Assembly (NCBI GenBank): GCA_965285935.1
Contig: OZ260666.1
Span: 3,162,001 to 3,226,000, forward strand
From: Ophelia neglecta
Taxonomy: Eukaryota
Length of the DNA: 64,000 nucleotides
Direction of reading: 5' to 3'
The notes beneath the pieces are model-generated. The model saw only the letters and a list, made by a program, of their open reading frames with translations, was not told where the DNA came from and ran no database searches. This document shows, piece after piece, positions 1-64,000 of the stretch. How positions within the stretch are numbered: position 1 is the stretch's first letter; every line of letters starts with the position of its first letter. The position numbers and the translations under genes are program-made.

Positions 1-65
1 CAGCCAACTGAACCTCTAGCCTGCAGCCAACTGAACCTCTACCCTGCAGCCAACTGACAGCCTAG
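1..65. repeat. 23-bp minisatellite (CAGCCAACTGAACCTCTAGCCTG), cut by the window edge
   Basis: About 3 units visible; reverse complement of the array at 22945-23210. Confidence 0.9.
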
Positions 66-241
66 AGGAATACTGCGTTGAGGCATACAAACAGACCTAT
101 TCTCTAATAGCGTTAACGTTTGTTCCGGTCTACAGTATTTCACAACGGAGAACATTAATCATTTAAATGACCAATTAACTAAGTTTCCTCCCAGCCTAGC
201 ACAGTGCGGAAATCGAGCAATTATTGAGATCAGTACAAGCG

Positions 242-273
242 ATTGGCAGTTTCAGGAGACTATCATGACGTCA
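242..273 (-). promoter_or_regulatory. CRE palindrome plus CCAAT box (mirror copy of 22730-22761)
   Basis: TGACGTCA at 266-273 and ATTGG at 242-246; the same 19-nt spacing is kept in the inverted copy. Confidence 0.35.
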
Positions 274-2821
274 CGGGCCACTGCTGATTATCTGGTCCAA
301 ACTTAAATACAAACAGCTTTCTATAAATTTTCATTATAAAAACCTATCCATCAAATGTTTGAGTACTTGACAAAATTGATGATTCTTTAAAACAGGTTCC
401 CTTCAAAGATATGTTTATACTGCTGTCAAACAAGTAACTATAAGACGGTGATAAATGCACCGTTTGAAATATAGACATATCGGTATGCCAAGCCGGCCAA
501 AAGGAGGAATGCATATACATCGCGTTTTATGAGCATCGCGCGAAAATTTAGATCCCGGCAGTGTAAAATGACACACCTGTGCTTTTTATACTAACTCATC
601 ATCATTTAGTTTACCTATTTTTCTTCAAATAATTTTTTCGAACAACAGAAACAGCCGTTAACTATTATCTATATACTTTGTATCTTAGCTCATTCGTACA
701 TATGGCGCCTTTACTTGTGACACAAAGCCCCCAAACCCCATGCAATCCCCAACAACCCACCCCCAAACTGATGCCACCAAATTCCATATTTTTCTTGAGG
801 TCACATATTACAATTAGACCTAAAGCCTCAAGGAAACTGGCATTTAAAAAAAAACATTGTAATCGTTACAAATTCCATATACAAAGTAAATCATTATTCA
901 ACACGTCTGACGGATATATACTTGAAAGATAAAGATATAATATTTGCTGCAATTCTTAATAACTAAACAAATAAGTACGATTTTATTTTTGAAAAAACAA
1001 TTGGTATGAGTAGTTTTATATTTAGATTTATATACAGTGCATTAACCAGGGTTACTGCTTCAGTGGAGTTATTAAGTGGTGTCAAATTTACTACACCACG
1101 AATTGCAATAACGAAACCATTCGATGTACAGAAGAAATGTACTAATATTGAAATCAGATGGTCATCAAATGTTAAACCTTAGGCCATGAAAAATACAAAC
1201 TTTAGTTGGCCTGCTCGCGCGCCTAGCTGTTTCCTCCAATTTCTCTCAACAAACAATGTTTTGGATTGTTGTTGGTACTCAAGAAAGTTGCGGAATTGTT
1301 TTTGTTTTGATAAATGATTTTAGTTGTGATCAAATTATATCTTAAACTTAAGAGAAAGAAACATTGCTTTGATTGTTAGTGGAAATTTAGCATGTATATG
1401 TAACCTTTGTTTATTAAGCTGATAAATAAGATATCTCTTTTGTGGGCTAAGTGAGTGCGTGTTAATTTTGCGCCGTCTCCCTAGCTTTTCGAAAACGCTG
1501 CGACACTAACCAAAGTTCATACTTTGCATTGTCTTGCTCTATTTATATATATATTCCGCGAAATTATTTCTAACCAGTCCTAATTTATCAGGAAGCAGTT
1601 GGGATGGTTATTTATTCTCTTTCCGATAATATTTTCAGTGGTATATGTTCAGGATGATAATTATTTTCCCGCGTTAGCTATGTTCATGGCACATTGGCAT
1701 ATTGACACCACACCCTGCCGCTCGTTAATGGCTATAAACCCTTCTTCAAGCATAATATTTGGTTAAAATAATATGACGTACGTAAATGGGTGTAAAGATA
1801 TGAAGGAAGCTGAGCGTTTCCCTCAACCTGGTTTAGAAATATTACAAAGTCCGCCCAATCAAGCATTTGGAAAGGTTGTCAAGTTACAAGTACATTGCGT
1901 CAGCTGTCAATGCCTTAGCAAAAACGAGCGCCCTATTCTTTAGAAAGGCCCACATCCCAGCAATGTTCCGGATTCCCACCCGTTAGGAATTCTGGCCCCA
2001 AGTGCCGATCAGATTTAAATATTGTTTACTAGTTTAAGTGACCAACTGCCTCCATGGTTCTGATGCCATGCACTGTCCAAAAGCAGTCCCCGATATCCAC
2101 CCAAATTTTCTAATAATATTCTATTCCATCCATAGTCCCCCATCCCGTCCAAAAGCGATCCAAGTTCCAAATCCCATTCGAGGCCCCCGATACTATCAAA
2201 TCTCTTCAATCGCATCCGGAGTCCCCGATCCTACCTAAAGTCCCCAATCACAAGGTCTCAGATCTCCCCCAAAGTTCCGGATAGTACCCGAGATCTGCGT
2301 TACCACCCAAGCTCCTGACCTTACCCAAATTCCTAAATTTCACCTAGTATGCCATGTTCCGCATAAGTCACCCGTCCCATCCATATAACCTAACCCTATG
2401 CTTGGATGGTGCTGACCAAATCGCCCTTGATTTTCTTCCCCGCCACTGATCTAGTCCCATCCATTTTACACAGCCCAATAGCAGATTTAAAGTGCCCAAC
2501 TCCCAAGTCCCCGGACCCAAAGTCTCTGATTCCATTCCCCATCCTTGTCCCCTTCCGCTACTCTTGGTCCTCTCCCTCGTCGCTGATCGAATCCAAGTAT
2601 CTCACTCACGAACGGGACTACTTTTTTTCTTCCGGCTCCTATCCACTCTAGCATACAGGTACCTCAGAGGGTCGAGAATCGAACGGAGGCCGGGATCATG
2701 AGGAGATATTCCTACAGAATTCATAAAGTTTGCTTTTAAATTTATATTTTGGTTGAGTGGATGTTAGTGATGCGGAATATAGATAAGATATCCAGCATTG
2801 CAGGGCTTAAGTTAATCAAGA

Positions 2822-3629
2822 GGCTTGGGGGTAAATACCAGGGCACGAAAAGTTCTCACTAGCGCTACATTGAAGTCCCTTTACTATGCTTTTTTATATC
2901 AATATCTTGACTACTGTGTGGACATATGGGGGAGTGCCTGTAAAACATATATTGAACCACAGTTTATCATACAAAAAAGAGCAATCAGATTAATATGTGG
3001 TACGGACCGACTTGCCCATACGGCACCATTATTTTTAGAAGAAAGAATTTTACCAATTGATAGTATTTACAGATATAAATTACAAATATTGTTATATAAA
3101 CTAATGAATGGAATCCTCCCAATTGTCATATCTAGTTTGTATAAATTTAATTATAACATTCATGGTCATAGTACTAGAGGATCCAATAGCCTACACCTTC
3201 CAATGGTTAAAACTAATGTAATGAAACGCAGTATTATATACCAAAGTGTCATATCTTATAACAAATATAGGTCAGTCATCAACTACAACTGTTCTTTGCA
3301 TTCATTTAAATCATTTGTTAAAACAGTGCTCTAGCATTCCACATCAATAGTATGTACCAATATATCCCTAAAGCATTACCAGCACTCCTTTTGAATATTT
3401 TATATGAAGAATACTGTACTCTTTTTATTTATTTTGTATTAGCAAAATCATGTGTCTGTTGTATATATTTGCACAGGGTTCTGATGTACGCCATGACCAA
3501 ACGTATACTAATTATGTTCTCTTTATGAGGCCCATATAAGCTCCTAGCTTTCGTGGTCGCTTATAGTGATTTATATATCATTGTGTAAATATTATATAGT
3601 AACAATAAAAAGGATTGTCATAAAAAAAA
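2822..3629 (+). mobile_element. 5'-truncated CR1/L2-group LINE 3' end
   Basis: ORF 2825-3334 resembles the post-RT C-terminus (LYYAFLYQYLDYCVDIWG...QKRAIRLI...HTAPLF...SFKSFVK), followed by AATAAA and an A-rich tail. The flanks join without the insert in the homologous copies near 35125 and 63600. Confidence 0.8.
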
Positions 3630-3829
3630 GACACAATTTTACAACAAAGGAACTCCAAGCCCATCTAGCCGCAGTCCAGCACACCTTAGTCTAGTCAAAC
3701 TATTTCAAGTCATTCCTTGTTTTATTCCATCACAGCCAAATAAACAAGAATTAATTTTATTTATAGATTACTTGAAAGAAAATTGTGTGCTTAATAGTTG
3801 TCCATGATGATATGTTTACTCAAGTTTCA

Positions 3830-6453
3830 TCACATCTCACCTTGCCTGGCTGTATTCAAGTAAACCGGAGGTACTGGCATCCGACTCTCAGAATACCCGG
3901 ACGCGATAGAGCTGAAGCTACTAGAATATCCGTATTCACCGCTCTCTAGTAGGAAAACAAACATTTCAAACTTAAATCAGCGCGTTTTAAACAGGACAAC
4001 AACATTTCATTTTATCCTGGTATCCAAATCTGAATACATCATAAAATAAAATAAATTAAATAATCTTATTGTGGACATTGAATGAGGTCGAAACAAAATG
4101 TCTATACTATGAAATGTATTGTAGGATAAACTCGTGGTAAATATTCAAGATAAGGAAAGTCATAATGGATATCGGCTCACCGTCCATTTGAGGGTCAAAC
4201 ATGACGTTCTCTACCATGGTCGTGTCGTCATTTTCCTCATTATCGTCCTGACGGCCGGATTGCTGGTGATGGCAGCATGGCTCCTGACCGCAGCGTGGAT
4301 GGTGACCACACGATGGCTCCTGACAGCAGTACGGATGGTGACCGCAGAGTGGTTCGTGACGACATCTATGCACGTGATTGCCACTTGACACGTGACAACA
4401 GCGCTGCTCATGACGGCAACGTTGTTCGTGACAGCAGCCTGACACCTGACGACACATACGTTCGTGCGGACAGCTGAGCTCATGACAGTTTCTTTGCTCG
4501 TGTAGACAACCTGGTCTGGAACGACAGTGTTCGTCTGAAACGAGAATTGAAGTCGTTTGGGTTGAGGCAGCTCCATTTCTTTGTTTTGATTCTAGACCAA
4601 AAATAAGATTTATCTATACAGACATTCACCTTTGTCCTAGATTTTATGGCATGAAGGAGAGCATTTTGTTCTGTTATATATATGCGTTAAGGAATTATAT
4701 AAGACACTCACGTCGATAGCAGACCAGTATGATAAGGAGTACTACGGATATTAGGACACAAATTCCCGTGATTCCCACAATCAGTCCCAGAGTGACAGAA
4801 AGATGTACAACACCACCTGAAAAAAATCATAACTTCATGAAATAAACCAATACGATCGATGTATCAATTGATAGTAATTGCAGAAAAACACCAAATGCAA
4901 ATTTAGGGGAAGGGGGAGGGAAGTGTTGGTCTTCGGTCCACATTTTGTTTTAGCCAGTGTTTAGTAAGATGGGTTCAGCGGGGATCAGGGCGCTGAGTAT
5001 CGGACCTCACTCTGGGTGTGGACCATCATGCATACAGATAACCGATAACATGCACGTGTGAGTTCAATGACTTTCGGTACCTAAATTTGCAACGAGAATT
5101 TCATAGGTTTTAGAAACCACGTTGCTTAGCACGTTCAGTGTGCGTTGCTTACTTGAGTCTGACACTAGTGTAGAGCCAGCCTCTCTCCCTAGACAGGAGT
5201 ATTTATGGAACGGGTTCATAGTGCTGTGTTTCGCTATTATAAAGCTAGATTGGTTTGTTGTATTTCCGATAACAGCGCCATCTCGCAACCAAGTGTATGT
5301 CATCGGAAGTCGAACGTCTTCTGGCAAAGAGGTTGAAGTGACGTTACACATCAACTTAAAACCTTTTGTATCTATTTGGGCTGGAGATGGTTTTCCTGCA
5401 AAGAATCTGAATATGTTATCATTCAAATGAACCCAGCGAGGGCGATTAGTAGTAATAACGTGTGCTGCTTGGTATGACTCAAGAAGGAGCTTAATATGTT
5501 GACACATCGATTTTTCGCGGTTTTATTTACTGCTTTAGTGCAAGTATAAGAAAGAGCAACCTGTAGTTCATTTAACCAAGTATATCAAATATTGAAATTC
5601 GTCGAATCATTCATAAATTAATGAATTGCTCTATACAAAAGAAATATGTCCGCAGTTGCAAAATTAGTGTTATCTACATTGCTATACATTTCCCCTGGAG
5701 AAAAAAAATATGAACAAACAAAGGAGCGAAGATATTTAATACATGAGATACTACTTTAAGAGTTTAACCAACCCTGAAATATGCAATCTATGCATTGTCT
5801 AAGCGACTGTAATATATTAATAACTACATATATGAGACACTTCGTCAACAAGAAATAACATCTAATCTACACCTTTCAGGGCCGAGCGATTACGCAAAGG
5901 GAACTTACCCCAGACAAAAAGTGTATTGGTTTCACTATAGTTAGTACGACGACAGTTGTAGAGGCCAGCGTCATGTCTCGTGACATTTTTGAAGGTCATC
6001 TCTAGGCCGGTTTCAATTATCTTTACGTTGAGATGCTCACGACTGTATTTACTACTATTCCTTAATACCACACTCCCGTTCACAATGTTAAATGTGTTGA
6101 TATCGTTCTTATCAAAACATTTGAGTGGCTCTCTGCTATTTGTCTCAGGAAGATTCCACCACAATGTGGCCTTTTCACCAACATTCACTCTAGGGACTAT
6201 GCCTGAAGCAGCTGGAAATTGAAAGGCTAACTTTGTTTATTATTCTTTGCATACAATCTTAGTTCTTACCTTAAAAGCGGCCAGTTATGATGGATGATCT
6301 TGGGGTGAACACTTATGTACCAAATTAAAAATGTATTCTAAGAAATCTACAAACATCAATGTATAAAATCTGGTACTTACCACCAGGTGGTGTGCTCATA
6401 ACATCTGCTATCTTGCACAGACAGACTAATAGTACGATCGACTTTAACTCCAT
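3830..6453 (-). CDS. IgSF type-I membrane receptor, paralog A (~416 aa)
   Basis: Exons: 6453-6381 (signal peptide MELKSIVLLVCLCKIADVMSTPPG), 6211-5909 (V-like Ig, DAGLYNC), 5395-5153 (Ig2, LMC..YTWLRDG..YSC), 4816-4712 (TM), 4591-4181 (Cys/His-rich), 3945-3830 (ESGEYGYSSSFSSIASGYSESRMPVPPVYLNTARQGEM*). All introns are GT-AG phase 1 and the frame is open. Confidence 0.85.
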
Positions 6454-6786
6454 CACATGCAAGCTTATATTCACTGGCGCCTTAATAACAGGGTTTTAAT
6501 CAGCTGTTTGTTTATCAATACCCTTATCAATCACAGTGAATGTACGTTACCCTACAAAAAGAATAATATGCTCAGCGAGTAGCCATGTTGTTTGAAAGCC
6601 CATGTGAATTTAGTCCTGAGACCCGCGGAAGTTTAAGGTGTATATGCACTATTAATAACGTGTCCAAATGTGAAAATTATGGTAGGAAATAGTGGGTTGA
6701 TAACATACACCCACCGCTTTTCCACCAATTAAGAAGTAATCCAAATATGCTGTGTGCCTCTAAATGAAAATGTAGTAGATTATAAA

Positions 6787-6830
6787 TATATATATCGACT
6801 TAGAAACTTCCCGAACACACGACTTTCCGT
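6787..6830 (-). promoter_or_regulatory. Putative core promoter of A (GGGAAGTTTC then TATA-like box)
   Basis: GGGAAGTTTC on the minus strand at 6812-6803 and TATATATA at about 6795-6787; the block is conserved upstream of B and D. Confidence 0.4.
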
Positions 6831-9571
6831 CATTATCGTTGCGGGTTTTGGCAGAGACACTTAAGTAAATATTATTATATACATCATCTATGTAAATACA
6901 ACTTAATGTGGAAAAAGGGGCGTAGTTTTGAGGACTTGGAGAGGGTGCTTTGTTGAAGAGACTTAATGAATTGCTTTTTCTTAGCATATGGCAACATATC
7001 TTTCCCGCTGGACAGGTAAGACCCTTTCTTGGAACCCCCCCCCCCTCCTCCCACTCACCCCACCCTACCCCCTTCCCGATCCTTCCGCCCCAACCGACCC
7101 CCTCCGTAAGCGTGTGAGATCAAGGGCTCAGCTCCAGGTGGATGTGTAATGGAAGCCAGCATAGAACTCAGATGTATTAATGTATGTATATATCCCGGTA
7201 ATAAACAATACTACTTGACAAGGTCGCACAATACAGTGCCTACAGTAATAGATGTTCTGAAAATGGCTCATATAAGTTTATTGTGAACAGGGCTTATTGA
7301 TTAAGGCTATTTAACTGAGCATAGAAAGTTATGTTACTTTTAATTATATTGGAAATGCTTTCAGCACAATTCAAAGAATAAAACAAGCATTCTAAATATA
7401 AAGCCCTCGTATTACGGCCTTTTTTGTAAAAAGTAAAGAGATGCGGAGGTTTGACGGAGGCAAAACCCACGATCAAAACAGACGCTAGCCCTGGATAATC
7501 GTAACCCTCAGTCTAACCCTAAAATTAAACTGTATTCGACGCACAAATCTTCATCCACTAGTATGCTTCCTGAATTGAAATGACCTCTGCCCTCGCCTAG
7601 TCTCCGTAGCTTCGCGTTTAATCAATATCCCATATTAAGTCTCTTTCGTTTGTTGGGACTGAATCCCTTTCTTTATACTTACTCTCACTAATTAATGATG
7701 ATTATTTTCTCTTATTTAAAGTATTGATGGTCGATATATAAACATTATAAAGTAATAAACAATCTGAAGTGGATGTACATGTAAGTAACTTCAACATTGT
7801 AGCGGTCACTTACTTATTACTTTACCATCACCTGTTCTTTTAGCAGAACTAAATACTGTAATGAAGTAGGCAATTATTGCTGTTCTCCCAGGCTGTCAAC
7901 AGGTAGGAAATAGTGTAATTGATGTGATAAGCACAACTATTGGGTTTTTATGAGGGGAGTGTCATGTGATCAGCACCAACATGACGTTAGTAAAAGGGGG
8001 GTGTCATGTGATAAACACAACCATCGAGTCAGTATAGGGTAAGTGTCATGGGATCAGCACAAGCATGGGGTTACTTTAGGGCGAGTGTTATTTCGAAATC
8101 TACTAATTTATTTTGCAGAAAAATAACACATTGTCAATGTATGTTATATAATTCAACTATTAGATTTATGCTTTCCTACTGGAGTGTTGTACATTTCATA
8201 CAGGAATGTTGGACATTTCATACAGGAAAAAATAGTGTCTCAGACCATTTTAGGTAGTCCCGTCATACCACCTGCTATATGCAACAGACAGAAATTTTAA
8301 ATAGGAAACCATCATCTGGATGCTAATTTTTTATTAAAACACATTTTAATTCGCGTACAAAACCAATACTTTGCTTCATACATATGATAATATACGCGTT
8401 GACGGTGCTCAGAATGTTGATGGGTTTTGATGAATACTGGTCTGGTTATATTGAAGCGCCGAGGCACGCGGAAGCTTATAGTGTCAACAGTAGACACTTT
8501 GCCAAAATGTGAGAAATCCCATAGGAAATACCTTGTTGACAACATACGCCGACCAATGTCTTCGATATATTAGGTTAATCCACCTTCTAATTGTCACTTT
8601 CCATTTATCATAGGACAGTAGCAATAAGCGTGCAGCTATGCCTCTGCTATCTACATGAAATGTAATAAATGCATGAAATGCTCTCCTCCAGGTAACACTT
8701 CCAGGCACTAGTCTCGGGTAGGCGATAATGATTAATGGAGATATCTTCACGATACGATAATAGGTTTTTCCACATCACAAAGTGCGTGGGTTCGTTGTCG
8801 CGGACGTATGCTATAGGATAAAAATATATGTCATAAGCTACGAGGGTGTTAGAAAGTGTTTCCTAAATGCAGAGAGATGTAAGTTAAATTTCTATATTTA
8901 AAAATACAGTACACATTATCATATACCTATTGTAAACTTTTTTGTATGACATACTTGTTAATGTGTTGAGTGATATTGTCCATATTTAGCTTATTTGTTT
9001 GCTAGTTTCTGCCAGTCATTATATGAGAGATCATGCTGCCTAGGGAACTTGTACCCTTAAAAGTTCCCGCTGATTAAATTTATTTAGCAAGTGGTGGCAT
9101 GTTGAAAAATAGGCTCAGACTCAGGAATGAAAGTTTTTTTTCATTTACCAATCATGTTTCTTACGTACTGGGTAAATTTCACCATTAAATTTTTCTTTCT
9201 GTACTCTTGTGGACCTTCTACCCACGTTTATTAGAATACTGATGATGCTATACATGTCAAGGCCGAGACGCCCTGACTTAAAGATAATAACATGATGTAT
9301 GTGGCTTAAACATTCCCAGCAACATCAACGTAACTGTTTGAGTGTTTCAGGGAGCCTCGTGTCTATAATGTTTATGTTATAGCTAACACAGTGTGCTTGA
9401 TGATAATAAAAAAGAGCATGTATAATATATTGCTATGATATATAATGCGTTAATTGCATTGCTAGTATTTTTGTAAAGAATGATATTAAACAAATATGGC
9501 CTACAAGGCTCACGGTGAATTATGAGCGCCTTGGTTTACAGTCATGCTTCCGATTACTGAGCTTTTCTCTG

Positions 9572-9715
9572 TGATTATAAACAAATTACAGTAGTCCCTG
9601 ATTACAAACAAATTACAGTAGTCTCTGATTACAAACAAATTACAGTAGTCTCTGATTACAAACATGTTAAAGTTCCTCCTGATTACAAACAAGTTACAGA
9701 TCCCTCTGATTAACA
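9572..9715. repeat. 27-bp tandem repeat, ~5 copies
   Basis: CTGATTACAAACAAATTACAGTAGTCT units just upstream of the acceptor preceding gene E's ATG. Confidence 0.85.
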
Positions 9716-9771
9716 CAGTTTACCAACAAAGCTTATTCCTATTTTTCAGGACATCTATCAATAAGTTGTCT

Positions 9772-12036
9772 ATGATGAAGCCTATGAATATCATACTAAT
9801 CTTATTAACCTGCCAGAATATTTATGCGCTGGCCAGACAACCTGGAGGTAAGTAGAAAAATTATATAATTTGTAGATTGTAATAAGAATTAGACAAAAAC
9901 GTTTTCCAATAAGTGAGTCATTCGGCAAACATACTAGTAGCGTTAGGTTTAGGAAAAATATGTAATATGCCAAAGGAAAGCTTTGGCTCTCCCATTGAGA
10001 TTTTAGATGAGTTTTTCCTTACAAAACCAAAAACGGTATAAAATTTCCTAGCACTCTACAGAGGAAAGTGGTAATATATCAAGTATATTATGAAGCAGAT
10101 AAACATAATTCATAGCTGTATGTTGGGTGCTCACAAAATACTTCTGGGGAACTGGAGTTGATGAACATTACTGCTTTCATTGTCAGATATGTCTGATTTT
10201 ATAGTGTTGCAAATAGGTTATTGAGTATCATACTGCCACTGACTCGTGTCGCCACATCATCTTGTGTCCGTCTTTGGCCGTAAAGAATATTTCGACCTGT
10301 ATTGTTTGGTTAAGAGAATGTATTAATTTGGTCCTTTCAAAATGAAAGTTATTGACTACCTTTTCTTATGACATTTGTCAGCCGCCTATTGATTAAAGCG
10401 GCTAATTTAAAACAAAAAATATCGGAAGATAGTGTTTCGGAGACTTGCCGTATAAATACTCCCTCGAATAATTACTCAGTAAATTAGGTTAAACTTACCA
10501 GTTGATAATTGCATGAAAACTGGATTGTTAGCAAACAGGTAACTTTTATGATTTTCTCACCTACACGTCTAGAAGCAAAAACCAGAGTATACACTGGAAA
10601 CAACGCCAGTCTGTTATGGAGGCTGCCTGAAGCAAATATACAACCTGTCAAATGTTACTTCAACACAGAAACTAGTATATTTACAATCAAGGATTCCAAT
10701 GTAATATACAAGGGTGTCAACGTCTTCAAGGAGAGAATGAGCGGCACACTGACGAACAACACTTTTGAGATAACCTTGGTGAACGTCACCATGGAAGACG
10801 CTGGGACTTATATCTGCCGTAAAACGAACTATACCGTGACAAAGAAACTACTTGTCTCGCGTAAGATATGGTATTGTTAATGTTTCTGTAAAGAATTTTT
10901 ACATCTGTTTGTCTGGGGTAAGAGATGTAATTGTTAATGTTGAATATTGCTAAATACCATTAATTAACTTGAATACTTGTTCATTGAGGTAAGATATATT
11001 ACTGATAATGTATCAGTATATGAATTTAACACCTGCTCTCCAATTTTTCATTGTTATCCGATTTTACCTTCTTAATATAATAGTGTTTCGTCATGTGAAA
11101 ATAACTGTCAACTTTGATCTTATTCAAAGGATGAAAACACAAAACCTTTTTTGGAACTCAATGTTAAATGTCAAAGTGGCCATGGAGTCTAACTTACTGA
11201 AACATTACTGTCCATCTGTCCTATTTTGAACACATAGTTTTTTTTTGCTGTGGCTTTCACCATGCACAACACCTAACTACTTTTTATTGCTAGTGATATC
11301 AACTTTATATTTGCATATTTGTATTTGCACGTACTTATTTTGTTTGGTAGCTGGGGATTGATGTATGTTGGCCTGAAGCGGCTGGTACAAGATGATTTCA
11401 GGCCTATTGAATGGACTCTTCTTGTATTGAATAGTGATGTAGCTTTGTCTACCGCATAACCCTTTCTGTTTCTTACTCTCCTCTTCCATACAACTTGATA
11501 TTAAGACTGTTTCTCCGTGGTGCTTGTTTTTCGTGGTTACTCTCTGTACGCTGGAACAGACACAGGCGCTGTATTTTAATATATTTTTGTTCATATAGGA
11601 CTCACCGTTCGTTTACCGGATAAGAAGTTAGCCTCGTCAACTCAGTCCCCATTGGCTTTCCTCGCAATGATTCAATTACTCATAATACCTGTTATAGGGG
11701 TCCCCCTAACATTGGGCTGCTGTCTGTGTAAGTCTCTGTCTTTTTATTGATTCACGAATTTAAAAAGCCAGAATTGTAATCTTTGCTCCTGGCCATAACG
11801 CTTATTCATGGACGGTAAATTGAGATATTTAACCCATACTAAACTATACTTTCACAGTGAACCTAATTCAGTTAAGGTAGAAGACTATTGATTAGTCAAA
11901 ATCGTCATGCTTTACATTATAATGACAACTTCTGACAATTCTGAAACTTTGAAATAATAATCACCTTATTTTTCTGCCCTTTAGAACTGCAATAAAAAAA
12001 GGTGACCAGCCATCCACTGAAAAACATGAACAGTAG
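9772..12036 (+). CDS. Single V-like Ig domain membrane protein, paralog E (~187 aa), short Tyr-free tail
   Basis: Exons: 9772-9847 (signal peptide MMKPMNIILILLTCQNIYALARQPG), 10573-10860 (V-like: ASLLWRLP..VKCYF..DAGTYIC), 11599-11727 (stalk and TM PLAFLAMIQLLIIPVIGVPLTLGCCL). A tentative 19-nt exon 11858-11876 and last exon 11985-12036 give the tail LNLIQLRTAIKKGDQPSTEKHEQ*. The 3' exons are uncertain. Confidence 0.7.
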
Positions 12037-15000
12037 AACCTGGCGTAATAAAAAGGTCCCGCCCATTCCACGCTAACTTATCGGCACTGGCCATCATTGC
12101 GATGAAATCCTGAGTAGGATTCTGGTTTAAATTGTATTCTGATTGACATCTTAATGACCAACAATGGAGTACGAGCGATGTATTTAGCAGTTTTGTTTCT
12201 CCAGTGCATTATTTAGTGAAAAAATAGTCTGCATCAAATGGGCATTAGGTATAAGCAAGCTGTCAAATTGTCTTCTTGATAAATGCTTAGGTATATTTAA
12301 CCAATACTATTACAATTCTTAGACAGCGCCATAATTTCTCTGTTGTGTGTGCATCTTGTATTAATTAACCCTTATATCATAGCTAGGTTATCTTTATGTC
12401 ATTGGGACAACAATCAAAAGTAAGTCATTTGATTTATCACTAGCAAGCAGTCGAGTTTATATTCGTATGTATATACACTGAAAAGAAACCCTTCATGTCC
12501 TAAAGATACTTCTATTAATTCATATTGTACGTTAGAATTAATCGATATTAAAATATTAATCGAAGCAGATTTTTTGCACTATACCAATAAAAGTTGCATT
12601 AGCGTCTTCAAACAATGTTTGTTTATTATGAATTCAAGACCTCTGATAGATGTTATAGCCAATCGATGTATTTTAATAAAAGTAAGGCACTTACTTTTGA
12701 TAGAGATGTTCTAAATCGTTCTAACAAGGCTGCACAGTTGGGGCAAAGTTGGCTAATGTGTTCAGGGTTAAGGGTGCGGTTGGTTGGTTGATTGTTTATT
12801 ATAGTAACATAGTGTATACATCTATAAGCATAGAAAGTAAACCCTAAACAAACCAATTACACCCAGCCCTACTGGGCTTATTACAAGTTATAAGTCACCG
12901 GCAAATATGACATTTCATAAAAGGCAAAAAGCTTAGTTCATGGCACAACCTTGCACAGCCTCTCAAAAACCCATCTTTATGTAAGATATGTTTACACAGG
13001 GCATAGCCTACCAGGAAATATAAAGGATATACCAGGATACAATAACATATTAATTCCAAGTACAAGTTCTAAAATCCCAAGCATACTTTATACTTGTTTT
13101 GGAACGCATATAGTCAAAGATTTTCAAGATTAGTGTATACAATTTTAACATAATATCATCGTTTTAACAAACCAGATACACGTTTATGGGTAAAACAAAA
13201 GAATTTACACAACCCAGGCTATAAGAAATGGGTTTAGATCGCTGATATAACGGTAAGGTACGGTACATGCATGGGAGAGTGCGGGTTCGAATCTTATTAG
13301 AAAGGGGCAATTTGCCTCCGCACTTTACGCTCATAATCACAAGCCACCTAGTGCGAAACTGCCTTGGACATATAAGCTGTTAATGTCAGACTCCAAGTAA
13401 AGAATTATAGACGGCAACACTTTTCATATAATTATTTGGTTGTTAGTTTAATTCGTCAATGGCAGATAATGCCCCTTCTAATATACCACATGGAAAATTC
13501 GTACCTATACGACACATTGCGGCCGGATCAATACGGCTTTTTTTACAGGTTAATAATGACTCGTATTTAATACCTCTGCACTGCTTTAGCCGCTTAATTG
13601 ACTGGTTTAAAATACCTGTCAAGCACTCGTGCTTGCTAGTGGTCGCTTTCAGGGCACTTCCGAGCTATCGAGATCTGTTGACAAGTTGTCGTCTGCCATC
13701 AACCAGTCGTCTGTCATAAGCTGTCATGTCAAAAGTTACAATACACTGGGAAGTTGATGCAAAGTTAAGCTGTTCATACATACCTTGTTCAGAACCTGCT
13801 AAATTACAGTATTCAGGGGTTCAAAACGGCTAAAATATCAAGTTTGACCCATGACTTCATAAATATTCCATCTGCTAGCTGGCAGACCTACATTCATTAT
13901 AAAAAACAAACTGAGTTATGTTACTTTTGATCCATTAGTATGTTATTCCTCTAATGCCATAAGTATGTAATTTATGTAATAAGATATAGGGGGAGACGGT
14001 ATCGAATGCCTTACTAAAGACAAAACACCACCAGAACCAATCCGGAATTATCTTGGGAATTCAAATTTATTCACAATAATATTAAGATCCACACAAGTGC
14101 CACGAAAAAAACGGTGTTTATCCCAAGGTCTAACAGTCGTTAATACTGTGATGAACACATCATACTAAATTCTAATATGGGCAGTTTGAAAAGGGGTTAA
14201 TTTCTTTGGCTGTCATATGGGTCTCCCTTTGGAACTCAGGAGTGGGGTGTCCTGCCAGGGCCTATGTTTTGTGTATTGAGCGTGACTCATCATAGTGTCT
14301 GTATCTTACAAACAGGCCGAACCTTACGTGTGTTACGCCGTGTACAATAAAGTTTTATTATATATTGCCATGACTAGGGTATGGTTGTTCAAAACTACTT
14401 ATAACACTTAGTGTAAAATTCTTTTCAGAGCTTTGCACATTTGTTTGCGCAATTTGTACATATAAGGGAATTTAAGTCCTACAGCGGTGAATGTTTCTAG
14501 GTCACCAGGAAGTAGTTTCATGGGTCTACACTTATGCCTATATATGTTTTAAATGTGAGTGTGATATTAATGAAACTCGGCATTTATTATAGGGATTGTA
14601 CGTACACAGTTGGGAAGGTTAAATACATACACTATTAAGAATTGTCAGTCTTAGTAATTAAATCATAACTGTACAAATTGCATTATTTACATATATTGAA
14701 GATATGGTTTTTTTTAGTCTACAATACACTGGTAGAGTCAAATTCGACATGACATTCACTTTATACAAACTCATAGGTTGTGCTGATCACATGACACTCG
14801 CTTTATACTATCTCAATGATTATGCTGATCACATTATTTGCACGATTTCTGTACTATTGATGTTGCTGCCTGGCAGGCAAACTAGTTAATTGGACATTCT
14901 AAGCAATAAATTTTCTCGTCCGCCGAACACTGTGGGCCAAAGCGTAGGCTTGAGAGCGTCAGCGAGCAGCAATGTTTGCGCACTTAACAACAGTAGTTAG

Positions 15001-15920
15001 TTTCCCTACGAGTCCAGCCGGTGACACAGTAATACGTAAGTGAAAGTTTCTTGATTAACCACACATTGTTTATTTTTCGACCAATAATACTTAAATAAAT
15101 CCACGTCAGTTATTTAGAGGTAGTAAAAAGATAGGGATGTTGTCTTGCCGAACTAGCGGGATGTTATAAGTGAAGTTGATTACACGGGGTTGCCGAGGGG
15201 AGGCGGTGGCCCTGGACATTTCTGGAGCGTACAACCTACTGAGGGTTAGGGTCCAGTTTGGTTTAAGAGTTAGCCTGAGGGTTAGGATTATTCAAGTCTG
15301 AGGTGTTTCTCATCCGCCAGACCTCGCCATATCCGGCTTCAATCAAAAGCCGTAACACGTTGGCCCTACACTAAGCTTGCCTGTAGTATTCCCTGAGCAG
15401 AAGACATTTCAAATTTGTAGTGTAACTTAATATATGTTACCGTACACTATAAAATAGCCTTTTCTATAAGTTCTGTTCACAACCAACCTATATAGGACAT
15501 TTTCAGAACATCTATTATTGTAGGCGCTGATCATTGTGAGCTCAACCAGTATGTTAAATATCACGATAAATGGGAGACCTGGAGCAAATTGGCCGATAGT
15601 AATTCATTATATCATTATAATTATCGGCTATTTAACCAGGATATATACATACTTACATTAATACATCAGAGATCTTGGCTGGCTTCCAATACACATCAAC
15701 CTACGCATGGGCCTGGATCTTAAGCGTAGATCTGTGTGGGTTGGGGTTGGAGGGGGTTGGAGTTGGGCTTTGTGTGGGGACAGGGGAGGCTACTGGCCGG
15801 ACAGGGGCCAACCTGTAAAGCGGGAAAGATAAAAAATAATGCTACATAATTAGAATTTTTTTAATAAGAGTAACTTTTACGTAAGTGCTGTAACACATCT
15901 CTGTCAATACCGGCGGTGTT

Positions 15921-16020
15921 CGTGTCCGAAACTCGTGTCAGGAAGTTTCTAGGTAAAAATCGTGTCAGGAAGTTTCTAGGTAAAAATCGTGTCAGAAAGT
16001 TTGTAAGTCTATATATAAAG
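15921..16020 (+). promoter_or_regulatory. Putative promoter of B with triplicated 27-bp CAGGAAGTTTC unit and TATA-like box
   Basis: TCGTGTCAGGAAGTTTCTAGGTAAAAA at 15933 and 15960, degenerate at 15987; TATATATAAAG at 16010-16020. Confidence 0.45.
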
Positions 16021-16236
16021 AGAATTTACTGCATATCATAAATAACGAGAGAGAGAGAAAGTTTACTTTCAAATGAAAGATGGGACGGCAGACAATCAGA
16101 AGGTTTATTCGTTTTTATGTAGTGGAAAAGAGGTTGGTGTGTCTTCCACCGGCTTTCTTTTGATGTTTTTGTCATTGGTAATAGTATATTGATACAAACA
16201 TATTTTTAGGTCTCGGTGAATTTAAGCTGGCCTATG

Positions 16237-19200
16237 ATGGAGACCAAGTCGATCGTACTGCTGGTTTGTCTGTGCAAGGTAGAAGGTGTTATGACTGCAC
16301 CATCGAGTGGTAAGTACTGGAATTTTATACACTGACGTATGTAGAATCTTAGAATCGACTTATGATTAGTCAAGAAGTGTACACCAAGTCTCACTCATTC
16401 ATCATGACTGATCGCTTTCAAGGGTATGTCGTTTTCCGACTATTATTCACATTGGAAGGGTGTTTTCGAATTTCAGCTTCTTCCGGCACAGTCACTAAAG
16501 TCACTAATAGAACCCTACAATTTGCAACTTCCACAGGCACAGTCATTCGAGTGAATATTGGCGACAACGCCACCTTGCGGTGGAAACTGCCGAAGGAAAA
16601 TAGCATAGAGCTCACAAAATGTTATGACACGAACATGATCAACACATTTAACATTGTGAACGTGACGGTGGTATTCAGGAGTGTTAATATGCGCCATGAG
16701 CCTCTCAGTTCAGGGACAAACGAGATCAGCCTAACGATGACATTGACAAATGTCACGAGAGAAGACGCTGGTTCGTACAACTGTCGTCGTACTAACTATA
16801 GTGAAACCAACACTGTTTTTGTCTGGGGTAAGTTCTCCTTTTGATTTTTCTTGACACTGACAGACCATGTGTCTCCTTCTTTTGTGCTTTTTTTGGCTAC
16901 GTAAAAAACAATCTGTGAAGTAGTACATATATTGTCGGACTTTGGTTCTTAACCCTGAAAGAAATAGAATGTTATTTCTTTTTTTTTACCAGGTTCCTCT
17001 TATATCTATTCGTAACTGACTTTACAATCGTTGCAGTAATGTCCATCTTACCATATATAAGTATTTGATAAACCCTTAAATTATATTTTGATTAAGTCTC
17101 TCTTTCCCTTTGTTTGTGCGCCACTTTTTCTTTAAGGTAAAGAATTAGACAATGTAGAAAGAAGGAAAAGATTGCATACCCTAACTTTTTGCATTATCAA
17201 TACCATAAATTTAGTTACGATTGCTTCGTCAAGTTTCAGTATTGGATATACTTTTTTAATTATTAAAAGTTGAAACATCCTCATGATTACACTACAGAAG
17301 ACCACGTGAATTAATTTTTTCACATAGTCAACTACTCATGGATAATACCAACCGTATATTTAAGATTTAAATTGTCTTAGCCATATTTTATACCTATGCC
17401 TTTCGCTCGGTCCATATGATTACATTTTCCGATTATTTTCAGGAAGACCTTTCCCAGCCCTAATAGATTCAGAGGGCTTTAAGTTGATGTGTAACGTCAC
17501 TTCCACTTCTGTGCCAGAAGGCTTTCGAACTCCGATGGCTTACACTTGGTTAAGAGATGGCGCTGTTATCGGAAATACCTCGTTCGAATCTAACTATATG
17601 ATTCCGATATGGAACATTATGAACCCGTTCCATAAATACTCCTGTCTAGGGAGAGAGAATGGCTCTACACTAGTGTCAGACTCAAGTAAGTAACACATAC
17701 TGATCGTGCTTAGCTGCGTGGCTACCAAAACCCATGGAAGTCACAATGCACTGTTGGGTACCGAACGATAATTAACTAAGACGAGTAATGTGGATTTTAC
17801 ATCAGTTTCTGCAAGCATTGCTGAAACACCATTAAAATGAAACAGTTTAAACTTGGTTTAAGTCATCAAGTAATTTCAATTGATATATCGATGTTATGCG
17901 TTAACGATCCGATAATGAGTATGTTTTTTTTCAGGTGGTTTTGTGCAGCTTCCTGTTACCCCAGGCCTGCTGGTGATGATCACGGGATCCTGTGTCCTAA
18001 CCTTACTACTTGTCTTAGTCATACTGCTCTGCTATCGACGTGAGTGTCTTGTCATATCTTCAACCTCGCATTTTATGTTTCAGATTCCCTGTATAACGGA
18101 AATCGTGCTTAGTAAAATAGAATGCATACTCTGGGGATCAAATTATGTATAGAAGAGACATAATCATGCTTTTCGAAACCGTAGTGTGACATTCCGTACT
18201 TAGGAGTATGGGTGCAAAGGGTGAAGCTTTTCATCCGGAAAATCCATCAGGGCTACGCAGAATTTTAGTTACTTAGACTCTTAATCAAAGATTGGACAGA
18301 CCATAATTAAAGAATCATTCCATCAGTCCGTATTCCAAAAATAAGAAGGTCATATTTAGCATTTAAACGCTTCAACGCAAAGAGGCCCTTTTACAATACA
18401 CGTGTTAAAGAAATCCCCACACAGCTTGTTTAAAAACAATGAAAGTAAACATAATAAACTACCTAGTATTACAAAATGCTAAGGTTCTTACTGTATTACA
18501 TATTCGTTGATGTAGTTTACTAAATGGGTCAAGCATACTATCTAAGAAAATCAATATTTTAATGCACCAGTCTGAAATTAGCCAAATTTCTCTTTCATGC
18601 TACACAGTCTGATATAAATAGATCATATAAGATTTATTTCTCAATCAGATAATCACATCTTTATTTTGGTATAGAATCAAAACTAAGACAAGGAGACCGT
18701 CACCAGGCAGACAGCTTTCATGAACGAAGGCGTCGTCAGGAGTCATGCTGCTGTCACGAACAACGCTGCCGCCACGATCCAAACTGTTGTCACCAGTCAA
18801 GGGGGCATCACGAGTCTGGCTGTCGTCACGAGGCACCCTGCCGTCACCGGCCACACTGCTGTCAGGAGCCATCGTGTGGTCACGATCCACGCTGCGGTCA
18901 GGAGCAATCGTGTGGTCACCATCCACGCTGCGGTCAGGAGCCATCGTGTGTTCACGATCCACGCTGCGGTCAGGAGCCATCGTGTGGTCACCATCCACGC
19001 GGTGGTCAGGAGCCATCCTGCCATCACCAGCCATCCGGCCGTCAGGTAGATAACGATGATGATTACGACACGACCATGGTAGAGAACATCATGTTTGACC
19101 CTCAAATGGACGGTGAGCCGATATCCATAATTACTTTCCTCATCATACATTTATATTCATCCCCGGCACCTTTTACTGAATTTGGGTATAAATATTGTTT

Positions 19201-19654
19201 GAATATTAAGTGTGGGTGTACTGTATGGTTCAACAGCTGCAATAAATAACTTTTACCTCAAAGCTATTTCTGAGAAGAAGAGATAAATGAGAGAATGCGC
19301 AGTGAGACCAGCTGAGCCACTGTCAGCGCACAATTGAATTTAAACTACATGCAAAAGTAGTTTTTAACTAAAAAATAAATATAATACTAAGGACCAATAT
19401 ATCCCACGATATATTTTCATGGTATAAACATTTCGATTTGACAACCTTCTCTTCTCAAATTTCTGTTACAACTTTATTTCATTCGACGTCTTTCATTACA
19501 GTTAGAATACTGTTGCAAACTTATTGTTTTCCAAACAGAGGTCAGTGAGTTTGGACAGTCTAATACATTCAGACCTATCGCGTCCGGGTATTCCGAGGTT
19601 TGGGTGCCAGTACCTCCGCTATCTGGGAATACAGCCAGGCAAGGTGAGAAATGA
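16237..19654 (+). CDS. IgSF type-I membrane receptor, paralog B (~441 aa), ITIM-bearing
   Basis: Exons: 16237-16309 (signal peptide), 16477-16827 (V-like), 17443-17685 (Ig2), 17935-18039 (TM), 18675-19112 (Cys/His repeats, CGQEPSCGHHPR x~4; this frame is not in the ORF track), 19539-19654 (EVSEFGQSNTFRPIASGYSEVWVPVPPLSGNTARQGEK*). All GT-AG phase 1. Confidence 0.85.
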
Positions 19655-19785
19655 TGAAACCTGGGTAATCATATCATCAATGATAAATGTTAAGGTCACA
19701 GTATTCTTGCAAAACATTAAAAGGTTAGTCATTTTTTGGAGTTTTGTCTTTGAAATAATAAAGCATGATCCGGAATATAATGTTA

Positions 19786-19957
19786 CAGTGGCACCTGTGT
19801 GTGTGGTCACCTGTGCACTACAGTCACCTGCGCCATAAGGTCACAAATAACAGCCTAATCCCCATGTATGCCTGCGTTAATTGACCTGCTTATGAAGGTC
19901 ACCTACATAATTTGGCAAGTTTTTGCTCTTGCCTGACCTGTTTAAAAGGTTACACTG
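19786..19957. mobile_element. Tc1/mariner (pogo/Tigger-like) MITE
   Basis: TA|CAGTG...CACTG|TA termini with internal GGTCACCTG repeats; not seen at the homologous position downstream of A or D. Confidence 0.6.
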
Positions 19958-20418
19958 TATGACAAAGCTAAGCTGGGTTTGGCAGATCTTAGATGGGCTA
20001 GGAGGCTCTTTATTTTAATTGGTGTTTCAATTTGCTATAGCCTAGCATCCCTGGATACCTATATTCTCGCATGATTAACATGCACTTACCCAAAATGTAA
20101 ATTAAAACCATAATTATGAATTCTGCAGCAAAATCTTCTTCCGGCCGTCTATCGTTTCTCGACCCTCTGAGGTACCTGTATGCTAGTGTGGATAGGAGAT
20201 GGAAGAAAAGGAGTAGACTCGTCCCTGAATGAGACGCTGGGATGCGATGAATGAAGGGGAAGAGGACCAAGGACGCCGGAAGGGGACAAGGATGGGGAGT
20301 GGGATCAGGGACTTTGGGTGGGACCAGGGATCTTCGGGGACTTGGGAGTTTGGTTTCAACCATCCATAGGTCTTTGTACAATTTATTGGAGCGGGTGCCT
20401 TACTTGGGACCAGATCAA

Positions 20419-21051
20419 TAGCCTTGGAATAAGGCCTCAGCGGGTTGGTAGTATGAAATAAAATGGTAACTTTTTTTTTATCTTCCCGCAAGGCCTTGGC
20501 TGAAGCGTCAAGCGCTCGGCCTGACACCTTTACGCAATAAAGGCGCACTACTACCGGTTGAAAAATCAGCCGGTGAACAGCGCATGCGCATCAATACGGA
20601 AGTGTACATTCAACATGTACATTGAATCGAGACGGTCAAAACCTGTGCACGTCGTGATGCTTAGTTGGAAAAATAATACACATTATCTAGCATGTCAAGC
20701 ACCAGTCTTAATGTCAATTGAAGTAAACCTATTTCTATCATTATTAACACATCATATTTTAAAGACTGATTTGCATAAATACATAAATAATGCGTTTGTT
20801 TACCTGTTTAACTTCGCCAGCGTCCCGAGTCCGTCATATTGCAAATCCACGTGTCACGTGACACGACTGACGTCACGGAAGCTCATTAATATTAAGTCCG
20901 CTCATGAATTATTCATAGCGAGCATGATCAGGCGGCCCGTACAAGGCTACGAGGGATGTAGATAGTAAACACCGTTTATAGTAAAAACATGACTTTTATT
21001 GATTTATCATACATTTTGAAGGAATCAGTGAGTAGCATTGTGGCAAGGCTA
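20419..21051. mobile_element. Non-autonomous DNA transposon with 9-bp TSD (AcademH-like termini)
   Basis: TIR TAGCCTTG/CAAGGCTA; exact TSD CCAGATCAA at 20410-20418 and 21052-21060. Confidence 0.75.
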
Positions 21052-22729
21052 CCAGATCAATGACGGGGAAGGGAAGGACTGCGGAAGGGGAACAGGGACT
21101 TTGGATGGGGTGGCGCTATTTGGTTCGAATTATCCTTGGGGCTGGGTAATACAGATGGAGGCAGATGCCTTATACGGGATCTGGCATATTGAGTGAAACC
21201 AGGGTTTTTGTATAGGATCGGGGATTTTAAGTGGGTTCGGGGATCTTGGGTGGTGCCGGGGACCTTGGGTTAGGTAAGGGACCTGTGGTGGGAACGCAGA
21301 TCTTGGGGACTATAGCCCTTTGTTGAGATCGGGGATTCCAGATGCTAACGAAGAGCTTTTGTAGTATGGGGTGCCTTGAAGGGGATTTGGATCTGCAAAC
21401 TTTTTGAATATTATGCTTGAAGCAGGGTTTATAACTATTAACGAGGGTGGTGTCAATATGCCAATGTGCCTTGAACATAGCTAGCGCGGGACTATAATTA
21501 TCGTCCTTAACATATACGACTGATAATATTTTATTGGAAACAGAAAACATAACGGCTTCCTGATAAATTAGGGCGGTTTAGTTACAACAAGTTAAAACTT
21601 TGGTTTTAAACAAAGATTATTTATATATGCTAAATTCACTAACAATAAAAGCAATACAAATTCCACAGTTTTTGGAATAAATACAGTATAATGTATAAAT
21701 TGATCAAAACTCAATCTATTATCACATCAAAAGAATTCCGCAACCTCCTTGAGATAGAAAAAAAAATCAAAAGTTTGTTTTTTACCAGAAAAGAGGCAAA
21801 AGGTAGGCTCGCGCGGACGGTACCCAAAGTATGTACTTTTCATGGCCGTAGATTTGACATTCAATGACACTCTGAATTCTATATAATTACATTTCCTGTG
21901 TTTATCGAGAATGCTTTTATTATTGTTCTTCTATTGTTGGTAATTTGACACCGCTTAATAACTACACAATGAATTTGTAAACATAGTTAATGCACTGTAT
22001 CAAAATATATGACTATTCATGCCAATTGTTTTGTAAAAAATAAAATACTTGCTTAGTTGTGAAGTCTAAGCTTTAGACCAAATGTATCTTTAATTTTCAA
22101 GCCTATATCTGTCAGACATGTTAAATAGTGATTTACTTTGTATATAGAATATGTAAAGATTAAAATGTTTTTAAAAATGCCAGTTACTTTAGTTGTTAGA
22201 TCTATAAGGAAAATATATGTCATAATATGGAGTATTTTTCATCCATTGTCTTACTCCTACAATGACTTACAACCAGAATATTCACCAAAGGTCGCGCATC
22301 CATTTGGGAAGGCCACGTACAAATGTGCTCAAAAAAGTATTTTCTATAAAATCAACACCATCCTTAAACACGCCCTAATTTATACAAATTAGATTTAACA
22401 AAACCCAGGATGGCCAAATCACTTATATTAACTAAATACATCGAAAAGTGTAAAGTTAACGCACGTTTTATTTGCTCTACGAGCTGTCTAATAGGTACCG
22501 GCTGATTCTGCTGAATCTAAACAATTATTTTTAAATAAAAGGGTGTTTTGAATGATCATGAGCTAGTATAAAGGCACAGGTGTTTCATTATACGCTGCCG
22601 GGATCTACCTTTTCGTGCGATGATCATAAAACGCGATGTATATACTCTCCTTTTATGCTTAGGATACCGATATGTCTATATTCAAAACGGTGGTATTTAA
22701 ATTTGCTCCAGATAATCTACACAGACGTC

Positions 22730-22761
22730 TGACGTCACGATAGTCGCCTTAGACTACCAAT
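22730..22761 (+). promoter_or_regulatory. CRE (TGACGTCA) plus CCAAT box; candidate promoter of paralog C
   Basis: Motifs at 22730-22737 and 22757-22761. A downstream donor AA|GTAAGT at 23243 could splice to the acceptor TTATTCAG at 24571, just before C's ATG. Confidence 0.35.
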
Positions 22762-22944
22762 CGCTTGTACTGATAACAACAATTGCTCGATATCCGAAAT
22801 GTGTCTGACTGTAGGAAACTTAGTTAATTGCCATATAAATTACTAATTTTTCCCGTTCTGAAACAATGTAGGCCGGGACGAACGTTCACGCTATTAGAAA
22901 ATAGGTCTGTTTGTATGCTTCAACGCAGTTTTCCGCTAGGCTGT

Positions 22945-23210
22945 CAGTTGGCTGCAGGCTAGAGGTTCAGGTGGCTGCAGGCTAGTGGTTCAGTTGGCTG
23001 CAGGCTAGAGGTTCAGTTGGCTGCAGGCTAGTGGTTCAGTTTGGCTGCAAGCTAGAGGTTCAGTTGGCTGCAGGCTGGAGGTTCAGGTGGCTGCAGGCTG
23101 GAGGTTCAGTTGGCTGCAGGCTAGAGGTTCAGTTGGCTGCAGGCTGGAGGTTCAGTTGGCTGCAGGCTGGAGGTTCAGTTGGTGACAAGCTAGGAGTTCA
23201 ACTGGGAGCA
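22945..23210. repeat. 23-bp minisatellite, ~11-12 copies
   Basis: CAGTTGGCTGCAGGCTAGAGGTT head-to-tail with no spacers. Confidence 0.9.
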
Positions 23211-23454
23211 GGATAGCATTTCAGCTGTTGGCAGCTCAACAAGTAAGTCTGATTTACATATTTTTAAACTTTTTGTTTATCTCGTTACTTTTTTCGGCAC
23301 CTTATCATATATATTTTGTTGTGAACGTTTTAAATGTTGGTATCACTCAGTCCATTTATCCTCAGTCTGTAAAACAGTCATATGAAATAGGCTCTGTTAA
23401 AAGTCAATTTATATGGGACACTTTCAGTGTTCACTGATAATATCCTACATCCAG

Positions 23455-23681
23455 GACCCGGTTTCTGGAAGCAGTTTAGGATTATATAAGACGATTACCG
23501 ATTAACTCAGATCGCTTTATTCGGTGTTTCAATTGACCAGGAATAAGTCTACGACCAAAATGGATAGGTTAAAACCAAATCCAGCTTCCAAAAAGCCAAT
23601 TAGGACGTTAAGAGCGGTTAAGCACTTGAAAACTGATTTTAATCCGAATTGAGAGTTAAGACCGCTTCGAGAAACCGGTCC
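23455..23681. mobile_element. PIF/Harbinger-like MITE
   Basis: Imperfect TIRs GACCCGGTTTCTGGAAGC / GCTTCGAGAAACCGGTCC, flanked by a 3-bp CAG duplication. Confidence 0.6.
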
Positions 23682-24597
23682 CAGCACCTTATTAACCATG
23701 TATTGTATGGGAAATATGGGACACAGGTCTATACAAGTAATAACCAAACTGGGTTATCAAATACATAGATACATCACATTCCTTGGCCACCATCCAACAC
23801 GGAACAACATGGAGTTTGCCCTGGAACTGAGACGGCATGGTTGGAGGAAAGGGGTGAGTTGGTGGTTTGGTGGAGGGGGGTTGGGGGTTGGTAGTGGTGG
23901 TTGGGGGGGGGAGTGGGGGGGGGGCGGAGTTTACGGAAAGGCTGCTTAGCGTGTGATCTGATGGATTATCTAATTTATTCATTTAGTCAGCAGATCACTT
24001 CACCACACTCCTACATTATTCAAGCTATATATATAAAATGTTTGTTTAATGACCGAGCGCCTTCCTGTAATATATATCTGGCAAGCGCAGATGATATCCT
24101 CCCGGAAATTACTGTCACATATTAGATGTTGAGGCAGACATTTAGATGGATGACATCATCGTTATTTAGGTGGGTGTTTTCTACTAGCTATTTCCTTTTG
24201 GCACGAGTTTTTGAGTTAAGAGACGCACCATTAGATCACTAGACGGGAGCATGGAGGGGGATAGGGAGTAGGAGGATGGGGAAAGAAGATTGCTTACAAA
24301 TAAACTGTTTTTAAATTCATGATAAAGATTTTTTTTTAAGTTTGTAAAAAAACGGTATAACGGTTTTTCATTTACTTCGGCTTAAAACACATATTTTCTC
24401 CCCAGAAGTTGCGAACAATTTTTTGCTTCAAAATTTTCTAGCCCCCCCCCCCCCTTCTGCTTCCCCTTGATTTCAAATTGATCGGGCAATGCTCATTTTT
24501 ACTACACGTTACAGTTTTATATCATCTATTAAATGTGTAAGACAAAGATATGTTTAAACCATGTTATTCAGGTCTACACATATTAACGCCTGCAATA

Positions 24598-27500
24598 ATG
24601 GGGTCCGAGTTGATCGTCCTACTTCTATGTCTGTGCCATGTAGCAGATGTTATGACCGCACCAGCTAGTGGTAAGTACCGCACCACCTAGGGGTAAGTAC
24701 CGCACCAGCTAGTGGTAAGTACAGCACCAGCTAGGGGTAAGTACCGCACCACCTAGTGGTAAGTACCGCACCACCTAGTGGTAAGTACCACACCAGCTAG
24801 TGGTAAGTACCGCACCAGCTAGTGGTAAGTACCGCACCAGCTAGTGGTAAATACCGCACCAGCTAGTGTAATTTACCACACCAGCTAGTGGTAAGTTCCG
24901 CACCAGCTAGTGGTAAGAACCGCAACAGATAGTGGTAAGTACCGCGCTACCCAGTGGTAAGCACCGTGCCGCCTTTGTGGTAAGTACCCAACCACTTTGT
25001 GGTGAGTACCACGCCACCTTGTGTTAAGTACCCATCCATCTAGTGGTAAGACCCAGAATGGTGTAATGACTTGGGTTAGTAAGGTATTGGACGCCTTAAT
25101 ATGTCTGTGTTTAAAGGATAAAGATAAAGGTGTTTTCTGAATCATATTCACATTTGAAGAAGGCAAACATTATGAAGATGGATTTATTTATAACTTATAG
25201 AACCCTACAATGTGTAACTTCCACAGGTACAGTCACTCGAGTGAATATTGGCGACAACGCCATCCTGCGGTGGAAACTGCCGAAGGAAAATGACATAGAA
25301 CCAACAAAATGTTATGACACGAACAAGAACAACACATTTAACATTGTGAACATGACCGTGTTACCCAAGAGTGGTAACTTCAGCCTGGGCTTGTCTGAGC
25401 TTTTGAATGCAGGGAGAAACGAGATCAGCCTAACAATGACATTGACAAATGTCACGAGGGAAGACGCTGGTTCGTACAAATGTCGTCGTACTAGCTATAG
25501 TGAAACCAACACTGTTTTTGTCTGGGGTAAGTTTCCTTTGGGTTTTTCCGTGGCCCTGAAAGACTATGTGTCCGATATTTTAATTGGCGACTGAAAAAAC
25601 AATCAGTGAACTAGTAAATATATCGTCGTATTTTAGTATAAGTAAGACTTTCTTAATGATTTCTTTCATTAAATGTCTCCTCCCGTTTATTTTCTTCATG
25701 GTGAAGAATAGGACAATGTAACTCTCCTTTTCTAGAAGGAAAAATAAATATGCAACCTCAAACGTGTTTAATAATCGATATGAAAATAAACTATACTTCG
25801 AGCCATCCAGCAAACCATTAATCATAACATTTAGGTGTTCAAATATTTTACTGTTTTATCATATATATCAAGTAGTATCTTTAAATTTTAAAATGGTCAA
25901 GTAACTGCTATATTTTATACTTATCGCCCTCACTGGGTGCGATGGAATGAATTCATATCATTATGTTTGCGTTGCAGGAAAACCAACTCCAGCCATAATT
26001 GATACAGAGGGTTTAAAATTAATGTGTGACGTCATTTCCACCTCTCTACCAGACTACGTTCGACCTCCGATGACTTACAGTTGGTTACGAGATGGCGCTT
26101 TAATCGGAAAAACCACGGATGAGTCTACCTATACGATACCCATACACAGCATATTTAACCAGTTCTCTGAATACTCCTGTCGAGGGAGGGAGTATGGCTC
26201 AAGTCTACACTCAGACTCAAGTAGGCAAAACACATTAATAGTGGCTAGCAATATGGCTAAGCAAAACTGATTAAATTCATATCGACAACTTGCTATGGAA
26301 CGCTTGTATATTGGCGAACAGGGTATATTTGTCCAATGTGCTGCAACCCGCTGCCAAAAGTACCAATTGGAAAGCTGATAAATCCTTTGTCATGTACGAG
26401 GGGCGGAGAGGTGGGAATTACAGTCTATTAAGAGGTCGATCCCAAGTTTCGGAAATACTCCTGCCCCCCCCCCCCCCCCAACCCCGCAACTTGTATAGGG
26501 AGTATGTTAATCGTATGGTCAATATTAACATTACACACTATTTTGAACAATATACAAACGAGTTCTGCTATAATCCGCTTGCAGAACCGGATTGTCTACA
26601 ACTTTCCTACCCCTCGATCGTTTGTGTTTATTATACGAATATGAGCGTTTGTGTTTTAGGTGGCTCTGTACGGCTTCCTGTCTCTCCAAGACTGGTGGCG
26701 ACAATCGCAGGATTTTGTGCCATAACAATCCTTACACTACTTGTCGCACTATCCTGCTGTCAACGTGAGTGTATTTTCATTTCTTCAAAGTTAAGCACGT
26801 GTTCATATGCATTAAACTCCCTTGATATCATCGCAACCGTATCTCAATATTATAAATAACATTACTTGAGGGACTGACATAACAAGAATTCACAAAGATC
26901 TATTAGACTAAAGTTTAACACTGCTTTTATATTACATGTACATAATATAATATTATCTTACTGCCATTTTATCTTACACTATCTCGGCGCATCAAATTGT
27001 TATCTTTCCGAATCAAATAATCTTATTTTAATTTTGTTCTAGATTCAAAACAAAGAAAGCGAGCTGCATCAAGTTCCGTCACAAACGAACACGATCGTCA
27101 GAAGTCAGGTTGTCGTCACGAGAAACGCGACCGACACGAGCCAGGCTGCCAACACGAACCCATCTGTCGTCAGAAGTCAGGCTGCCATCATGAACCTATC
27201 TGTCGTCAGAAGTCAGGCTGCCATCATAAACCCATCTGTCGTCAGAAGTCAGGTTGCCATCACGAACAACGCTGCCATCATAGCCAAAGCCGTCACGAAT
27301 CAAGCTACAATCAAGCACCTAGTTGTTGTCACGAGGAAGGTTGCCGACCTAATCCCCGCTGTCTTCAAGAGACACTCAGCCGTCATGAGTCAAACCCCCA
27401 TCTGGAGACGACACTCCATGGTAACGAGCCGCCCAACCGTCAGAACAATGATGAACATGTTGAGAGCATCACGGTAGAGAAGAGCGCCACGTTTCAGCCT

Positions 27501-27849
27501 CAATTGGAGGGTGAGTTTAAGGCCATTATTTGACCGGCTAGTATAGTGAAGTGTTTCCGCGAGCTCTCATTATCCTGCCTGACATCCCCATTTGTCAGAC
27601 TATTCCACTGACTAAATCAAGCGTCCAATATCCTTCAAACTTCTTTACTTTTGCGTTAAAACTATTCTTTCACAATAATCGAAACTTCCTAGATGAATTA
27701 ATTAATGTTTCTTCATTTTCTAATTCGTGTCTTAACCACCAGAGGCCAGCGAGGGACAGCCTAGCACAGTCTTACCTACAGAAGTTCGATATTCATTTGT
27801 TTGGGTACCACGACCTCCGCCTTGTGTGCAGAAAGCGACCCAAAAATGA
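24598..27849 (+). CDS. IgSF type-I membrane receptor, paralog C (~431 aa), ITIM-bearing
   Basis: Exons: 24598-24670 (signal peptide MGSELIVLLLCLCHVADVMTAPAS), 25227-25526 (V-like), 25978-26220 (Ig2), 26660-26764 (TM), 27043-27510 (Cys/His, CRQKSGCHHEPI x3), 27743-27849 (EASEGQPSTVLPTEVRYSFVWVPRPPPCVQKATQK*). Confidence 0.85.
24655..25051 (+). repeat. 22-bp minisatellite spanning the exon 1/intron 1 junction of C (~18 copies)
   Basis: Unit ACCGCACCAGCTAGTG|GTAAGT, degenerating toward the 3' end. Confidence 0.9.
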
Positions 27850-30831
27850 AGACACCTATTCGCAAATACCAATAAAAAAGTAATTCCAAATTTTATCCCA
27901 AAATAATTAACGGCTTTATTGACTGTTGATGTTCGTCTGTGAAATATTAAACGACATGCAGTCGCACTTAATAATATGCATTAATATATAACAACAATGG
28001 GACTACTATATGTACTGAGGTGCTTATGCTGTGGCATGCTATGTTATGCTATGCTTCTCTGGTTTAGCCCCATATTGGGCTCTTGGGGTTTGTCTCGGAG
28101 GATTCTGTGGGGACTTAGCTTCCCTTCTGATATGGGAACCCTTTGCACAATCACCAAATGACAGCGGATATCTCTATAAGTAAGCCCTAGATTCGCCGTC
28201 AGGACGAACAGACGTCTTTACTTTTATATAAAGATGATTTTCATGATAGGGACTTAAATGGGACCGTTCCTTTCCTTTAACTCCAGAAAAAACACGCTCC
28301 TACATTTTATCTCATTTGAAAATACACGGTTCCCTTTATCTATCACCAGAAAACACTTTCCCACACACTATCGGCCGGAAATACTACGTTTCGTATCAAT
28401 CAAGCATATTTTTTATGCTTTTTTGAGTTAATACCGTAAAAAAGGGGATAGTGTTGCGTGGTTGCAATATTTTGACGGTAAAAAAAAGTATAACATAGGT
28501 GAACACAATATAAAAAATAAGTATCATTGTACCCATTATGTACCCTTGGTTCTTGCAGGTCCCCTATAAAGTTTTCCTCTGTGTCGCTGGGTTCTTTTTG
28601 GTCTCGTGTATAGTTTTTATCAGTTTCGCTAGAGTACCAGCTAGTCTCCTCTAGAGTTTTTATCAGTGTCACTTGGTTCCCTACAGTGTTTTCCATGAAT
28701 GGTATCTGCTGGTCCCCTCTAGAGTTTTCCGCCGTGTCGCTGGGGTCAGGCGTAAATATTGAATCAGTCGGTATATTACAAATCAACTTAACTCCAATGC
28801 CAGTACTATCAAGAAGTTAAGCTTTTCGTTGCCATTTCAATTAATTACTTGGGCAACTCCAAATGGTTTTAAGAATACGGAGCCTTTTACGCTGCTATGC
28901 CCTTGTAGACGGAAGTGCCACAAAATGTACATTTGATTTTATAAATTTTTAAGACGTGTTATTTGTCCGTTTGCTATGAATTTTATTATTATAAAAATGT
29001 GATTTATCTAATTTGTTTCATGCGACATTCCAATTCAACTTGTTTCGCACTATCTGTATTTAGTGACACAAATAGAATTATTCAAGCAAAAAACAACATG
29101 CTTTTCCATTGTTTATTTAACCCTTTACAGAAGAATATGAGGAATTTAATGCGTTTAGAAATAACAAAATAATACAGCAAACGATGATGCTCAGTGTCTA
29201 GGGATGTTATGTCTTTGTGTTAGCTGATAAGGTCTTATAACGGTATTCATCACATTAAGCTGAATATTATAAAAACAATAATATTAGAATAACTGTAAAT
29301 CTATGCGAATATTATATACAAATCAGTAGTGTATTGTCCATTTTATAGCTTTTCTTCACATCTAAGTAAATATGAGTATAATAATTAGTAGGACAATTAT
29401 TACATCGGTTCTTCATAATAATATTATTTCAGTGCTAATTTCAATATTATTTATTAAGTAACTAGTATAGTAGCCGCCAAAACGAAATTCATCCCATCAA
29501 TCTGAGTATAAGACAAAATGAATGACAGTCGTTATAACGGTAGTGAACACAACATGTTAAATTGAAATATTAACAATATATGAGCAAGTATCTTAATAAT
29601 CGTAATGATGGTTGTTCTTACTGAATATGGTATAAACAGTGAGTAGTACAATACTACTAATCCTAGATAATATTGATAACCAGTTCTGGGTAATCTGTAA
29701 TCTGATGGAAATCAAAGAGAGGCAAAATAGTTTTGCCGCCGCTGCGATAAGACTTGTAATACATATAACATAATAGAAGGATGCTCCTCACAAATGTGGC
29801 GTTGTTTTGTTCAAACTGGGTTTTTACATTAAACATTTTACCAGTTTTGCCTGCCATTTCCATAAAGCAGGGGGCAGAGCCAGGTTCGGCAACTTTTCAT
29901 ACAAGTGGTAGCCGATTATGTTGCTTTTGCAGTCCATGGCCATGCTGCCTTCTAAAACGCGTAACATAATTGATTATTCTTTTCCGATTATTCTTGTGAA
30001 TTCTTAGTACATTGGGCTTCACTTTGTTCTGGTAAGTCGCGGAATCGCGTCAGATGTACTTTGTGTTTCGATACCTAGTTCTACTTAGAACTAAACATTT
30101 ATATAATGCATGTTAAGTAATTAGCAATAAGTTTTTCTGTATTACGTCCAAAAAAGTGTGTACGCCTTTAAAGGTATCATGTTCCCTAGGCAGCATAATC
30201 TAGCAGACAAGTAAGGTAAGGACGTCATTCAACTATGTTTTGGCATATCCTGATCATTTATGATAGGTACATGATAATCTGTACTGTATTGTTAATATAA
30301 AGCATTGGTAGTTTGAACATCTTAAATATAGAAATTTAACTAATTTGTGCCTGCATTTAAAAGACACTTTCTAACACCCTCGTAGCTTATGGCATTTATT
30401 TTTATCCTATATTACACTTCCGCGAGAAGGAACCAACGCACTTTGTCATGTGTAAATACCCTGTTATCGTATCGGGAATATATCTCCATTAATCATTATT
30501 GCCTGCCAGAGACTTGTGCCCGGAAATTTTACCTCTCCGTGACTGGGAAACATAAAACGGAGGTGGAGGGAGAGCAGTCATTTTTAATAACCGAGGCGAA
30601 CATTTCATGAATTTATTACATTTCATGTTGATAAAAGAGACAGAGCGGCATGTTTTTTGTTACTGATTTATGATAAATTGTAAGTCAAACAATTAGAAGG
30701 TCGATTAACCTGATATGTCGTAGAAAGTGGTCGGCGTTTGTTGTCAACAAGCTATTTCCTATGGGAATTCTCACATATGGCAACGTGTTAATTGATTAAT
30801 AACACTATAGGGTTCCGTGTGCCTTAGCTTA

Positions 30832-30986
30832 GTATGAAATGTTCAACATTCCTGTATGAAATGTTCAACATTCTTTTATGATAATTGTAACATTCCTGTA
30901 TGAAATGTCTATCATTCCTGTATTAAATGTCAAACATTCCTATATGAAATGTCTAACATTCCTGTATTAAATGCCAAACATTCCTG
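30832..30986. repeat. 22-bp tandem repeat, ~7 copies
   Basis: TGAAATGTTCAACATTCCTGTA units; only ~2 copies in the inverted homologous flank at about 8190-8228. Confidence 0.8.
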
Positions 30987-31838
30987 ATCTAGATGAATTG
31001 CAATTCTTTGCTAGCAAAATCTACCAGTTGAAATATATTAAAAACATCGACGATATGTTATTTAAAATAAATTAAATTAGTCGAGACAGATTCGAGGGGA
31101 CACTTGCCTTATACTTACTGCATGGTTGTACTCATCACATGACACTCGCCTTATATTAACCCACGCTTATCACAGATTCCGTTGCCTTCATGTGGCTGCT
31201 GGAAGGTAACACTCATTAGTTAGTGAGAGTTAGGAAAAAGAGAGGGATGCAGTGTCTAACTATAGGGACTTTATATGGAATATTGATTAAACGCGGAGGT
31301 ACGGAGGCTAGGCGATGGCGGAGGTCATGGTAAATTCTGGACGGCATGAAGTGTACTTGCGGCTGAAGGTGTCGAATTGAGGTTAATTTTATGGCTAGAC
31401 TGTGGTTAAGATTATTCAAGGCTAGCGTGTAGCCTGATTGTAGGTTTCATCTTCGTAAATCTCCGCATCATTATAATCTTATTTATCACAGGGATACATA
31501 CATACATACGTTTTTTGGTGTCTACCATTACACATCAACCTGAAACAGAGCCCTCACATGGTTCAGGACGGGTTGTGATTGGATAGAAGGGGTCAGGAGA
31601 GGAAGGAATGGGGTGAGTGGGAGTGGGTTTATGGGCGCCTAGAAAGGGTCCAACCTGTACAGTTGTAAAGATATGTGGCCCTATCGTTAGGAAAAACAAT
31701 TCATTAGATCTTGTAAATGAAACCACCCACTCCAAGTCCTCAAAATTATGCCCCCCTTTCCACATGAAGTTATATTTACGTAGGTGCTATATATAAGATA
31801 ATATTTGCTCAAGTGTATCTGTCAATACCCGCAGAGAT

Positions 31839-31882
31839 CGTGTCGGAAACTCGTTACGGGAAGTTTCTATGTCTATATATAA
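31839..31882 (+). promoter_or_regulatory. Putative core promoter of D
   Basis: GGGAAGTTTC at 31858-31867 and TATATATAA at 31874-31882; homologous to the A and B upstream blocks. Confidence 0.4.
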
Positions 31883-32261
31883 CTAGAATTGGCTACATTA
31901 TCATGTAGATAACAGAGAGAGTGCGACTGGCCTTGTCAATGTATAGATGGAAAGGCACACAACTAGAGATATGGATTACTTGTTAATTGGTGGAAAAGAT
32001 GTGGGTGTATGTTATCAACCCACTATTTCCTTCCAGAATTTTCACATTTGGACACGATATTAAAAGTGCATATACACCTTTAGCTTCCGCGGGTCATAGG
32101 CCTACATTTACATGGACTTTCAAGCAATATGACTACTCGCTGAGCGCATATTATTCCTTGTGTAGGGTGCCGTATATTTGTGTGATTAACAAGTGTATTG
32201 ATAAACAAACAGCTGACTAATGCCCTGTTTTTAGGTGCCAGTGAAAATAAGCTTGCATGGG

Positions 32262-34896
32262 ATGGAGTCAAAGCTGACCGTACTACTAGTCTGTCTGTGT
32301 AAGATAACAGATGTTATGACCGCGCCACCTAGCGGTAAGTACCAGAATTTACATTGTGACGTATGTAGATTTCTTAGCTTTAATAACTTTATGATGGGTC
32401 AAGAAGTATACACCAAGTCTCATTCATTCATCATAACTGGCCGCTTTTACAGTAACGGCGTTTTCCTAATCTTATTCACCCTGGAAGGAGGATTGTATGC
32501 ATAGAATGATAAACATAGAAAGCCTTTCTTCCAGCTTCTTCAGTCACAGTCACTCGAGTGAGTGTTGGTGAAGAGGCCACCTTGTGGTGGAATCTTCCTG
32601 AGACAAATAGCAGAGAGCCACTCAAATGTTTTGATAAGAACGAGATCAACACATTTAATATTGTGAACGGGAATGTGGTATTAAGAAATAATAGTAAATA
32701 CAGTCGTGAGCGTCTCTACGTAAAGATAATTGAAACCGGCCTAGAGATGACCTTCAAAAATGTCACGAGAAATGACGCTGGCCTCTATTACTGTCGTCGT
32801 ACTAACTATAGTAAAAGCAATACACTTTTTGTCTGGGGTAAGTTCCCTTTCCTATTCGCTCGGCCCTAAAAGGTGTAGATTAGATGTTATTTCTTCTTGA
32901 CGAAGTGTCTCATATATGTAGTTATAACTATATTACAGTCGCTTAGGCAATGCATAGATTGTCATGTTTCAGTGCAGATAAACTCTTAAAGTAGTATCTC
33001 ATGCATTAAATATCTAAGCTCCATAGTTTTTGAATTTTTTTCCACAAGGGGAAAGGTATAGCAACGTGGATAGCACTAATTGTCCAACTTCGAACATATT
33101 TCATTATGTTTATAGCAATTCATTAATTTACGAATGATTCGTCGGATTTTAATATTGGATATACTTAATTAAATGAACTACAGGTTGATCTTTCTTGTAC
33201 TTGCCCTAAAGCAGTAAATAGGTCTAGGTAATATAGATGCGTTACCATATATATCGTCTTCTTGAGTCATACCAAGCAGCACACGTTATTACTACTAATC
33301 GCCCTCGCTGCATTCATTTGAATAATTACATATTCAGATTATTTGCAGGAAAACCATCTCCAGCCCAAATAGATGCAAAAGGTTTTAAGTTGATGTGTAA
33401 CGTCACTTCAACCTCTTTGCCAGAAGACGTTCGACCTCCGATGACATATACTTGGTTGCGAGATGGCGCTGTTATCGGAAATACCACAAACCAATCTAGC
33501 TTTATGATAGCATTACACAGCACTATGAACCCGTTCCATAAATACTCCTGTCTAGGGAGAGAGGCTGGCTCTACACTAGCGTCAGACTCAAGTAAGCAAC
33601 GCACACTAGTAGTACTAACCAACGTAGCTTCTAAAACCGATGGAAATTCCCATTGCATGTTTTTGCACCGAACGTCGGTGAACTAATACGCGCATGTCCA
33701 GTTTAATCGGCTATCCATATGTATGATCGTCCCAAGCCAGAGTGAGGTCCTATCCTCAGCGCTCTGGCCCTCTCATCTTGTAGCGTCTGAAATAAAATGT
33801 TGGCTTAAGACGGGCCTATCTACTACTCTCTCTCTCCCGTCACTTCAATTTGAATTTGGTGTTTTTTTGCAATTACTATCAACTAATATTTGATTTGAAT
33901 ATCATGTTTTCAGGTGGTTTTGTACGTCTTCCTGTCACTCTGGGACTACCGGGAATCACGGGATTTGGTGTCATAATATCCGCAGTACTCCTTATCATAC
34001 TGGTCTGCTATCGACGTACGTGTCTTTTATCTTGAAAGAGAATTCCGCGCCATCGTGTATTGTACTTTCTGAGCGCATATTCCCCGATCGAACAGAACAA
34101 AATGACCTGATTTCTCCTCCGTGTCATAAAATCTGAAACATTTCTTGCGCTAGCAAATAATTACAACTTAAATTTGATCTAGGATCAAAACAAAGAAATG
34201 AACCTGCGTCAACCCAAACGACTTCAATTGTTGTCACAGACGAACACGGTCGTTCCAGACCAGGTTGTCTTCACGAGCAAAGAAACTGTCAAGAGCACAG
34301 CTGTCCTCACGAACGTATGTGTCGTCAGGCGTCATGCTGCTGTCACGAACAACGTTGCCGTCATGAGCAGCGCTGTTGTCACGTGTCAAGCGGCAATCAC
34401 GTGCATAGATGTCGTCACGAACCACTCTGCCGTCTACAGCCAAGCCGCAATCAGGAACCATCGTGTGGTCACCAGCCATCCGGCCGTCAGGTAGATAACG
34501 TTGAAGACTACGACACGACCATGGTAGAGAACATCATGTTTGACCCTCGAATGGACGGTGAGCCGATATCTATTAAATTCCCCTTTCATAAATTAATATT
34601 CATCAAGAATTTCTAATATCCTACAACATATTTTCATAGTAGAGATATTTCGTTTTGACCACCGCCTTTTTCTTTTAATATTATATATTGTATGTTTATT
34701 ATATTTTATAAATTTCCTTATTCAGAGTAAGAATTCCAGAATTTTGTGATATGATGTTATCCTGTTAGCAACGCGCTGGTTTGAGTTTGAAATGTTTGTT
34801 TTCCTACTAGAGAGCGGTGAATACGGATTGTCCAGTAGGTTCAGCTATATCGCGGCCGGGTATTCTGAGGTTCGGTTGCCAGTACGTCCGCTTTAA
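32262..34896 (+). CDS. IgSF type-I membrane receptor, paralog D (~393 aa)
   Basis: Exons: 32262-32334 (signal peptide), 32535-32837 (V-like), 33349-33591 (Ig2), 33914-34015 (TM), 34183-34557 (Cys/His-rich), 34811-34896 (ESGEYGLSSRFSYIAAGYSEVRLPVRPL*). Closest to A. Confidence 0.85.
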
Positions 34897-37800
34897 GTTT
34901 ATACAGCCAAGCAATGTGAGAAATGATGAAACTTGGCAAACATTTCATCAAGGTCAAATGTCAAGTTCACAGTTTTCTGTGCAAATAATTTTAAGTTTAG
35001 ATTGATTGTTCATATTTTTTCTGCGATGAATTAAAACAATGAATGACATGAAATGATTTGACTAGACTAGGCTTGGGTGGGCTGGGGTAAGATGGGCTGG
35101 AAGGTCCTATGTTGTTAATTTGTGTCTTGATTAACTTAGCCCTGCAATGCTGGATACCTAATCTATATTCCGCATCACTCACGTCAACTCAACCAAAATA
35201 TGAATTTAAAGGCAGACTTTATGAACTCTGTAGGATTATCTCCTCATGTTCCCGGCCACCGTTCGCTTCTCGACCCTCTGAGGTACCTGTATGCTAAAGT
35301 GGATAGGAGCCGGAAGAAAAAAAATAGACCCGTTCGGGGAAGAGAACCAAGCACAGCGGGGACAAGGATGGATAATGGGATCAGGGACTTAGGGTCGGAC
35401 CGGGGACTTCGGGGATTGGTCCACGAGCGGCAGGAGATAGTGTGAACACACTAGTGTGACATGAACTTAGCAAACGCAGGAAAAATTATAATCAACCTGA
35501 AAATATACCACTGAAAATGTTTTATGGTGAATAGAATATATAAACATTCCACCGGCTTCCTGTTAAGTTACGGGGGGTTCGATAACTTCGGAGAATGTGT
35601 ATAAAAAAAGAGCTAGGCTATGAAATGTAGGAACTTTGGGTTGCGTCCCAGCAATTTAAATAAGCTAGGAGAGAGGGCGCAAAGTTAACACACACAAACA
35701 CACACTTAGCTTACATAAAGTGATATATTATTTCGCAGCTATAAAATCAAGAAGAAAGGTAACATATGAATCTAAAATTTTACTTTCACATTTAATGATT
35801 AAAGCTTTATACCATTTATCCCAACAAATAGAAATACGCAACTTTATTGAGTCAGAAAAGCTATCATAGAGTTTGTTAATTAAGAGAAATGTGAGGCAGA
35901 GGCTAGACGCGCTCGGACAGTAACCAAACTTTTCGTGGCCAAAGGTTTGACATTCAATGACCCTCTGATTTCAACATAAGTAAATTTCTTTTTTACATCG
36001 AATGATTTCCTAATTGTTCTTTGCAATGTAGTTTATTTGACACCGCTTAGAAAGTATTTAATGTATTATTAAAACTACTAAATGTATGAATCTAAATATA
36101 AGACCATTCATGCCATTTTTTTGTCAAAAATAAAAGCCGTGCATAGTTGTTGAATCCAAGATGTACAACAAATATTATATTTTTATCTTACAAGCATATT
36201 TATTCGTTACAAGTGTTAAATAATGACTTACATTGTATATACGATTTGCAAAGGCTTTAGAAATCCCATTTTCTCTAGGTGTTGGCTCCTCATGTAATAA
36301 AATGTAGAAAGTATTAGAATTGTCCCCCCCCCCCCCCCCCCCCGATTTAATTGAGGGAATCTTAAGGACGTTGTTCGACATGTTTTGTATCTGTAATTTA
36401 AAGACACATTTTAAGAACCCTATTGGCCTATTTTTTGCCTAGGCAGAACCTTGACCGGTTACAACGAAACAAAATGGTCCAGTAGTACAGGGGTCCTGAA
36501 AATTCCTTCACTTTCGTCCCTGAATAATGCTAGAGTAGTATTCTCTGGAAAGAAGGTCTGCGTAGTGTAAGTAGTACGGTAAATTGCCTTGAGTTGCCAA
36601 TTTTCGGGAATTTCGTAGTTCGCGAAGATTTCCTTGTTTGCCGTAGTTGTCATTGCTATTAATGGGTCCCTCAAATATTGACGCTCGCAGGTAGCGCTGG
36701 TTGAAAACACATACTGCGCACTTACGCCGGGGTGGTGATATATTTAAAAGTGCCATACATTCAGGTAAACCCCTACTTGCCAAACACTTCATGGGTTTGC
36801 TGCGCAATAAAGCCACTTTTAAAAGATGTTCGTTAGAAGTTTAATATCACCAAATATCTTGCTGCACACACAAGGAAATAACAGAGGTCCATAAAGCCGG
36901 TCACACTATTAAGATTATACATTTAAGGTTGTACATGGAAAGCACCAAAAACTTGTTAGCTATCAACCTACTCGTACTTTATAAATTATAGTTACTGTCA
37001 ATTGAAGCCTTAACACCATATTTTATGGCACTCTTAACCTTTATCCTCTGAGCGGCTCTACACTGGATCAATTTTATAATAATTATATCGCATTAGATTC
37101 GGGACAGGCAGATGGTAGAAAAAGCCAATAATGCTTTGTTTCTAAACTGATATAATTGTAATTTCTATGCAAAAATACTGGTACCGTGGTTGCTGAAAGG
37201 GGTGGGGTAGGGGAAGGGAGGACCTCTCCCTTGATTGTAGCTTGATATAGAGTGCAGGCGGATGTGAGGGGTAGGTTAGGGAAAGTGAGGACCCCGTCTT
37301 CACTGTAGTTTGATATAGGGCCCAGGAGGAGGTAAATAGGGGGAAGGAAGGATCCCCAACCACCACCCACCCCCTAACCCCCCCCCCCCCCCCCCCGCCT
37401 TCTACAGCAGCACCGATGGGGATTTATTTAGTCATACATACTTAATGTCATCGATACGTTTACATGGCTGAATATCATAAATCAACATAAGCAGATGTCA
37501 GGACTTGCGCAAACACTTTAGTTTGAACGAGGCGCAAGTGAATCTGTATATAGCTATTAAATTAAGGTGCATTGCACTTTATATGATAAGCAAAAGTCTT
37601 TACCCGGAATATTGATTTTTAGCGTTCATATCACTTATCTAGGCGGTGGTTGAAACAACAGTATCGGCGCTTTACATGTTCATGCCTAAATGGAGTACTA
37701 TGTGTATATTCCACGGCTGCAATACTCATTATTGTAATTAATTATTCCTTCATTAGACTATAAACCTGATACAAGCCGACGAGATATGTAAACATAAGGT

Positions 37801-39982
37801 AAGTTGTGTATAGACAGGCTTATAGGGGGATGTTAAGCTAATAACTACCACGTCATCATTAACCCTTACCCATATCACAAAGTATTTCTTATAGCTACGC
37901 TTTAAATGCCTCGTATCTACTGATCGTGGGGCCCAGTTTTGTATTAGGTTTTTCAGTATGCAGGTTCTTCTGCTTCCCTAAATCATGTGTATGGGTGAGC
38001 TGGGTAGACCTAGCTGTGTCTGAAATTCATTATCATAGAAGCTTTACTTTTTTCCTATATGCGTGAGATGGTGTTGGCAAGGGACTTTGAATATTTTAGC
38101 ATCATATTGCATACACTACATTGGTATTTTATCTTTGTCTACCTGTGTGTAAAATTATAGTATAGACCGAACTGCAGTATTATGTGACATTAACTATTTT
38201 CACTTTATTAAGTACATGTCAAGTCGGGTTCAAGCACACATTGAATGACGTAATCTTGACACAGTTATATAGCTTTCACTATTCCCATTGTAGGCCCGTA
38301 TATTACCTTGAAAACATGTACGCAAACAGCATAAACTGTACCGTGCACTTATAGCAAGCGCTGTGTGCTTCACATTTAGTGTTTACCCTTCTTTTCCCCT
38401 CTTCCCTTTATTCGTCCCTTGCTACCTTTCCTGCGTAAGACTTCTCACTACAATCCCTGCCTTCGATTGCAATCCACTCAATCTGCGTTCTATTTCAATC
38501 TATCTGCCCTGTGTTTTGTCTACTCTATAACTCCTAACGGCATCAGCACCCCATGCACAATCTACACCCTATCTACCCTGCCCTCTCAATCTAACTACAC
38601 TGCATTGCATCTCAGTGTACCTGCCATGTGCCCTAGCTCAATTTTCCAACTACCTACATTTTGGTTAAATCGAATTCTTTGCATCCAGTGACATCTCATA
38701 TTTTACCTTAATTCAATTGGCCCTCCATGCTCTACACGCACCCTGACATAAGTGTACTTTCTATCGTGCAAACGATATGTATTTAAAATGGTTTAAATCT
38801 TGAACACAATAGATAATTGCATAATTTTACGATGAAGAAATTGTGACTTTTCCGTTCAACTGAATAATGGTTTGCAACGGGGTTTAAACCCTGAAATTGC
38901 TTTTTACTTTTGATGTTGGAAGTTGACAAGTTCAAAAATCCAATTAACGTAATACCTGAACAATTCAAGAAAACAAAGAAAGGAAAACTTTGAAGAAGTC
39001 CTTAATAGCTAACAAATAAGTTCGTGGCCATATCATCAATATTCTATGGCCGTCGGTGGTAAAATCATGGAACCGTGTAAGTGAGTGGAGTTTGCAGTTG
39101 TTTATTCAAGGTGCAACATTTAGCAATCTAGAACTATCTAAAAAGTTGGTTACCTGTTTGAGTTGTCAAGCTCACATTTCAACCCATACATGTATCTTCC
39201 ATTGCTTTGTTTCTTTCATTTAATCTCGAAAAAATATCACGCTGGGTTAATCAGTACTATCAGGGCCATCTAGGGCCAAATGAGATGTGCATCAAAGAAT
39301 TTAGCTCTTATATAAATATACTAAACTAAGTGATTTGTGATTAAGAACCCTCCCCCTAAATATGAATGCTAATGGTATAGATGTTACCGTTATTTCTCAT
39401 AATACAATTGTTAAAAAATTGCTAAGCAGTTTAAGAAATCTGTAAGTCTGAAAGTCTTACATTTAGGCCTTTTTTATCTACTCTGTCCAGAAAAGGATTA
39501 TTTAGCACGCTGTGAAGCCGACTCCTCTTATATAACATCAGCTACATTAGATTTCATATACATACTATTTATGCTATATACTAAAATAGTACTTATTGAA
39601 TTACAGGTACACCTTGACACCTGTGGATTGTACGAATCTTAGAGTTTGCTGCATATTAGCAATCATAAATTGATAAAACTAGTTGCATGTACAAGTAAAC
39701 TCCTAGAATGAAAATTCCGTGTACTAATAGTTATACGGCCTTTTGGGGACTGAATAAATATTTATTTTGGGATTTCAGGCCTTCAGCTTTTTACGGTTCT
39801 AGCTATGTTATTTAATAAGATGAACTTATTCATGATCAGAGAGTCTGTTTAACCTTACTAATATTCTAATATTCCCGTTTTAACATGTACTTCTTTGGGT
39901 TATTTCACAGGAGGAGAACAACAGGGACCGCAGCTGCATTAGTCGAGGGATGTGTGTTCAATTTACTAACTAAAAACAAATA

Positions 39983-42900
39983 ATGACATATAATATATCA
40001 AAGACACCGGTGATCCCCGCAGTCTTATGCTTGTTTATACTGCCACTCCCATATATCGCCGCCTCGTCAAAAAGCGAAGGTAGGTTCACTGTTATCAATT
40101 TTCACTCGTAACATACGAATATTTGTTTCCTGATAAGCCTTGGGGGGGGGGGGGGCAATAATACATAAAACTATATTACTGGAATAAATTCAATACAAAA
40201 CAAATGTGTTGGCTTATCCTACATTGCCTATTTATCCCTTAGGGTGATTAGGCAAAAAGAAAATCACAACGATTTTGGCTTTCACTGTCTAACATTCCGT
40301 TTGCTGGCACAATGCGCAGGTCATCCCTGACTACAGATAACCGACAGATCCAGTGGACGTTCTCTTTTTAATATAACGCTGTGCGGTGCAATTGTTTCCT
40401 TTTGATCCTCATTCTTAACATGTTCATGGTCTATTTAAATTTCCAGTATGGCTCCAGCGTCCCGGCCAAGTGTACGCTTGTGTTGGGTACACTGCCAAAC
40501 TACTCTGGAACTACAACCACAGCTTGGGAGAGTTTGATTCAGTATACTTTCACAAGATTCGCCCAGATTGGAGGTTCCTGGGTGGTAAGAACAAGAACGG
40601 CGCGCTATTGGTTGATATGCCTAGGGCTAACCTGGTTGAAGGGAGCACTTATGGGCTGTCGTTGACGGGAATAGTGATGGAAGACAGCGGAATATATGAA
40701 ATAGAAGTTTACCTGCAGCGCCCTTCCAAGGTGATTCACAACCAAGCAGAACTAATCGTGCTTATCCCATCAGGTACAGCCAAAATTTAAAATTTCGTAA
40801 CGGCTTACAAACTTAACACGATCAGGTTATTATTATTGTTGTATATGTAGATATAAACATGCACTGTACATATGCCTTTGTGTCTTTCAGCATGCCCCGA
40901 TCGACACCGATTTCAGCAGCCAGTCATCACAATAAGAGAGGCAATAGGCGGGTCGGGCAATGTAATACACATATATAATAACACACTGGAGGTGTCCCGG
41001 CCAGTGAATGTCAGCCTCATTGTTGCCATACCAACAGCCGACTCGCCTGTTACATGTACTATAACCCTGGAGGGAGTCCACATCCATACCTGCCAAGGGG
41101 GGTCAGACAATGTGGTTGAATGCGAGAAGAAATTCGCTCTAGGTCAAGGTCAACATCAGATAATAACCCTAAACCTGACCTTCATAGCCTACGAACCCAG
41201 CATTACAACACTCCATGTGTACACCAAACCAGGTATGCGGTCTTCATTGAAGATAATAATTTTGTTATGACCAAGTCGAGAACTCACCGGGTCACCCATG
41301 TTATTATTGACTGGGCGAGTGGCATGATAATCCGACGGCCATCCAATCTCCTTAAAACTACCACACCCTTGTAATATCATCTTGACTATATCAATGATTT
41401 TGCATTGACTGACATACTCTTGCCAATGAGTGAAACAAAGTTAAATGAGTATGCGCGTTCACAATGACCCCTACCTCGGCCTCTTATAGCTTATAGTTCA
41501 GCCTTACCAATGAACGAAGCCTATCACACAGCATTATTAAGCGCAATATGAGTATGAGGATAGGGTATTAAAACCAATCAAGATCAAAGGTTTTACCAAC
41601 TATAGAGATATGTCTATGGGCAAGATAGAATTTGAGTCTAACCATGATATTGTTATGTCCATTAACGATCACAAGGTGTCAAATCAAGCCATAATTAAAC
41701 ATTCATTTTAAATAGTCCGCTATTTGTTGGCATATGCGGCTTTTAATACAAGCTAGGCTTTTGCCCGGCATGTTTTGTTATTTTTTTCGCATCTTTTAAA
41801 ATAACCTATTTTTTATAATCACATGTCAGTCGCCCCAGATGGCCCTAGATATGACCAAGCGTCAACACAACACCTGGATACGGATTCCTCAGTATCAACA
41901 CCCACCACGGTGCTCTTATGGTCTAGCACTGTGACCCAGCAAGAGAATACTACTTCAGCCAACGAGACAGCTTATTGGTTGCACACCAGAGGGCGCAGTA
42001 TGACGACAGGGGAGGTGTCAGTTATCGCGATCTGTGCCATAGCGCCCCTTTCAATTCTGGGTGTGACCGTAGTTATGTACGTTATATGGAATCGTCACAG
42101 AACGGAAAAAGGACATCAGTCTAAGGTAATTTTGCCTCCACTAGCGCAATAGTTAAGTTTGAGTTTCACAGCTGTGGCTTTATTTGCAGTCACGCTAATA
42201 AAACATAACATGAAAATTCCAAGTATTTTTAAATCAAACGTCCGCTTTTATTTTTCGGTTATCAAACTGATTTTCAATCACTGGTCTAACCAAAACTAGT
42301 CAGCATCTACTTTTTCCATAAATAACATAAATACTGTGACCTAGTCCTAGGTGAGAAGTGTTAACGACCTGTCCGATCGTTAACAAAGAGCAGACACAAT
42401 AAGTTTATCGCTATGGGCAGTCATTTTGAAGTTGTCTTGTTTACTGTAAACCAAGAAATATTCACTAACAGGAAAACTTTCCTGATCAGATTTCACCATA
42501 TATTGCTTACATGCAATTTTGTGACTGAATAATTCTAAGTAGTGACTTCCTGTGAAACAAGCTACAGAAGGAGATAGCAAAGAGGCAACTTCCACGAGCA
42601 GGAAATATTTGTTATGATCGCGAAATTTTTATGGTCGCGATATTTTTGTGATTTTAAAAACCCCCATAGCACGAAACATGGACCATGAAAGTACCATCTT
42701 AGACACTTTATGTGATATTGGACATCCTTTATCCGTTTAAACTTAATGCAATTATATTTCAGCAGGACGCCGATTATGGAGATGGGGTAAATTGTCGACA
42801 CCCAGATAAAAACGCCCTATCTATGTCTACTACTGAAACTACTGAGGAGCCTGGCAGCCCACCACAAGCCCCGCCACGTCACTCGGCTCGAACAAACACG

Positions 42901-45900
42901 TCTGAGAGAAATCCGCCTGACGTCAACGTAACAAATGACAGTATACAACCAGCCCACTTGTCTTGTGACAACGAGACACCACCGACAGTCCCAGTTCTCA
43001 GCAACGATACCCCTGAACAATCAAATGTAGAAATAGACAGGGAAACCCCTGACTTATTAGTGAGTAATTCATTTTTAAATATTCAACCAATAAACAGATT
43101 AATTGTAGTTGCTAGCGAACACATGCAATACTTCAATTAACTTCTCGTGGTAACGTGTGCATTAACAATATTGGGATGCGATGTTGGTGTAATGGTGGGA
43201 CGATAAACAAAGAGCAGACACAATAAGTTTATCGCAATGGCCAGTCATTTTGAAGTTGTCTCGTTTACTGTAAACCAAGAAATATTCACTAACAGGAAAA
43301 CTTTCCTGATCAGATTTCACCATATATCGCTTAAATGCAATTTTGTGACTGAATAATTCTAAGTAGTGAATTCCTGTGAAACATAAGGTACAGAAGGAGA
43401 AAGCAATGAGGCAACTTCCACGAGCAGGTAATATTTGTTATGATCGCAAAATTTACATGGTCGCGATAATTTTGTGATTTTTCAATCACTGGTCTAACCA
43501 AAACTAGTCAGCATCTACTTTTTCCATAAATAACATAAATACTGTGACCTAGTCCTAGGTGAGAAGTGTTAACGACCTGTCCGATCGTAAACAAAGAGCA
43601 GACACAATAAGTTTATCGCTATGGGCAGTCATTTTGAAGTTGTCTTGTTTACTGTTAACCAAGAAATATTCACTAACAGGAAAACTTTCCTGATCAGATT
43701 TCACCATATATTGCTTACATGCAATTTGGGACTGAATAATTCTAAGTAGTGACTTCCTGTGAAACAAGCTACAGAAGGAGATAGCAAAGAGGCAACTTCC
43801 ACGAGCAGGAAATATTTGTTATGATCGCGAAATTTTCATGGTCGCGATATTTTTGTGATTTAAAAAACCCCCATAGCACGAAACATGGACAATGAAAGTA
43901 CCATCTTAGACAGTTTATGTGATATTGGACATCCTTTATCCGTTTAAACTTAATGCAATTATATTTCAGCAGGACGCCGATTATGGAGATGGGGTAAATT
44001 GTCGACACCCAGATAAAAACGCCCTATCTATGTCTACTACTGAAACTACTGAAGAGCCTGGCAGCCCACCACATGCCCCGCCACGTCACTCGCCTCGAAC
44101 AAACACGTCTGAGAGAAATCCGCCTGAGGTCAACGTAACAAATGACAGTATACAACCAGCCCACTTGTCTTGTGACAACGAGACACCACCGACAGTCCCA
44201 CTTCTCAGCAACGATACCACTGAACAATCGAATGTAGAAATAGACAGGGAAACCCCTGACTTATTAGTGAGAAATTCATTTTTAAATATTCAACCAATAA
44301 ACAGATTAATTGTAGTTGCTAGCGAACACATGCATTACTTCATTTAACTTCTCGTGGTAACGTGTGCATTAACAATATTGGGATGCGATGTTGGTGTAAT
44401 GGTGGGACGATAAACAAAGAGCAGACACAATAAGTTTATCGCTATGGGCAGTCATTTTGAAGTTGTCTCGTTTACTGTAAACCAAGAAATATTCACTAAC
44501 TGGACAACTTTCCTGATCAGATTTCACCATATATCGCTTACATGCAATTTTGTGACTGAATAATTCTAAGTAGTGACTTCCTGTGAAACATAAGCTACAG
44601 AAGGAGAAAGCAATAAGGCAACTTCCACGAGCAGGAAATATTTGTTATGATCGCAAAATTTACATGGTCGCGATAGTTTTGTGATTTTAAAAATGCCCAT
44701 AGCACGAAACGTGGACCATGAAAGTACCATCTTAGATAGTTTATGTGATATTGGACATCCTTTATCCCTTTAAACTTAATGCAATTATATTTCAGCAAGA
44801 CGCCGATTATGGAGATGGGGTAAATTGTCGACACCCAGATAAAAACGCCCTATCTATGTCTACTACTGAAACTACTGAGGAGCCTGGCAGCCCACCACAA
44901 GCCCCGCCACGTCACTCGGCTCGAACAAACACGTCTGAGAGAAATCCGCTTGAAGTCAACGTAGCAAGTGACAGAATACAGCCAGCCCACTTGTCTTATG
45001 AAAACGAGACACCACCGACAGTCCCACTTCTCAGCAACGATACCCCTGAACAATCAAATGTAGAAATAGACAGGGAAACCCCTGACTTATTAGTGAGTAA
45101 TTCATTTTTAAATATTCAACCAATAAACAGATTAATTGTAGTTGCTAGCGAACACATGCATTACTTCATTTAACTTCTCGTGGTAACGTGTGCATTAACA
45201 ATATTGGGATGCGATGTTGGTGTAATGGTGGGACGATAAACAAAGAGCAGACACAATAAGTTTATCGCTATGGGCAGTCATTTTGAAGTTGTCTCGTTTA
45301 CTGTAAACCAAGAAATATTCATTAACAGGAAAACTTTCCTGATTAGATTTCACCATATATCGCTTACATGCAATTTTGTGACTGAATAATTCTAAGTAGT
45401 GACTTCCTGTGAAACATAAGCTACAGAAGGAGATAGCAAAGAGGCAACTTCCACGAGCAGGAAATATTTGTTATGATTGCAAAATTTTCATGGTCGCGAT
45501 ATTTTTATGATTTTAAAAACGCCCATAGCACGAAACATGGACCATGAAAGTACCATCTTAGACATTTTATGTGATATTGGACATCCTTTATCCGTTTAAA
45601 CTTAATGCAATTATATTTCAGCAGGACGCCGATGATGGACAAGGGGTAAATTGTCGACACCCAGATGAGGACGTCATATCTATGTCTACTACTGAAGAGC
45701 CTGGCAGCCCACCACATGCCCGGCCACGTCACTCGGCTCGAACAAACACGTCTGAGAGAAATCCGCCTGAGGTCAACGTAACAAAAGACAGTATACAACC
45801 AGCCCACTTGTCTTGTGACAACGAGACACCACCGACAGTCCCACTTCTCAGCAACGATACCCCGGAACAATCAAACGTAGAAATAGACAGGGAAACCCCT

Positions 45901-48060
45901 GACTTGTTAGTGAGTAATTCATTTTTAAATATTCAATCAATAAACAGATTAATTGTAGTTGCTAGCGAACACATGCATTACTTCATTTAACTTCTCGTGG
46001 TAACGCGTGCATTAACAATATTGGGATGCGATATTGGTGTAATGGTGGGACGATGAACGAACAGCTGCATAGAATTTGGAAAAATGTCTTGGATGAAAAT
46101 TAATAATTACTAAATTAAGAATAAAGAATGTATCGGCAGGACGCTGCCAGCTGACCAACACATTAAATTCAAACAAAAGACTAGTATAAAAGGTGCAGGC
46201 AACACCAGAGCTCGTGTTATGGTTATGAAAAACGAACGTAAGCGTGAAATTCCACCATTCTTTCGGTCCCTGATAAATATAACGTATTAGAATGCATCTA
46301 AAAAAAGTTAGCAAGACAAATGTGAAGCCAGCCCTTTAACAACAAAGTGAGCACCATTAAGATGCAACTACAGTAAGTGAACCAATTTGACAAATGTAGA
46401 AGATATTGAGCACCTTTCCTTTCGATATTGAGGGACACCTGTTTGGCGGGACAGTACCATAAACATCGTCAGGAGTTTATGCACTGTTGTTAAACCCTGC
46501 GTGTCTATATTAGATCAAAAGGTCATAATTATTATTGAGTCTGTCTATTTTCTACAGGTAAAAGAATTTGCAAGACAACCAGAACATGGTATAGGCGAAC
46601 AACACCCAACAGAAACGACAACTCCTTCCAATTCCAGCCTGAAAGATTATCCGTCCCTGTTTGATTCCCTGTCAAAAGGTCATCTGACTCCAACAGATAC
46701 CGTAACGGGACTGATACAGCAGAAGTCCTTGCCAGAACATTCTTCGTACGGGTCAGATACAGAGGCAGGGGATCATCCGTCCCAATTAGATAACGAACTG
46801 GGAAAAGGAAGTGCGCTCCATTTAGGTTCAGAGTCAGGAAGTCACACGTCTCAGCCATCTTGTTTGCCTCCGTCGAGTTCCGCATCAGAAGGCCGTTCGT
46901 CCCATTTGAAATCCTTGAAGGGGGGTCGAACATATCTGTCAAATTCCGTGCGAGGAGAATGTACATCTCAGCCGGCTTTAAGACAAGAAGATCGCCCGAA
47001 CAAGCCAGTTTCTAGGCAAAAACTTCGTCCGGAAGATCGTCCGTCACAGTCAGATTCAGGAAATGGAGATCATCAGTCACTGACGGGGTCAGGATCAGGG
47101 GATCGTCCGTCACAGCCAGGGTCAGTAGCAGGGGACCGTGCGTCACAGCCAGGTTTGGGACCAGGGAACCGTGCATCACAAACATGTTTAGGACCAAAAG
47201 ATCGTTCGTTCAATCCAAGTTCAGTGGCAGAATATCGTCAGACAAAACCAGCTACAAGCCAACGAGTCGCGACACACCTAGGGTCAGCAACAGGAGACTG
47301 TCCGTCACCAACAGGGTCAGGATTAGGCGATAATCAGTCACGGGAAGGTTTCAGACAGGGAGAGCTTGCGCCACAGCCAGGGTTAGAACAAGGAGATTGC
47401 CCGTCACAGACAGGATCAAGCCCAGGGGATGCAACGTCACAGCCAGGTTCAGGACCAGGAGATCATGCTTCACAGCCTGGGTCAGCACAAGGAGATACTT
47501 CGTCAAAACAAGGTCCGAGATTAGGAAATCAATCCTCACAGCCAGGTTTAGGAACAGGAAATCGTTCGTCACAGCCAGAGTCAGGGCTATACGTCTGTCC
47601 TTCAGAGACAAGCGCAGGACCAGGAGAGAATCCTGTGTCAAGGTCAGGTTTAGAACAAAAAACTAGTCCGCCACAGCAACCGTCAGGACTAGAAGATCTT
47701 CGCTCCAGGCCGTTTGCAGGACAAGAAGTCCGCCAGCCACAGCCAGTTTCAGGATCAGGCGGCCGTCCGTCTATGTCGGATTCTTATCCCGGAAAGGATC
47801 CATCCCAATCGAAATCCAAATCAGAAGAATGTCCATTTGTACGATCGGTTACTACGAAGGATGCAGCCATGGGCGGCATATTAGCACACCGCATCTCATT
47901 CATTACCAAGAAGCCTCCAGGAGCCCCTAATCAAGATAAGGTTATTGAAATGCTACCACAAGACCCTTCTTCGACTGACACGGATATTCCCACCACTATC
48001 AATACTTCTCCAACAGCCCCAGGTAAAACAGAAGGTTTGTTAACGGTTAGTAAAGAATAA
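39983..48060 (+). CDS. Ig-like type-I membrane protein F (up to ~1247 aa) with a very long repetitive cytoplasmic region
   Basis: Exons: 39983-40079 (signal peptide MTYNISKTPVIPAVLCLFILPLPYIAASSKSE), 40447-40773 (V-like lacking the B/F cysteines: KLLWNY...DSGIYEIEV), 40891-41232 (beta-rich domain), 41830-42125 (S/T stalk and TM VSVIAICAIAPLSILGVTVVMYVIW), four repeat exons 42763-43059, 43970-44266, 44796-45092, 45622-45909, and 46558-48060 (G/S/P/Q 11-aa repeats). Splice phases are compatible throughout. Confidence 0.7.
42270..46055 (+). repeat. Tandem array of ~826-bp exon+intron units (4 exon copies plus one partial intron copy)
   Basis: Exon starts at 42763, 43970, 44796 and 45622 (spacings 1207, 826, 826); the introns are near-identical. 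Confidence 0.95.
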
Positions 48061-48115
48061 GTAAGCTTTAGGGAACAAGACCCTTTGATCACGGACACGA
48101 CCACACAACGCCCAG

Positions 48116-48737
48116 ATGAGCATTAACCCGGGAGATGAACTGAAAGTATTCAACCATGAAGTCTTGTCCCTAGCTCACCTTGCCTGCATACATGGCGAAA
48201 TCCCAGCCATTGGAAAAAAAACTGTAGGAATACAGGTACCGACCTTAACGCTATGGAAACGCTTGGTTACACCCCGCTGGATTTGGCAGCAACCCACGGA
48301 CATTCAAACGTAGTGGAATATCTTATGAAAATAGGAGCTAATGTGGATCTCTCCTCGACAGACGGATTTACTCCATTACACTTGGCGCCGAGTGAAGGTC
48401 ATCAAGAGGTCGTTGATGTGCTTTGTCTGGCGGGAGCTAATCTTTATACAGAAAGTCAAAGATTTACTCCCATCGGAATTGCCTCGGCGAAGGGACACCT
48501 ACAGGCTTAATCAAAAAAGGAGCTGATTTGAATCGTGCTGGTATTGGGGGTAATACCCCTTTACAGCTTGTTACCAAGGAAGGTCTTGGAGAGGTTGTTT
48601 GCCTTTTACACAATTCGGGTGCCGATATGATTAAACTCAACCAGAACAAAAGCTCAGCTTTGGACATCGCTTTAGAAAGGAGTCATAATGACATTTTTGA
48701 ATTTCTCTCTGCCAAGGGGGCTGTTGCAAATGTTTAG
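48116..48737 (+). pseudogene. Frameshifted ankyrin-repeat segment (~6 repeats)
   Basis: LAHLACIHGE, GYTPLDLAATHGHSNVVEYLMKIGANVD, GFTPLHLAPSEGHQEVVDVLCLAGAN, FTPIGIASAKGH, GNTPLQLVTKEG..GAD and SALDIALERSH are split across three ORFs in alternating frames (shifts near 48215-48230 and 48507). Confidence 0.8.
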
Positions 48738-49114
48738 GTTTCATGGAATTTACCGGAGAATCTTTCATGATTATGATCATTAGCACAAATATAATATACC
48801 CAATTAAATTGCTCGAGTACAGATAGACTACATTGACAAAATCTTCAATTAACTAAGAAACTACACCATAGAGAGGACCAGAACTTGCATAGCAGCCTTA
48901 TAAGATCCCCAGGAACATCTAGTGTCCGGACTTGAACGGTAAAAGCTGATAATTTTGACAAATTATTAACGCAAATATTTTTGTATAGGCCTTATAACAT
49001 TCCCAACAAGGTTCCACGTGAGTGACTTTCAAACCTGGCCAGTACATACGCACTACAGACTGACCAGGGCCTATACACGTCCCTATTCACAGCTGAAAAA
49101 TCAATAGTGTAGCT

Positions 49115-50197
49115 ATGTCAGTCACCTCTAGGCCTTCAATGGAAGAATGTTTACAAGACAAGAGTCTTTGGCTGAAAGTGGATGCGGAACGCATGCGACG
49201 AATGACAGAACCCCAAATGGCTGAAACTATACTTGAACTAGCAAAACAAGAAGAAGTTTCTGTCTCCCCCGACCATTTTCTTGGTGCCCAATACATTCCA
49301 CCAAGAAAAATATGGATAATTTACCTGGCAGACCGAAATACGCACGCCTTGTTGCTATCTTTGGGGTCAGTCAATGTAGATGGAAGCAACTACTCTATCA
49401 CCGACTTTAGCGAAAAAAAATCTTTTACAACAAGGAGCAAAAATATCAGGATTTCCATTCATGGAATTCCGTTCCATGTCTGTGACGAGGAAATAACCGA
49501 ATGGATTACTCAGTTTGGAACCGTGGTGACACCTGTCCAGAAAGCTTTTGCAAAGCAAAAGCCAGATGACTCAAAGTTCAAGTCCCTTCTTACAGGGAAC
49601 AGGTTTTGTTTTGTCTCAGAAATAACAAATCCTATAGCACGCTACACAAAATACACCCTAGCAGATCCTTGTGACCCCAAAACACTCATCGAGCTGCCGA
49701 TAGTCATCTTCCATAATGGCCAGCCAGTCAACTGCAAATACTGCAAGGGCGACCATGGAGTTGAGGACTGCACAGTGCTTCTGGCAAGAGTAAAATGCTC
49801 TTTGTGTAAAGAGCGAGGCCACAGACCTGAGCAATGCCCAACCAACGTTCAGGAGAAAGAGAAATCGGAAAGTTCGGACAGCAGCGGAAAAAAAAGTGAC
49901 TCTGAACAAGAAACACTGAAATCAGGAGAGTCTTCTTCGGACAAAAACGCTACAAGTACACCAGCAGAAAATGTCAAAGAAAAACCAGAGATCAAAGAAC
50001 AGGACTCTGGGTCAAAAGGAGAGGCTTCGAAAAAGGAAAAAAAAAAGAAAAAAGCAGAACAGCAATCCAAACAATCCAGCGACCAACTGGGTATAGAACA
50101 GTTCATGACAGAAACACCAAATGTGCGACCAAAGCGCAAGAATGTTCTTACCCCGGTTGAAAATGAATCCAAGCAACGAAAAAGTGAAAAGACTTAA
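49115..50197 (+). CDS. LINE ORF1p (gag-like; RRM-like region plus two zinc knuckles)
   Basis: ISIHGIPFHV..FG; CKYCKGDHGVEDC and CSLCKERGHRPEQC; basic low-complexity C-terminus. Confidence 0.9.
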   Translation: MSVTSRPSMEECLQDKSLWLKVDAERMRRMTEPQMAETILELAKQEEVSVSPDHFLGAQYIPPRKIWIIYLADRNTHALLLSLGSVNVDGSNYSITDFSEKKSFTTRSKNIRISIHGIPFHVCDEEITEWITQFGTVVTPVQKAFAKQKPDDSKFKSLLTGNRFCFVSEITNPIARYTKYTLADPCDPKTLIELPIVIFHNGQPVNCKYCKGDHGVEDCTVLLARVKCSLCKERGHRPEQCPTNVQEKEKSESSDSSGKKSDSEQETLKSGESSSDKNATSTPAENVKEKPEIKEQDSGSKGEASKKEKKKKKAEQQSKQSSDQLGIEQFMTETPNVRPKRKNVLTPVENESKQRKSEKT

Positions 50198-50361
50198 ATG
50201 ACTTCAAATCCTATTTATTCAAACACATCTTTCGACGACGAATTTCCGCTACTCCACTATTCAGGGAATAGCTTTATCGATCCTAACAAATTTTGGCTTA
50301 TAGGCCTATACTTATATAATTTTCAACTAGATGTAATATATGTGTAAATTTGAAACTTGTA

Positions 50362-53300
50362 ATGACAAAATTGATTACGGTAAATTGTAGAGGTCTGAAG
50401 CAGAATCTGAAACGAAGAACTATTTTTGAGTATTTTAAACGAAATTACATTGATATAGCTTTACTACAAGAATCCTACATCCAGGAAAGTGACGTAAATA
50501 GATGGAAAATGGAATGGGGAGGTCATATGTTTTATGTACCGGGATCAGCCCATAGCTGTGGTGAAGTTATACTTATTCATAAGAAAGCTAAATGCGAGAG
50601 TTTGAACATTGTAGAAAAAACCTCAAGGATGTTAGCTGTATCCTTTCAACTTGAGGATGAATTCTATATACTGGTTAATTTATATGTTCCAAATAAGCAC
50701 GAAGAAAAAGTTAGCTTTATGAAATTTGTTAAAGGAAAAATAAAAATGTTAGTTCGGAGTTATCCCGAATATTTTATGGTGATAGCTGGGGATTTTAACT
50801 GTTCACTGCAGACAGAATTAGACATATTAGCGGGAAATCCCCACTTAAATAGTGAAATTGCATCTTTTAAGGATATTTTAGAAGACAATAATTTGAAGGA
50901 TATCTGGAGACTTCGGCACCCGGGGGAAAAAAACTTCACCTGGCGCCATAAGTCGTTAAATATTGTACGACGATTAGATTATATATTAGTTAATAATAGG
51001 TTACTAGATAAGATTATATCGGCAGATATAGTAGATGTCCCTCTTGCTGATCATAGAGGGGTATTAATGAAATTGGGTTCCCCCAATAAGGACAGAGGAC
51101 CCTCCTACTGGAAACTGAATAATCAATTGTTACGAGAAAGGGTTTATATCGATAAAATAAATGAAATTATAAAAAGTGTAAATGAAAACTATAAAAATGT
51201 TCGTCCGGATATAAAACTGGAAATTTTAAAGACAAAAGTGAAGTTTTTCTCCTTGGAATATAGTAAGCAGCGCTCAAAACGAAATAAATCTAAATACAAC
51301 AGCCTATCAGAGAAGGTCAAAATAGCTAATGAGAATTTATCAAAGGATCCAACCAATATATTCTTAAAAAATTTATCAAACTCCTGTCAAAAAGAACTTG
51401 AATTACATGAAATTGAATTGACCAAGGGAGCCCAAATTAGATCGAAATATAAATGGATACAAGAAGGGGAAAAAAGTACGAAGTTCTTTCTGAATTTAGA
51501 GAAAGAAAGAGGCATTGAAAAAATAATAACAAAAATTGTAGATGAACAAGGACTCTTATATGAAAATCGAGAACAAATATTGGAGCAAATTTTCCTTTTC
51601 TACCAGAAACTATACTGTAAAGATATACTCTTCAATGAAATCACACTAGACCAATTTATCGCAGACTTACCCTTACCAAAACTTACTCAAGAAGATTTAA
51701 ATTTATGCGAAGGCTTGCTCAGTATGGATGAATGCACAAACGCCCTTAAAAGCATGAAAAACGATTCAAGTCCCGGTATTGACGGGTTAAGTGCTGCGTG
51801 GTACAAAACTTTTTGGTGTAAAATTAAGGTGTTGGTGGTAGAAGCATTAAATTATGCACAAGCTTCCGTATGTATGACCAAGTCCCAAAGAACTAGCATT
51901 ATAATTATCCATCATAAAGGCAAAAAACTGCCCCGAGAAAACTTGACAAATTGGCGACCAATTTCATTAAGTACAACAGATTATAAAATAGCAGCTAAGG
52001 CCATTGCAAATCGGATAAAGAAGGTACTGCCAAATTTAATCAGCCCCGACCAATCCGGTTTCATAAAGGGTCGATCTGCTAGTGACATAATAAGGGCAAT
52101 AAACGATATTATAGAATATACAGACATTAAAAATATTCCTGGCATATTGATAGCCCTCGATTTTCAAAAGGCTTTCGACAGCATTTCAAAGGAATTTATG
52201 TTTAAATGTCTAGAAATTTTCGGTTTTGGACCTTTGTTAGTAAACTGGGTAAAAACATTAAATTATTCAAATAATGCAAAAGTTTGCCATGGCGGATGGT
52301 TTACAAATCCTTTTAAGCTTGAAAGGGGCATGCGGCAGGGATGTCCCCTCTCGCCTTTAATCTTTATACTTGCTTTAGAAATCCTCTCATGTAAAGTGAG
52401 GGAGTCACGAGATATTAAAGGGATACCATTGAAAAATATACATGGTAACTACACCTACACAAAACTCCTTCAATTCGCGGATGACAGCACTGGCTTAGTC
52501 AGTGATGAAGAATCCTTACATAACTATTTTACTCTTATTGACTCTTTCTATATAATCTCCGGTCTGAGACTAAATAAATCAAAAAGTGAGGCTGTCTGGC
52601 TTGGGTGTTGGAAATTCCGGCGAAAACAGATAGGAAATCTGAAATGGCATTTATATCCTGACAACAAAATAAAAATCTTGGGTGTATATTTCAATAACAC
52701 AAGTGGTGCCTCAAATTTGGATGAAAATTTTAATCCGAAAATAGAAAAATGTAAATCTATAATGAAGTCAATGATACAACGAGGTCTGTCTATTCTTGGT
52801 AAAATTCAAGTTGTTAAATCTTTATTATCAAGTCTATTTGTTCATCTTATGCAAAGCATTATTTTTCCCCAACGTATTTTGGATCGTCTTAATAGATTAT
52901 TTTTTAATTTCATTTGGGCAAATAACTACGAGCAAGCTATATCTAACAAAGCTTTAGATAGGGTAGCTCGTCAAACTATTATTAGACAATACAGAGAAGG
53001 TGGGCTTCGTATGATAGATATAAATTTCTTTTATAAACAACTTCTTTTTAAATGGGTCGGTAAGCTTTTATTCAGTGAGACGGCATCATGGAAGGTTATC
53101 CCCTCTGTTTTTTATAATCACTTTGGTAGAGAATATAGCGTATTTAATAGTTATGTCAAATTTAAAAATTTCAGAGGTATGCCAACTGTAAAACCTCGCT
53201 ATTGGTCTCATTTACTGGAATTGTGGCTAGATCAAAAATATATATGTAGGTATAACAAGGTCAATGTTCTCTTTAATAATAGCCACATTGTGTATCATGG

Positions 53301-54066
53301 AAATGTTATATTCATAAAGAGATGGATAGATGCAGGGATAACATATGTACATGATATCTTGGATAGAGGTGTTATATCATACGAGAAGTTGACGGAAGTT
53401 ATTCCAGATTCAACATTAACCAAATGGGAATTTAATATAGCAAGAAATGCCATTGGAAATACAGACGTGTGCGCTTTGAAGGAATGTAGATCCCAGGTGT
53501 TTTTTAATGACCTAACTATATGTGAAAACTTAAAATCAAATTTACTTGGAAATCAGTTCTTGTTATCTCTACCAGATACTGCATCCTCAATATGTAGATA
53601 TTGGACCCGAAAATACTGTTGTCATGAAATTCCACCTGAGATATTAGAACTAGCAAGTAATGTCTGTAAAGAGCCTAGGCTAATTTCCTTGCAGTGGAAA
53701 ATATTGCATGCAGTGTATCCTACTAATATATATTTGCATAAAATTGGGAAGACTGATACGACATTATGTAATATATGCAGTATCGACGAAACGCTAGAAC
53801 ATCTCTTTTTCCATTGTACCAGGTCACAGCACTTATGGAAACTAGTCGCTGAAGATGTATCACGGTTGCTTAAAAAGAGAATTGTACTTACAGAACGTGA
53901 AGTTATATTGGGCTTAAACCCTGATAAAAATAACAAATTAGTAAATTATCTGATTCTTTTGGGAAAGCTAGTTATAGGTAAAAAACGATTTTATGACAGT
54001 CACCCTAATGTATCCATACTCTATGAAAATGAGAAATATTGGAGAAAACTTGAAATTATTGTTTAG
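50362..54066 (+). CDS. LINE ORF2p (APE endonuclease, reverse transcriptase, C-terminal zinc finger)
   Basis: TVNCRGL, LQES, GDFN, RLDY, DHR; WRPISL, DFQKAFD, RQGCPLSP, QFADD; CNIC..ETLEHLFFHC. First ATG at 50362; uninterrupted. Confidence 0.95.
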   Translation: MTKLITVNCRGLKQNLKRRTIFEYFKRNYIDIALLQESYIQESDVNRWKMEWGGHMFYVPGSAHSCGEVILIHKKAKCESLNIVEKTSRMLAVSFQLEDEFYILVNLYVPNKHEEKVSFMKFVKGKIKMLVRSYPEYFMVIAGDFNCSLQTELDILAGNPHLNSEIASFKDILEDNNLKDIWRLRHPGEKNFTWRHKSLNIVRRLDYILVNNRLLDKIISADIVDVPLADHRGVLMKLGSPNKDRGPSYWKLNNQLLRERVYIDKINEIIKSVNENYKNVRPDIKLEILKTKVKFFSLEYSKQRSKRNKSKYNSLSEKVKIANENLSKDPTNIFLKNLSNSCQKELELHEIELTKGAQIRSKYKWIQEGEKSTKFFLNLEKERGIEKIITKIVDEQGLLYENREQILEQIFLFYQKLYCKDILFNEITLDQFIADLPLPKLTQEDLNLCEGLLSMDECTNALKSMKNDSSPGIDGLSAAWYKTFWCKIKVLVVEALNYAQASVCMTKSQRTSIIIIHHKGKKLPRENLTNWRPISLSTTDYKIAAKAIANRIKKVLPNLISPDQSGFIKGRSASDIIRAINDIIEYTDIKNIPGILIALDFQKAFDSISKEFMFKCLEIFGFGPLLVNWVKTLNYSNNAKVCHGGWFTNPFKLERGMRQGCPLSPLIFILALEILSCKVRESRDIKGIPLKNIHGNYTYTKLLQFADDSTGLVSDEESLHNYFTLIDSFYIISGLRLNKSKSEAVWLGCWKFRRKQIGNLKWHLYPDNKIKILGVYFNNTSGASNLDENFNPKIEKCKSIMKSMIQRGLSILGKIQVVKSLLSSLFVHLMQSIIFPQRILDRLNRLFFNFIWANNYEQAISNKALDRVARQTIIRQYREGGLRMIDINFFYKQLLFKWVGKLLFSETASWKVIPSVFYNHFGREYSVFNSYVKFKNFRGMPTVKPRYWSHLLELWLDQKYICRYNKVNVLFNNSHIVYHGNVIFIKRWIDAGITYVHDILDRGVISYEKLTEVIPDSTLTKWEFNIARNAIGNTDVCALKECRSQVFFNDLTICENLKSNLLGNQFLLSLPDTASSICRYWTRKYCCHEIPPEILELASNVCKEPRLISLQWKILHAVYPTNIYLHKIGKTDTTLCNICSIDETLEHLFFHCTRSQHLWKLVAEDVSRLLKKRIVLTEREVILGLNPDKNNKLVNYLILLGKLVIGKKRFYDSHPNVSILYENEKYWRKLEIIV

Positions 54067-54206
54067 AAAATAAAAAAAAATCCCCTGTATTGTTAGTATC
54101 AATTAGATATCGTACATATACCATTCATCCCCTAACCACGTGGGAATGTAGGTATAATTATAGTGCAAAGCGTGGTTAAGAAAAAATGAGAGAAAAAAAT
54201 AAAATC

Positions 54207-54253
<47 letters not shown>

Positions 54254-57200
54254 CCAATTAAATTATTTTCAATAGTTGAATGAATCATTCTCTAGTTTAA
54301 AATACATAACTAAACTCCGAAGATAGTTTCCTTCGTTAGACCTGTTATATCTATAACTACTCCAACAAACCAGCCCGATGGGTTAACTCCATAGAAATAA
54401 CACATATACAACAGTAATTATTGTTTTTCTATGGTTATTAGCACCAGATTTTATTATCATTTGTATGAAGCTACTAAGCGATACACCATAATGCTGTAAA
54501 AATACCATTGCGCACCATGTACTCTAGATATGATCTCTAGGTAATTTTGCAATAAATATGTCATCTTTGACTGATCATCAGTTTATTACTAAATTGTTCA
54601 ACCTATATTATTTTATATGAAGAACACAGCTGTTTACAAGTTAGTTTGTCTTCTTCTACATGTATTTTTCTCTCGTTTGTCTTATGGAAACACTCTATTG
54701 TTTAAGCTTTAACTAGTATGTGGTAATATTCATTTAAGTATACTTATATAAAACGTGAACTAACATTCATCGACTGATGAATTAATTATGCCTTGAATGA
54801 CTAATTATGCCATGAATGTACTCAATTTATGTATAGAAACTGTGTGTATCATTGTAAGATGATTACAAACATTGCTGTTAATCTCACCACAATATGGAAT
54901 CTTTGTCGTTGGTAGACTTTTCTTTGCTGCTGTATGAATACAGTGATGATTACGTGAGTAGACTCATTGCCCCCGCATTGTAAAGCGCGGATTGCCGACA
55001 CGTTTAGAAATAGTGACGCGCATGATGCCGGAATCGAAACGACAGAACTAAAAATTTATGCAACATTGAAACTTAATTTTACCAAAGAATGTAGTAACTC
55101 TATATTCTAAACTTGCTTTACAATTATCCGCATTTTTTCCGAAGACGTCGCATTTATACTCTGCCGTAAGCATGCCAATGATATATATGATGGCTTTGGC
55201 CATAGATTTCCTTACTTGGTATTCTTTCGTTCGGCATTAAGCTGCTAGTATTAACAACGCCTTCAAGAGTTATACATTTTAAATATTTTATAGCGCAGAG
55301 TTATTTCAATTATTTGTGACAGAAAACATGCGACTTTAACATTGTCTATGTGTCGAAACTATGCGCTTGAAATATGAGAATTTGTTGATCGAGCATTTCT
55401 GATTTAAATCATCGAAATTATTTATAGGCCCACTCGATAGAGCAGTAGTTATTTTAAGGTATTTGTTTGCATTGATTAACACCGCTATCAAATAAAATAA
55501 CAAACGGCAACTTCTTTAGAAGTGATATAATATCATCCTTTTTATGTTTTTCCAGTAATATAATACATAAAAATGATTCAAAACAGTATCATAGCAAACA
55601 TAAAATCAACTTTAAACATATTTAAACAAGAGAAAACGCAATATATTGTCTAAGCACAATAATGTAAAATGAAACAAAAATGTACAACACAACTTTTCAA
55701 ATAAATGTAATTTCCCATTAATATTATTGGTAAATGCCTCTTATAAATACAATAGTAATTTTTCTGAATATTTTTCTCTTTCATCCAGAAAGATGATGTA
55801 TTAGTGTTCCCCGTAGTTGAACTTACTTATTGATTTTATTTTATATATATGATTTAACCAAATTACTTATTCTAAGCTTAGCAATATGTTATTTTATGCA
55901 AATCTATACCTTCTGAGTCTATTTCGTCTCTTTAAATTCAATTTCATTGCCCAAAAATAGAACAAATATTATGACAAACTCCCAAAGTAATATATATATA
56001 TATATAATATTCAAATATTATAATACACCGGAAAAATGCTACATGATATGTTTTTAAATATATAGAATATATTAATCAGAAGGACAAGAAAACAATGGCT
56101 TTTAGGTCCTCAATAAATGCGGCAATATTCATTTCAAGCAGAGTTGAAACCAAATAAATTACAGGGTACAGGGGAAAAGTATAAATCACCTTATCTATGA
56201 ACTGAATTATGATAAGCGAACAATTAAATAATGAATAATATCAATTTATTATGTGACTTGATAAGTAATTAAGCTTTAGTGCGGGTCCAGAAAGAATATA
56301 TCCACCAAATTATTTGCACAATTTTGTATCTTGTTCGACAAAGCCTGGGCCTTTTTACAATAAAAGGAAAATATGCTAGGAGTCAAAGACATCACACTGT
56401 AAACATTTATTTGATGGCTTGACTTTCACCTTGTGAAGCAAAATATCTGCTGGATAATTAGTATTCTCTTTTGCATGGTAATGAGACTGGTTTCCTTCGT
56501 GACATTGGGTGCAAGACCATGTGTTTCATTTTTTACAAGTCTTTCTCATATAAATTTACCCAGAATGTACTATGATCGTGATTTTCTTCATTGGGTATGT
56601 TCTTGTAATCATATTATTATTCGCTGAATCCAGATCCTTAAATATACATTTATCTTACGCTACATTTGTTTGGCCCGTTTATTCGCAAAATTGCTTTCCC
56701 CAAACAGTTTGGTTTAAATTCATTACTGGGTTTCGCCCTAATTTATCCAAGACGTTTGCTGGTAAAAGTTTCCTCGGTTATCTATCTATGACTTCCCTTG
56801 TGGGTATTGTAGCCGGCATAAGAAACCTAAACTATCACAATAAACCTCACTTTGTTACTTGAATTTCACCCATGAGAGAAAGGTTCTTCATAGATAAAGC
56901 CTTAGTTATATTTTCGCATTTGATAAATTAAGCCTCCGAATTTCCCGGTAATTATTTGCTTTTTCTCTCTTATAGATATACCAAGAATGTTTTGTAGTTG
57001 TCGGGATATATTTTCCATTTGGTTTGATCATTAAATGTGGATATCTCTTGTTTACGAAGGGGGAATAAATAGTCATCTGCAGCATTTGATGCTAAGGCGA
57101 TCTCGCCTCGTTACAGATGCACCACGGGTTTATGTGTAGCAAAATTAAATATGACAGTATACCATCTGGAGCAAAGTTTTCGACTGCTTATATGATTTTT

Positions 57201-57399
57201 AATTGCGGACTGAACAGGGTTAAACGACGCCTGATTCCCATCTACATCTTTGTCTATACTGGACAGTCTGAAGGCACAGGATAAACGTCCAGGTAGGACA
57301 CCCTCAAGGCGCATGGCATGGATGAAATATTTTCTTACAGTCGAATAATTTTATCATTGTCGCTCTCTATTTAAACTCGATCCTGTACCGTCATCTCGC

Positions 57400-60300
57400 C
57401 CATGTTTTTTACCTCACTACACGCCGCTCAAATGGCGATTTTGGATTGTTTTTCTTCTTCATCGATATGCTTTTCACTTTAATATACATATGCTACACAC
57501 GCACTTCAAAGCATGTACACACATGATACACGATGACTTTAATATTCCCCAGTTCAACACACTACGCGTACTTTTTTAACAACAATTGACATTATTGAGT
57601 ATTGTTTTGATGGTTGTGCGCATGCTCGGTGATGGAAGCTGCCTTTCATTTCAATGAGAATATTATTGAAAATATTACGGATACCAACAGAGAGACAAAG
57701 AAAAGACAAAGACAGGACGCTTCTAATACCAGTGAAACTTCATTCCAGGTTAGGAAAAGGCTTAATTTTAACGACACAGTAATAGAAATGAATCCTGAGC
57801 ACCACACTGACCAAAATGTAAAGGCGGTATTGGCCATTGTGAAAGGTACGCAAGCCACCCTACATGAATACAATAGGCGCGTGACACTCCTTGAACAATG
57901 GTCTGTACAACAGCAACAAATGAATGACCACATACATCGAGCAATCAGTGTTATGGAATACAAACTGCTTGACCTGGAAGCACGCTCACGAAGGCTTAAT
58001 CTTATCTTCCATAACACAAGGGAGGAAGGACACCGAGAAAACACCAGGGATGTGCTGGCATCGTATTTCTCCGTAGATTTGGGCCTTTCTGACGCTCAGG
58101 TAGAAAGCATATTTTATTTAGCGTTCTCACCGTCTAGGGGCATCGAGGGGAAGGGCACGCCCGATCATTGCGTGTTTCCGTGATGAATGGGCTGTCAACA
58201 ATATTCTAGACGCTGCCCGCACAAGACATAAGGAAAAGGAGATTTCAAAAGACCTGCCGAAAGTAATAAGGGATGCTAAAAGTGTCTCCTTCCCAAGATG
58301 CACGAGGCAAGAAGAAGAGGAAATCATGCTGTAATTAGGTTTCCAGCTGCACTCGTGGTGGATTCAGTGGTTGTGATTGACTGCTTTCATGGATTCCGAA
58401 ACACTGGCCAGGCAAATTTCATGGCTACATCAACCCCAATAAGGGAGCTTCCCGAGACAAGTTGGCACCGTGGTCCTTCCGGTGCTGCAGGTGTGGCGGC
58501 ATTTTCTCCTCCGCAGCAGCCATTACAACAGCAGACAATAGGATTTCCGCAAAATGCCTATAGGCCTGTTAATTATTATGGACCATACGACGCATCAATC
58601 CAACAGACGAGACCATGCTATGGGACTCAGCGTCCACAACTACCCTACCAAACCAGTTATAGCAGGGCGGCAAGACCCACAACTGGACCTGTTATGCCAC
58701 CTCCGCTGATTGCTCATCGTGCTCCGGGTATGATCCCGGCCGACCGTCCTGTAACTGCGTCTGTCAACCTAGCGGGCAATCAACAGTTTGCTGCGCCCAG
58801 GCCAAATGCCACATCATCATCAGTAATGAGGAGTACGAGTGAAGGACAAACAGTCCCTGTCTCCACTGGCATACGGACACAGCAGAATGATCTTCTGCAT
58901 GAAACACAGGAGGCGGGTCCTTCGGCTGATGGCGGTACGGGAACAGTCAACCCGCCAGTGGGAGATCAAGGCCTTCCTCCCGACACCGGACAGCCGCGGG
59001 CAGTGTAGCTGCCACAATCAGTAACCGATCTGTCCTTCCTGGTCTGGAATATCAGAGGTCTTGCAACGAAAACTTACTCCAAGATTTTAGATCCCCAGTT
59101 CTTGGAGATTGTGGATCAATCTGACATCTTGTTGTTCACCGAAACATGGAGCAATGATTTGCAAAACCTGGACATTCCCGGATATGACGCAGTTTATAGA
59201 GAAGAACTTAACCCGAGAGCAAAAAGGTTTTCAGGTGGTATTGCCGTTTATTTTCAGTCGCATCTGGCGAAGGGAATAACAATTCTAAAAAAAGTAAAAG
59301 ATTGTATATTATGGTAAAAACTGTCTAAAGTATATTTTGTTGGTGATAAAGACATTTTGATTGCTCTGGTTTATAATGTCCCTCAGGACTCGACTAGAGC
59401 TCCAGACTCACCAAATGTTTTTGCTTTGTTGGAGTCCCATATTGCAGAGTTCGAAAGTGTACAACCAGATACATATGTATATATTGTGACTGGGGACTTT
59501 AACGCCAGAACTGGGGTATTGAATGATTTTATTCGATTCGATAATAATTCTTCTGATCATATACTGCTGCCCGAAGAGTATGCTGATGATTCTACCTTAC
59601 CAAGAACTTCAATGGATGTTACTGTTAATAATTATGGGCACAGGTTACTAGATCTGTGTTGTGCTACCGGCCTCCGTATTGCAAACGGTCGGCTTGGGAA
59701 TGATAAAGATTGTGGTAAATATACATATATAGGTGGAGTCGGAGCAAGTGTTATAGATTATGTACTGTGTAAGCAGTCAGATTTTGCTCTGTTCTCTAGT
59801 TTTTCTGTAGGTGACCCAAATGTTATGAGTGACCATAGCCCTCTTAAATTTGAATTTAAAAAATTGGGTAATAAGCCGGAGAGTAAACCTGCAGTGATGA
59901 GTACTAAATTAGCTTGGAATTCAGAATGTGTAGGTCAATTTAGAGCCTCATTAAATAGTGCTCTCGGTAGTTAAAATCATATAGTTAACTCCAATCATAG
60001 CATTGACATCCAGGTTACTAAATATACAGATAAATTACTTGATGTCGCGCTGCCTCTTCTCGGTAAACAAATCCGGCCACATGCTGTACGAACTACACCA
60101 GTTATTGATACTCCTGCGTGGATGTGCAATAAATGCGAGCTCTTGCGAGATGAATTTCATGAAAAGCTTGATTTATATAGACAGAATAGTATCGAAGATA
60201 TTCGGGCGAATTTGAGATTGGCTAGATCTAAATACTCTAAGCACGCTGATATTTGTAAAAAGAAACATAGCGTAGGTCAAACAAAATCATTGCTAGATGC

Positions 60301-62390
60301 CCGTAAGAATAATGCCAGATTATACTGGAAAATGTTGAAAGGTTCAGCTAGTCGTGTTTACCCAAACATTGAAATGGCTGAATTCTATAATTTCTTCAAA
60401 ACTATTTCTAACCCCCCAAACATTGAAGACTTCGAGATTGCTGATGAATATAACTCATTTGTGCAAGACTATGTAAGAGATGAGTCTATGTTTAGTGAAT
60501 TGGATACGGAGATATCTGTAAGTGAGATTCTGTCAGCGATTTGGCAGCTTAAGGCTGGTAAGGCGGCAGGGCCCGACTTACTGATTAATGAACTATTCAT
60601 TTATGCAGATGAGTTGGTACCGTCGTTGCAGGGGCTCTTTAACAATATCTTGAGTGCTGGTGACTTTCCGTCCTCTTGGACAGATGGTATCATTTTACCC
60701 ATCCATAAGAAGGGCTCTTTACACCAAGCTGAAAACTATCGTGGGATAACGTTACTTAGCGTACTGGCAAAGCTGTTCACTCGCATTCTTAACAATCGCC
60801 TGACTTCTTGGGCAGAGGAGTATGGGGTGTATATCGAAGGTCAGGCAGGCTTCCGTGCTGGCTATGGTACAATAGACAATTTATTTGTTCTGCATGGGCT
60901 TATATCAAATTATTTGAATTCTAAAAAACAATTATACTGCTGCTTTATTGACTTCCGTAAAGCCTTTGATTATGTCAATAGAAATGGTCTATGGTATAAA
61001 CTCATAAAGTCAGGAATTTCTGGCAAGCTTTTTAATGTTATAAAAAGCATGTATTCTTGTGTTAAATCAGCTGTTCGGTCCTTGACTGGGGAAATTAGTG
61101 AGTCGTTCGAATGTTTATTAGGCGTCCGTCAAGGCGAAAGCCTCTCTTCATTTTTATTTTCTATTTACATTAATGATCTTGATCATGAATTATCTAATAG
61201 CCAACAACCCACAGGAATTAGCATTGATTATATTAAGCTCTATATACTTCTGTATGCTGACGATGCCGTCATATTGGCAGATATGACGGAGGGTCTGCAA
61301 TCACGACTGAATACACTAGAAACATATTGTGAAACATGGAAATTGAAGTTAAGCACAGAAAAAACTAAAGTGGTAATTTTTAGAAAAGGGGGTAGGTTAC
61401 CGGGGAATCTGGGGTTCAAGTATAAAACAGCAAAATTAGAAGTAGTCTCGAACTTTTCTTATTTGGGTTTAGTCTTACCAGCGGGCGGCTCTTGGACGGC
61501 AGCCCAGGAGACCCTGGCGAAGCAGGCCACGAAAGCAGTTTTTTGTTTGAAAAAATATACATATAGATATAACATGAGCCCCAAAGACATGTGCTCTTTA
61601 TTTGATAAATTAGTTCTTCCTGTTTTATACTATTCCTCTGAACTATGGGGCTTTCATCGGGGGGTGAATGTAGAGAGGGTTCATCTCAAATTTTTATAAA
61701 AGTATCTTAAACTTAAAAGACAGAACAAAGAATGAAATGGTTTATGGGGAGCTTAATCGGTTTCCTTTACAAATTAATAGGTACCTAAATATAATTAAAT
61801 TGTGGCTTAAACTGATTCAAGTAGGTGGTAATAAGCTAATGCAGAAAGTCTATTGAATGTTATACAGCAGAATACAGCAGGATAATTGGGCCAGTAAAGT
61901 AAAATATCTTCTGTTCAAATACGGTTTCGGAGAAGCTTGGCTGAATCAAGGTGTTGCCGATGTAAAACAATTTATAGTGTTATTTAAACAGAGACTCTTT
62001 GATTGCTATAAGCAAGATTGACATGGGAATATAAACGATTCCTCAAAGTGTATATTTTATCGGTTTGTTCATCCAGACTTTGGCGTTCTGCCTTCTTATA
62101 TGAACTGTGATGTGAGCATCAAGTATAAAAAAACACTGTGCAGATTTAGGTGTCGCGATCATTATTTGTATGTGGAGAGGGGCAGCTGGCAAAGGCCACC
62201 TGTAGAGTTTTCAGAGCGCAAATGTAGTGTATGTGATAAGTTGGACGATGAATACCATTTTGGACTGGAATGTTGTTTATTTTTCGAACTACGTGCCAGA
62301 TATATTCCAAGATACTATGTAGTAAGGCCTAATGTATATAAATTTTTGGAACTGCTTAGATCTGCCAATAGTAAAACTCTAAATAACTTA
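57400..62390 (+). mobile_element. Decayed near-full-length LINE of a different clade (RTE-X-like; clade uncertain)
   Basis: ORF1 remnant (coiled coil, LEARSRRLNLIFH, then P/Q-rich) at 57631-59008 with frameshifts. ORF2 pieces WNIRGL, GDFNAR, IDY, SDH, YRGITL, DFRKAFD, RQGESLS, LYADD and CSVC..DEYHF..C are broken by stops or frameshifts (59315, 59972, 61697 and others). Ends are approximate; no TSD found. Confidence 0.85.
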
Positions 62391-62559
62391 TATCTCTTAA
62401 GGCCAACAGCTCAAATAAGGAGAGTATATTCAAAATTTTCGGTAGCAAATTTGGCCACAAAACAACATACCTAGGTCAAATTCTTTGTAATGCCAAAAGT
62501 TTCTTAACCAACCGACTCTGTCACACTGTATGATTCCTTTGTAAACCCTTATTTAAATT

Positions 62560-62870
62560 ATTATGTTGAGGTTTCAAAACAACTAATATTCTGCCATTGC
62601 AGGAGATTTATTTATACTCTGCAACATGTTTATGTGCAAATGTATTAATAATTTACATACCCAGATTTCGGATGGGATACCCATTGTCAATGTTGACTTT
62701 TATAAGGATCTCACCAGACAGGTTTCAACATTCTTTTGACTTAATTTTTTTTTTTGTGTCCATAACTATTAAGTATGGGGGAGTAACTCTGTGGTATTAT
62801 TTCTGCAAGGTTATTGAGAATAAATGTACTTTCGCCAATTTAAAGAAACAATTGAAGGCATTCTGATTTA
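62560..62870 (+). mobile_element. Degenerate CR1/L2-like LINE C-terminal fragment
   Basis: ILPLQEIY... and IKYGGVTLW...FANLKKQLKAF resemble the same region as the 2825-3334 fragment. Confidence 0.4.
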
Positions 62871-63143
62871 AGAATGATGTTAAGGTGTGAACAACTAGGT
62901 TTGTTCCTGTGGTGGTACTGCGTATGTGTTGTAAAAAATTGAATATCTAATTAAGATAATTTATACATTATAAGGCAGTCAAAATATTCTGTATCTACTA
63001 ATAGGATACATATCTCATTTAGGGATCTTTCCTCTTTGTTTTGCGTGATAGATATCTCTCCATAATTAGTTGTATGACTGTATATTTGTATCACATAGAG
63101 CCATCGGCACATTTGAGTTGAAATTTGAATTGATAAAGCCAAA

Positions 63144-64000
63144 CAAGGTCAAATGTTAAGGTCACAGTTATCTTGCAAATAATCTAAAGATTAGATTGAT
63201 TATTGGTTTAAACATATTTATTTACATAATTTGGATCTTACAGAAGCCAGGGGCTTAGAAGGTAATTTCCAAATAAATCATTAGCACAATATTTACAAAT
63301 ATGCATGAGATAAAAGATGATGAGATGAGATGAAATGTAATGGAAAGGTACAATACTCGTAGTTTAGAGTCATTGGACGAGATTTGTCTACAAAGTTGAT
63401 GAATTCAACATAAATAGATAGAGAGTTTTACAATTCAGTGAGTAGGAGAACAAGTATACTAAATATAAAAATATAGATTGATTATTGATATTTTGTCTGC
63501 GATGAATTAAAACAAGGAATGACGTGAAATGATTTGACTAGACTAAGCTTGGGTGGGCTGGGGTTAGATGCGCTGGAAGGTCCTATGTTGTTAATTTGTG
63601 TCTTGATTAACTTAGCCCTGCAATGCTGGATACCTTATCTATATTACGCATCACTAACATCCACTCAACCAAAATATGAATTTAAAAGCAAACTTTATGA
63701 ACTCTGTAGGATTATCTCCTAATGTTCCCGGCCACCGATCGATTCTCAACCCACTGAGGGACCTGTATGCTAGAGTGGATAGGAGCTTGAAGGATAAAGT
63801 TGGACCTTATCGAGAGTGAGATACTGAGATTAGGTCAATGACGGGGAAGAGAACCAAAGACAGCGGAAGGGGACAAGGAGTGAATGGGATCATGAATTTA
63901 GGGTCGGACTGGGGACTTCGGGGATTGGTACCCGAGCGGCAGCAGACATGAACTTAGCTAACGCAGGAAAAATAATTATGAACCTGAAAATATAGCACTG
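63144..64000 (+). repeat. Orphan copy of the receptor-gene 3' flank (homologous to 34949-35515)
   Basis: Long colinear match, e.g. GACTA.GCTTGGGTGGGCTGGGG..GGAAGGTCCTATGTTGTTAATTTGTGTCTTGATTAACTTAGCCCTGCAATGCTGGATACC. Confidence 0.9.
63206..63473 (-). mobile_element. Short retro-insertion with 14-bp TSD
   Basis: TAGATTGATTATTG at 63192-63205 and 63474-63487; the minus strand ends ...AAATAAATATGTTTAAAC; the site is empty at about 34998-35012. Confidence 0.7.

What the first reader, a model, noticed from the sequence alone, without database searches (positions are those of the whole stretch)
3830..34896. Clustered, diversifying invertebrate IgSF receptor family (V-Ig-TM-Cys/His repeats-ITIM)
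Seen: five related genes in 31 kb. Four share an all-phase-1 six-exon plan (73/~303/243/~105/375-468/86-116 nt) with open spliced frames; a fifth is short-tailed. Established: clustered IgSF receptors mixing ITIM-bearing and ITIM-less members typify vertebrate paired receptors (KIR/LILR/SIRP/CEACAM/NITR) and the Hydractinia Alr complex. Inference: this is an immune or self/non-self recognition locus. I do not recognise this domain combination as a named family; it has no FREP fibrinogen domain, no VCBP chitin-binding domain and no Dscam architecture.
Basis: partly seen in the sequence, partly recalled or inferred. Interest (0 to 1): 0.9.

Follow-up and report, generated by a model that had tools for sequence, protein, structure and literature searches.

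The report
Worm Ig receptor cluster, Cys/His tails
Five neighbouring genes of a probable annelid encode cell-surface immunoglobulin-type receptors with an undescribed cysteine/histidine repeat tail; they belong to a much larger young gene array, and an immune role is plausible but untested.

Summary
Window 3830-34896 carries five related genes. Four (g1, g3, g4, g5) have six exons, all phase 1, all AG/GT, with open spliced frames of 416, 421, 431 and 393 aa. The plan is signal peptide, V-type Ig, C2-type Ig, TM helix, Cys/His hexad repeats, then a short Tyr/Pro end. The fifth (g2) has one V domain, a TM helix and a tail of at most 12 residues.

- **Scale:** the Cys/His exon occurs at about 33 places, all within C9:3.07-4.06 Mb. 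The Ig2 exon type has at least 150 copies genome-wide.
- **Turnover:** of 12 close paralogs, five are complete and open, one is open over the part held, three are frameshifted in the repeat exon, two stop after the TM helix and one has a damaged first exon.
- **Selection:** dN/dS is 0.5-0.85 in every sizeable exon, so positive "diversifying" selection is not shown.
- **ITIM:** the strict consensus is met only in g3 and g4. No partner has a charged TM residue.
- **Relatives:** nothing outside this genome matched the tail.
- **Missing evidence:** no RNA data could be obtained.

Verdict: a real, lineage-specific IgSF receptor family with a new tail domain. An immune or self/non-self role is possible but unsupported. 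The scan's other notes on this stretch are first-reader notes on this same window. Other orphan Ig families were noted elsewhere in this genome.

The parts
3830..6453 (-).
   Evidence: AG/GT at every junction, all phase 1, open spliced frame. The protein is 70-94% identical to g5 exon by exon.
9775..12036 (+).
   Evidence: The V exon matches Pfam V-set at 34.9 bits, above the cut-off of 26. Splice sites. The V plus TM exon pair recurs open at 7 places on C9 with the same spacing of about 1.0 kb.
16237..19654 (+).
   Evidence: Model. V exon dS is 0.14 to g4 and 0.39 to g5; Ig2 exon dS is 0.29 to g5 and 0.42 to g4. The self-comparison gives 83% to g4 over the V exon.
24598..27849 (+).
   Evidence: Its end reads RYSFVWVPRPPP, against GYSEVWVPVPPL in g3.
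32262..34896 (+).
   Evidence: Read directly from the sequence and by script.
32535..32837 (+). V-type Ig exon (also 5909-6211 -, 10573-10860 +, 16537-16827 +, 25227-25526 +)
   Evidence: AlphaFold2 model with mean pLDDT 88.9 and nine strands including C' and C''. Foldseek in PDB gives CD4 D1, PD-L1 IgV, TCR V and vaccinia A56, E down to 3e-6, TM about 0.75. G11, W18, C31, G82 and C86 are invariant in 18 family members.
33349..33591 (+). C2-type Ig exon (also 5153-5395 -, 17443-17685 +, 25978-26220 +)
   Evidence: Model with pLDDT 83.6. VIA-align gives Z 9.4, rmsd 2.4 A, 77 of 80 residues on Fc-gamma-RI D3, then FcRL5, FCRLA C2, OSCAR, PECAM-1 and CD2/CD58 domain 2. C16, W35 and C67 are invariant.
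33914..34015 (+). Stalk and TM exon (also 4712-4816 -, 11599-11727 +, 17935-18039 +, 26660-26764 +)
   Evidence: A hydrophobic stretch is followed by basic residues, CYRRSKQR. None of the five TM helices holds a charged residue.
34183..34557 (+). Cytoplasmic exon 5 with Cys/His hexad repeats (also 4181-4591 -, 18675-19112 +, 27043-27510 +)
   Evidence: Tandem repeat of 18 nt with 36- and 72-nt higher orders. It holds 13-18 Cys and 11-18 His in 124-155 aa, with Cys mostly 6 residues apart, and it is the only stop-free frame in 8 of 8 intact copies. No Pfam, Atlas or protein-database match.
34858..34872 (+). Conserved C-terminal tyrosine motif G/R-Y-S-E/F-V/I/S followed by P-x-P/R-P (also 3884-3898 -, 19586-19600 +, 27787-27801 +)
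   Evidence: The Tyr is kept in all eight open tails read. It fits the ITIM consensus in g3, g4 and L006 only.
3628..8901 (.). Left arm of an inverted duplication; the right arm is 30322-35128, and g2, g3 and g4 lie in the spacer
   Evidence: Self-comparison: 3628-7208 matches 35128-31479 at 78% over 3.76 kb, with further collinear pieces.
24655..25050 (+). Minisatellite in g4 intron 1: 18 units of 22 nt, each a copy of the end of exon 1 plus its GTAAGT donor
   Evidence: Tandem Repeats Finder, score 499.

Best explanation
The five genes are real members of a young, lineage-specific family of type I membrane proteins of the immunoglobulin superfamily.

**The protein.** Outside the cell it carries a V-type domain and a C2-type domain. 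In the V-type domain the usual B-strand Cys is a Trp and the usual C-strand Trp is a Cys. This probably gives a C-F cross-strand disulfide, which is an inference. After one TM helix comes a cytoplasmic part with four pieces:
- a basic juxtamembrane stretch;
- 8-14 hexads of the form C-x-H/Q-E/H-P/Q-x;
- an acidic block ending T-M-V-E-N-x-M-F-D-P;
- a last exon with a conserved G-Y-S-E-V/I/S tyrosine followed by P-x-P-P.

**Proposed mechanism.** All three steps are inferred; none is shown.
1. The ectodomain binds a ligand on another cell or particle.
2. The C-terminal tyrosine is phosphorylated and docks SH2 proteins. In the copies that fit the ITIM consensus these would be SHP-type phosphatases.
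3. The Cys/His array binds zinc or another soft metal and serves as a scaffold or clustering module.

**Evolution of the family (shown).** It changes by segmental duplication, exon exchange between paralogs, changes in repeat number inside exon 5, and frequent gene death. Neighbours with nearly the same ectodomain therefore carry different tails. What the receptors recognise (microbes, own tissue, other individuals, gametes) is unknown.
For: **Anatomy and coding**
- Four genes have identical phase-1 exon plans and open spliced frames.
- Exons are conserved above most introns.
- Only one frame of exon 5 is open in 8 of 8 intact copies.
- There are 4-7 N-glycosylation sequons in each ectodomain and none of the tail motifs lies outside the cell.

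**Folds**
- The first domain is V-set.
- The second domain is C2-type.

**Family-wide conservation**
- W18, C31 and C86 are invariant in the V domain of 18 members.
- C16, W35 and C67 are invariant in Ig2.

**Family dynamics**
- About 33 loci hold the Cys/His exon, all within C9:3.07-4.06 Mb.
- At least 150 Ig2-type exons exist genome-wide.
- Of 12 close paralogs, five are complete and open, one is open over the part held, three are frameshifted in exon 5, two are cut after the TM helix and one has a damaged exon 1.
- g3 is a mosaic of g4-type and g5-type exons.

**Tail**
- The tyrosine and the Pro motif are kept even in g4, whose last exon is otherwise very diverged, with dN 0.39-0.73.
- A shuffled tail gives an ITIM match in only 3-12% of trials.
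- The end of exon 5 (N-x-M-F-D-P-x-M-D before the donor) is shared with distant members that lack the Cys/His repeats. The repeat array therefore looks like an expansion inside an older tail exon.
Against: - There is no RNA evidence at all.
- dN/dS of 0.5-0.85 means only weak constraint. Five or six of 12 close paralogs are visibly damaged, so some 'intact' copies may simply be too young to have decayed.
- The strict ITIM is met in 2 of 4 long-tailed window genes. The same tyrosine also fits a Y-x-x-hydrophobic sorting signal.
- Metal binding rests on composition alone.
- No homolog with a known function was found.
Confidence: 0.55

Rival explanations
1. This is an immune or allorecognition paired-receptor system in the strict sense. 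Inhibitory ITIM-bearing members and activating short-tailed members share ectodomains and are balanced against each other on immune cells, as in KIR, LILR, SIRP or the model proposed for Hydractinia Alr.
For: - g1 and g5 share 85% (V) and 94% (Ig2) identical ectodomains.
- Their tails differ: SGYSES plus a Y-L-N motif in g1, AGYSEV in g5.
- The short-tailed single-V g2 type sits head-to-head with a g1-type gene at 7 places.
- Tail-less copies L004 and L005 exist.
- The array shows birth-and-death dynamics.
- Alr genes show a comparable mix of genes, pseudogenes and ITAM/ITIM tails (PMC9546547).
Against: - No TM helix holds a charged residue and no ITAM is present.
- The strict ITIM occurs in only some copies.
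- dN/dS is below 1, and the BC and FG loops are invariant among close paralogs.
- There are no expression or polymorphism data.
- The tail-less and frameshifted copies are as easily read as pseudogenes.
Confidence: 0.25
2. These are cell adhesion or cell-identity molecules with a V-C2 ectodomain, in the manner of JAM/CTX, nectin-like or CD2-type proteins. They would be used in tissue organisation, neural wiring or gamete recognition, and would not be used in defence.
For: - The structural neighbours include nectin-like molecules, IgLONs, NCAM2, Dpr/DIP, PECAM-1 and CD2/CD58.
- The GFC face of the V domain is conserved among paralogs, as expected for a shared homophilic or common ligand surface.
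Against: - Adhesion families of this kind are usually old, low in copy number and conserved across phyla. No full-length relative was seen here: apart from giant multi-Ig proteins, the representative search returned only one 142-aa fragment from another organism.
- The array turns over fast.
Confidence: 0.15
3. This is mostly dead DNA. A recently amplified segmental duplication would carry copies of one or a few working genes, and the window's copies would be unexpressed and still open only because they are young.
For: - Five or six of 12 close paralogs carry frameshifts, early stops or a damaged first exon.
- dN/dS is 0.5-0.85.
- Near-identical copies lie 0.7 Mb apart, for example L008 and g1.
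- Six identical Ig2 fragments carry the same TAG.
Against: - All four long genes of the window, which differ by dS 0.06-0.65 in the two Ig exons, keep six open exons and all ten splice sites.
- Most introns have diverged much more than the exons.
- dN/dS is below 1 in all larger exons.
Confidence: 0.1

Closest known systems
Hydractinia allorecognition (Alr) gene family (Huene et al. 2022, PMC9546547)
   Same: Both are large single-chromosome clusters of lineage-specific type I IgSF genes that mix working genes and pseudogenes. Both start with an N-terminal V-set domain. Both have Ig domains with non-canonical cores and predicted disulfides between neighbouring strands of one sheet. In both, tails diverge faster than ectodomains and some carry the [ILVS]xYxx[ILV] motif.
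   Different: Alr proteins have V-set, I-set and an Fn3-like spacer, and many carry ITAMs. This family has V plus C2 only, no ITAM, and a Cys/His hexad-repeat tail that Alr proteins are not reported to have. Homology was not tested. The phyla differ (cnidarian against a probable annelid). For Alr1 and Alr2 a role in allorecognition is demonstrated; here nothing is.
Vertebrate paired Ig-like receptors of the leukocyte receptor complex (KIR, LILR) and SIRP/CEACAM/NITR
   Same: Both are tandem clusters that evolve by birth and death, and in both, near-identical ectodomains are joined to different tails. Some members here have a tyrosine motif that fits ITIM. The C2 domain resembles Fc-receptor, OSCAR and GPVI domains in fold.
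   Different: No short-tailed member here has a charged TM residue, and no ITAM adaptor link is seen. The ITIM is single and not strict in half of the copies. There is no sequence homology beyond the Ig fold. The Cys/His tail has no counterpart.
CD2/SLAM family (V-C2 ectodomain)
   Same: Both have a two-domain V-C2 ectodomain whose V domain lacks the canonical B-F disulfide. CD2, CD58, CD48 and NTB-A are among the structural matches. From my own knowledge, their tails carry tyrosine (SLAM) or proline/histidine-rich (CD2) docking motifs.
   Different: The window genes do not carry the SLAM switch motif TxYxx[VI]. No sequence relationship is shown. CD2-type V domains have no C-F cysteine pair.
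CD4 domain 2 (C-F cross-strand disulfide) and the CD4/CD8-Lck zinc clasp
   Same: CD4 D2 links strands C and F of one sheet by a disulfide (PMC4354306). That is the geometry implied by the invariant C31 and C86 here. From my own knowledge, a zinc ion shared between cysteines of a receptor tail and of a kinase (the zinc clasp) is a precedent for cysteine-rich tails acting through metal.
   Different: Both are analogies only. The disulfide here is inferred and was not measured. The zinc clasp uses one CxC motif, not a 50-90-residue array of C-x-H hexads.

Membership tests
Immunoglobulin superfamily, V-set domain | Beta-sandwich with the extra C' and C'' strands | tested here: met
   The AlphaFold2 model has pLDDT 88.9 and nine strands. 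The best solved matches are V domains: CD4 D1, PD-L1 and TCR V.
Immunoglobulin superfamily, V-set domain | Match to the Pfam V-set profile above its gathering score | tested here: inconclusive
   g2 scores 34.9 bits against a cut-off of 26. g5, g3 and g4 score 22.2, 22.2 and 20.9 bits, below it. The general 'ig' profile passes for g3 and g4.
Immunoglobulin superfamily, V-set domain | Canonical B-F disulfide packed on a C-strand Trp | tested here: not met
   The B-strand position is an invariant Trp (W18) and the C-strand position an invariant Cys (C31). The F-strand D-A-G-x-Y-x-C is kept.
Immunoglobulin superfamily, C2-type domain | Seven-strand Ig fold with B and F cysteines and a C-strand Trp | tested here: met
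   C16, W35 and C67 are invariant in 18 members. Z is 9.4 with rmsd 2.4 A over 77 of 80 residues on Fc-gamma-RI D3. Pfam Ig_3 is only weak, E 0.01.
ITIM-bearing inhibitory receptors | [I/L/V/S]-x-Y-x-x-[I/V/L] in the cytoplasmic tail | tested here: inconclusive
   Met in g3 (SGYSEV), g4 (VRYSFV) and paralog L006 (SGYSEI). Not met in g5 and L009 (Ala at -2) or in g1, L003 and L008 (Ser at +3).
ITIM-bearing inhibitory receptors | The phosphorylated motif recruits SHP-1/SHP-2 or SHIP | not testable with these tools
   This needs biochemistry. Whether the genome encodes such phosphatases was not checked.
Paired activating/inhibitory receptors (KIR/LILR type) | Near-identical ectodomains joined to different tails | tested here: met
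   g1 and g5 are 85% (V) and 94% (Ig2) identical. Their last exons differ in tyrosine motifs.
Paired activating/inhibitory receptors (KIR/LILR type) | A short-tailed partner with a charged TM residue that binds an ITAM adaptor | tested here: not met
   The TM helices of g2 and of tail-less L004 and L005 hold no Arg, Lys, Asp or Glu. No ITAM is present in any tail.
Hydractinia Alr family | Sequence homology to Alr domains, and the V-set + I-set + Fn3-like spacer architecture | not tested
   No Alr sequence was on hand for a comparison. The architecture read here (V + C2, no third domain) differs from the one in PMC9546547.
CD2/SLAM family | Switch motif T-x-Y-x-x-[V/I] in the tail | tested here: not met
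   The regex scan of the four tails found none.

The most novel reading that the evidence does not exclude
The Cys/His hexad array would be a new kind of metal-dependent signalling or clustering domain on an immune-type receptor. This megabase array of V-C2 receptors, with its mix of tyrosine tails, would then be the long-sought recognition system behind graft rejection and self/non-self discrimination in annelids.
Probability: 0.1. Interest if true: 0.85.

Novelty: new variant of a known kind. Interest (0 to 1): 0.55.

Why it matters
Clustered, fast-evolving Ig-type receptor families are the raw material of recognition systems. In vertebrates these include KIR, LILR and NITR, and in a cnidarian the Alr genes. 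In the literature I could search, almost nothing of the kind is described for annelids. Annelids have been known since the 1960s to reject grafts (my own knowledge; reviewed in PMC2248247, which I listed but did not read).

This locus offers a concrete, countable family: about 33 genes in 1 Mb, inside a superfamily of at least 150 Ig2-type exons. It can be tested for expression in immune cells, for polymorphism and for ligand binding.

The Cys/His hexad tail is a domain with no match in Pfam, in the Atlas or in 5.8 billion protein clusters. If it binds metal, it would be a new way of coupling an Ig ectodomain to the cell interior.

If instead the genes prove unexpressed, the locus is simply a young segmental duplication.

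Tried and rejected
**RNA evidence.** No junction is confirmed by reads.

**Whole-cluster annotation.** Copy counts therefore rest on hit coordinates and on the 26 loci already fetched.

**Spliced proteins.** Every search used single exons by reference. Exons were joined only inside scripts, to test frames. This limits sensitivity for full-length relatives.

**Searches that found nothing useful**
- The profile search with the Ig2 exon was swamped by giant multi-Ig proteins that score through many weak stretches. Only P0044, a 142-aa fragment from a Logan contig of another organism, is a specific hit. It is at most 43% identical to any copy here.
- The search for homologous proteins found nothing with exon 5 or with the Ig2 open frame. 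That tool only sees proteins of 0.55-1.75 times the query length.
- The Atlas feature search with exon 5 gave no usable hit, and Pfam gave nothing on exon 5.

**Readings considered and rejected**
- Exon 5 is not read in another frame. The other two frames hold 1-10 stops each.
- Positive selection on the V exon is not shown. The pooled pN/pS is 0.73, against 0.67 for Ig2.
- The high ratios for the small TM and last exons between g1 and g5 rest on 19 non-synonymous against 2 synonymous changes. My rough binomial estimate puts this near p = 0.07, which is not significant.
- BLASTP of the L026 tail exon against g1 exon 5 supports only the last nine residues, E 0.009. Homology of the hexads themselves is unproven.

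**Organism.** 'Annelid' comes from earlier notes of the scan and was not checked here.

Full report
**1. What is in the sequence**

I rebuilt the gene models from the raw window. Gene g5 was read by eye. Its six exons were then used as nucleotide and protein probes against the whole window.

This located four full paralogs. Their exon coordinates are listed under the observation check.
- g1 lies on the minus strand at 3830-6453.
- g3 lies on the plus strand at 16237-19654.
- g4 lies on the plus strand at 24598-27849.
- g5 lies on the plus strand at 32262-34896.

A fifth, more distant V exon lies at 10573-10860 (g2).

The refined exon lengths are 73/303/243/105/411/116 (g1), 73/291/243/105/438/116 (g3), 73/300/243/105/468/107 (g4) and 73/303/243/102/375/86 nt (g5). 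Every acceptor is AG, every donor is GT and every intron is phase 1. Each spliced frame has one stop, at its end, giving 416, 421, 431 and 393 aa.

g2 has a 73-nt signal exon (9775-9847), a 288-nt V exon and a 129-nt TM exon (11599-11727) with a good GTAAGT donor. Whichever 3' end is used, its cytoplasmic tail is at most 12 residues.

**2. Is it more than chance?**
- Between g1 and g5, exons 2-6 are 82-96% identical. The five introns are 66-86% identical, and only intron 2 (85.5%) overlaps the exon range.
- Exon 5 is a tandem repeat that is partly open in several frames. Only the Cys/His frame is free of stops from acceptor to donor in all eight intact copies examined; the other frames hold 1-10 stops.
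- Ten further g5/g1-type copies fetched from the genome keep the same splice sites.

All junctions therefore remain predictions. All searches were made exon by exon, by reference.

**3. The domains**

*Exon 2, the V-type domain.* It matches Ig profiles: V-set at 34.9 bits for g2, above the gathering score, and 'ig' above its score for g3 and g4. With an alignment of 18 family members it folds with pLDDT 88.9 into a nine-strand sandwich. Its best solved neighbours are V domains: CD4 D1, PD-L1, TCR V, nectin-like molecules and vaccinia A56.

The core is unusual and invariant across the family. The B-strand Cys is replaced by Trp (W18) and the C-strand Trp by Cys (C31), while the F-strand D-A-G-x-Y-x-C is kept. 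C and F are neighbouring strands, so a C-F cross-strand disulfide as in CD4 domain 2 (PMC4354306) is the likely result. This is inferred and was not measured.

*Exon 3, the C2-type domain.* It has the canonical Cys, Trp and Cys. The model has pLDDT 83.6. VIA-align gives Z 9.4, rmsd 2.4 A and 77 of 80 residues on Fc-gamma-RI D3, followed by FcRL5, FCRLA, OSCAR, PECAM-1 and CD2/CD58 domain 2.

*Exon 4.* It encodes a stalk and a TM helix followed by basic residues.

*Exon 5.* It encodes 124-155 residues. Of these, 13-18 are Cys and 11-18 are His, with Cys mostly six residues apart in hexads such as CRHEQR and CGHHPR/CGQEPS. The underlying DNA repeat has a period of 18 nt, with 36- and 72-nt higher orders, and the copy number differs between paralogs. 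It matched nothing in Pfam, the Atlas or the protein database.

*The end of exon 5.* This acidic block, T-M-V-E-N-x-M-F-D-P-x-M-D before the donor, also occurs in distant members without Cys/His repeats (L014, L026). The array therefore looks like an expansion inside an older tail exon.

*Exon 6.* It holds a tyrosine kept in all eight open tails read, followed by P-x-P/R-P.
- SGYSEV in g3, VRYSFV in g4 and SGYSEI in L006 fit the ITIM consensus.
- AGYSEV/I in g5 and L009 have Ala at position -2.
- SGYSES in g1, L003 and L008 have Ser at +3. These copies have a Y-x-N motif further on.

Shuffled tails give an ITIM match in 3-12% of trials. The shared position in g3 and g4 is therefore unlikely to be chance. 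The motif also fits a Y-x-x-hydrophobic sorting signal.

**4. The wider context**

The window is G000:C9:3162001-3226000.
- The Ig2 exon finds at least 150 places in the genome, which is the scoring cap. Most are on C9, with others on C1, C2, C7, C8 and elsewhere. A second probe found many further ones.
- The Cys/His exon is found at about 33 places only, all between C9:3.07 and 4.06 Mb.
- The g3-g4-g5 triplet recurs about seven times on the plus strand. The g5-type/g4-type pair recurs five times on the minus strand.
- The head-to-head g1-type/g2-type module recurs seven times, with the g2-type TM exon always 1.0 kb after its V exon.
- In the window, g1 and g5 lie in the arms of an inverted duplication, 3628-8901 against 35128-30322.
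- Of 12 g5/g1-type copies:
  - five are complete and open;
  - one (L006) is open from exon 3 on, its first two exons lying outside the stretch held;
  - three are frameshifted inside exon 5, which throws them into another open repeat frame and removes the C-terminal motifs;
  - two stop right after the TM helix and lack exons 5 and 6;
  - one has a damaged exon 1.
- g3 is a mosaic. Its V exon is g4-like (dS 0.14) and the rest is g5-like.

Distant members have other tails and no Cys/His array. Outside this genome the only specific hit was a 142-aa fragment from a Logan contig of another organism, at most 43% identical to any copy here.

**5. Selection**

Pairwise dN/dS is 0.5-0.85 for the V, Ig2 and Cys/His exons, among both close and distant paralogs. 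The V exon varies at 36% of sites among ten close copies, against 17.5% for Ig2. The variable sites lie in the A strand and the C''-D-E region. The BC loop, the C and C' strands, and the F-G hairpin are almost invariant.

This is fast, weakly constrained divergence. It is not demonstrated diversifying selection.

**6. Interpretation**

The anatomy is that of a cell-surface recognition receptor with a tyrosine-based docking site and an unprecedented Cys/His tail. In the reducing cytoplasm such a tail would be expected to bind zinc or copper; this is an inference from composition.

The family behaves like the recognition-receptor clusters of other animals, with birth and death, exon exchange and tails that differ between neighbours. 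The closest described parallel is the Hydractinia Alr family (PMC9546547).

The defining feature of vertebrate paired receptors, a charged TM residue in the short-tailed partner, is absent. No ITAM is present. Nothing is known about expression or polymorphism.

I therefore rate the reading 'real lineage-specific IgSF receptor family with a new tail' as well supported. I rate 'immune or self/non-self locus' as one of several open possibilities.

**7. Literature**

Full-text searches for annelid IgSF families with ITIMs, for earthworm graft rejection linked to IgSF genes, and for Cys/His-rich receptor tails found no description of such a family. A 2025 review of invertebrate IgSF proteins lists none for annelids (PMC11999971).

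That the animal is an annelid is taken from earlier notes of the scan. It was not verified here.

Noticed in passing
window 24655-25050: Intron 1 of g4 holds 18 tandem 22-nt units. Each copies the last bases of exon 1 plus its GTAAGT donor, giving 18 possible decoy donors. Only every third would keep the reading phase.
   Followed up: partly
window 3830-12036 and six other places on C9 (g2-type V exons at 3327646, 3521942, 3598136, 4059502, 4100815, 4140848): A long-tailed g1-type gene and a short-tailed single-V g2-type gene sit head to head, about 4-5.4 kb apart. This pair is a module duplicated seven times.
   Followed up: partly
L004 and L005 (C9:3591400-3594639 and 4094067-4097306): Two g1-type copies have intact signal, V and Ig2 exons but a stop directly after the TM helix. 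No exon 5 or 6 is seen in the 1 kb that follows. They are either tail-less receptors or truncated pseudogenes.
   Followed up: partly
L026:6029-6478 and L014:7151-7207: Distant family members have a tail exon that ends in the same N-x-M/I-F-D-P-x-M-D motif and donor. L026 carries hexads reading R-D/A-E-P-x-C/S/W with few Cys and no His, possibly the precursor of the Cys/His array.
   Followed up: partly
C9:14.65-14.69 Mb (hits): Ig2-type exon hits fall inside the stretch of an earlier finding on type II Ig and Ig-ankyrin receptor pairs. The same Ig2 module may be shared by several receptor architectures in this genome.
   Followed up: no
window 40470-45990: Another Ig-type receptor lies here, with Ig-like exons at 40470-41270 and a TM exon at 41823-42152. 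It has four near-identical 139-142-aa cytoplasmic exons, at 42712, 43919, 44745 and 45571.
   Followed up: no
window 46501-48060 and 49115-61699: There is a 519-aa Ser/Pro/Gly-rich open frame with repeated G-D-x-x-S-Q-P-G units. After it come LINE-type retrotransposon frames of 1238 aa and 525 aa with reverse-transcriptase-like sequence.
   Followed up: no
C9:3228202 and five identical copies (3358547, 3460330, 3656006, 3698242, 3742788): An Ig2-type exon fragment with the same in-frame TAG recurs six times. One copy lies 2.2 kb past the right end of the window. It looks like a pseudogene carried along by the segmental duplications.
   Followed up: no

Follow-up and report, generated by a model that had tools for sequence, protein, structure and literature searches.

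The core of an immunoglobulin (Ig) domain is canonically formed by a cysteine on strand B, a tryptophan on strand C and a cysteine on strand F, and this Cys-Cys-Trp pin is regarded as nearly invariant in V domains. The 64,000-nucleotide stretch of the Ophelia neglecta genome analyzed here (the window) encodes V-like domains for which a preliminary description proposed that the first two of these residues have changed places. This raises the questions which strands carry the residues, how the two remaining cysteines may be paired, and by what route such a core could have arisen.

Core residues and gene models in the window

The V-type Ig domain of the focal gene is encoded by an exon at 16477..16827 (+) with phase-1 AG/GT ends. 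A second in-frame acceptor allows an alternative start at 16537, and the paralogous exon at 25227 starts likewise. Trp17 (TGG, 16581-16583, +) occupies the canonical B-Cys site of strand B, Cys30 (TGT, 16620-16622, +) is located on strand C at what is likely the canonical Trp site, and Cys84 (TGT, 16782-16784, +) on strand F within the motif D-A-G-x-Y-x-C. Across 118 distinct domains from the same genome the three sites are occupied by W in 114, C in 112 and C in 117. The B-strand Trp, the C-strand Cys and the motifs quoted in the preliminary description are present in all five V exons of the window (5909-6211(-), 10573-10860(+), 16477-16827(+), 25227-25526(+) and 32535-32837(+)), and each of these exons has exactly two Cys codons, as had been stated; exactly two Cys occur in 100 of the 118 distinct domains. 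The W/C/C pattern at these three sites is conserved across the 118 domains at a median pairwise identity of 32%, so that recent duplication does not account for it. The signature L-x-W-x-L-P...K-C-[YF] suggested for the family proved too narrow, with K preceding the Cys in 48 of 134 domains. The Pfam V-set cut-off was passed by one of the five window V exons, and most matches spanned the E-F half alone.

The focal gene was modelled from DNA as six exons separated by phase-1 GT-AG introns and encoding 442 residues without interruption. A signal-peptide-like exon (16234..16309, +, judged by eye) precedes the V exon, and a C2-like second Ig exon with a canonical C-W-C core follows it (17443..17685, +). 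The remaining exons encode a hydrophobic transmembrane (TM) stretch (17935..18039, +), a cytoplasmic region with Cys/His-rich repeats (18675..19112, +, in the frame given by the TM exon phase) and a C-terminal segment that includes S-x-Y-x-x-V, which fits the ITIM consensus, and the stop codon (19539..19654, +). Intact six-exon genes were also found for paralog 1 (3830..6453, -), paralog 4 (24598..27849, +, with V-x-Y-x-x-V in the tail and a stop position counted from the translation) and paralog 5 (32262..34896, +). In total, four genes of the window are intact and encode receptors of the signal-V-C2-TM type with a Cys/His-rich tail, and in all four complete models the C-W-C second domain leads straight into the TM exon. 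Paralog 2 (9772..11727, +) appears to comprise a signal exon, the V exon and a stalk/TM exon (11599-11727), with boundaries set by eye; a C2 exon was looked for in this locus and none was found. The gene models rest on DNA sequence; three sequencing runs covered the introns and contained no joints, and were therefore read as DNA.

Several other features of the window were noted. Paralog 1 (V-C2-TM) and paralog 2 (V-TM, no C2) are arranged head to head, and further divergent pairs like this one are found in the cluster, for example at G000:C9:3323147/3327655, 3517222/3521951 and 3593652/3598145; these pairs are possibly paired receptors. The Cys/His-rich cytoplasmic repeat varies in length among the four full genes (18675-19112, 4181-4591, 27043-27510 and 34183-34557) and has a possible, putative role in metal binding or palmitoylation. 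A sixth Ig-like exon at 40419-40790(+) has a B-strand Trp and no F-strand Cys, a state similar to that of Alr or CD2, and is followed on its 3' side by a domain-sized ORF and a TM-like exon (ORFs 40857-41270 and 41805-42152). Judged by eye, the segment 49097-54066(+) is a non-LTR retrotransposon, with a 366-aa ORF containing zinc-knuckle-like motifs and a 1248-aa ORF, free of interruptions, that resembles an endonuclease/reverse transcriptase, and retrotransposon-like ORFs broken by stops are located at 57611-62474(+) and 2816-3334(+). At 42703-45990(+) and 46432-48737(+) a reading frame of about 145 aa is repeated four times in tandem and followed by a long Ser/Gly/Pro-rich ORF with ankyrin-like fragments (also by eye).

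Predicted fold, register of strand C and cysteine pairing

An AlphaFold model obtained with a 90-sequence alignment (pLDDT 81, pTM 0.73) contained strands at residues 3-8, 13-19, 28-31, 37-42, 45-48, 65-71, 80-86 and 89-98, and D was present as a short strand only. The model has the V topology including the C' and C'' strands, and the structural matches are V-type: CD4, TIM and pIgR domains ranked highest with Foldseek, and in a wide structural search the best match was Necl-4 (Z 12.4, rmsd 1.9, 89 aligned), with CRTAM, RIG-5 and CD96 next in rank. The predicted strands agree with the original assignment of the Trp to strand B and of the cysteines to strands C and F, with W17 in strand B (13-19), C30 in strand C (28-31) and C84 in strand F (80-86); the first Cys is thus placed on strand C and not on strand B. 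Compared with V-set residues listed in passages of PMC9546547, Cys23 on strand B is absent, being replaced by the Trp, and so is Trp41 on strand C, where the aligned site is the Cys and no conserved strand-C W occurs. Other residues of that list are kept among the 118 domains (Gly16 in 113, Asp98 in 107, Tyr102 in 101 with F in 14, and Cys104 in 117). For the region of the Arg75 salt bridge no column exceeded 50% Arg, and the D-strand region of the model is of low confidence.

The position of C30 relative to the canonical Trp was examined in several ways. An hhalign comparison with 123 canonical domains paired W17 with the B-strand Cys and C30 with the C-strand Trp at a probability of 97%, with low column confidence. 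A B-to-C spacing of 13 characterizes 112 of the 131 family domains and is also the most frequent canonical one (41/119); spacings of 11 or less occur in 5 of 119 canonical domains. Pro27, present in 70 of 134 domains, fits position W-3, where Pro occurs in 10 of 119 canonical domains, and not W-1 (0/119). In a sister clade with Ile in the C30 column the best local register score was obtained at W+0. A different register, in which the Cys would sit two residues past the Trp site at the end of strand C, the Trp site would be filled by a common hydrophobic residue and a C-F bond, if present, would be staggered, agrees with one MAFFT alignment with fish V domains, which counts against W+0: it placed R/K in the Cys column and the canonical Trp two columns ahead of it in 16 of 16 outgroup rows, and position 28 is indeed hydrophobic. 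This register would require B-to-C spacings of 7-13 with a mode of 11, against a canonical range of 10-18; it would also put Pro at W-1 and make the modelled strand C begin at the core residue, and it scored lower in the local register test, so that we regard it as unlikely.

The local test did not separate W+0 from W+1 in the Cys clade (-0.563 and -0.569), and HMMER aligned C30 with the outward-facing Cys of pIgR, which also counts against W+0. Together with the existence of clades that have a single F-Cys, these results agree with a W-C motif of the pIgR type in which C30 at W+1 would point outward, free or bonded to another chain, leaving C84 as a buried free thiol. We consider this very improbable: a third conserved Cys on C' as a partner was not found, the same column holds Ile in 26 sister-clade domains where the W+1 score is poor, and the mutual exclusion of C- and G-strand cysteines described below would be left unexplained. 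Mean-field DCA covariation (effective depth 82) was dropped as evidence on the C-F register, the 30-84 signal coming from near-invariant columns. Most register tests thus favour the canonical Trp site as the position of C30, with one alignment in disagreement, and we take this position as likely. The Trp41 and Cys104 sites of V domains are direct cross-strand neighbours. Consistent with this neighbourhood are the backbone-linked anchor network outlined in passages of PMC12051499 and the CD4 domain 2 bond described in parts of PMC4354306. At the Trp site, C30 would be the direct cross-strand neighbour of C84, an arrangement like that of CD4 domain 2.

Cys30 and Cys84 are the only two conserved cysteines of this extracellular domain, and the simplest interpretation is that they bond to each other. 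A C30-C84 cross-strand disulfide similar to that of CD4 domain 2 is likely. The two cysteines would be joined inside one sheet while the Trp would fill the core. A Cys close to the beginning of strand G is found in none of 134 F-Cys domains with a C-strand Cys versus 11 of 25 without one, a contrast for which a Fisher p-value overstates the significance, all 11 coming from one clade and not being phylogenetically independent. The pattern suggests that C- and G-strand cysteines may be alternative partners for one F-Cys. In a scan of Cys pairs in VH with an Ala23/Ala104 background, the accessible text of PMC10641266 does not list 41-104 among the rescuing pairs, which is mild evidence against an easy bond and would also be expected if the B-strand Trp is required. 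The C-F bond might also act as a redox switch, as proposed for CD4 domain 2, rather than mainly as a structural element; passages of PMC4354306 call cross-strand disulfides metastable and report functional reduction of the CD4 domain 2 bond. Near-invariance in more than 130 divergent domains and the presence of a core-filling Trp fit a structural role, and we hold the redox reading to be rather unlikely.

Family extent and evolutionary history

A search of the genome with the focal domain gave 150 scored matches among 337 candidates, mostly on contig C9, and two divergent query domains gave 139 and 150 matches. By hand count 56 matches from one divergent query were new, which brings the family to more than 200 genomic places; some near-identical copies among them may be assembly duplicates. 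At the B/C/F sites, 164 distinct domains taken from a part of these matches comprised 131 W/C/C, 22 W/I/C, 4 W/I/Y and 7 single variants, a sample that favours W/C/C, as 30 loci were taken from the divergent query against about 59 Ile-clade-like rows there. One member (L053) has lost both cysteines. A protein homology search found no family member. A search on the 1.84-billion scale returned mostly multi-Ig proteins, and only P0067 and P0151 are family members among the 150 listed matches, which are crowded by multi-Ig proteins and sample the range outside the source genome thinly.

Some loci depart from the common layout. L186 and L187 have two tandem V exons 5' of the C2 exon, and in L116, L092 and L144 the C2 exons seem to be shortened or to have no F-strand Cys. 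Loci L001-L019 combine close V exons (dS 0.15) with two far more divergent C2 types (dS 0.47), a mismatch that suggests exon exchange or gene conversion.

The preliminary description interpreted the core as a swap with a compensating Trp. This describes the end state well, but the history was probably stepwise, the W/C/C state probably not having arisen by a one-step swap. The sister clade from the same genome has the B-strand Trp and Ile on strand C, and its F-Cys is free, lost or accompanied by a G-strand Cys. Among 150 listed representatives, the best non-family domains were those of abalone-type proteins (P0063 and P0093, named Haliotis, and the similar P0068), which have a B-strand Trp, an F-Cys, often a G-Cys and, in our reading, a non-Cys core site on strand C. 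With a profile of the family C2 domain, the domains that follow in the abalone proteins were the top three matches (37.3, 27.6 and 20.9 bits; fourth match 19.4 bits), and the first unrelated domain ranked at 17.9 bits. Because the B-strand Trp occurs without a C-strand Cys in the sister clade, in abalone and in Alr, it likely came first.

A tree computed after masking of the trait columns contained three groups that each formed one side of a branch: a Cys clade of 62 rows (87/57), an Ile clade of 8 rows (99/82) and an abalone group of 8 rows (97/84). Its root was unstable. The simplest reading, which falls short of proof, is that the C-strand Cys was gained once on an older B-Trp background. 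The older lineage would have lost the B-strand Cys to Trp, leaving the F-Cys unpaired; one clade would then have gained a partner on strand C and others a partner on strand G, while some lost the F-Cys. The same order, loss of the B-Cys followed by gain of the C-Cys, is given for CD4 domain 2 in passages of PMC4354306. The masked tree joins the Cys clade, the monophyly of which reached only 87/57, to the abalone group and not to the Ile clade, which counts against this history. A true reciprocal swap, directly from a canonical C-W-C domain, would account for an end state that mirrors the canonical pin, and the unstable root leaves room for it; the three groups with a B-strand Trp and no C-strand core Cys offer a stepwise route, which makes a direct exchange quite improbable.

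Relation to known receptors and putative role

Considering the evidence as a whole, we estimate a probability of about three in four that the conserved residues and intact gene models found here belong to a large family of single-pass Ig-superfamily receptors whose tip domain has a predicted V-type fold, a B-strand Trp and a likely C-F disulfide, with a history that was probably stepwise and a putative recognition role. Loss of C30 with retention of C84 in two members (L003 and L074) counts against this explanation, as do the V-exon dN/dS values and the ITIM match in only two of four tails given below.

The closest structural precedent, CD4 domain 2 with its Cys130-Cys159 bond, shares the C and F cysteines, the loss of the B-Cys and a stepwise origin via an unpaired F-Cys, as far as described in the accessible parts of PMC4354306. 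From the same source, it differs in having Leu on strand B where this family has Trp, in being drawn as C-like where a V-type fold is predicted here, and in being confined to one gene of primates and muroid rodents, whereas the state is fixed in more than 130 domains of this family. According to passages of PMC9546547, domain 1 of Hydractinia Alr shares a V-set fold with the B-Cys replaced by Trp, Phe or Tyr, and the Alr proteins are likewise clustered single-pass receptors with ITIM or ITAM motifs in some tails. Alr domain 1 has neither core Cys, whereas this family has kept the F-Cys (117/118) and added the C-strand Cys; the Alr-like W/I/Y state is found in 4 of 164 domains, in the sister clade. 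As described there, later Alr domains have no paired Cys and include an Fn3-like fold, unlike the canonical C-W-C second domain followed by TM in this family. Sponge EV-set domains were rejected as a precedent, the canonical triad being kept in those described in parts of PMC11926128.

The Haliotis multi-Ig proteins share the B-Trp V domain, the retained F-Cys and a similar C2 domain next to it, and differ in the C core site, which holds Ile, Val or some other residue than Cys, in the frequent G-Cys and in their longer, multi-domain architecture. Two of the Haliotis-type domains have an extra Cys pair, read as C-C'. The vertebrate LILR, KIR and CD300 clusters share tandem expansion, a short ectodomain and tyrosine-based motifs and differ by their canonical cores; no orthology is claimed.

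Of the four modelled tails, two match the ITIM consensus [ILVS]xYxx[IVL] as defined in passages of PMC9546547, and in the remaining two the Tyr is retained and one position deviates. Tails at 16 distant loci, traced by motif, gave TM-like exons and no reliable signalling motifs. Two to five N-glycosylation sequons are present in 152 of 164 domains. Pooled dN/dS of the V exons came to 0.65 in a set of 16 close copies and to 0.50 in a set of 8, and that of the C2 exons to 0.64 and 0.41. The V exons thus show no surplus of amino-acid changes; pooled in this way, neither exon gave a sign of positive selection, and the values point to weak constraint. The tandem expansion, the sequons, the order V-C2-TM and the tyrosine motifs suggest, by analogy to Alr and the vertebrate clusters, that these proteins are variable recognition receptors. 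Their putative role would be self or non-self recognition with signalling via the tyrosine motifs, some of it inhibitory.

In searches of the main texts of an open-access literature collection, no paper on the W/C/C pattern or the family was found. The individual elements have precedents, the B-strand Trp in Alr and the C-F bond in CD4 domain 2, and we found no precedent for a V domain that combines them and in which the combination is fixed throughout a large family. The known exceptions found either lose the pin (Alr) or rewire one domain of one gene (CD4 domain 2). An inverted pin fixed across a family with over 200 genomic places, alongside sister clades that differ in their cysteine arrangement, provides a natural series for the rewiring of an Ig core, in a large receptor family that is barely visible to standard profiles (one of five window V exons above the Pfam V-set cut-off). 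Tentatively, and as something we hold to be possible rather than probable, these genes may belong to a lophotrochozoan superfamily of recognition receptors with hundreds of members, in which the core was rebuilt in three ways after loss of the B-Cys (C-F bond, F-G bond or no bond) with all stages kept in this genome. The W23/C41/C104 'inverted pin' would then be a stable alternative V core that, if this is true, would be transferable to antibody scaffolds, and the family would represent a major undescribed self/non-self receptor system in this animal.

What the first reader, a model, noticed from the sequence alone, without database searches (positions are those of the whole stretch)
18675..19112. 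Cys/His-rich hexad-repeat cytoplasmic domain between the TM helix and the ITIM
Seen: in the frame fixed by splicing (missing from the ORF track for B and C), exon 5 encodes a 6-residue periodicity C-x-[HQ]-[EHD]-[PQ]-x, e.g. B ...CCCHEQRCRHDPNCCHQ...CCQEPSCGHDPRCGQEQSCGHHPRCGQEPSC.... The same pattern occurs in A (4181-4591), C (27043-27510) and D (34183-34557). Established: Cys/His-dense cytosolic tracts bind Zn/Cu/Cd or are palmitoylated, and CD4/CD8 tails use Cys in a zinc clasp with Lck. Inference: a metal- or redox-responsive module, or a metal-driven clustering module, gating an inhibitory receptor. I know of no IgSF receptor with this tail.
Basis: partly seen in the sequence, partly recalled or inferred. 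Interest (0 to 1): 0.85.

Follow-up and report, generated by a model that had tools for sequence, protein, structure and literature searches.

The report
Cysteine/histidine hexad-repeat receptor tail
A clustered family of about 30 invertebrate immunoglobulin-type membrane receptors carries, between the membrane helix and an inhibitory-type tyrosine motif, a disordered intracellular stretch with a cysteine every six residues and many histidines; it has no detectable relative in public protein data and probably binds metal, but its expression and function are untested.

Summary
Window 18675-19112 (+) is a 438-nt exon with a polypyrimidine tract, AG acceptor and GTGAG donor. It is open only in the frame set by the phase-1 introns around it. 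It encodes about 16 hexads, consensus C-x-[HQ]-[EHD]-[PQ]-x (18 Cys and 18 His in 145 aa). Cys-Cys spacing peaks at 6, 12 and 18 residues, and none of 5000 shuffles reached the observed value. Paralogs A, C and D in the window have the same exon. The genome holds 31 copies, all within 1 Mb of one contig. Of these, 26 are intact, 117-214 aa long and always in frame.

Substitutions fit coding in this frame: pN/pS is 0.40, against 2.79 and 0.79 in the other two frames. Cysteine columns vary least (3/72 against 99/558, p = 0.002). Histidine columns are not specially conserved.

A profile search of 1.84 billion protein representatives, Pfam, PDB sequences, the ESM Atlas and five paper searches found no relative or precedent. 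AlphaFold2 predicts disorder.

No RNA data exist, so splicing is inferred. Metal binding is my favoured mechanism but is untested. Palmitoylation, redox sensing and an inert expanded minisatellite remain open. Other first-stage notes of this scan flagged the same family on this window.

The parts
16237..16311 (+). Gene B exon 1: start codon and signal peptide (25 codons plus 1 base; phase-1 donor GTAAGT)
   Evidence: Read. tblastn finds the same exon in A, C and D.
16477..16827 (+). Gene B exon 2: V-like Ig domain (351 nt, phase 1-1)
   Evidence: Pfam ig PF00047 E = 3.9e-6, 27.5 bits against a cut-off of 21.8; V-set and I-set hits are weaker.
17443..17685 (+). Gene B exon 3: second, membrane-proximal Ig-like domain (243 nt, phase 1-1)
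   Evidence: Only a weak Ig_3 hit, E = 0.1. Conserved in A, C and D at 62-72% identity.
17935..18039 (+). Gene B exon 4: transmembrane helix ending in ...LLCYR(R), with basic residues on the inner side
   Evidence: Read. Found 250-650 nt upstream of every exon-5 copy examined.
18675..19112 (+). Gene B exon 5 (the finding): basic juxtamembrane stretch, about 16 Cys/His hexads, then an acidic conserved end (...DDDYDTTMVENIMFDPQMD)
19539..19654 (+). Gene B exon 6: last coding exon with the ITIM-like SGYSEV, ending ...NTARQGEK plus TGA stop
   Evidence: I infer the stop from read-through of the apparent donor; TGA is conserved in A, B and D.
4181..4591 (-). Paralog A exon 5 (136 codons, 18 Cys, 16 His, 15 hexads in one register)
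27043..27510 (+). Paralog C exon 5 (155 codons). It carries a different expanded 12-residue unit, CRQKSG-CHHEPI.
34183..34557 (+). Paralog D exon 5 (124 codons, shortest hexad tract in the window)

Best explanation
Shown. Window 18675-19112 is a genuine coding exon of a type I IgSF receptor gene with the layout signal peptide, V-like Ig, Ig-like, TM, this exon, tyrosine-motif exon. The exon encodes an intrinsically disordered cytoplasmic module. It has a basic juxtamembrane stretch, then 13-25 hexads of consensus C-x-[HQ]-[EHD]-[PQ]-x, then an acidic conserved end. The module arose and keeps changing length by in-frame expansion and contraction of 18-, 36- and 72-nt units. It occurs only in a 1-Mb cluster of about 31 paralogs. 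Its cysteines are the residues under the strongest purifying selection.

Inferred. The module is a thiol-rich metal-binding tract, most likely for Zn2+ and possibly Cu+. Each double hexad (for example C-G-H-H-P-R-C-G-Q-E-P-S) would offer two Cys plus one or two His/Asp/Glu. The tract would be disordered when empty and would compact or cross-link neighbouring tails when loaded. That would set the reach or accessibility of the distal tyrosine motif.

My confidence that the shown part holds is about 0.85. My confidence in the whole statement, including metal binding, is 0.4.
For: - Exon signals and a unique open frame consistent with phase-1 introns on both sides.
- Exon GC is 52-58%, against 34-37% in the flanks.
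- Periodicity is far beyond chance.
- 26 of 31 genomic copies are intact, with AG/GT bounds and lengths of 117-214 aa, all in frame. This includes indels that are not multiples of the 18-nt unit.
- Pooled pN/pS is 0.40 in this frame, against 2.79 and 0.79 in the other two. pN/pS of 0.56-0.81 is similar to the Ig-like exon 3 of the same gene pairs, 0.56-0.66.
- Cys columns are variable in 3/72 cases, against 99/558 for all other residues, Fisher p = 0.002.
- Subtypes only 42-44% identical to B keep the hexad pattern in register, although they expanded different units.
- The TM exon lies upstream and the tyrosine-motif exon downstream of nearly every copy examined.
- AlphaFold2 gives mean pLDDT 43 and no secondary structure, as expected for a disordered or metal-dependent tract.
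- For metal binding itself the only support is composition. The tail is 12% Cys and 12% His, with Glu/Asp next to His, in a reducing compartment. From general knowledge, such tracts (metallothioneins, ZIP/ZnT loops, Hpn-type proteins) bind Zn, Cu or Ni.
Against: - There is no transcript evidence. All public runs holding the locus are genomic. Exon 5 is symmetric (phase 1-1), so it could be skipped without breaking the frame.
- His columns are no more conserved than average (11/76). Hexad position 3 toggles between His and Gln, a single third-base change.
- Cys spacing is 6. It does not follow the C-x-C, C-x2-C or other spacings of known zinc or thiolate-cluster sites.
- Overall constraint is weak (dN/dS 0.36-0.76).
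- The paralogs are young and may exchange sequence. The substitution counts are therefore small and not independent.
- 18-nt satellites are common in this genome, so hexad periodicity can arise without selection.
Confidence: 0.4

Rival explanations
1. Inert spacer. An 18-nt coding minisatellite expanded inside a disordered tail exon. The Cys/His periodicity is inherited from the founding unit and is tolerated, not used. Only frame and length matter, because they keep the distal tyrosine motif attached.
For: - There are tandem 18/36/72-nt repeats at 84-91% identity in the 36/72-nt rows, with copy-number differences between near-identical paralogs.
- Unrelated 18-nt satellites elsewhere in the genome give hexad 'peptides' in any frame.
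- Constraint is weak, with dN/dS 0.36-0.76.
- His is not conserved above average.
- The paralogs are young, with within-subtype pS of 0.05-0.18.
Against: - Cys columns vary about four times less than the rest.
- Subtypes 42-44% identical kept Cys in hexad register, while other hexad positions and the expanded unit itself changed.
- The Cys/His frame has the lowest pN/pS of the three frames.
Confidence: 0.25
2. Multiple S-palmitoylation. The periodic cysteines are acylated by DHHC enzymes. This stitches the tail to the inner leaflet (as in the cysteine-string protein), targets the receptor to ordered membrane domains, and holds the tyrosine motif at the membrane.
For: - Selection acts on Cys and not on His.
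- A conserved Cys sits at the TM/cytosol boundary (…C-Y-R), and a CC/CCC cluster lies 20-25 residues further in.
- From general knowledge, juxtamembrane Cys of CD4, CD8 and LAT are palmitoylated.
Against: - The Cys are spread over about 100 very hydrophilic residues rich in R, E, Q and H. They are not packed in a short string next to hydrophobic or basic residues.
- The uniformly high His, Glu and Pro content has no role in acylation.
Confidence: 0.15
3. Redox sensor or cross-linker. The free thiols are oxidised to intra- or intermolecular disulfides during an oxidative burst, and this reversibly changes tail conformation or oligomeric state.
For: - There is Cys-specific constraint in a predicted disordered tract.
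- Redox-sensitive, conditionally disordered Cys-rich regions are a described class (abstract of bioRxiv 10.1101/412692, listed).
Against: There is no direct evidence. Regular 6-residue spacing with Pro at +4 is not a known feature of redox switches. Eighteen or more thiols is far more than a switch needs.
Confidence: 0.1
4. Not part of the protein. Exon 5 is not spliced into the mature mRNA, or is used in another frame or only in a minor isoform, and TM exon 4 joins exon 6 directly.
For: No RNA data exist. The exon is phase-symmetric, so skipping keeps the frame. The repeat core is also nearly open in a second frame.
Against: - Splice signals and one fully open frame are kept in 26 of 31 copies, despite many indels.
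- The non-repeat ends of the exon are open only in the Cys/His frame.
- pN/pS is lowest in that frame.
Confidence: 0.07

Closest known systems
ITIM-bearing IgSF receptor multigene families (for example KIR/LILR/Siglec-type receptors in vertebrates, and clustered IgSF receptor families in invertebrates such as Hydractinia Alr or Botryllus receptors listed)
   Same: Type I layout with signal peptide, Ig domains, one TM helix and a tail tyrosine motif fitting [SIVL]-x-Y-x-x-[IVL]. Phase-1 introns. A tandem cluster with paralogs that differ in tyrosine motifs.
   Different: None of these is known to have a long periodic Cys/His tract between the TM and the tyrosine motif. No sequence relative of the tail was found anywhere.
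Metallothioneins and other thiolate-cluster proteins (including the annelid Enchytraeus cysteine-rich protein, recalled from memory)
   Same: Very high Cys content, no stable fold without metal, cytosolic location.
   Different: Metallothioneins use C-x-C, C-x-x-C and CC spacings, have almost no His, and are small soluble proteins. Here the spacing is 6, His is 12%, and the tract is tethered to a receptor. There is no Pfam hit.
Prion protein octarepeats (works-like analogy only)
   Same: Tandem short repeats in a disordered region, each offering a metal ligand. Repeat number varies by in-frame slippage.
   Different: Octarepeats are extracellular, use His only, bind Cu2+, have a period of 8 and share no sequence similarity.
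CD4/CD8-Lck zinc clasp
   Same: Cysteines in an IgSF receptor tail that share a Zn2+ with a partner.
   Different: The clasp needs one C-x-C in the receptor and one C-x-x-C in the kinase. Here there is no C-x-C apart from CCC runs, and there are 13-24 Cys.
Cysteine-string protein (DNAJC5) palmitoylated string
   Same: Many cysteines in a cytosolic segment near a membrane.
   Different: The string has about 14 Cys packed in about 24 residues. Here there is one Cys per hexad over 80-150 hydrophilic residues, and no J domain.
Trappin 'cementoin' hexapeptide repeats (Pfam PF10511)
   Same: A hexad repeat with G-Q-[DE]-P. It was the only Pfam model touched.
   Different: E = 0.081 and 13 bits against a cut-off of 27. 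Cementoin is extracellular, lacks Cys and serves as a transglutaminase substrate through Gln and Lys.

Membership tests
IgSF inhibitory-type (ITIM) receptor | At least one Ig-fold ectodomain | tested here: met
   Exon 2 matches Pfam ig PF00047 at 27.5 bits, above the 21.8 cut-off, E = 3.9e-6. Exon 3 gives only a weak Ig_3 hit (E = 0.1).
IgSF inhibitory-type (ITIM) receptor | A single TM helix with the tail on the cytosolic side | tested here: met
   Exon 4 encodes a stretch of about 23 hydrophobic residues followed by R-R-Q-S-K-L-R. It is conserved upstream of all copies. Topology follows from the signal peptide and the positive-inside rule (inference).
IgSF inhibitory-type (ITIM) receptor | [SIVL]-x-Y-x-x-[IVL] in the tail | tested here: met
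   SGYSEV in B-type, SGYSE[VI] in D-type and VRYSFV in C-type. A-type has SGYSES, so the motif is not met there.
IgSF inhibitory-type (ITIM) receptor | Tyrosine phosphorylation and recruitment of an SH2 phosphatase | not testable with these tools
   Needs biochemistry.
Metallothionein | C-x-C, C-x-x-C or CC motifs forming thiolate clusters | tested here: not met
   Cys-Cys pairs at lag 2 number 0-1 and at lag 3 number 0. The dominant lags are 6, 12 and 18.
Metallothionein | Match to a metallothionein sequence family | tested here: not met
   No Pfam family reaches E <= 1 apart from Cementoin at 0.081. No PDB sequence matches at E <= 10.
Metallothionein | Stoichiometric metal binding | not testable with these tools
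   Needs expressed protein.
CD4/CD8-type zinc clasp | A C-x-C motif in the receptor tail paired with C-x-x-C of a Src-family kinase | tested here: not met
   There is no isolated C-x-C; lag-2 pairs arise only inside CCC. I did not search for a partner kinase.
Cysteine-string (palmitoylated) domain | A dense uninterrupted string of Cys (more than 10 in about 25 residues) | tested here: not met
   At most 3 adjacent Cys; otherwise one Cys per 6 residues.
Trappin cementoin repeat (PF10511) | Score above the Pfam gathering threshold | tested here: not met
   13 bits against 27.

The most novel reading that the evidence does not exclude
The hexad tract is a new kind of receptor-tethered metal sensor. 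Cytosolic free Zn2+ or Cu+, which changes during immune activation, loads the Cys/His hexads and bridges neighbouring tails. Metal status would then directly set clustering, and with it the inhibitory or activating output, of a whole family of diversified IgSF receptors. Hexad number, which varies from 13 to 25 between paralogs, would tune the threshold.
Probability: 0.12. Interest if true: 0.85.

Novelty: new variant of a known kind. Interest (0 to 1): 0.55.

Why it matters
Clustered, fast-evolving IgSF receptors with tyrosine motifs are a recurring solution for innate and self/non-self recognition. Their tails are usually short and are read only for tyrosine motifs. Here about 26 intact genes share a long, periodic, cysteine-constrained module with no relative among 1.84 billion protein cluster representatives. 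If it binds metal, is multiply acylated or senses redox state, it would couple receptor signalling to a cellular variable in a way not described for this receptor class. It would also give a compact, repeat-tunable thiol module of interest to protein chemists. If it is only a tolerated minisatellite, it is still a clean example of a coding repeat whose length changes by whole codons across a gene family.

Tried and rejected
- Homologues of the tail. An HMM of the four window tails was searched against 1.84 billion representatives. It gave 13 hits at E <= 1e-3. On inspection all are unrelated low-complexity repeats, such as bacterial CG-x-EP-[ST] hexads and protist or animal repeat proteins. 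I reject them as relatives.
- ESM Atlas by features: no usable hit.
- PDB sequences with the 16-sequence profile: none at E <= 10.
- Pfam: only Cementoin, below threshold.
- AlphaFold2 on a 16-sequence alignment: mean pLDDT 43. I did not run a fold search because the model is too poor to use.
- RNA evidence: the run search found three runs of one sample, none of them RNA. Laying them showed contigs across introns, no splice joints, and contig breaks inside the exon-5 repeat. There is no information on expression.
- Other own-genome hits (C7 at 88.4 Mb, C9 at 0.13 Mb and C9 at 76.3 Mb) are 18-nt satellites open in several frames. They are not paralogs.
- Signalling-motif readings of the hexads (TRAF-type P-x-Q-E, heme-regulatory C-P, P-x-x-P): I considered these by eye and rejected them, because the required residues are in the wrong positions.
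- Literature: five full-text searches found no description of such a tail.
- Steps left out: I never searched the joined, spliced protein. I sent no complex prediction, because I do not claim a specific binding pair.
- Organism: I did not determine it.

Full report
**What is in the sequence**

Window 18675-19112 on the + strand is preceded by a pyrimidine-rich tract ending in TAG. It is followed by GTGAGC. Of the three forward frames, only the one starting at 18677 is free of stops; the other two have 3 and 5. In that frame the exon encodes three parts:
- a basic stretch;
- about 16 hexads of the type C-x-[HQ]-[EHD]-[PQ]-x;
- an acidic end, ...DDDYDTTMVENIMFDPQMD.

The 145 residues include 18 Cys and 18 His. 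Cys-Cys pairs number 11, 12 and 10 at lags 6, 12 and 18, and 0-4 at every other lag. None of 5000 residue shuffles reaches the lag-6 count, whose shuffle mean is 2.0. At the DNA level the exon is a coding minisatellite with periods of 18, 36 and 72 nt; the 36-nt unit is present in 4.9 copies at 89% identity.

**The gene around it**

Reading the flanks gives a six-exon gene B:

| Exon | Window coordinates | Content |
|---|---|---|
| 1 | 16237-16311 | signal peptide |
| 2 | 16477-16827 | V-like Ig domain (Pfam ig 27.5 bits, cut-off 21.8) |
| 3 | 17443-17685 | second, weakly Ig-like domain |
| 4 | 17935-18039 | transmembrane helix ending ...LLCYR |
| 5 | 18675-19112 | the finding |
| 6 | 19539-19654 | SGYSEV, which fits the ITIM consensus, then a TGA stop just past an apparent donor |

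Every intron is phase 1. The single base left by exon 4 plus the first two bases of exon 5 selects exactly the Cys/His frame. This is an inference from gene structure, not from cDNA. Because exon 5 is phase-symmetric, skipping it would also keep the frame.

Paralogs A (minus strand), C and D have the same six exons. Exon-5 GC is 52-58%, against 34-37% in the flanking 500 nt.

**Family size and dynamics**

A six-frame search of the whole assembly (762 Mb) with the B tail found strong matches only on contig C9 between 3.07 and 4.06 Mb. After fetching the weaker ones I count 31 exon-5 copies.
- 26 are intact, with AG/GT bounds and an open Cys/His frame. They comprise 8 B-type, 5 A-type, 3 D-type and 10 C-type copies.
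- 5 are interrupted by a stop or frameshift (L008, L017, L019, L038, L039).
- Intact lengths run from 117 to 214 codons.

Near-identical B-type copies differ by whole 12-residue units. They also differ by 1-, 4-, 5- and 13-codon indels that are not multiples of the 18-nt unit, and all of these are in frame. C-type genes expanded a different unit, CRQKSG-CHHEPI, sometimes within a 24-residue super-unit, but kept a Cys every six residues. The TM exon lies upstream, and a tyrosine-motif exon downstream, of nearly every copy examined.

**Is it coding, and what is constrained?**

- For gapless pairs of close paralogs, pooled pN/pS is 0.40 in the Cys/His frame, 2.79 in the second frame and 0.79 in the third. 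The counts are small: 28 synonymous and 44 non-synonymous differences.
- Pairwise dN/dS across subtypes is 0.36-0.76.
- For the same window gene pairs, the tail gives 0.56-0.81 and the Ig-like exon 3 gives 0.56-0.66. The tail is therefore about as constrained as an ectodomain exon of this fast-evolving family.
- Within the four subtypes, Cys-majority columns vary in 3 of 72 cases, against 99 of 558 for all other residues (Fisher p = 0.002). His columns vary in 11 of 76, no different from the rest.
- In the four-paralog alignment, 12 of the 31 invariant columns are Cys and only 3 are His. Aligners favour Cys-Cys matches, so this second figure is softer.

Caveats: the paralogs are young, may undergo gene conversion, and are not independent samples.

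**Search for relatives and precedents**

- A profile of the four window tails against 1.84 billion cluster representatives gave 13 hits at E <= 1e-3. I read them, and all are unrelated repeat proteins.
- Pfam gave only the trappin cementoin hexapeptide model, at 13 bits against a cut-off of 27.
- The PDB sequence set gave nothing at E <= 10.
- The ESM Atlas gave nothing usable.
- Five full-text paper searches found no IgSF or other receptor with such a tail.
- AlphaFold2 on a 16-sequence alignment predicts disorder, with mean pLDDT 43 and no secondary structure.

The other weak own-genome hits are 18-nt satellites open in several frames. They show that this genome readily makes hexad-period repeats.

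**Expression**

Laid on 16200-19800, they give contigs across introns, no splice joints, and breaks inside the exon-5 repeat. They are genomic and say nothing about splicing.

**Mechanism**

Shown:
- a periodic, Cys-constrained, disordered module;
- its place between the membrane and the tyrosine motif;
- length tuned by in-frame repeat turnover.

Inferred: what the cysteines do. I favour metal binding. The tract is 12% Cys and 12% His, with Glu/Asp beside the His. It sits in a reducing compartment and is predicted to have no fold of its own. Each double hexad offers two Cys and one or two His or acidic ligands.

Three facts count against a strict Cys2His2 picture:
- His is not preferentially conserved;
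- hexad position 3 toggles between His and Gln;
- the spacing matches no known zinc or thiolate-cluster motif.

Cys-only mechanisms fit the conservation pattern equally well: a thiolate cluster, multiple S-acylation or disulfide switching. A tolerated minisatellite is not excluded. My odds are:

| Reading | Odds |
|---|---|
| Metal binding | about 0.4 |
| Inert spacer | 0.25 |
| Palmitoylation | 0.15 |
| Redox | 0.1 |
| Not expressed as modelled | 0.07 |

**Comparison and novelty**

The receptor as a whole meets the sequence-level features of an ITIM-type IgSF receptor: Ig domain, TM helix and motif. Its signalling is untestable here. The tail is not a metallothionein, a zinc clasp, a cysteine string or a cementoin repeat, because each failed a defining feature (see the membership table). 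It works most like metal-binding tandem repeats in disordered regions, such as the PrP octarepeat; this is analogy only. I class it as a new variant of a known kind: a familiar receptor class with an undescribed intracellular module.

Notes s1-741936 and s1-741977 describe the same family on this window, and my reading agrees with them.
Noticed in passing
window 19539-19654 (B), 3830-3945 minus strand (A), 34810-34925 (D): The last coding exon differs between paralogs. B and D have SGYSE[VI], which fits the ITIM consensus. A has SGYSES (motif lost) but gains P-V-Y-L-N-T, a Y-x-N site. D-type copies carry a stop 9 codons earlier than A and B. C-type copies have VRYSFV.
   Followed up: partly
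window 19960-20345, 35059-35419, 63535-63928 and 2501-2785 (minus strand): A non-coding block of about 400 nt, 68-78% identical, follows the last exon of B, D, A and a further paralog at the window's end. It has stops in all frames. It is either a conserved 3' UTR or a dispersed repeat.
   Followed up: no
G000:C9 3.07-4.06 Mb (loci L001-L040): The receptor family sits in a cluster of about 1 Mb built from repeated multi-gene blocks. B-type exon-5 copies at 3.077, 3.336, 3.616 and 3.951 Mb are 97-99% identical to the window's copy. This indicates recent segmental duplication or, less likely, assembly duplication.
   Followed up: partly
L029/L030 (G000:C7 88.405-88.407 Mb), L031 4954-5610, L032 1157-3012: There are long 18-nt-period satellites that stay open in several frames. 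One reads as C-x-x-x-P-[LV] hexads (…CGWKPLCSWNPVCSQNPL…) for more than 230 codons. They are unrelated to the receptor tails but show the genome's tendency to form hexad-period repeats.
   Followed up: partly
proteins P0007 and P0008: Two database proteins, bacterial by my reading, carry runs of C-G-x-E-P-[ST] hexads much like the B-type CGQEPS unit. They are probably convergent low complexity, but the motif recurs.
   Followed up: no
window 18883-19138: Short-read contigs of all three public runs break inside the exon-5 repeat, and many laid pieces are only 90-95% alike (paralog cross-mapping). Short-read data cannot size this repeat.
   Followed up: no
window 63151-63928: Matches to the region just past B's exon 6 and to the downstream block show that another family member starts to appear at the very end of the window.
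   Followed up: no

What the first reader, a model, noticed from the sequence alone, without database searches (positions are those of the whole stretch)
16477..17400. Paralog B is a chimera: a C-type V exon inside an A/D-type gene, with a visible junction
Seen: B's promoter, intron 1, Ig2, Cys/His exon and last exon resemble A/D, but its V exon and the start of intron 2 resemble C. Exon 2 begins with the A/D-type start (CAG|CTTCTTCCGGCACAGTCACT) and at about 16508 switches to C's intron end and acceptor (AGAACCCTACAA...ACTTCCACAG|G.ACAGTCA.TCGAGTG). This leaves two in-frame acceptors (16476 and ~16536) and a duplicated SSGTVT/STGTVI. Inference: gene conversion or exon exchange re-pairs ligand-binding domains with signalling tails.
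Basis: partly seen in the sequence, partly recalled or inferred. Interest (0 to 1): 0.75.

Follow-up and report, generated by a model that had tools for sequence, protein, structure and literature searches.

The report
Patchwork Ig receptor gene, visible join
One gene in a large tandem family of invertebrate immunoglobulin-type receptors carries a short piece copied from a neighbouring gene type, joined so imprecisely that the end of the donor's intron and its splice site now lie inside the exon; this is a clear example of a well-known process.

Summary
The join is real. Exon 2 of gene B (16477-16827) opens with the start shared by all 8 B-type genes of the genome. At ACTA (16503-16506) it jumps into the last 34 bases of a C-type intron 1 and runs through the C-type acceptor (AG 16535-16536) into C-type V-exon sequence. 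The result is 60 extra in-frame bases and two acceptors.

- **Exon start:** the "A/D-type start" is the normal B-type start.
- **Imported tract:** it is short, 95 to about 160 bases (16503 to 16597-16660), not the whole V exon. Its best donors are C-type genes of other repeat units (0 of 54 differences), not C itself.
- **Intron 2 start:** it is B-type (0 of 119 differences to L003), not imported.

The broader pattern, a V exon nearer C and the rest nearer A/D, holds for all B-type genes. It reflects V-exon homogenisation between B- and C-type genes. The PHI test is significant. Trees are discordant, but AU tests are not significant.

B's flanks also differ in history: 84-94% identical to its nearest relatives upstream, 98-100% downstream.

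No RNA data or long reads were available. The scan noted other hybrid paralogues elsewhere in this genome, but not this one. This is a known kind of event with a well-mapped footprint.

The parts
15100..16502 (+). 5' island of B: part of the promoter, exon 1, intron 1 and the first 26 bases of exon 2. It is B-type but has no close relative apart from copy B2.
   Evidence: It is 84-94% identical to every other B-type copy, while both flanks are 98-100% identical to L003-5. In the tree B+B2 sit on their own 0.058 branch.
16244..16310 (+). Exon 1 (start codon and signal-peptide-like part), ending with donor GTAAGT.
   Evidence: Read. It is 92-97% identical to other B-type genes and 73-81% to C and A/D types.
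16475..16476 (+). First acceptor AG, the normal B-type acceptor.
   Evidence: It aligns with the acceptor of the six other B-type loci and of the A/D-type loci.
16477..16827 (+). Exon 2 (V-type Ig domain), 351 bases, phase 1 at both ends. It is 291 bases if the second acceptor is used.
   Evidence: Pfam ig PF00047 scores 27.5 bits against a cut-off of 21.8.
16477..16506 (+). Standard B-type start of exon 2 (residues ..SSGTVTKVT).
   Evidence: Same start in L003-L007 and L016. The first 26 bases are 81-96% identical to them.
16503..16506 (+). ACTA, the bases shared by the B-type exon and the C-type intron at the join (microhomology).
   Evidence: Alignments. A C-type contig of the reads departs from B exactly before 16503 (table 7).
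16503..16536 (+). Imported last 34 bases of a C-type intron 1. It holds a branch-point-like CTAAT (16504-16508) and the second acceptor AG (16535-16536).
   Evidence: It is exact in four C-type genes and in B and B2 only. C itself has 3 mismatches, with 0 matches expected by chance. The branch-point reading is inferred.
16537..16597 (+). C-type V-exon sequence, the minimal extent of the imported tract.
   Evidence: 16537-16556 shows 0 of 20 differences to L008, L009, L010 and L012, against 6-8 of 20 to B-type genes. At 16589 and 16597 B has the C-type base where all six other B-type genes differ.
16598..16700 (+). Zone of uncertain parentage. It is C-like up to 16656 if L003 is taken as the B-type parent. 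16661-16700 is nearest L015, L017 and L007.
   Evidence: The max-chi2 break lies between 16656 and 16665 (p=0.002) with L003/L008 as parents, and between 16599 and 16600 (p=0.087) with L007/L008. In 16661-16700 the differences are 2 of 40 to L015, 7 to L003 and 9 to L008.
16701..16827 (+). 3' part of the V exon, of the L003-5 B-type lineage.
   Evidence: 2 of 127 differences to L003, against 7-12 to L008, L009, L010 and L012.
16828..17442 (+). Intron 2. It is B-type throughout. Its first roughly 120 bases are distantly like C-type introns in all B-type genes.
   Evidence: 0 of 119 differences to L003 and 38-80 to C-type genes. 96-100% identical to L003-5.
17443..17685 (+). Ig2 exon, 243 bases, phase 1 at both ends.
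   Evidence: 99.6% identical to L003-5, 82-86% to A/D types and 75-77% to C types.
25193..25526 (+). C in the window: end of intron 1 (25193-25226) and V exon (25227-25526). This is the in-window counterpart of the imported piece but not its closest donor.
   Evidence: C (L018) shows 3 of 34, 2 of 20 and 9 of 104 differences, where L008, L009, L010 and L012 show 0, 0 and 6.

Best explanation
B is a genuine germline mosaic made by recombination between non-allelic members of a tandem receptor family.

What the sequence shows:
- Exon 2 starts as every B-type gene does.
- At ACTA (16503-16506) it continues with the last 34 bases of a C-type intron 1, the C-type acceptor, and at least 61 and at most about 125 bases of C-type V-exon sequence.
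- It then returns to B-type sequence of the L003-5 lineage, which runs on for about 5 kb.

Most likely mechanism (inferred):
1. A break in exon 2 of a B-type gene was repaired by copying from a C-type paralogue.
2. The right-hand end was resolved inside the V exon, where B- and C-type genes are alike.
3. Copying to the left ran past the point where the likeness stops, because B-type intron 1 is of the A/D kind.
4. That end therefore could not be closed by homologous annealing and was joined at 3-4 bases of microhomology.

The net effect is 60 extra in-frame bases. They bring a second acceptor with its own branch-like motif and pyrimidine-rich run. If the first acceptor is used, the protein gains 20 extra N-terminal residues, including a new N-R-T glycosylation sequon.

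The event predates the duplication that made copy B2, 435 kb away. It is one episode in a continuing exchange of V-exon sequence between B-type genes, which carry a tyrosine-motif exon, and C-type genes, which lack it.

Shown: the sequence relations. Inferred: mechanism and direction. Untested: which acceptor is used.
For: - The 60 extra bases occur in 2 of 8 B-type loci (B and B2). The other six are colinear with C and A/D types at this point.
- The 34-base intron piece is exact in four C-type genes, where it lies in their intron. The 54 bases 16503-16556 show 0 differences to those four genes.
- The 28-base join occurs at 2 places in the 762-Mb assembly with up to 2 mismatches. The control pattern gave 0.
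- Within the exon, for the triplet B/L003/L008, 15 of 17 informative sites left of 16656 are C-like and 11 of 14 to the right are B-like. Max-chi2 is 14.1, permutation p=0.002.
- B and B2 differ at 31 sites and one gap over 9428 bases and both carry the join.
- Contigs of three read sets cover all 30 bins with no joint. The only loose ends at the join belong to C-type and canonical B-type copies.
- The PHI test on 14 distinct B/C-type V exons gave 0.247 observed against 0.308 +/- 0.018; 1 of 2000 permutations reached it.
- V-exon identity is 87.2% for B-C against 72.4% for B-A/D. Ig2 identity is 76.9% for B-C against 82.3% for B-A/D. All three types are equally far from eight outgroup genes: 54-55% in V and 61-62.5% in Ig2.
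- The abstract of PMC5104497 describes microhomology-mediated rejoining when gene conversion ends where the second end has no homology.
Against: - The two flanks of the patch do not share one history. B is 84-94% identical to L003-5 upstream (15100-16500) and 98-100% downstream. A simple two-parent conversion is therefore not the whole story, and the order of events is unresolved.
- No present copy is an exact donor for 16557-16660. The best are L014 with 4 of 104 differences and L008, L009, L010 and L012 with 6.
- With L007 instead of L003 as the B-type parent, the max-chi2 test is not significant (p=0.087).
- The three read sets come from one sample, which may be the sample the genome was assembled from. 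They are short contigs, and no listed piece was shown to bridge the join.
- No RNA run was found, so nothing is known about splicing or expression.
- The AU-test groups were named after the trees had been seen.
Confidence: 0.7

Rival explanations
1. Two successive unequal crossovers rather than copy-repair. First, an illegitimate crossover at ACTA between exon 2 of a B-type gene of a now unsampled lineage and intron 1 of a C-type gene made a hybrid gene. Then a homologous crossover in the V exon, with a B-type gene of the L003-5 lineage, restored a B-type body.
For: This accounts directly for three parents: the 5' island is 84-94% identical to all B-type copies, the patch is C-type, and the 3' 5 kb is 98-100% identical to L003-5. 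The cluster is a tandem array of at least 8 units of B-, C- and D-type genes, which is prone to unequal exchange.
Against: Far upstream (14500-15100) B is again 98-100% like L003-5, so at least a third exchange is needed. Sequence alone cannot tell crossovers from conversion, and the end product is the same.
Confidence: 0.2
2. Assembly artefact: the join is a mis-assembly among near-identical paralogues.
For: The region is highly repetitive, with 41 V-exon matches in about 1 Mb. Word depth is raised over 16470-16970. No long-read evidence was available.
Against: The same join stands at two loci that differ at 31 sites over 9.4 kb and have different right-hand neighbours (D against its counterpart is 93% identical). 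No joint or loose end from the B side was seen at the join in three read sets. The reading frame is kept.
Confidence: 0.04
3. The double-acceptor form is ancestral for B-type genes, and the six other genes lost 60 bases.
For: Removing 60 bases from B would give the canonical B-type start (read).
Against: The canonical start is colinear, base for base, with the A/D and C types, so the loss would have to restore colinearity exactly. The six genes belong to three lineages. To the right of the insert B carries C-type bases at 15 of 17 informative sites.
Confidence: 0.03
4. No exchange: the pattern reflects unequal rates of divergence among exons.
For: With A and D as sisters, a four-gene unrooted tree is the same for all exons. 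AU tests on V and Ig2 with outgroups do not reject one tree: holding B+A/D together in V gives p=0.058 (protein) and 0.33 (DNA), and holding B+C together in Ig2 gives p=0.28 and 0.17.
Against: It cannot explain an intron end inside an exon. B, C and A/D types are equally distant from eight outgroup genes in both exons. The PHI test is significant.
Confidence: 0.03

Closest known systems
Paired receptors kept alike by gene conversion: Siglec-11/Siglec-16 (PMC5701461, abstract read). Also CEACAM families (PMC2832619, PMC5112662) and CD300A/C (PMC12447643), for which only the listing and the start of the abstract were seen.
   Same: These are tandem Ig-superfamily receptor genes in which the exon for the N-terminal binding domain is repeatedly converted between partners with different cytoplasmic tails, while the rest of the genes stays distinct. 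Here V exons of B- and C-type genes are 87% alike and intermingled in the tree, while their Ig2 exons are 77% alike and form separate clades.
   Different: This is an invertebrate family with no relatives found in protein databases. No activating feature was identified in the C type. Co-expression and ligand are unknown. The partners stand in at least 8 repeated units. Homogenisation is patchy (82-91% identity), not near-identity.
Non-canonical termination of gene conversion by microhomology-mediated end joining (Hartlerode et al. 2016, PMC5104497, abstract read).
   Same: Copying from the donor runs into sequence that has no homology with the second end, so the end is rejoined at a few bases of microhomology, sometimes with template switches and complex breakpoints. 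B shows a 4-base join, homologous resolution on the other side, and a possible third source in 16661-16700.
   Different: That work used reporter constructs and sister chromatids in cultured mammalian cells. Here the product is a natural germline event between paralogues, and the mechanism is inferred from the product alone.
Hybrid C-type lectin receptor gene CTLR3 elsewhere in this genome (scan note s1-739870, an unchecked AI note).
   Same: It is a tandem immune-type receptor cluster of the same animal with a mapped hybrid gene shared by several copies. That note judged it a well-mapped example of a known process.
   Different: That join lies in intron DNA and splits the domain in halves. 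Here the join lies inside an exon and imports an acceptor. I did not examine that locus.
Allorecognition (Alr) Ig-superfamily gene complex of Hydractinia (PMC9546547; listing and start of abstract only).
   Same: A large clustered family of unusual invertebrate Ig-superfamily receptor genes.
   Different: No homology was tested. The animal here is probably not a cnidarian: the nearest protein-atlas clusters are mostly molluscan, which is a weak lead.

Membership tests
Interlocus (non-allelic) gene conversion or mosaic paralogue | Adjacent segments of one gene have different nearest relatives | tested here: met
   Painting, trees and AU tests (upstream p=0.0076, downstream p=7.7e-6).
Interlocus (non-allelic) gene conversion or mosaic paralogue | Clustering of parental sites is more than chance | tested here: met
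   Max-chi2 p=0.002-0.006 for 5 of 7 parent pairs. It was not significant for 2 of 7 (L006/L008 p=0.105, L007/L008 p=0.087). PHI: 1 of 2000 permutations reached the observed value.
Interlocus (non-allelic) gene conversion or mosaic paralogue | The donor type still exists unchanged (non-reciprocal transfer) | tested here: inconclusive
   Four C-type genes hold the first 54 bases exactly. No copy matches the next 104 bases exactly (best 4 differences). Reciprocity cannot be judged from one assembly.
Interlocus (non-allelic) gene conversion or mosaic paralogue | The tract is bounded by homology on both sides (canonical conversion) | tested here: not met
   The left end joins a B-type exon to a C-type intron at ACTA only. 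The event is therefore a non-canonical conversion or an illegitimate crossover.
Paired receptors homogenised by gene conversion | Binding-domain exon is much more alike between partners than the rest of the gene | tested here: met
   V exon B-C identity is 87.2% (within B 89.5%). Ig2 B-C identity is 76.9%, TM 65-68%. No promoter or 3' similarity was found.
Paired receptors homogenised by gene conversion | Partners carry opposing signalling tails | tested here: inconclusive
   The exon with the S-G-Y-S-E-V motif was found in A, D and 3 of 3 other B-type loci and in 0 of 6 C-type loci at E<=0.01. No activating motif or charged membrane residue was sought systematically.
Paired receptors homogenised by gene conversion | [quoted passage not shown] | not testable with these tools
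   No RNA run was found.
Immunoglobulin V-type domain | Match to curated Ig domain models above their cut-offs | tested here: met
   PF00047 ig scores 27.5 bits against a cut-off of 21.8. V-set PF07686 scores 21.9 bits, below its cut-off of 26. Ig fold is therefore met; V-set in the strict sense is not.
Tandem alternative 3' splice sites | Two in-frame AG acceptors, each with upstream signals | tested here: met
   AG at 16475-16476 and 16535-16536, 60 bases apart with an open frame. The second is identical over 34 bases to the working acceptor region of four C-type genes.
Tandem alternative 3' splice sites | Both acceptors are used in transcripts | not testable with these tools
   No RNA run holds the stretch.

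The most novel reading that the evidence does not exclude
In each of at least 8 tandem units, a B-type gene with an inhibitory-type tyrosine motif and its C-type neighbour without that exon form a paired-receptor system. Their binding domains are kept alike by recurrent V-exon conversion. This would be an independent invertebrate invention of the vertebrate paired-receptor arrangement. B's join marks the fixed left border of the converting block, and the imported acceptor gives B two N-terminal isoforms.
Probability: 0.25. Interest if true: 0.6.

Novelty: new member of a known kind. Interest (0 to 1): 0.35.

Why it matters
The locus gives a base-exact natural footprint of how sequence moves between receptor paralogues. 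Copying ran beyond the block of likeness, was closed at four shared bases, and carried an intron end and a splice acceptor into an exon.

It also shows that in this orphan invertebrate receptor family the V exon evolves as a shared pool between two gene types whose tails differ. That is the pattern that defines vertebrate paired receptors.

For annotation, B and B2 need two alternative exon-2 models. Trees built from whole genes of this cluster will be misleading.

Tried and rejected
- **Four-gene topology test.** A and D are sisters everywhere, so the unrooted tree is the same for every exon. I used other genome copies and eight outgroup genes instead.
- **G-type copy as outgroup.** The copy just beyond the window proved to be a broken C-like fragment: only the last 31 residues of the V exon, and a TAG stop in Ig2. 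I dropped it as an outgroup.
- **Protein database search.** A search with the V exon found nothing. Its length filter excludes full-length proteins, so this says little.
- **Protein atlas.** It gave only generic Ig/V-set clusters, mostly molluscan. I use this as a weak lead on the taxon.
- **AU tests at family level.** They were not significant, so I do not claim a proven old exon swap.
- **Read sets.** They are short contigs from one sample with no RNA. They could not prove bridging of the join, allele state or acceptor usage.
- **Polarity of the 15100-16700 island.** I could not tell whether B or the L003-5 lineage was overwritten. All four B-type lineages are about equally distant there.
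- **Supplements.** Supplementary files of papers were not consulted, and none bears on a claim here.
Full report
**Setting.** The window is C9:3162001-3226000 of a 762-Mb invertebrate assembly. It holds four two-Ig-domain receptor genes:
- A, minus strand, about 8900 to 1
- B, 14600-23200
- C, 24550-27600
- D, 30300-36250

B's exons were read directly:
- exon 1: 16244-16310
- exon 2 (V-type Ig): 16477-16827
- Ig2: 17443-17685
- membrane exon: 17935-18039
- then a Cys/His-rich exon and an exon with an S-G-Y-S-E-V motif

The V exon passes Pfam's ig model at 27.5 bits against a cut-off of 21.8.

**The observation inside the window.**
- B 16503-16946 matches C 25193-25637 at 83.0%. The same exon is 72.5% identical to D and 70.5% to A.
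- Elsewhere B is nearer A/D: the Ig2 block is 80% against 75%. Promoter, Cys/His and 3' blocks match only A/D.
- Two AG acceptors, at 16475-16476 and 16535-16536, lie 60 bases apart and are both in frame. The translation reads SSGTVTKVTNRTLQFATSTGTVIRV without a stop.
- The 34 bases before the second AG match the end of C's intron 1 with 3 mismatches. No such match occurred in 100 shuffles.

**What the rest of the genome adds.** The V exon has 41 matches in a cluster at C9:3.07-4.14 Mb, arranged as repeated units of a B-type, a C-type and a D-type gene. There are eight B-type genes.

I aligned 30 loci at the start of exon 2:
- The six other B-type genes (L003-L007, L016) have the same acceptor and the same first ten codons as B. 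They then run straight on into the conserved V sequence, base for base colinear with the C and A/D types.
- Only B and one further locus, B2 (435 kb away), have the 60 extra bases.
- In all 11 C-type loci the 34-base piece is the end of their own intron 1.

The "A/D-type start" is therefore simply the B-type start, and the oddity is an import of C-type sequence into B. The join is at ACTA (16503-16506), which the B-type exon and the C-type intron share. The 28-base join occurs only twice in the assembly, with a control count of 0.

**Extent and donor.** Differences from B, by segment:

| Segment | C-type L008/9/10/12 | Other copies |
|---|---|---|
| 16503-16556 | 0 of 54 | C itself 5 of 54 |
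| 16557-16660 | 6 of 104 | L014 4; L007 8; L003 11 |
| 16661-16700 | 8-9 of 40 | L015 2; L003 7 |
| 16701-16827 | 7-12 of 127 | L003 2 |
| first 119 bases of intron 2 | 55-80 | L003 0; all C-type genes 38-80 |

- For the triplet B/L003/L008 there are 31 informative exon sites. Left of 16656, 15 are C-like and 2 B-like. To the right, 3 are C-like and 11 B-like (p=0.002).
- With L007 as the B-type parent, the break moves to 16599/16600 and p is 0.087.
- At 16589 and 16597 B has the C-type base where all six other B-type genes differ.

The imported tract is therefore 16503 to at least 16597 and at most about 16660. It is not the whole V exon, and it does not reach intron 2. The four best donors are the C-type neighbours of L003, L004, L005 and L006, not C.

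**Flanks.**
- From about 16700 to about 21700, B is 98-100% identical to L003-5, and again at 14500-15100.
- Between 15100 and 16500 it is only 84-94% identical to any B-type copy.
- Trees agree. Upstream, B+B2 sit on their own branch of 0.058. Downstream they fall with or within the L003-5 clade at 100/100 support.
- AU tests reject the opposite groupings (p=0.0076 and 7.7e-6). The groups were named after the trees were seen.

B therefore has at least three sources, and the C-type patch sits at the right edge of a 1.6-kb island of separate origin. I could not tell whether B or the L003-5 lineage was overwritten there.

**Is it real DNA?**
- B and B2 differ at 31 sites and one gap over 9428 bases and both carry the join. 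C and its counterpart are 99.1% alike, but D and its counterpart only 93%. The two loci are thus distinct places, not one sequence written twice.
- Three read sets were found. All come from one sample, are stored as short contigs and include no RNA.
- They cover all 30 bins of 14800-19800 without a joint. The loose ends at 16503, 16556 and 16834 are what C-type and canonical B-type copies would give.
- No listed contig was shown to bridge the join, and the sample may be the one the genome was assembled from. This is weak support only.

**The family-level pattern.** I took eight more distant genes that have both exons as outgroups.
- The V tree puts B- and C-type exons in one mixed clade (89/93 protein, 75/94 DNA), sister to A/D.
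- The Ig2 tree puts B-type with A/D (75/73 protein, 90/88 DNA) and C-type outside.
- Seven of the 32 rows had no full Ig2 exon in the fetched stretch and were left out of that tree.
- AU tests do not reject one common tree: V p=0.058 and 0.33; Ig2 p=0.28 and 0.17.

Distances are clearer:

| Exon | B-C | B-A/D | C-A/D | To outgroups |
|---|---|---|---|---|
| V | 87.2% | 72.4% | 73.1% | 54-55% |
| Ig2 | 76.9% | 82.3% | 77.3% | 61-62.5% |

Because all three types are equally far from the outgroups, no lineage is simply faster. The PHI test on 14 distinct B/C-type V exons (48 informative sites) is significant: 1 of 2000 permutations reached the observed value.

I read this as continuing, patchy homogenisation of the V exon between B- and C-type genes. 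It is a property of all B-type genes, not of B alone.

The tails differ. The tyrosine-motif exon was found in A, D and 3 of 3 other B-type loci, and in 0 of 6 C-type loci.

**Mechanism.** The likeness between B- and C-type genes begins about ten codons into exon 2, because B-type intron 1 is of the A/D kind. A repair that copies a C-type V exon leftwards and overshoots this border has no homologous partner for its end and must be closed otherwise.

A 4-base microhomology join, with the donor's intron end carried along, is the expected product. The abstract of Hartlerode et al. 2016 (PMC5104497) describes this for gene conversion that terminates where the second end has no homology. Two successive unequal crossovers would give the same product, and I keep that as the main rival.

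The imported piece includes CTAAT 29 bases before the AG. This fits the general branch-point consensus (my own knowledge), so the second acceptor may be complete. Its usage is untested.

**Comparison and verdict.** Conversion of the binding-domain exon between receptor partners with different tails is well known in vertebrates. Examples are Siglec-11/16 (PMC5701461, abstract) and the CEACAM and CD300 families (listings and abstract starts only).

The scan has noted other hybrid paralogues in this genome (s1-739870, s1-736089, both unchecked), but not this locus.

The finding is a real and nicely resolved example of a known process in a little-known invertebrate receptor family.

Noticed in passing
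window 24655-25051: Intron 1 of C begins with a minisatellite of about 22-base units. Each unit repeats the end of exon 1 plus a GTAAGT donor. It is also noted by the scan as s1-742007.
   Followed up: no
window 20420-21050: A stretch of about 600 bases in B (and B2) has no colinear match in the six other B-type loci. It may be an insertion specific to this lineage.
   Followed up: no
L038 1717-1809 and 2205-2390 (C9:3227717-3228390, just beyond the window's end): A broken C-like gene fragment. Only the last 31 residues of the V exon remain, and the Ig2 exon has a deletion and a TAG stop. Six near-identical copies are spread through the cluster.
   Followed up: partly
L008-L012 (C-type loci), about 2200-2400 in each: In five C-type genes only the first 137 of 243 bases of the Ig2 exon match, so their second Ig domain may be cut short or replaced.
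   Followed up: no
C9:3609216-3631666 (L031, L019, L026) against window 12573-35626: A second copy of the B-C segment lies 435 kb away at 99.1-99.7% identity. The D-type gene next to it is only 93% like D, so the duplication is itself mosaic.
   Followed up: partly
whole assembly, mostly C9 and C1: At least 150 Ig2-like exons were scored out of 285 candidates, so this receptor superfamily is very large in this genome.
   Followed up: no
window 1-57 and 23036-23200: A 23-base tandem repeat is shared by the 3' ends of A and B, at 91-96% identity between copies.
   Followed up: no

Follow-up and report, generated by a model that had tools for sequence, protein, structure and literature searches.

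Which of many near-identical splice donors does a transcript use when the donor itself has been multiplied in tandem, and does their number matter? This question is raised by gene C, a predicted receptor gene of Ophelia neglecta, in which the end of the first coding exon and the start of the following intron are repeated about 18 times. The window analysed is a stretch of 64,000 nucleotides (G000:C9:3162001-3226000) in this 762-Mb animal genome, and the surrounding 1.214 Mb were read as well. In the following, a slash marks the cut at a splice site, and plain positions are those of the window. Gene C was mapped as follows.

24598..24670, + strand: coding part of exon 1 (73 nt, phase 1), signal-peptide-like; the cluster holds 36 homologous copies of this exon
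24655..25051, + strand: mirage minisatellite, 18 x 22 bp, with unit 1 lying across the exon 1/intron 1 boundary
24671..24676, + strand: donor 1 (GTG/GTAAGT), the sole donor from which exon 2 is joined in frame
24688..24690, + strand: TAG in frame within unit 2, ahead of donor 2, found by read-through translation
25052..25226, + strand: unique remainder of intron 1, to the acceptor AG at 25225-25226; its start resembles the post-donor intron start of A- and D-type paralogs
25227..25526, + strand: exon 2, an Ig domain, V-set-like (Pfam ig PF00047, E 5.8e-6, above the cut-off)
25978..26270, + strand: exon 3, a putative second Ig-like domain, possibly skipped or terminal, which reads to a stop
26660..26764, + strand: exon 4, a putative hydrophobic transmembrane-like segment, phase 1-1
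27043..27510, + strand: exon 5, a His/Cys-rich repetitive tail, which ends at a phase-1 donor

The start codon of exon 1 is the ATG at 24598, and the predicted receptor would consist of a signal-peptide-like segment, a V-type Ig domain, a second Ig domain of uncertain use, a hydrophobic segment and a His/Cys-rich tail. The 36 exon-1 copies of the cluster are 9 of A-type, 8 of B-type, 6 of D-type and 13 of C-type. No clear in-phase donor for exon 3 was found in the C-type genes, where this exon runs into a stop; exon 2 joins exon 4 in frame, so the genes may encode a membrane form with one Ig domain and a secreted form with two. The receptor could not be assigned to a named family, and one similarity search gave no match. 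A further search returned 81 matches, mostly generic multi-Ig proteins, including four full-domain matches at 33-39% identity which are nameless, and the cluster-level matches were V-set-type clusters only. The domain architecture and the clustering of the genes suggest an immune or recognition role.

The repeat itself is well defined. TRF finds a 22-bp tandem repeat at 24655-25050 with 18.0 copies (84% matches, score 499), whose first unit is formed by the last 16 nt of exon 1 (24655-24670) and GTAAGT, just as the first-pass annotation of this DNA had described it from the letters. Units 1-13 are homogeneous, while units 14-18 are diverged. An exact G/GTAAGT stands in 11 of the 18 units and G/GTRAG in 15, which bears out the claim that most copies keep a consensus donor. 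In the whole window GGTAAGT occurs 25 times against 7.7 expected (0 of 100 shuffles reach 25), and 11 of the 25 fall inside the array at 24655-25051.

Joining donor 1 to the acceptor (25226/25227) gives an open frame into the Ig exon. Reading on past donor 1 gives GGT AAG TAC CGC ACC ACC TAG with the stop at 24688-24690, and the cut of donor 2 (24692/93) lies 2 bases 3' of this TAG. Each of the 15 later donors tested yields a 30-aa product when joined to the exon 2 acceptor, and no frame-restarting ATG was found within the array 3' of the start of unit 1. The earlier view that only the first donor is productive is thus upheld for gene C.

The same annotation had held that the other paralogs carry a single copy. 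It turned out that this is right for the A, B and D genes of the window and for all 23 non-C exon-1 copies of the cluster, which have a single donor and an intact exon 1, and wrong for the 12 other C-type genes. All 13 C-type genes of the ~1.1-Mb cluster contain an array, with 4, 5, 8, 18, 18, 19, 32, 34, 39, 45, 58, 166 and 179 units (45-fold range). Since the array is present in all 13 C-type copies and in none of the 23 others, it is an old mark of the C-type subfamily and not a peculiarity of gene C. Among the non-first units of the 13 genes, 499 of 612 keep G/GTRAG, and a stop stands at the place of gene C's TAG in 11 of the 13 genes; the two shortest arrays have 2-3 later donors ahead of the stop, and these are out of frame.

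In twelve of the 13 C-type genes the exon 1(-2)-4-5 frame is open and each mapped junction has GT/AG; the 166- and 179-unit genes, which hold 130-143 G/GTRAG copies, are among them. The exception is the 34-unit gene, with a stop in exon 5. If the choice among 130-143 equal donors were random, less than 1% of the transcripts of the two longest-array genes would be productive. The open frames are weak evidence for first-donor use, because the 166/179 pair is very young (zero coding differences), the indels of exon 5 track the 36/72-bp repeats within it, and exon 1 alone has a low pN/pS (0.31, against 0.96 in exon 2 and 1.29 in exon 4). The idea that long arrays occur only in pseudogenes was rejected, since the five longest-array genes (39-179 units) keep an open exon 1-2-4-5 frame. 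These five have lost the exon 3 acceptor together with half of exon 3, and because the breakpoints are common to all five (one event), the coincidence of long arrays and exon 3 loss is not usable as a correlation.

Several further observations concern the cluster and the window. The genes at G000:C9:3160417 (-) and 4049848 (-), with 5 and 4 units, lack both Ig exons, and exon 1 joins the transmembrane exon in frame, so that a receptor without ectodomain is predicted. At G000:C9:3511517 (-), donor 1 is GTAGGT, weaker than donors 2 and 3 (GTAAGT), and the frame is intact, which makes this gene a natural test of donor position versus strength. The cluster at G000:C9:~3.06-4.16 Mb is composed of 8-20 kb segmental duplicates with 95-99.5% identity. 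The same 23-bp minisatellite lies at window positions 1-57 and 22944-23182, in opposite orientations, upstream of C-type genes. At 42703-45990 (+) there are four near-identical open frames of ~145 aa, ~0.8-1.2 kb apart, which form a tandemly repeated exon of another gene. Open frames of 366 and 1248 aa followed by a poly(A) run at 49097-54250 (+) belong to what we take, from its motifs, to be a full-length LINE, and 59318-62474 (-) is presumably a second, reverse-transcriptase-like element, again labelled by motif.

How the units arose and turn over can be partly read from their order. Most A- and D-type paralogs have ACCAG right after their single donor, several of them also have ACC at the start of the 16-nt exon end, and a ACCAGAAT-like intron start lies 3' of the last unit in most C-type genes. 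The array may have begun with a single slippage duplication in the C-type ancestor, aided by the ACC that occurs twice, 16 nt ahead of the donor and again directly behind GTAAGT. Block-wise unequal exchange would then have lengthened and shortened it, which kept the 5' and middle units alike while old, diverged ones remained at the 3' edge, and the pattern of such exchange is visible: the mean mismatches to unit 1 of gene C are 1.1 for the first five units, 1.5 for the middle and 5.1 for the last five. This gradient is the turnover pattern that has been described for mirages (PMC3087553). Two C-type genes whose flanks are 100% (upstream) and 99.8% (downstream) identical carry 166 and 179 units, and the difference consists of repeated blocks of ~30 units in which degraded donors were copied along. 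The two may be paralogs or alleles, and if they are alleles, 166 versus 179 is allelic variation.

A mirage is a head-to-tail repeat of minisatellite size whose unit crosses a real exon-intron boundary, whose copies retain potential splice signals and whose length is unstable. Here we find a repeat of 22 bp x 18.0; a boundary placed by homology to the 23 array-less paralogs with the same donor position; signals in 15 of 18 units in gene C and in 499 of 612 across the subfamily; and 4-179 units among paralogs, with block duplications between identical upstream flanks. Besides, all later donors in 11 of the 13 genes are intronic consensus donors behind an in-frame stop, as is characteristic of latent 5' splice sites.

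This type of repeat is already known from human F7, IFI6 and CBS and from lancelet Adh3 and globins; what is new here is a whole 13-gene subfamily with the array, 4-179 units and 12 of 13 open frames. PMC1557585 states that the 37-bp VNTR in F7 intron 7 uses only the most upstream functional donor, including with 8-12 units, that the next two sites are also used in vivo in the minisatellites of IFI6 (6-16) intron 2 and CBS intron 13, that the LMNB2 and PDGF boundary minisatellites use the first site only, and that globin duplication results on donor choice are conflicting. Lancelet mirages are described in PMC3087553 and PMC3902484 as length-unstable with undisturbed splicing, the cases being Adh3, troponin C, the globins BflGb6 and BflGb9, and PGBD5. 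Splicing-associated tandem repeats (spl-TR), whose length goes with splicing or with the level of expression, are described in PMC10078293.

Gene C resembles human F7 (Borensztajn et al. 2006) in that unit 1 spans the exon end and the donor, the intronic pseudo-donors are identical and the copy number varies. The F7 unit is 37 bp long and present in 5-9 copies, its donor is weak and its splicing was measured directly, whereas gene C has a 22-bp unit at its first exon and 4-179 copies in its subfamily; further differences are that its donors match the intronic consensus in full, that a stop precedes donor 2 and that a whole subfamily of paralogs is affected. In their intronic part the C-type donors are stronger than that of F7, which speaks for some leak. 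Repeated donors at an exon-intron border are shared with IFI6, CBS, LMNB2 and PDGF (15-26 in those genes, as summarised in PMC1557585). The lancelet mirages contain acceptor-side copies too and are backed by RT-PCR data, whereas in O. neglecta the enrichment among the sampled motifs is much stronger for donors than for acceptors, and the arrays reach 3.9-5 kb. Latent 5' splice sites (Nevo et al. 2012, PMC3510495) are likewise intronic consensus donors behind an in-frame stop; they are scattered single sites whose stress activation was shown in human cells, whereas the donors here are in tandem.

Donor-motif arrays turned out to be widespread in this genome. Triples of GGTAAGT number 2220 against 552 for the reversed control (163 of the 2220 from the receptor cluster), those of CAGGTAAG 2156 against 198, and those of AGGTGAGT 943 against 209, where all triples are overlapping matches and not independent arrays. 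Donor-motif arrays are thus 4-11 times commoner than reversed controls; for acceptor motifs the counts are 162 against 148 (TTTGCAG) and 79 against 33 (TTTTCAGG). As distinct arrays, CAGGTAAG occurs 8 times in the first 126 Mb of C1 and its control 2 times on all of C1. We sampled 14 arrays, all among the matches listed for GGTAAGT and CAGGTAAG. In ten of them an open frame of at least 20 aa runs up to the first donor; there were 18 such frames, of which 16 were scanned against Pfam. Three of the 14 start exactly at the exon end of a Pfam match (E <0.001, match reaching the donor).

G000:C1:~125.79 Mb, - strand (locus L140): APC1-like gene (APC1_C), with an array of at least 56 donors that covers 5 kb and continues past the end of the locus
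Locus L132: beta-mannosidase gene (GH2), 23 units, supported by Pfam and by PDB 6ddt (E 1.4e-22)
Locus L130: leishmanolysin-like gene (Peptidase_M8), 21 units, supported by Pfam, just under the cut-off

In all three, as in gene C, a stop precedes donor 2. Ten of the 14 sampled arrays have no tie to a known exon, and one further locus is weak. A G-patch-like frame at L139 was not counted (Pfam E 0.023, no PDB match), and a 21-bp x 90-copy array on C12 (L030:3635-5531, G000:C12) is unrelated, sharing an 11-nt core and no donor. A literature search found no genome-wide survey of mirages, which does not prove that there is none. It seems unlikely that all such genes, APC1 and beta-mannosidase among them, contain a tuned decoy system, and tolerance is the simpler reading.

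The explanation which we favour, with a probability of about 0.72, is that the array of gene C is a mirage minisatellite in which the first donor is probably dominant with a minor leak, and that it is tolerated and mostly neutral. Every later donor, standing behind the in-frame stop, is a latent 5' splice site. The first donor would win by position, being transcribed first and lying nearest to the cap and to unique exon sequence, and a minor leak to donors 2-3 would give the 30-aa product, which probably decays. Arrays would cost little, because the extra copies land in the intron, and could accumulate at donors genome-wide. The cap-binding complex favours the cap-proximal donor, and NMD can be weak where the stop lies near the start codon. 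First-donor use is supported because F7 minigenes with 8-12 units used the first site only (PMC1557585). Several points stand against it: splicing at the second and third sites does occur in IFI6 and CBS, and the F7 donor is weak and perfect pseudo-sites shifted splicing there, whereas the gene C donors fully match the intronic consensus.

Two results of our own also count against the favoured explanation, namely the ten sampled arrays without a known exon and the reduced variation at the donor. On a minimum spanning tree built from 156 unit types, which cover 603 of the 612 non-first units (the 9 with gaps were left out), positions +1..+5 show 30.9 changes against 45.9 expected, the lowest of 22 rotations (class-matched p 0.03, the variants sharing descent). 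In vitro, the intron-proximal one of two strong donors is often preferred; our literature search for this preference found no paper. Predicted accessibility does not separate donor 1 from later donors or from the donors of single-copy paralogs. Three runs from one sample look genomic, since introns and flanks are covered and no exon 1-exon 2 joint appears.

The first-pass annotation went further and proposed that the later donors compete by number and send transcripts to NMD or to the 30-aa product, so that array length would set the receptor level of each paralog or allele. Its anatomy, the unproductive downstream donors and the strong length variation among paralogs (4-179 units) all stand, and the retained G/GTRAG of 499 of 612 units, the 45-fold range and the length change between near-identical copies would suit it, as would the leak in IFI6 and CBS and the activation of latent donors by heat stress in human cells (PMC1557585 and PMC3510495). 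We nevertheless regard regulation by copy number as unlikely. Under first-come choice only donors 2-3 count, so the leak would saturate at once; F7 site choice is independent of copy number at 8-12 copies (PMC1557585) and lancelet mirages are without aberrant transcripts (PMC3087553). The same anatomy is found in beta-mannosidase and in housekeeping genes such as APC1, and pN/pS is equal in long- and short-array C-type genes (0.67 vs 0.68).

Somewhat less probable still is that self-complementary RNA, or U1 packed 22 nt apart, slows all donors, the first included, so that long arrays would lower output by slow splicing or intron retention and not by the choice of wrong donors. In folding predictions the array RNA is self-complementary: the donor's GUGGUA pairs with the UACCRC of other units at -114.5 kcal/mol (z -4.6), a stability that 13 of 300 column-shuffled arrays equal, and donor 1 is predicted to be paired; in this folding model, self-complementarity may help instability as well. 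However, the donors of single-copy paralogs also have near-zero predicted accessibility (0.000-0.066), the folding being a prediction, and mirages leave splicing undisturbed in lancelet (PMC3087553).

That the extra donors are selected, as U1 landing sites or back-ups which aid splicing or guard the transcript from early cleavage, is very improbable in our judgement. The lower variation at +2..+4, the persistence of the array in 13 of 13 C-type genes and the genome-wide excess over controls point towards it. Against this, G+1 varies about as much as the average position (9.9 events vs mean 9.2 on the unit tree, where the two GT positions together show 13.4 changes vs 18.4) and G-1 is not conserved either, the unit-variant counts are not independent events, no later donor rescues the frame in 11 of 13 genes, and 23 array-less paralogs do with an intact exon 1 and a single donor. 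An assembly artefact, in which arrays or length differences are misassembled or near-identical paralogs are alleles placed in tandem, is scarcely credible even with pairs of >99% identity (gene C and C9:3621993; the 166/179 pair), since the units differ in an ordered way, tail units are common to diverged paralogs, the contigs of three runs from one sample reach a pile-up of 481-5172 on the array, compared with ~30 on exact-match pieces of the rest of the gene, and the error would touch paralog number at most.

With the tolerated mirage as the favoured reading, the 13 paralogs, almost alike in exon 1 and carrying between 4 and 179 identical donors, are a natural dose series for the choice among equal 5' splice sites, and the excess of donor over acceptor arrays, if upheld with annotation, would support a first-donor rule on evolutionary grounds. 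A bolder idea, which we consider improbable, is that donors are hot spots of minisatellite birth and arrays of up to 179 donors a mutable volume control, in which leak or slowed splicing rises with length or stress and sets the output of each paralog. If it is true that length tunes the receptor level, a gene cluster with a probable role in recognition would have in the array a regulator that is simple and mutates fast.

Follow-up and report, generated by a model that had tools for sequence, protein, structure and literature searches.

The ankyrin (ANK) repeats of a clustered family of immunoglobulin (Ig)-type receptors were almost certainly lost from one gene, here called gene F, and from 13 other plus-strand copies through one shared insertion of 29-30 bp that carries stop codons. 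Gene F lies in the window analyzed in this study, a stretch of 64,000 nucleotides on contig C9 (C9:3162001-3226000) of a 762-Mb animal genome. An erythrocruorin-linker match above the Pfam cut-off makes an annelid the likely source. Gene F was read as encoding, in order, a signal peptide, a V-set-like domain (D1), an Ig-like domain (D2), a transmembrane (TM) segment, and a long disordered tail. The broken ANK repeats alone are an ordinary gene-family event, and the architecture that they expose is the interesting part.

Exon 1 of gene F (39983..40079, + strand, as for all features of the gene) contains the ATG and the predicted signal peptide, ends at a GT donor in phase 1, and was mapped in 25 of the 26 close copies modelled. 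It is followed by the exons for D1 (40447..40773), D2 (40891..41232), and a stalk with the predicted TM segment (41830..42125; open, AG/GT, phase 1 to 0), and by four tandem in-frame spacer exons of 285-297 nt each (42763..45909). The last exon begins behind the acceptor TTCTACAG at 46558 in phase 0, and its coding part (46558..48060) specifies a tail of 500 aa, rich in S, P, G, and Q and containing 33-nt repeats, that stays open up to a TAA at 48058-48060. All splice sites are AG/GT and in phase, and the model, which sums to 1243 aa, would be spliced into a protein of this length. The signal peptide and the single TM segment were recognized from hydrophobic segments in in-phase exons, and a surface location is predicted. 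A motif scan of the 898-aa tail found no ITAM, ITIM, or PPxY, and its matches were limited to short, low-information motifs, including four TTEE TRAF2-like ones. A candidate poly(A) signal, ATTAAA (48803..48808), has an identical offset in 13 of 18 copies, where it would be expected to function. Stops in last exons would escape exon-junction-dependent decay, and because the stop of gene F lies in its last exon, the transcript is predicted to escape nonsense-mediated decay. Three sequencing runs were found, all from one sample; their intron coverage is as in DNA, and they are therefore uninformative on expression. The spacer exon was duplicated together with its intron as a unit of about 826 bp, and from 0 to 4 copies of it are found among the paralogs. 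The acceptor AG of the first spacer exon is AA in six plus copies, and skipping the spacer keeps the frame.

A reading of the letters alone, referred to below as the sequence-only reading, had described the stop of the last large exon at 48058-48060 and ANK repeats on the same strand past it. Both were recovered: the exon is open from 46558, and a formerly coding linker with about six ANK repeats (48065..48737; Pfam and alignment), now predicted 3' UTR, continues in three frames up to 48737, with Pfam Ank or Ank_2 matches above cut-offs in two of the three ANK pieces scanned. The two breaks named in that reading are real as well, the shift in the A8 run (48214-48221) being net +2 against intact copies and the short deletion measuring 10 bp at 48504 in the paralog alignment. 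It had overlooked that the stop sits within a 30-bp insertion (48035..48064, defined by alignment to paralogs) with stops in all three frames, and that a 6-bp deletion at 48070 and an 11-bp deletion at 48099 follow. An intron between the stop and the ANK repeats, for which it had seen no convincing candidate, was ruled out, as four paralogs, the intact ones among them, have colinear open coding sequence there. The lesions are not assembly errors, since the same set is present in five copies and a short-read contig, whose sample may be the assembly's own source, spans 48333-48709 with 0 gaps and therefore carries the 10-bp deletion, the one lesion to which this contig extends the read check that had been proposed. 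The suggested analogy with Rel binding by IkB found no support, with no IkB chain in the best 60 of 261 PDB matches to the ANK array. These 60 were DARPins, ankyrin-1/2, NOMPC, TRPA1, and others; ANK similarity is generic.

Just behind gene F, on the + strand, lies a full-length L1-like retrotransposon (48811..54247) with a poly(A) tail and a target-site duplication of about 15 bp, in which ORF1 (366 aa, zinc-knuckle-like) as well as ORF2 (1248 aa) is open. Among 1.05 Mb examined, it was present at the gene F copy only, and it is therefore very recent. A second LINE-type element, fragmented into endonuclease and reverse-transcriptase pieces, is located at 57611-62474. Additionally, a second tandem family is interleaved with that of gene F. 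Its members are small receptors that combine V-set, Ig, and TM parts with a tail of Cys/His-rich repeats (HEQRC-like), found at 4100-6240 on the - strand and at 16230-19250, 24590-27530, and 32250-34620 on the + strand, with weak Pfam matches to V-set and Ig_3.

The 26 close copies, 22 plus and four minus, were modelled in 1.05 Mb of sequence selected around matches in this region. The junction and ANK segment gave 18 near-full matches within C9:3.06-4.00 Mb, and the 29-30 bp insertion at position 48035 of gene F was found in all 14 plus-strand ANK copies and in none of the four inverted copies. Every frame of the insertion contains a stop in the subgroup of five that includes gene F; among the other nine plus-strand ANK copies, stops occur in two frames and the insertion also causes a frameshift. 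The ANK segment is open at the insertion site in the four inverted copies, one of which (3403-) has a nonsense codon of its own within the repeats. In copies 3061- and 3934-, the reading frame runs unbroken from the ATG to the stop behind ANK, with GT-AG sites in phase, and would encode 1089 aa without the spacer exon or about 1185 aa with it. The Ig-Ig-TM-disordered-ANK receptor that the sequence-only reading had predicted thus exists. It had been assigned to the ancestral or other alleles; the form is real, but its intact representatives are also paralogs in the same assembly. Copy 3799- is open but has AAG in place of the first ATG; six codons further along, an in-frame ATG is present. Only two of the 26 close copies are fully intact. 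Eight other plus copies are without any ANK segment: five break off at about positions 48013-48025 of gene F, and three have short last exons (144-150 aa). Four of these eight (3247+, 3369+, 3770+, and 3861+) have lesions in the ectodomain, signal, or TM parts. Ectodomains of the ANK-less copies are about 80-90% identical to those of ANK-bearing receptors. A broken paralog at C9:3256655-3259441 contains about 27 tandem repeats of a 96-bp piece taken from a D2 exon.

D1 was assigned to the V-set-like domains by an ESM Atlas similarity of 0.95 to V-set clusters, by best family matches of which 10 of 10 fell in one clan, and by weak profile matches to JAML and CD2. The V-type motif (W / D-x-G-x-Y) was found in the alignment, with W20, G81, and Y83 invariant. 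The canonical B-F disulfide was absent: C11 is the single invariant Cys, and none of 21 rows has a Cys after the F-strand Y. Domain 1 of CD2 is also without this disulfide. Among the exons of gene F, Pfam returned no match for D1 and no Ig match for D2. The AlphaFold model of D2 is a beta-sandwich (pLDDT 85.5) whose similarity to ICAM-2 (Z 8.7, rmsd 3.0, 95 aligned) is tied with that to sandwiches outside the IgSF (best Z 9.9), as is its similarity to VCAM-1. D2 may accordingly be described as an Ig-like sandwich, the set of which is uncertain.

The wider family, located mostly on C9, comprised at least 135 matches for D1 (150 scored of 171 candidates) and at least 150 for D2 (150 scored of 279). 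ANK exons terminate paralogs with 34-49% D1 identity, and locus L160 on C7 has a V exon, a D2 exon, and then the TM segment and ANK in one exon of 260 aa, so that no splicing need be assumed to connect the two. On this sequence comparison, the ANK tails of distant paralogs and of L160 mark the ANK repeats as ancestral and the insertion as derived, and not the repeats as a stray retrocopy. The opposite history would have ANK come from an unrelated retrocopy or neighbour, with the inverted copies gaining it by a 29-bp deletion; it could appeal to the disordered tail of gene F's clade, for which no homology was detected outside the 26 copies; with no tail homology to distant members, there is no outgroup state for the exact insertion site. 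It is nevertheless scarcely credible and already largely refuted. The sequence-only reading had raised it in the form of homologs that never carry ANK repeats, yet the D1-D2-TM module precedes the ANK segment in 18 of 18 ANK copies, L160 holds TM and ANK in one exon, and the strongest ANK similarity beyond the clade (46-52%) is to the tails of other V-D2 genes, above that to free ANK genes (37-44%).

Gene F had also been called truncated or decaying. Truncated fits better, and decay is confined to the ANK part. The signal peptide, D1, D2, and TM exons are open with AG/GT sites in all 14 cut copies, and the last exon is open up to the insertion in 13 of them. Behind the insertion, 8-11 distinct frame-breaking lesions were found in about 0.7 kb, versus two in the roughly 2.7 kb that precede it, each of them in copy 3995+ (binomial p 1e-4 to 2e-6). 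Nonsynonymous and synonymous (N:S) codon variants in the ANK remnant of the 14 cut copies stood at 99:22, which at a site ratio of 3.3 is neutral or above. In the ectodomain of 13 of the 14 (3120+ was dropped for an in-frame insertion), N:S was 62:40 (Fisher p=0.0006 versus the ANK remnant), the same as in the ectodomain of the inverted copies (37:26; p=0.87). The ANK segment of the inverted copies gave 41:19, which differed from that of the cut copies at p=0.058 only. Pairwise pN/pS was 1.64 in the ANK remnant versus 0.55 in the ectodomain, and a modest 0.63 in the ANK segment of the four inverted copies. The ANK and ectodomain trees disagree, indicating that the copies are mosaic; the variant counts are therefore not independent, and conversion could import constraint from other copies. 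However, the ectodomains of the 20 plus copies analyzed form their own clade (UFBoot 100), and the constraint was therefore not simply copied from the inverted genes. On this pattern, gene F probably still functions as a receptor, though one without ANK, and is not simply a dead gene.

That the cut copies in general are functional is probable, and two other accounts of them were weighed. They may be pseudogenes spread passively by segmental duplication, with only the inverted ANK copies working. A recent block duplication (3676+ and 3720+ are near-identical blocks), the lesions of the four damaged ANK-free copies, by which the cluster does make dead genes, and the conversion allowed by mosaic trees all agree with such a history. 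The L1-like element, which only gene F has and which starts 3 nt past the candidate poly(A) signal, counts against function in F itself. The pseudogene account is unlikely, though, given the complete absence of breaks in the signal peptide, D1, D2, and TM exons of the cut copies against the 8-11 in ANK, and the separate clade of plus-copy ectodomains. Alternatively, the cut copies could be active receptors that are not decoys, with ANK dispensable and a new output through a growing disordered tail. The tail is open for 430-910 codons among the 14 cut copies, the spacer exon was duplicated in frame up to four times, and cut copies outnumber intact ones by 14 to 2; as the tail holds short low-information motifs only and varies freely in length, this account seems quite improbable. 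Under the reading preferred here, that of functional cut copies, gene F would still make a surface receptor that binds ligand without ankyrin signaling. Ligand binding would lead the ANK-bearing receptors to recruit a cytoplasmic partner, and the ANK-less copies, sharing ligands with the few intact copies, would compete for ligand or dimer partners and act as dampening decoys. This decoy role, part of the mechanism judged most likely, is possible and somewhat doubtful. The cluster is a natural experiment, in which near-identical ectodomains with and without ANK are separated by one datable insertion, and such pairs make the role of the tail directly testable.

Across the family, the exons read indicate a tail that varies stepwise, from ANK plus a cGAS-like domain, to ANK only, to no ANK. 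A further domain of about 500 aa is specified by a large open exon at 14 loci, where V and D2 exons precede it in the same orientation. This domain matched Mab-21/cGAS-like proteins in the Atlas at 0.93 and Pfam Mab-21_C below the cut-off. From a model with a pLDDT of only 48.6, the top Foldseek matches were cGAS and MAB21L1 (E 6e-4 to 1e-3) and the best structural match was Sp-cGLR1 (VIA Z 10.6, rmsd 4.7, 278 aligned); a PDB sequence search with the cGAS-like alignment found nothing relevant. An NTase core and helix bundle with a structural match to cGLR/cGAS are thus present in distant members and not in gene F. ANK precedes the domain in 12 of the 14 loci, with more ANK after it in the 12-13 Mb genes, and a TM segment was called by a scan or seen in 11 (the rest being L122, L123, and L126). 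The splice sites read, in five genes, were those of D1 and D2, and the join of the receptor exons to the cGAS-like exon is predicted from exon order. Two V-D2-TM genes, L159 (C9:4.417 Mb) and L161 (C9:12.088 Mb), have a cGAS-like tail without ANK.

Six intermediate paralogs have disordered tails only, in the DNA examined. At loci L129-L131, ANK is retained and the cGAS-like part that follows survives as a broken remnant, which is the same type of event as in gene F, one module earlier. Tail loss is therefore recurrent, including these loci, the five copies that end before ANK, the three with short last exons, and the nonsense codon of 3403-. Within 4 kb behind ANK, a cGAS-like remnant was found in none of 18 copies of gene F's clade.

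The genome search returned 132 matches of 131 scored candidates for the cGAS-like domain, a strong lineage expansion, of which 42 rows were read for the published cGLR catalytic motif, h[QT]GS..[DE]h[DE]h..h[DE]h, with six fragment rows set aside. The acidic pattern [DE]h[DE]h was kept in 0 of the 14 receptor-linked domains and was also absent from nine further domains near family exons or among these genes. In contrast, 13 of 13 apparently free-standing domains (loci without listed D1/D2) have E-h-D-h, where 10 pass the motif pattern and three miss only at the residue before GS. No catalytically intact cGAS-like domain was found behind Ig-TM exons in the 42 rows read of 132, and no D1/D2 match was found upstream of the intact domains in the 18-30 kb scanned for nine of the 13. 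The receptor-linked domain is likely inactive, and might serve as a scaffold or nucleotide binder. Receptor-linked domains occurred at four or more places in a tree of 36 rows (six fragment rows dropped), and the module was perhaps captured more than once, with deep tree support of 8-72.

Single exons of 1,000-5,300 codons that encode ANK and a cGAS-like domain were observed at C9:1.27-2.77 Mb and 15.5-23.3 Mb, on C1, C2, and C12, and at C5:107.4-108.8 Mb. The catalytic motif was intact in 13 of 13 such genes read, and C5 has a concentration of about 45 matches that are more distant. L133/L134 (C9:19.29 Mb) has an ANK-cGAS-like exon with a TM-like exon upstream and no D1/D2 match in the roughly 25 kb up to the next gene; another ectodomain is possible. 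At L196 (C9:20.298 Mb), an intact cGAS-like gene is preceded, at a distance of about 15 kb, by a short frame ending in CPDRKEY, similar to a D2 start and without a D2 profile match, which may be a chance occurrence or a decayed exon.

Word-based homolog searches in other species found none with D1 (among longer proteins), the cGAS-like domain, or the D2 alignment (likewise longer), a result that is weak evidence. A D2 profile search elsewhere returned 26 representatives, of which 13 were read: 10 were single-exon D2-like pieces, all Logan or ENA singletons, and three were spurious repeat proteins. Since D2-like exons occur in assemblies from elsewhere, the receptor family probably extends beyond this genome. 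By analogy with clustered Ig families and cGLRs, the receptors may act in immunity or recognition. Rather more speculatively, an Ig-Ig-TM front end may have captured the ANK-cGLR exon of cytoplasmic sensors and lost its catalytic acids, switching it to nucleotide binding or scaffolding. Serial loss of the tail, the cGAS-like part first and then ANK, would have produced a graded set of signaling receptors and decoys among more than 100 immune genes.

To our knowledge, single-pass receptors with cytoplasmic ANK repeats are rare outside Notch, itself a single-pass receptor with about six such repeats. The family described here differs from Notch in its Ig-type ectodomain and its organization as a multigene tandem family; no EGF, LNR, or RAM-like parts were seen, and Pfam matched neither EGF nor LNR in the gene F exons. 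The vertebrate CEACAM, LILR, and CD300 clusters, shaped by birth and death, combine near-identical ectodomains with different tails. Paired and decoy receptors of this kind resemble the present cluster in having shared-type ectodomains with differing tails side by side. However, in those clusters an ITIM is replaced by an ITAM or a charged TM, whereas the copies studied here either retain or have shed a folded ANK module.

Cyclic GMP-AMP synthase (cGAS)-like receptors are described as cytoplasmic sensors, and the ITPRIP, TMEM102, and MiD49/51 proteins are membrane-anchored, often without catalytic acids. The cGAS-like domain was similar to membrane-anchored Mab-21 proteins (TMEM102 cluster 0.91 in the Atlas; MiD49 Z 7.3), which differ in being single-copy genes without an Ig ectodomain or ANK. 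In the accessible text of PMC2794190, ITPRIP, TMEM102, and MiD49/51 are grouped with Mab-21. The published cGLRs are defined by an intact active site and include ANK-fused members (10.1101/2023.02.22.529553 = PMC9980059). The order of ANK followed by a Mab-21/cGAS fold and the strong lineage expansion are shared with these. In contrast, the module here lies behind Ig-Ig-TM exons with the motif kept nowhere among the 14 loci, and gene F's clade has no cGAS-like remnant. The terms "immunoglobulin", "V-set", and "transmembrane" have no occurrence in six supplement files of the cGLR study (PMC9980059). In Crassostrea gigas, lineage-expanded HEPN-Ig-DED-TRADD-N-Mab-21-TPR proteins combine Ig repeats with a cGAS-like domain in a different domain order, and no TM or ANK is named for them in the accessible text (PMC8195603).

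The Alr proteins of Hydractinia form a large clustered family of single-pass proteins, many of them pseudogenes, in which domain 1 is an atypical V-set, each exon encodes a single domain, and the tails are diverse; they include I-set and Fn3 domains with six invariant Cys and ITAM/ITIM tails (PMC9546547). The present family is comparable in its large clusters, atypical first domain, domain-per-exon structure, varied tails, and many pseudogenes. It differs in having a V domain with one Ig-like domain, tails of ANK or of ANK with a cGAS-like domain, and no ITAM/ITIM in gene F. No report of Ig-TM-ANK or Ig-TM-ANK-cGAS-like receptors was found in the literature searched, the scope of which excluded subscription journals. 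None of these nearest systems combines an Ig-type ectodomain, TM, ANK, and cGAS-like parts, and an Ig-type family with an internal ANK or ANK plus cGAS-fold portion would represent a new build for diversified invertebrate recognition receptors.
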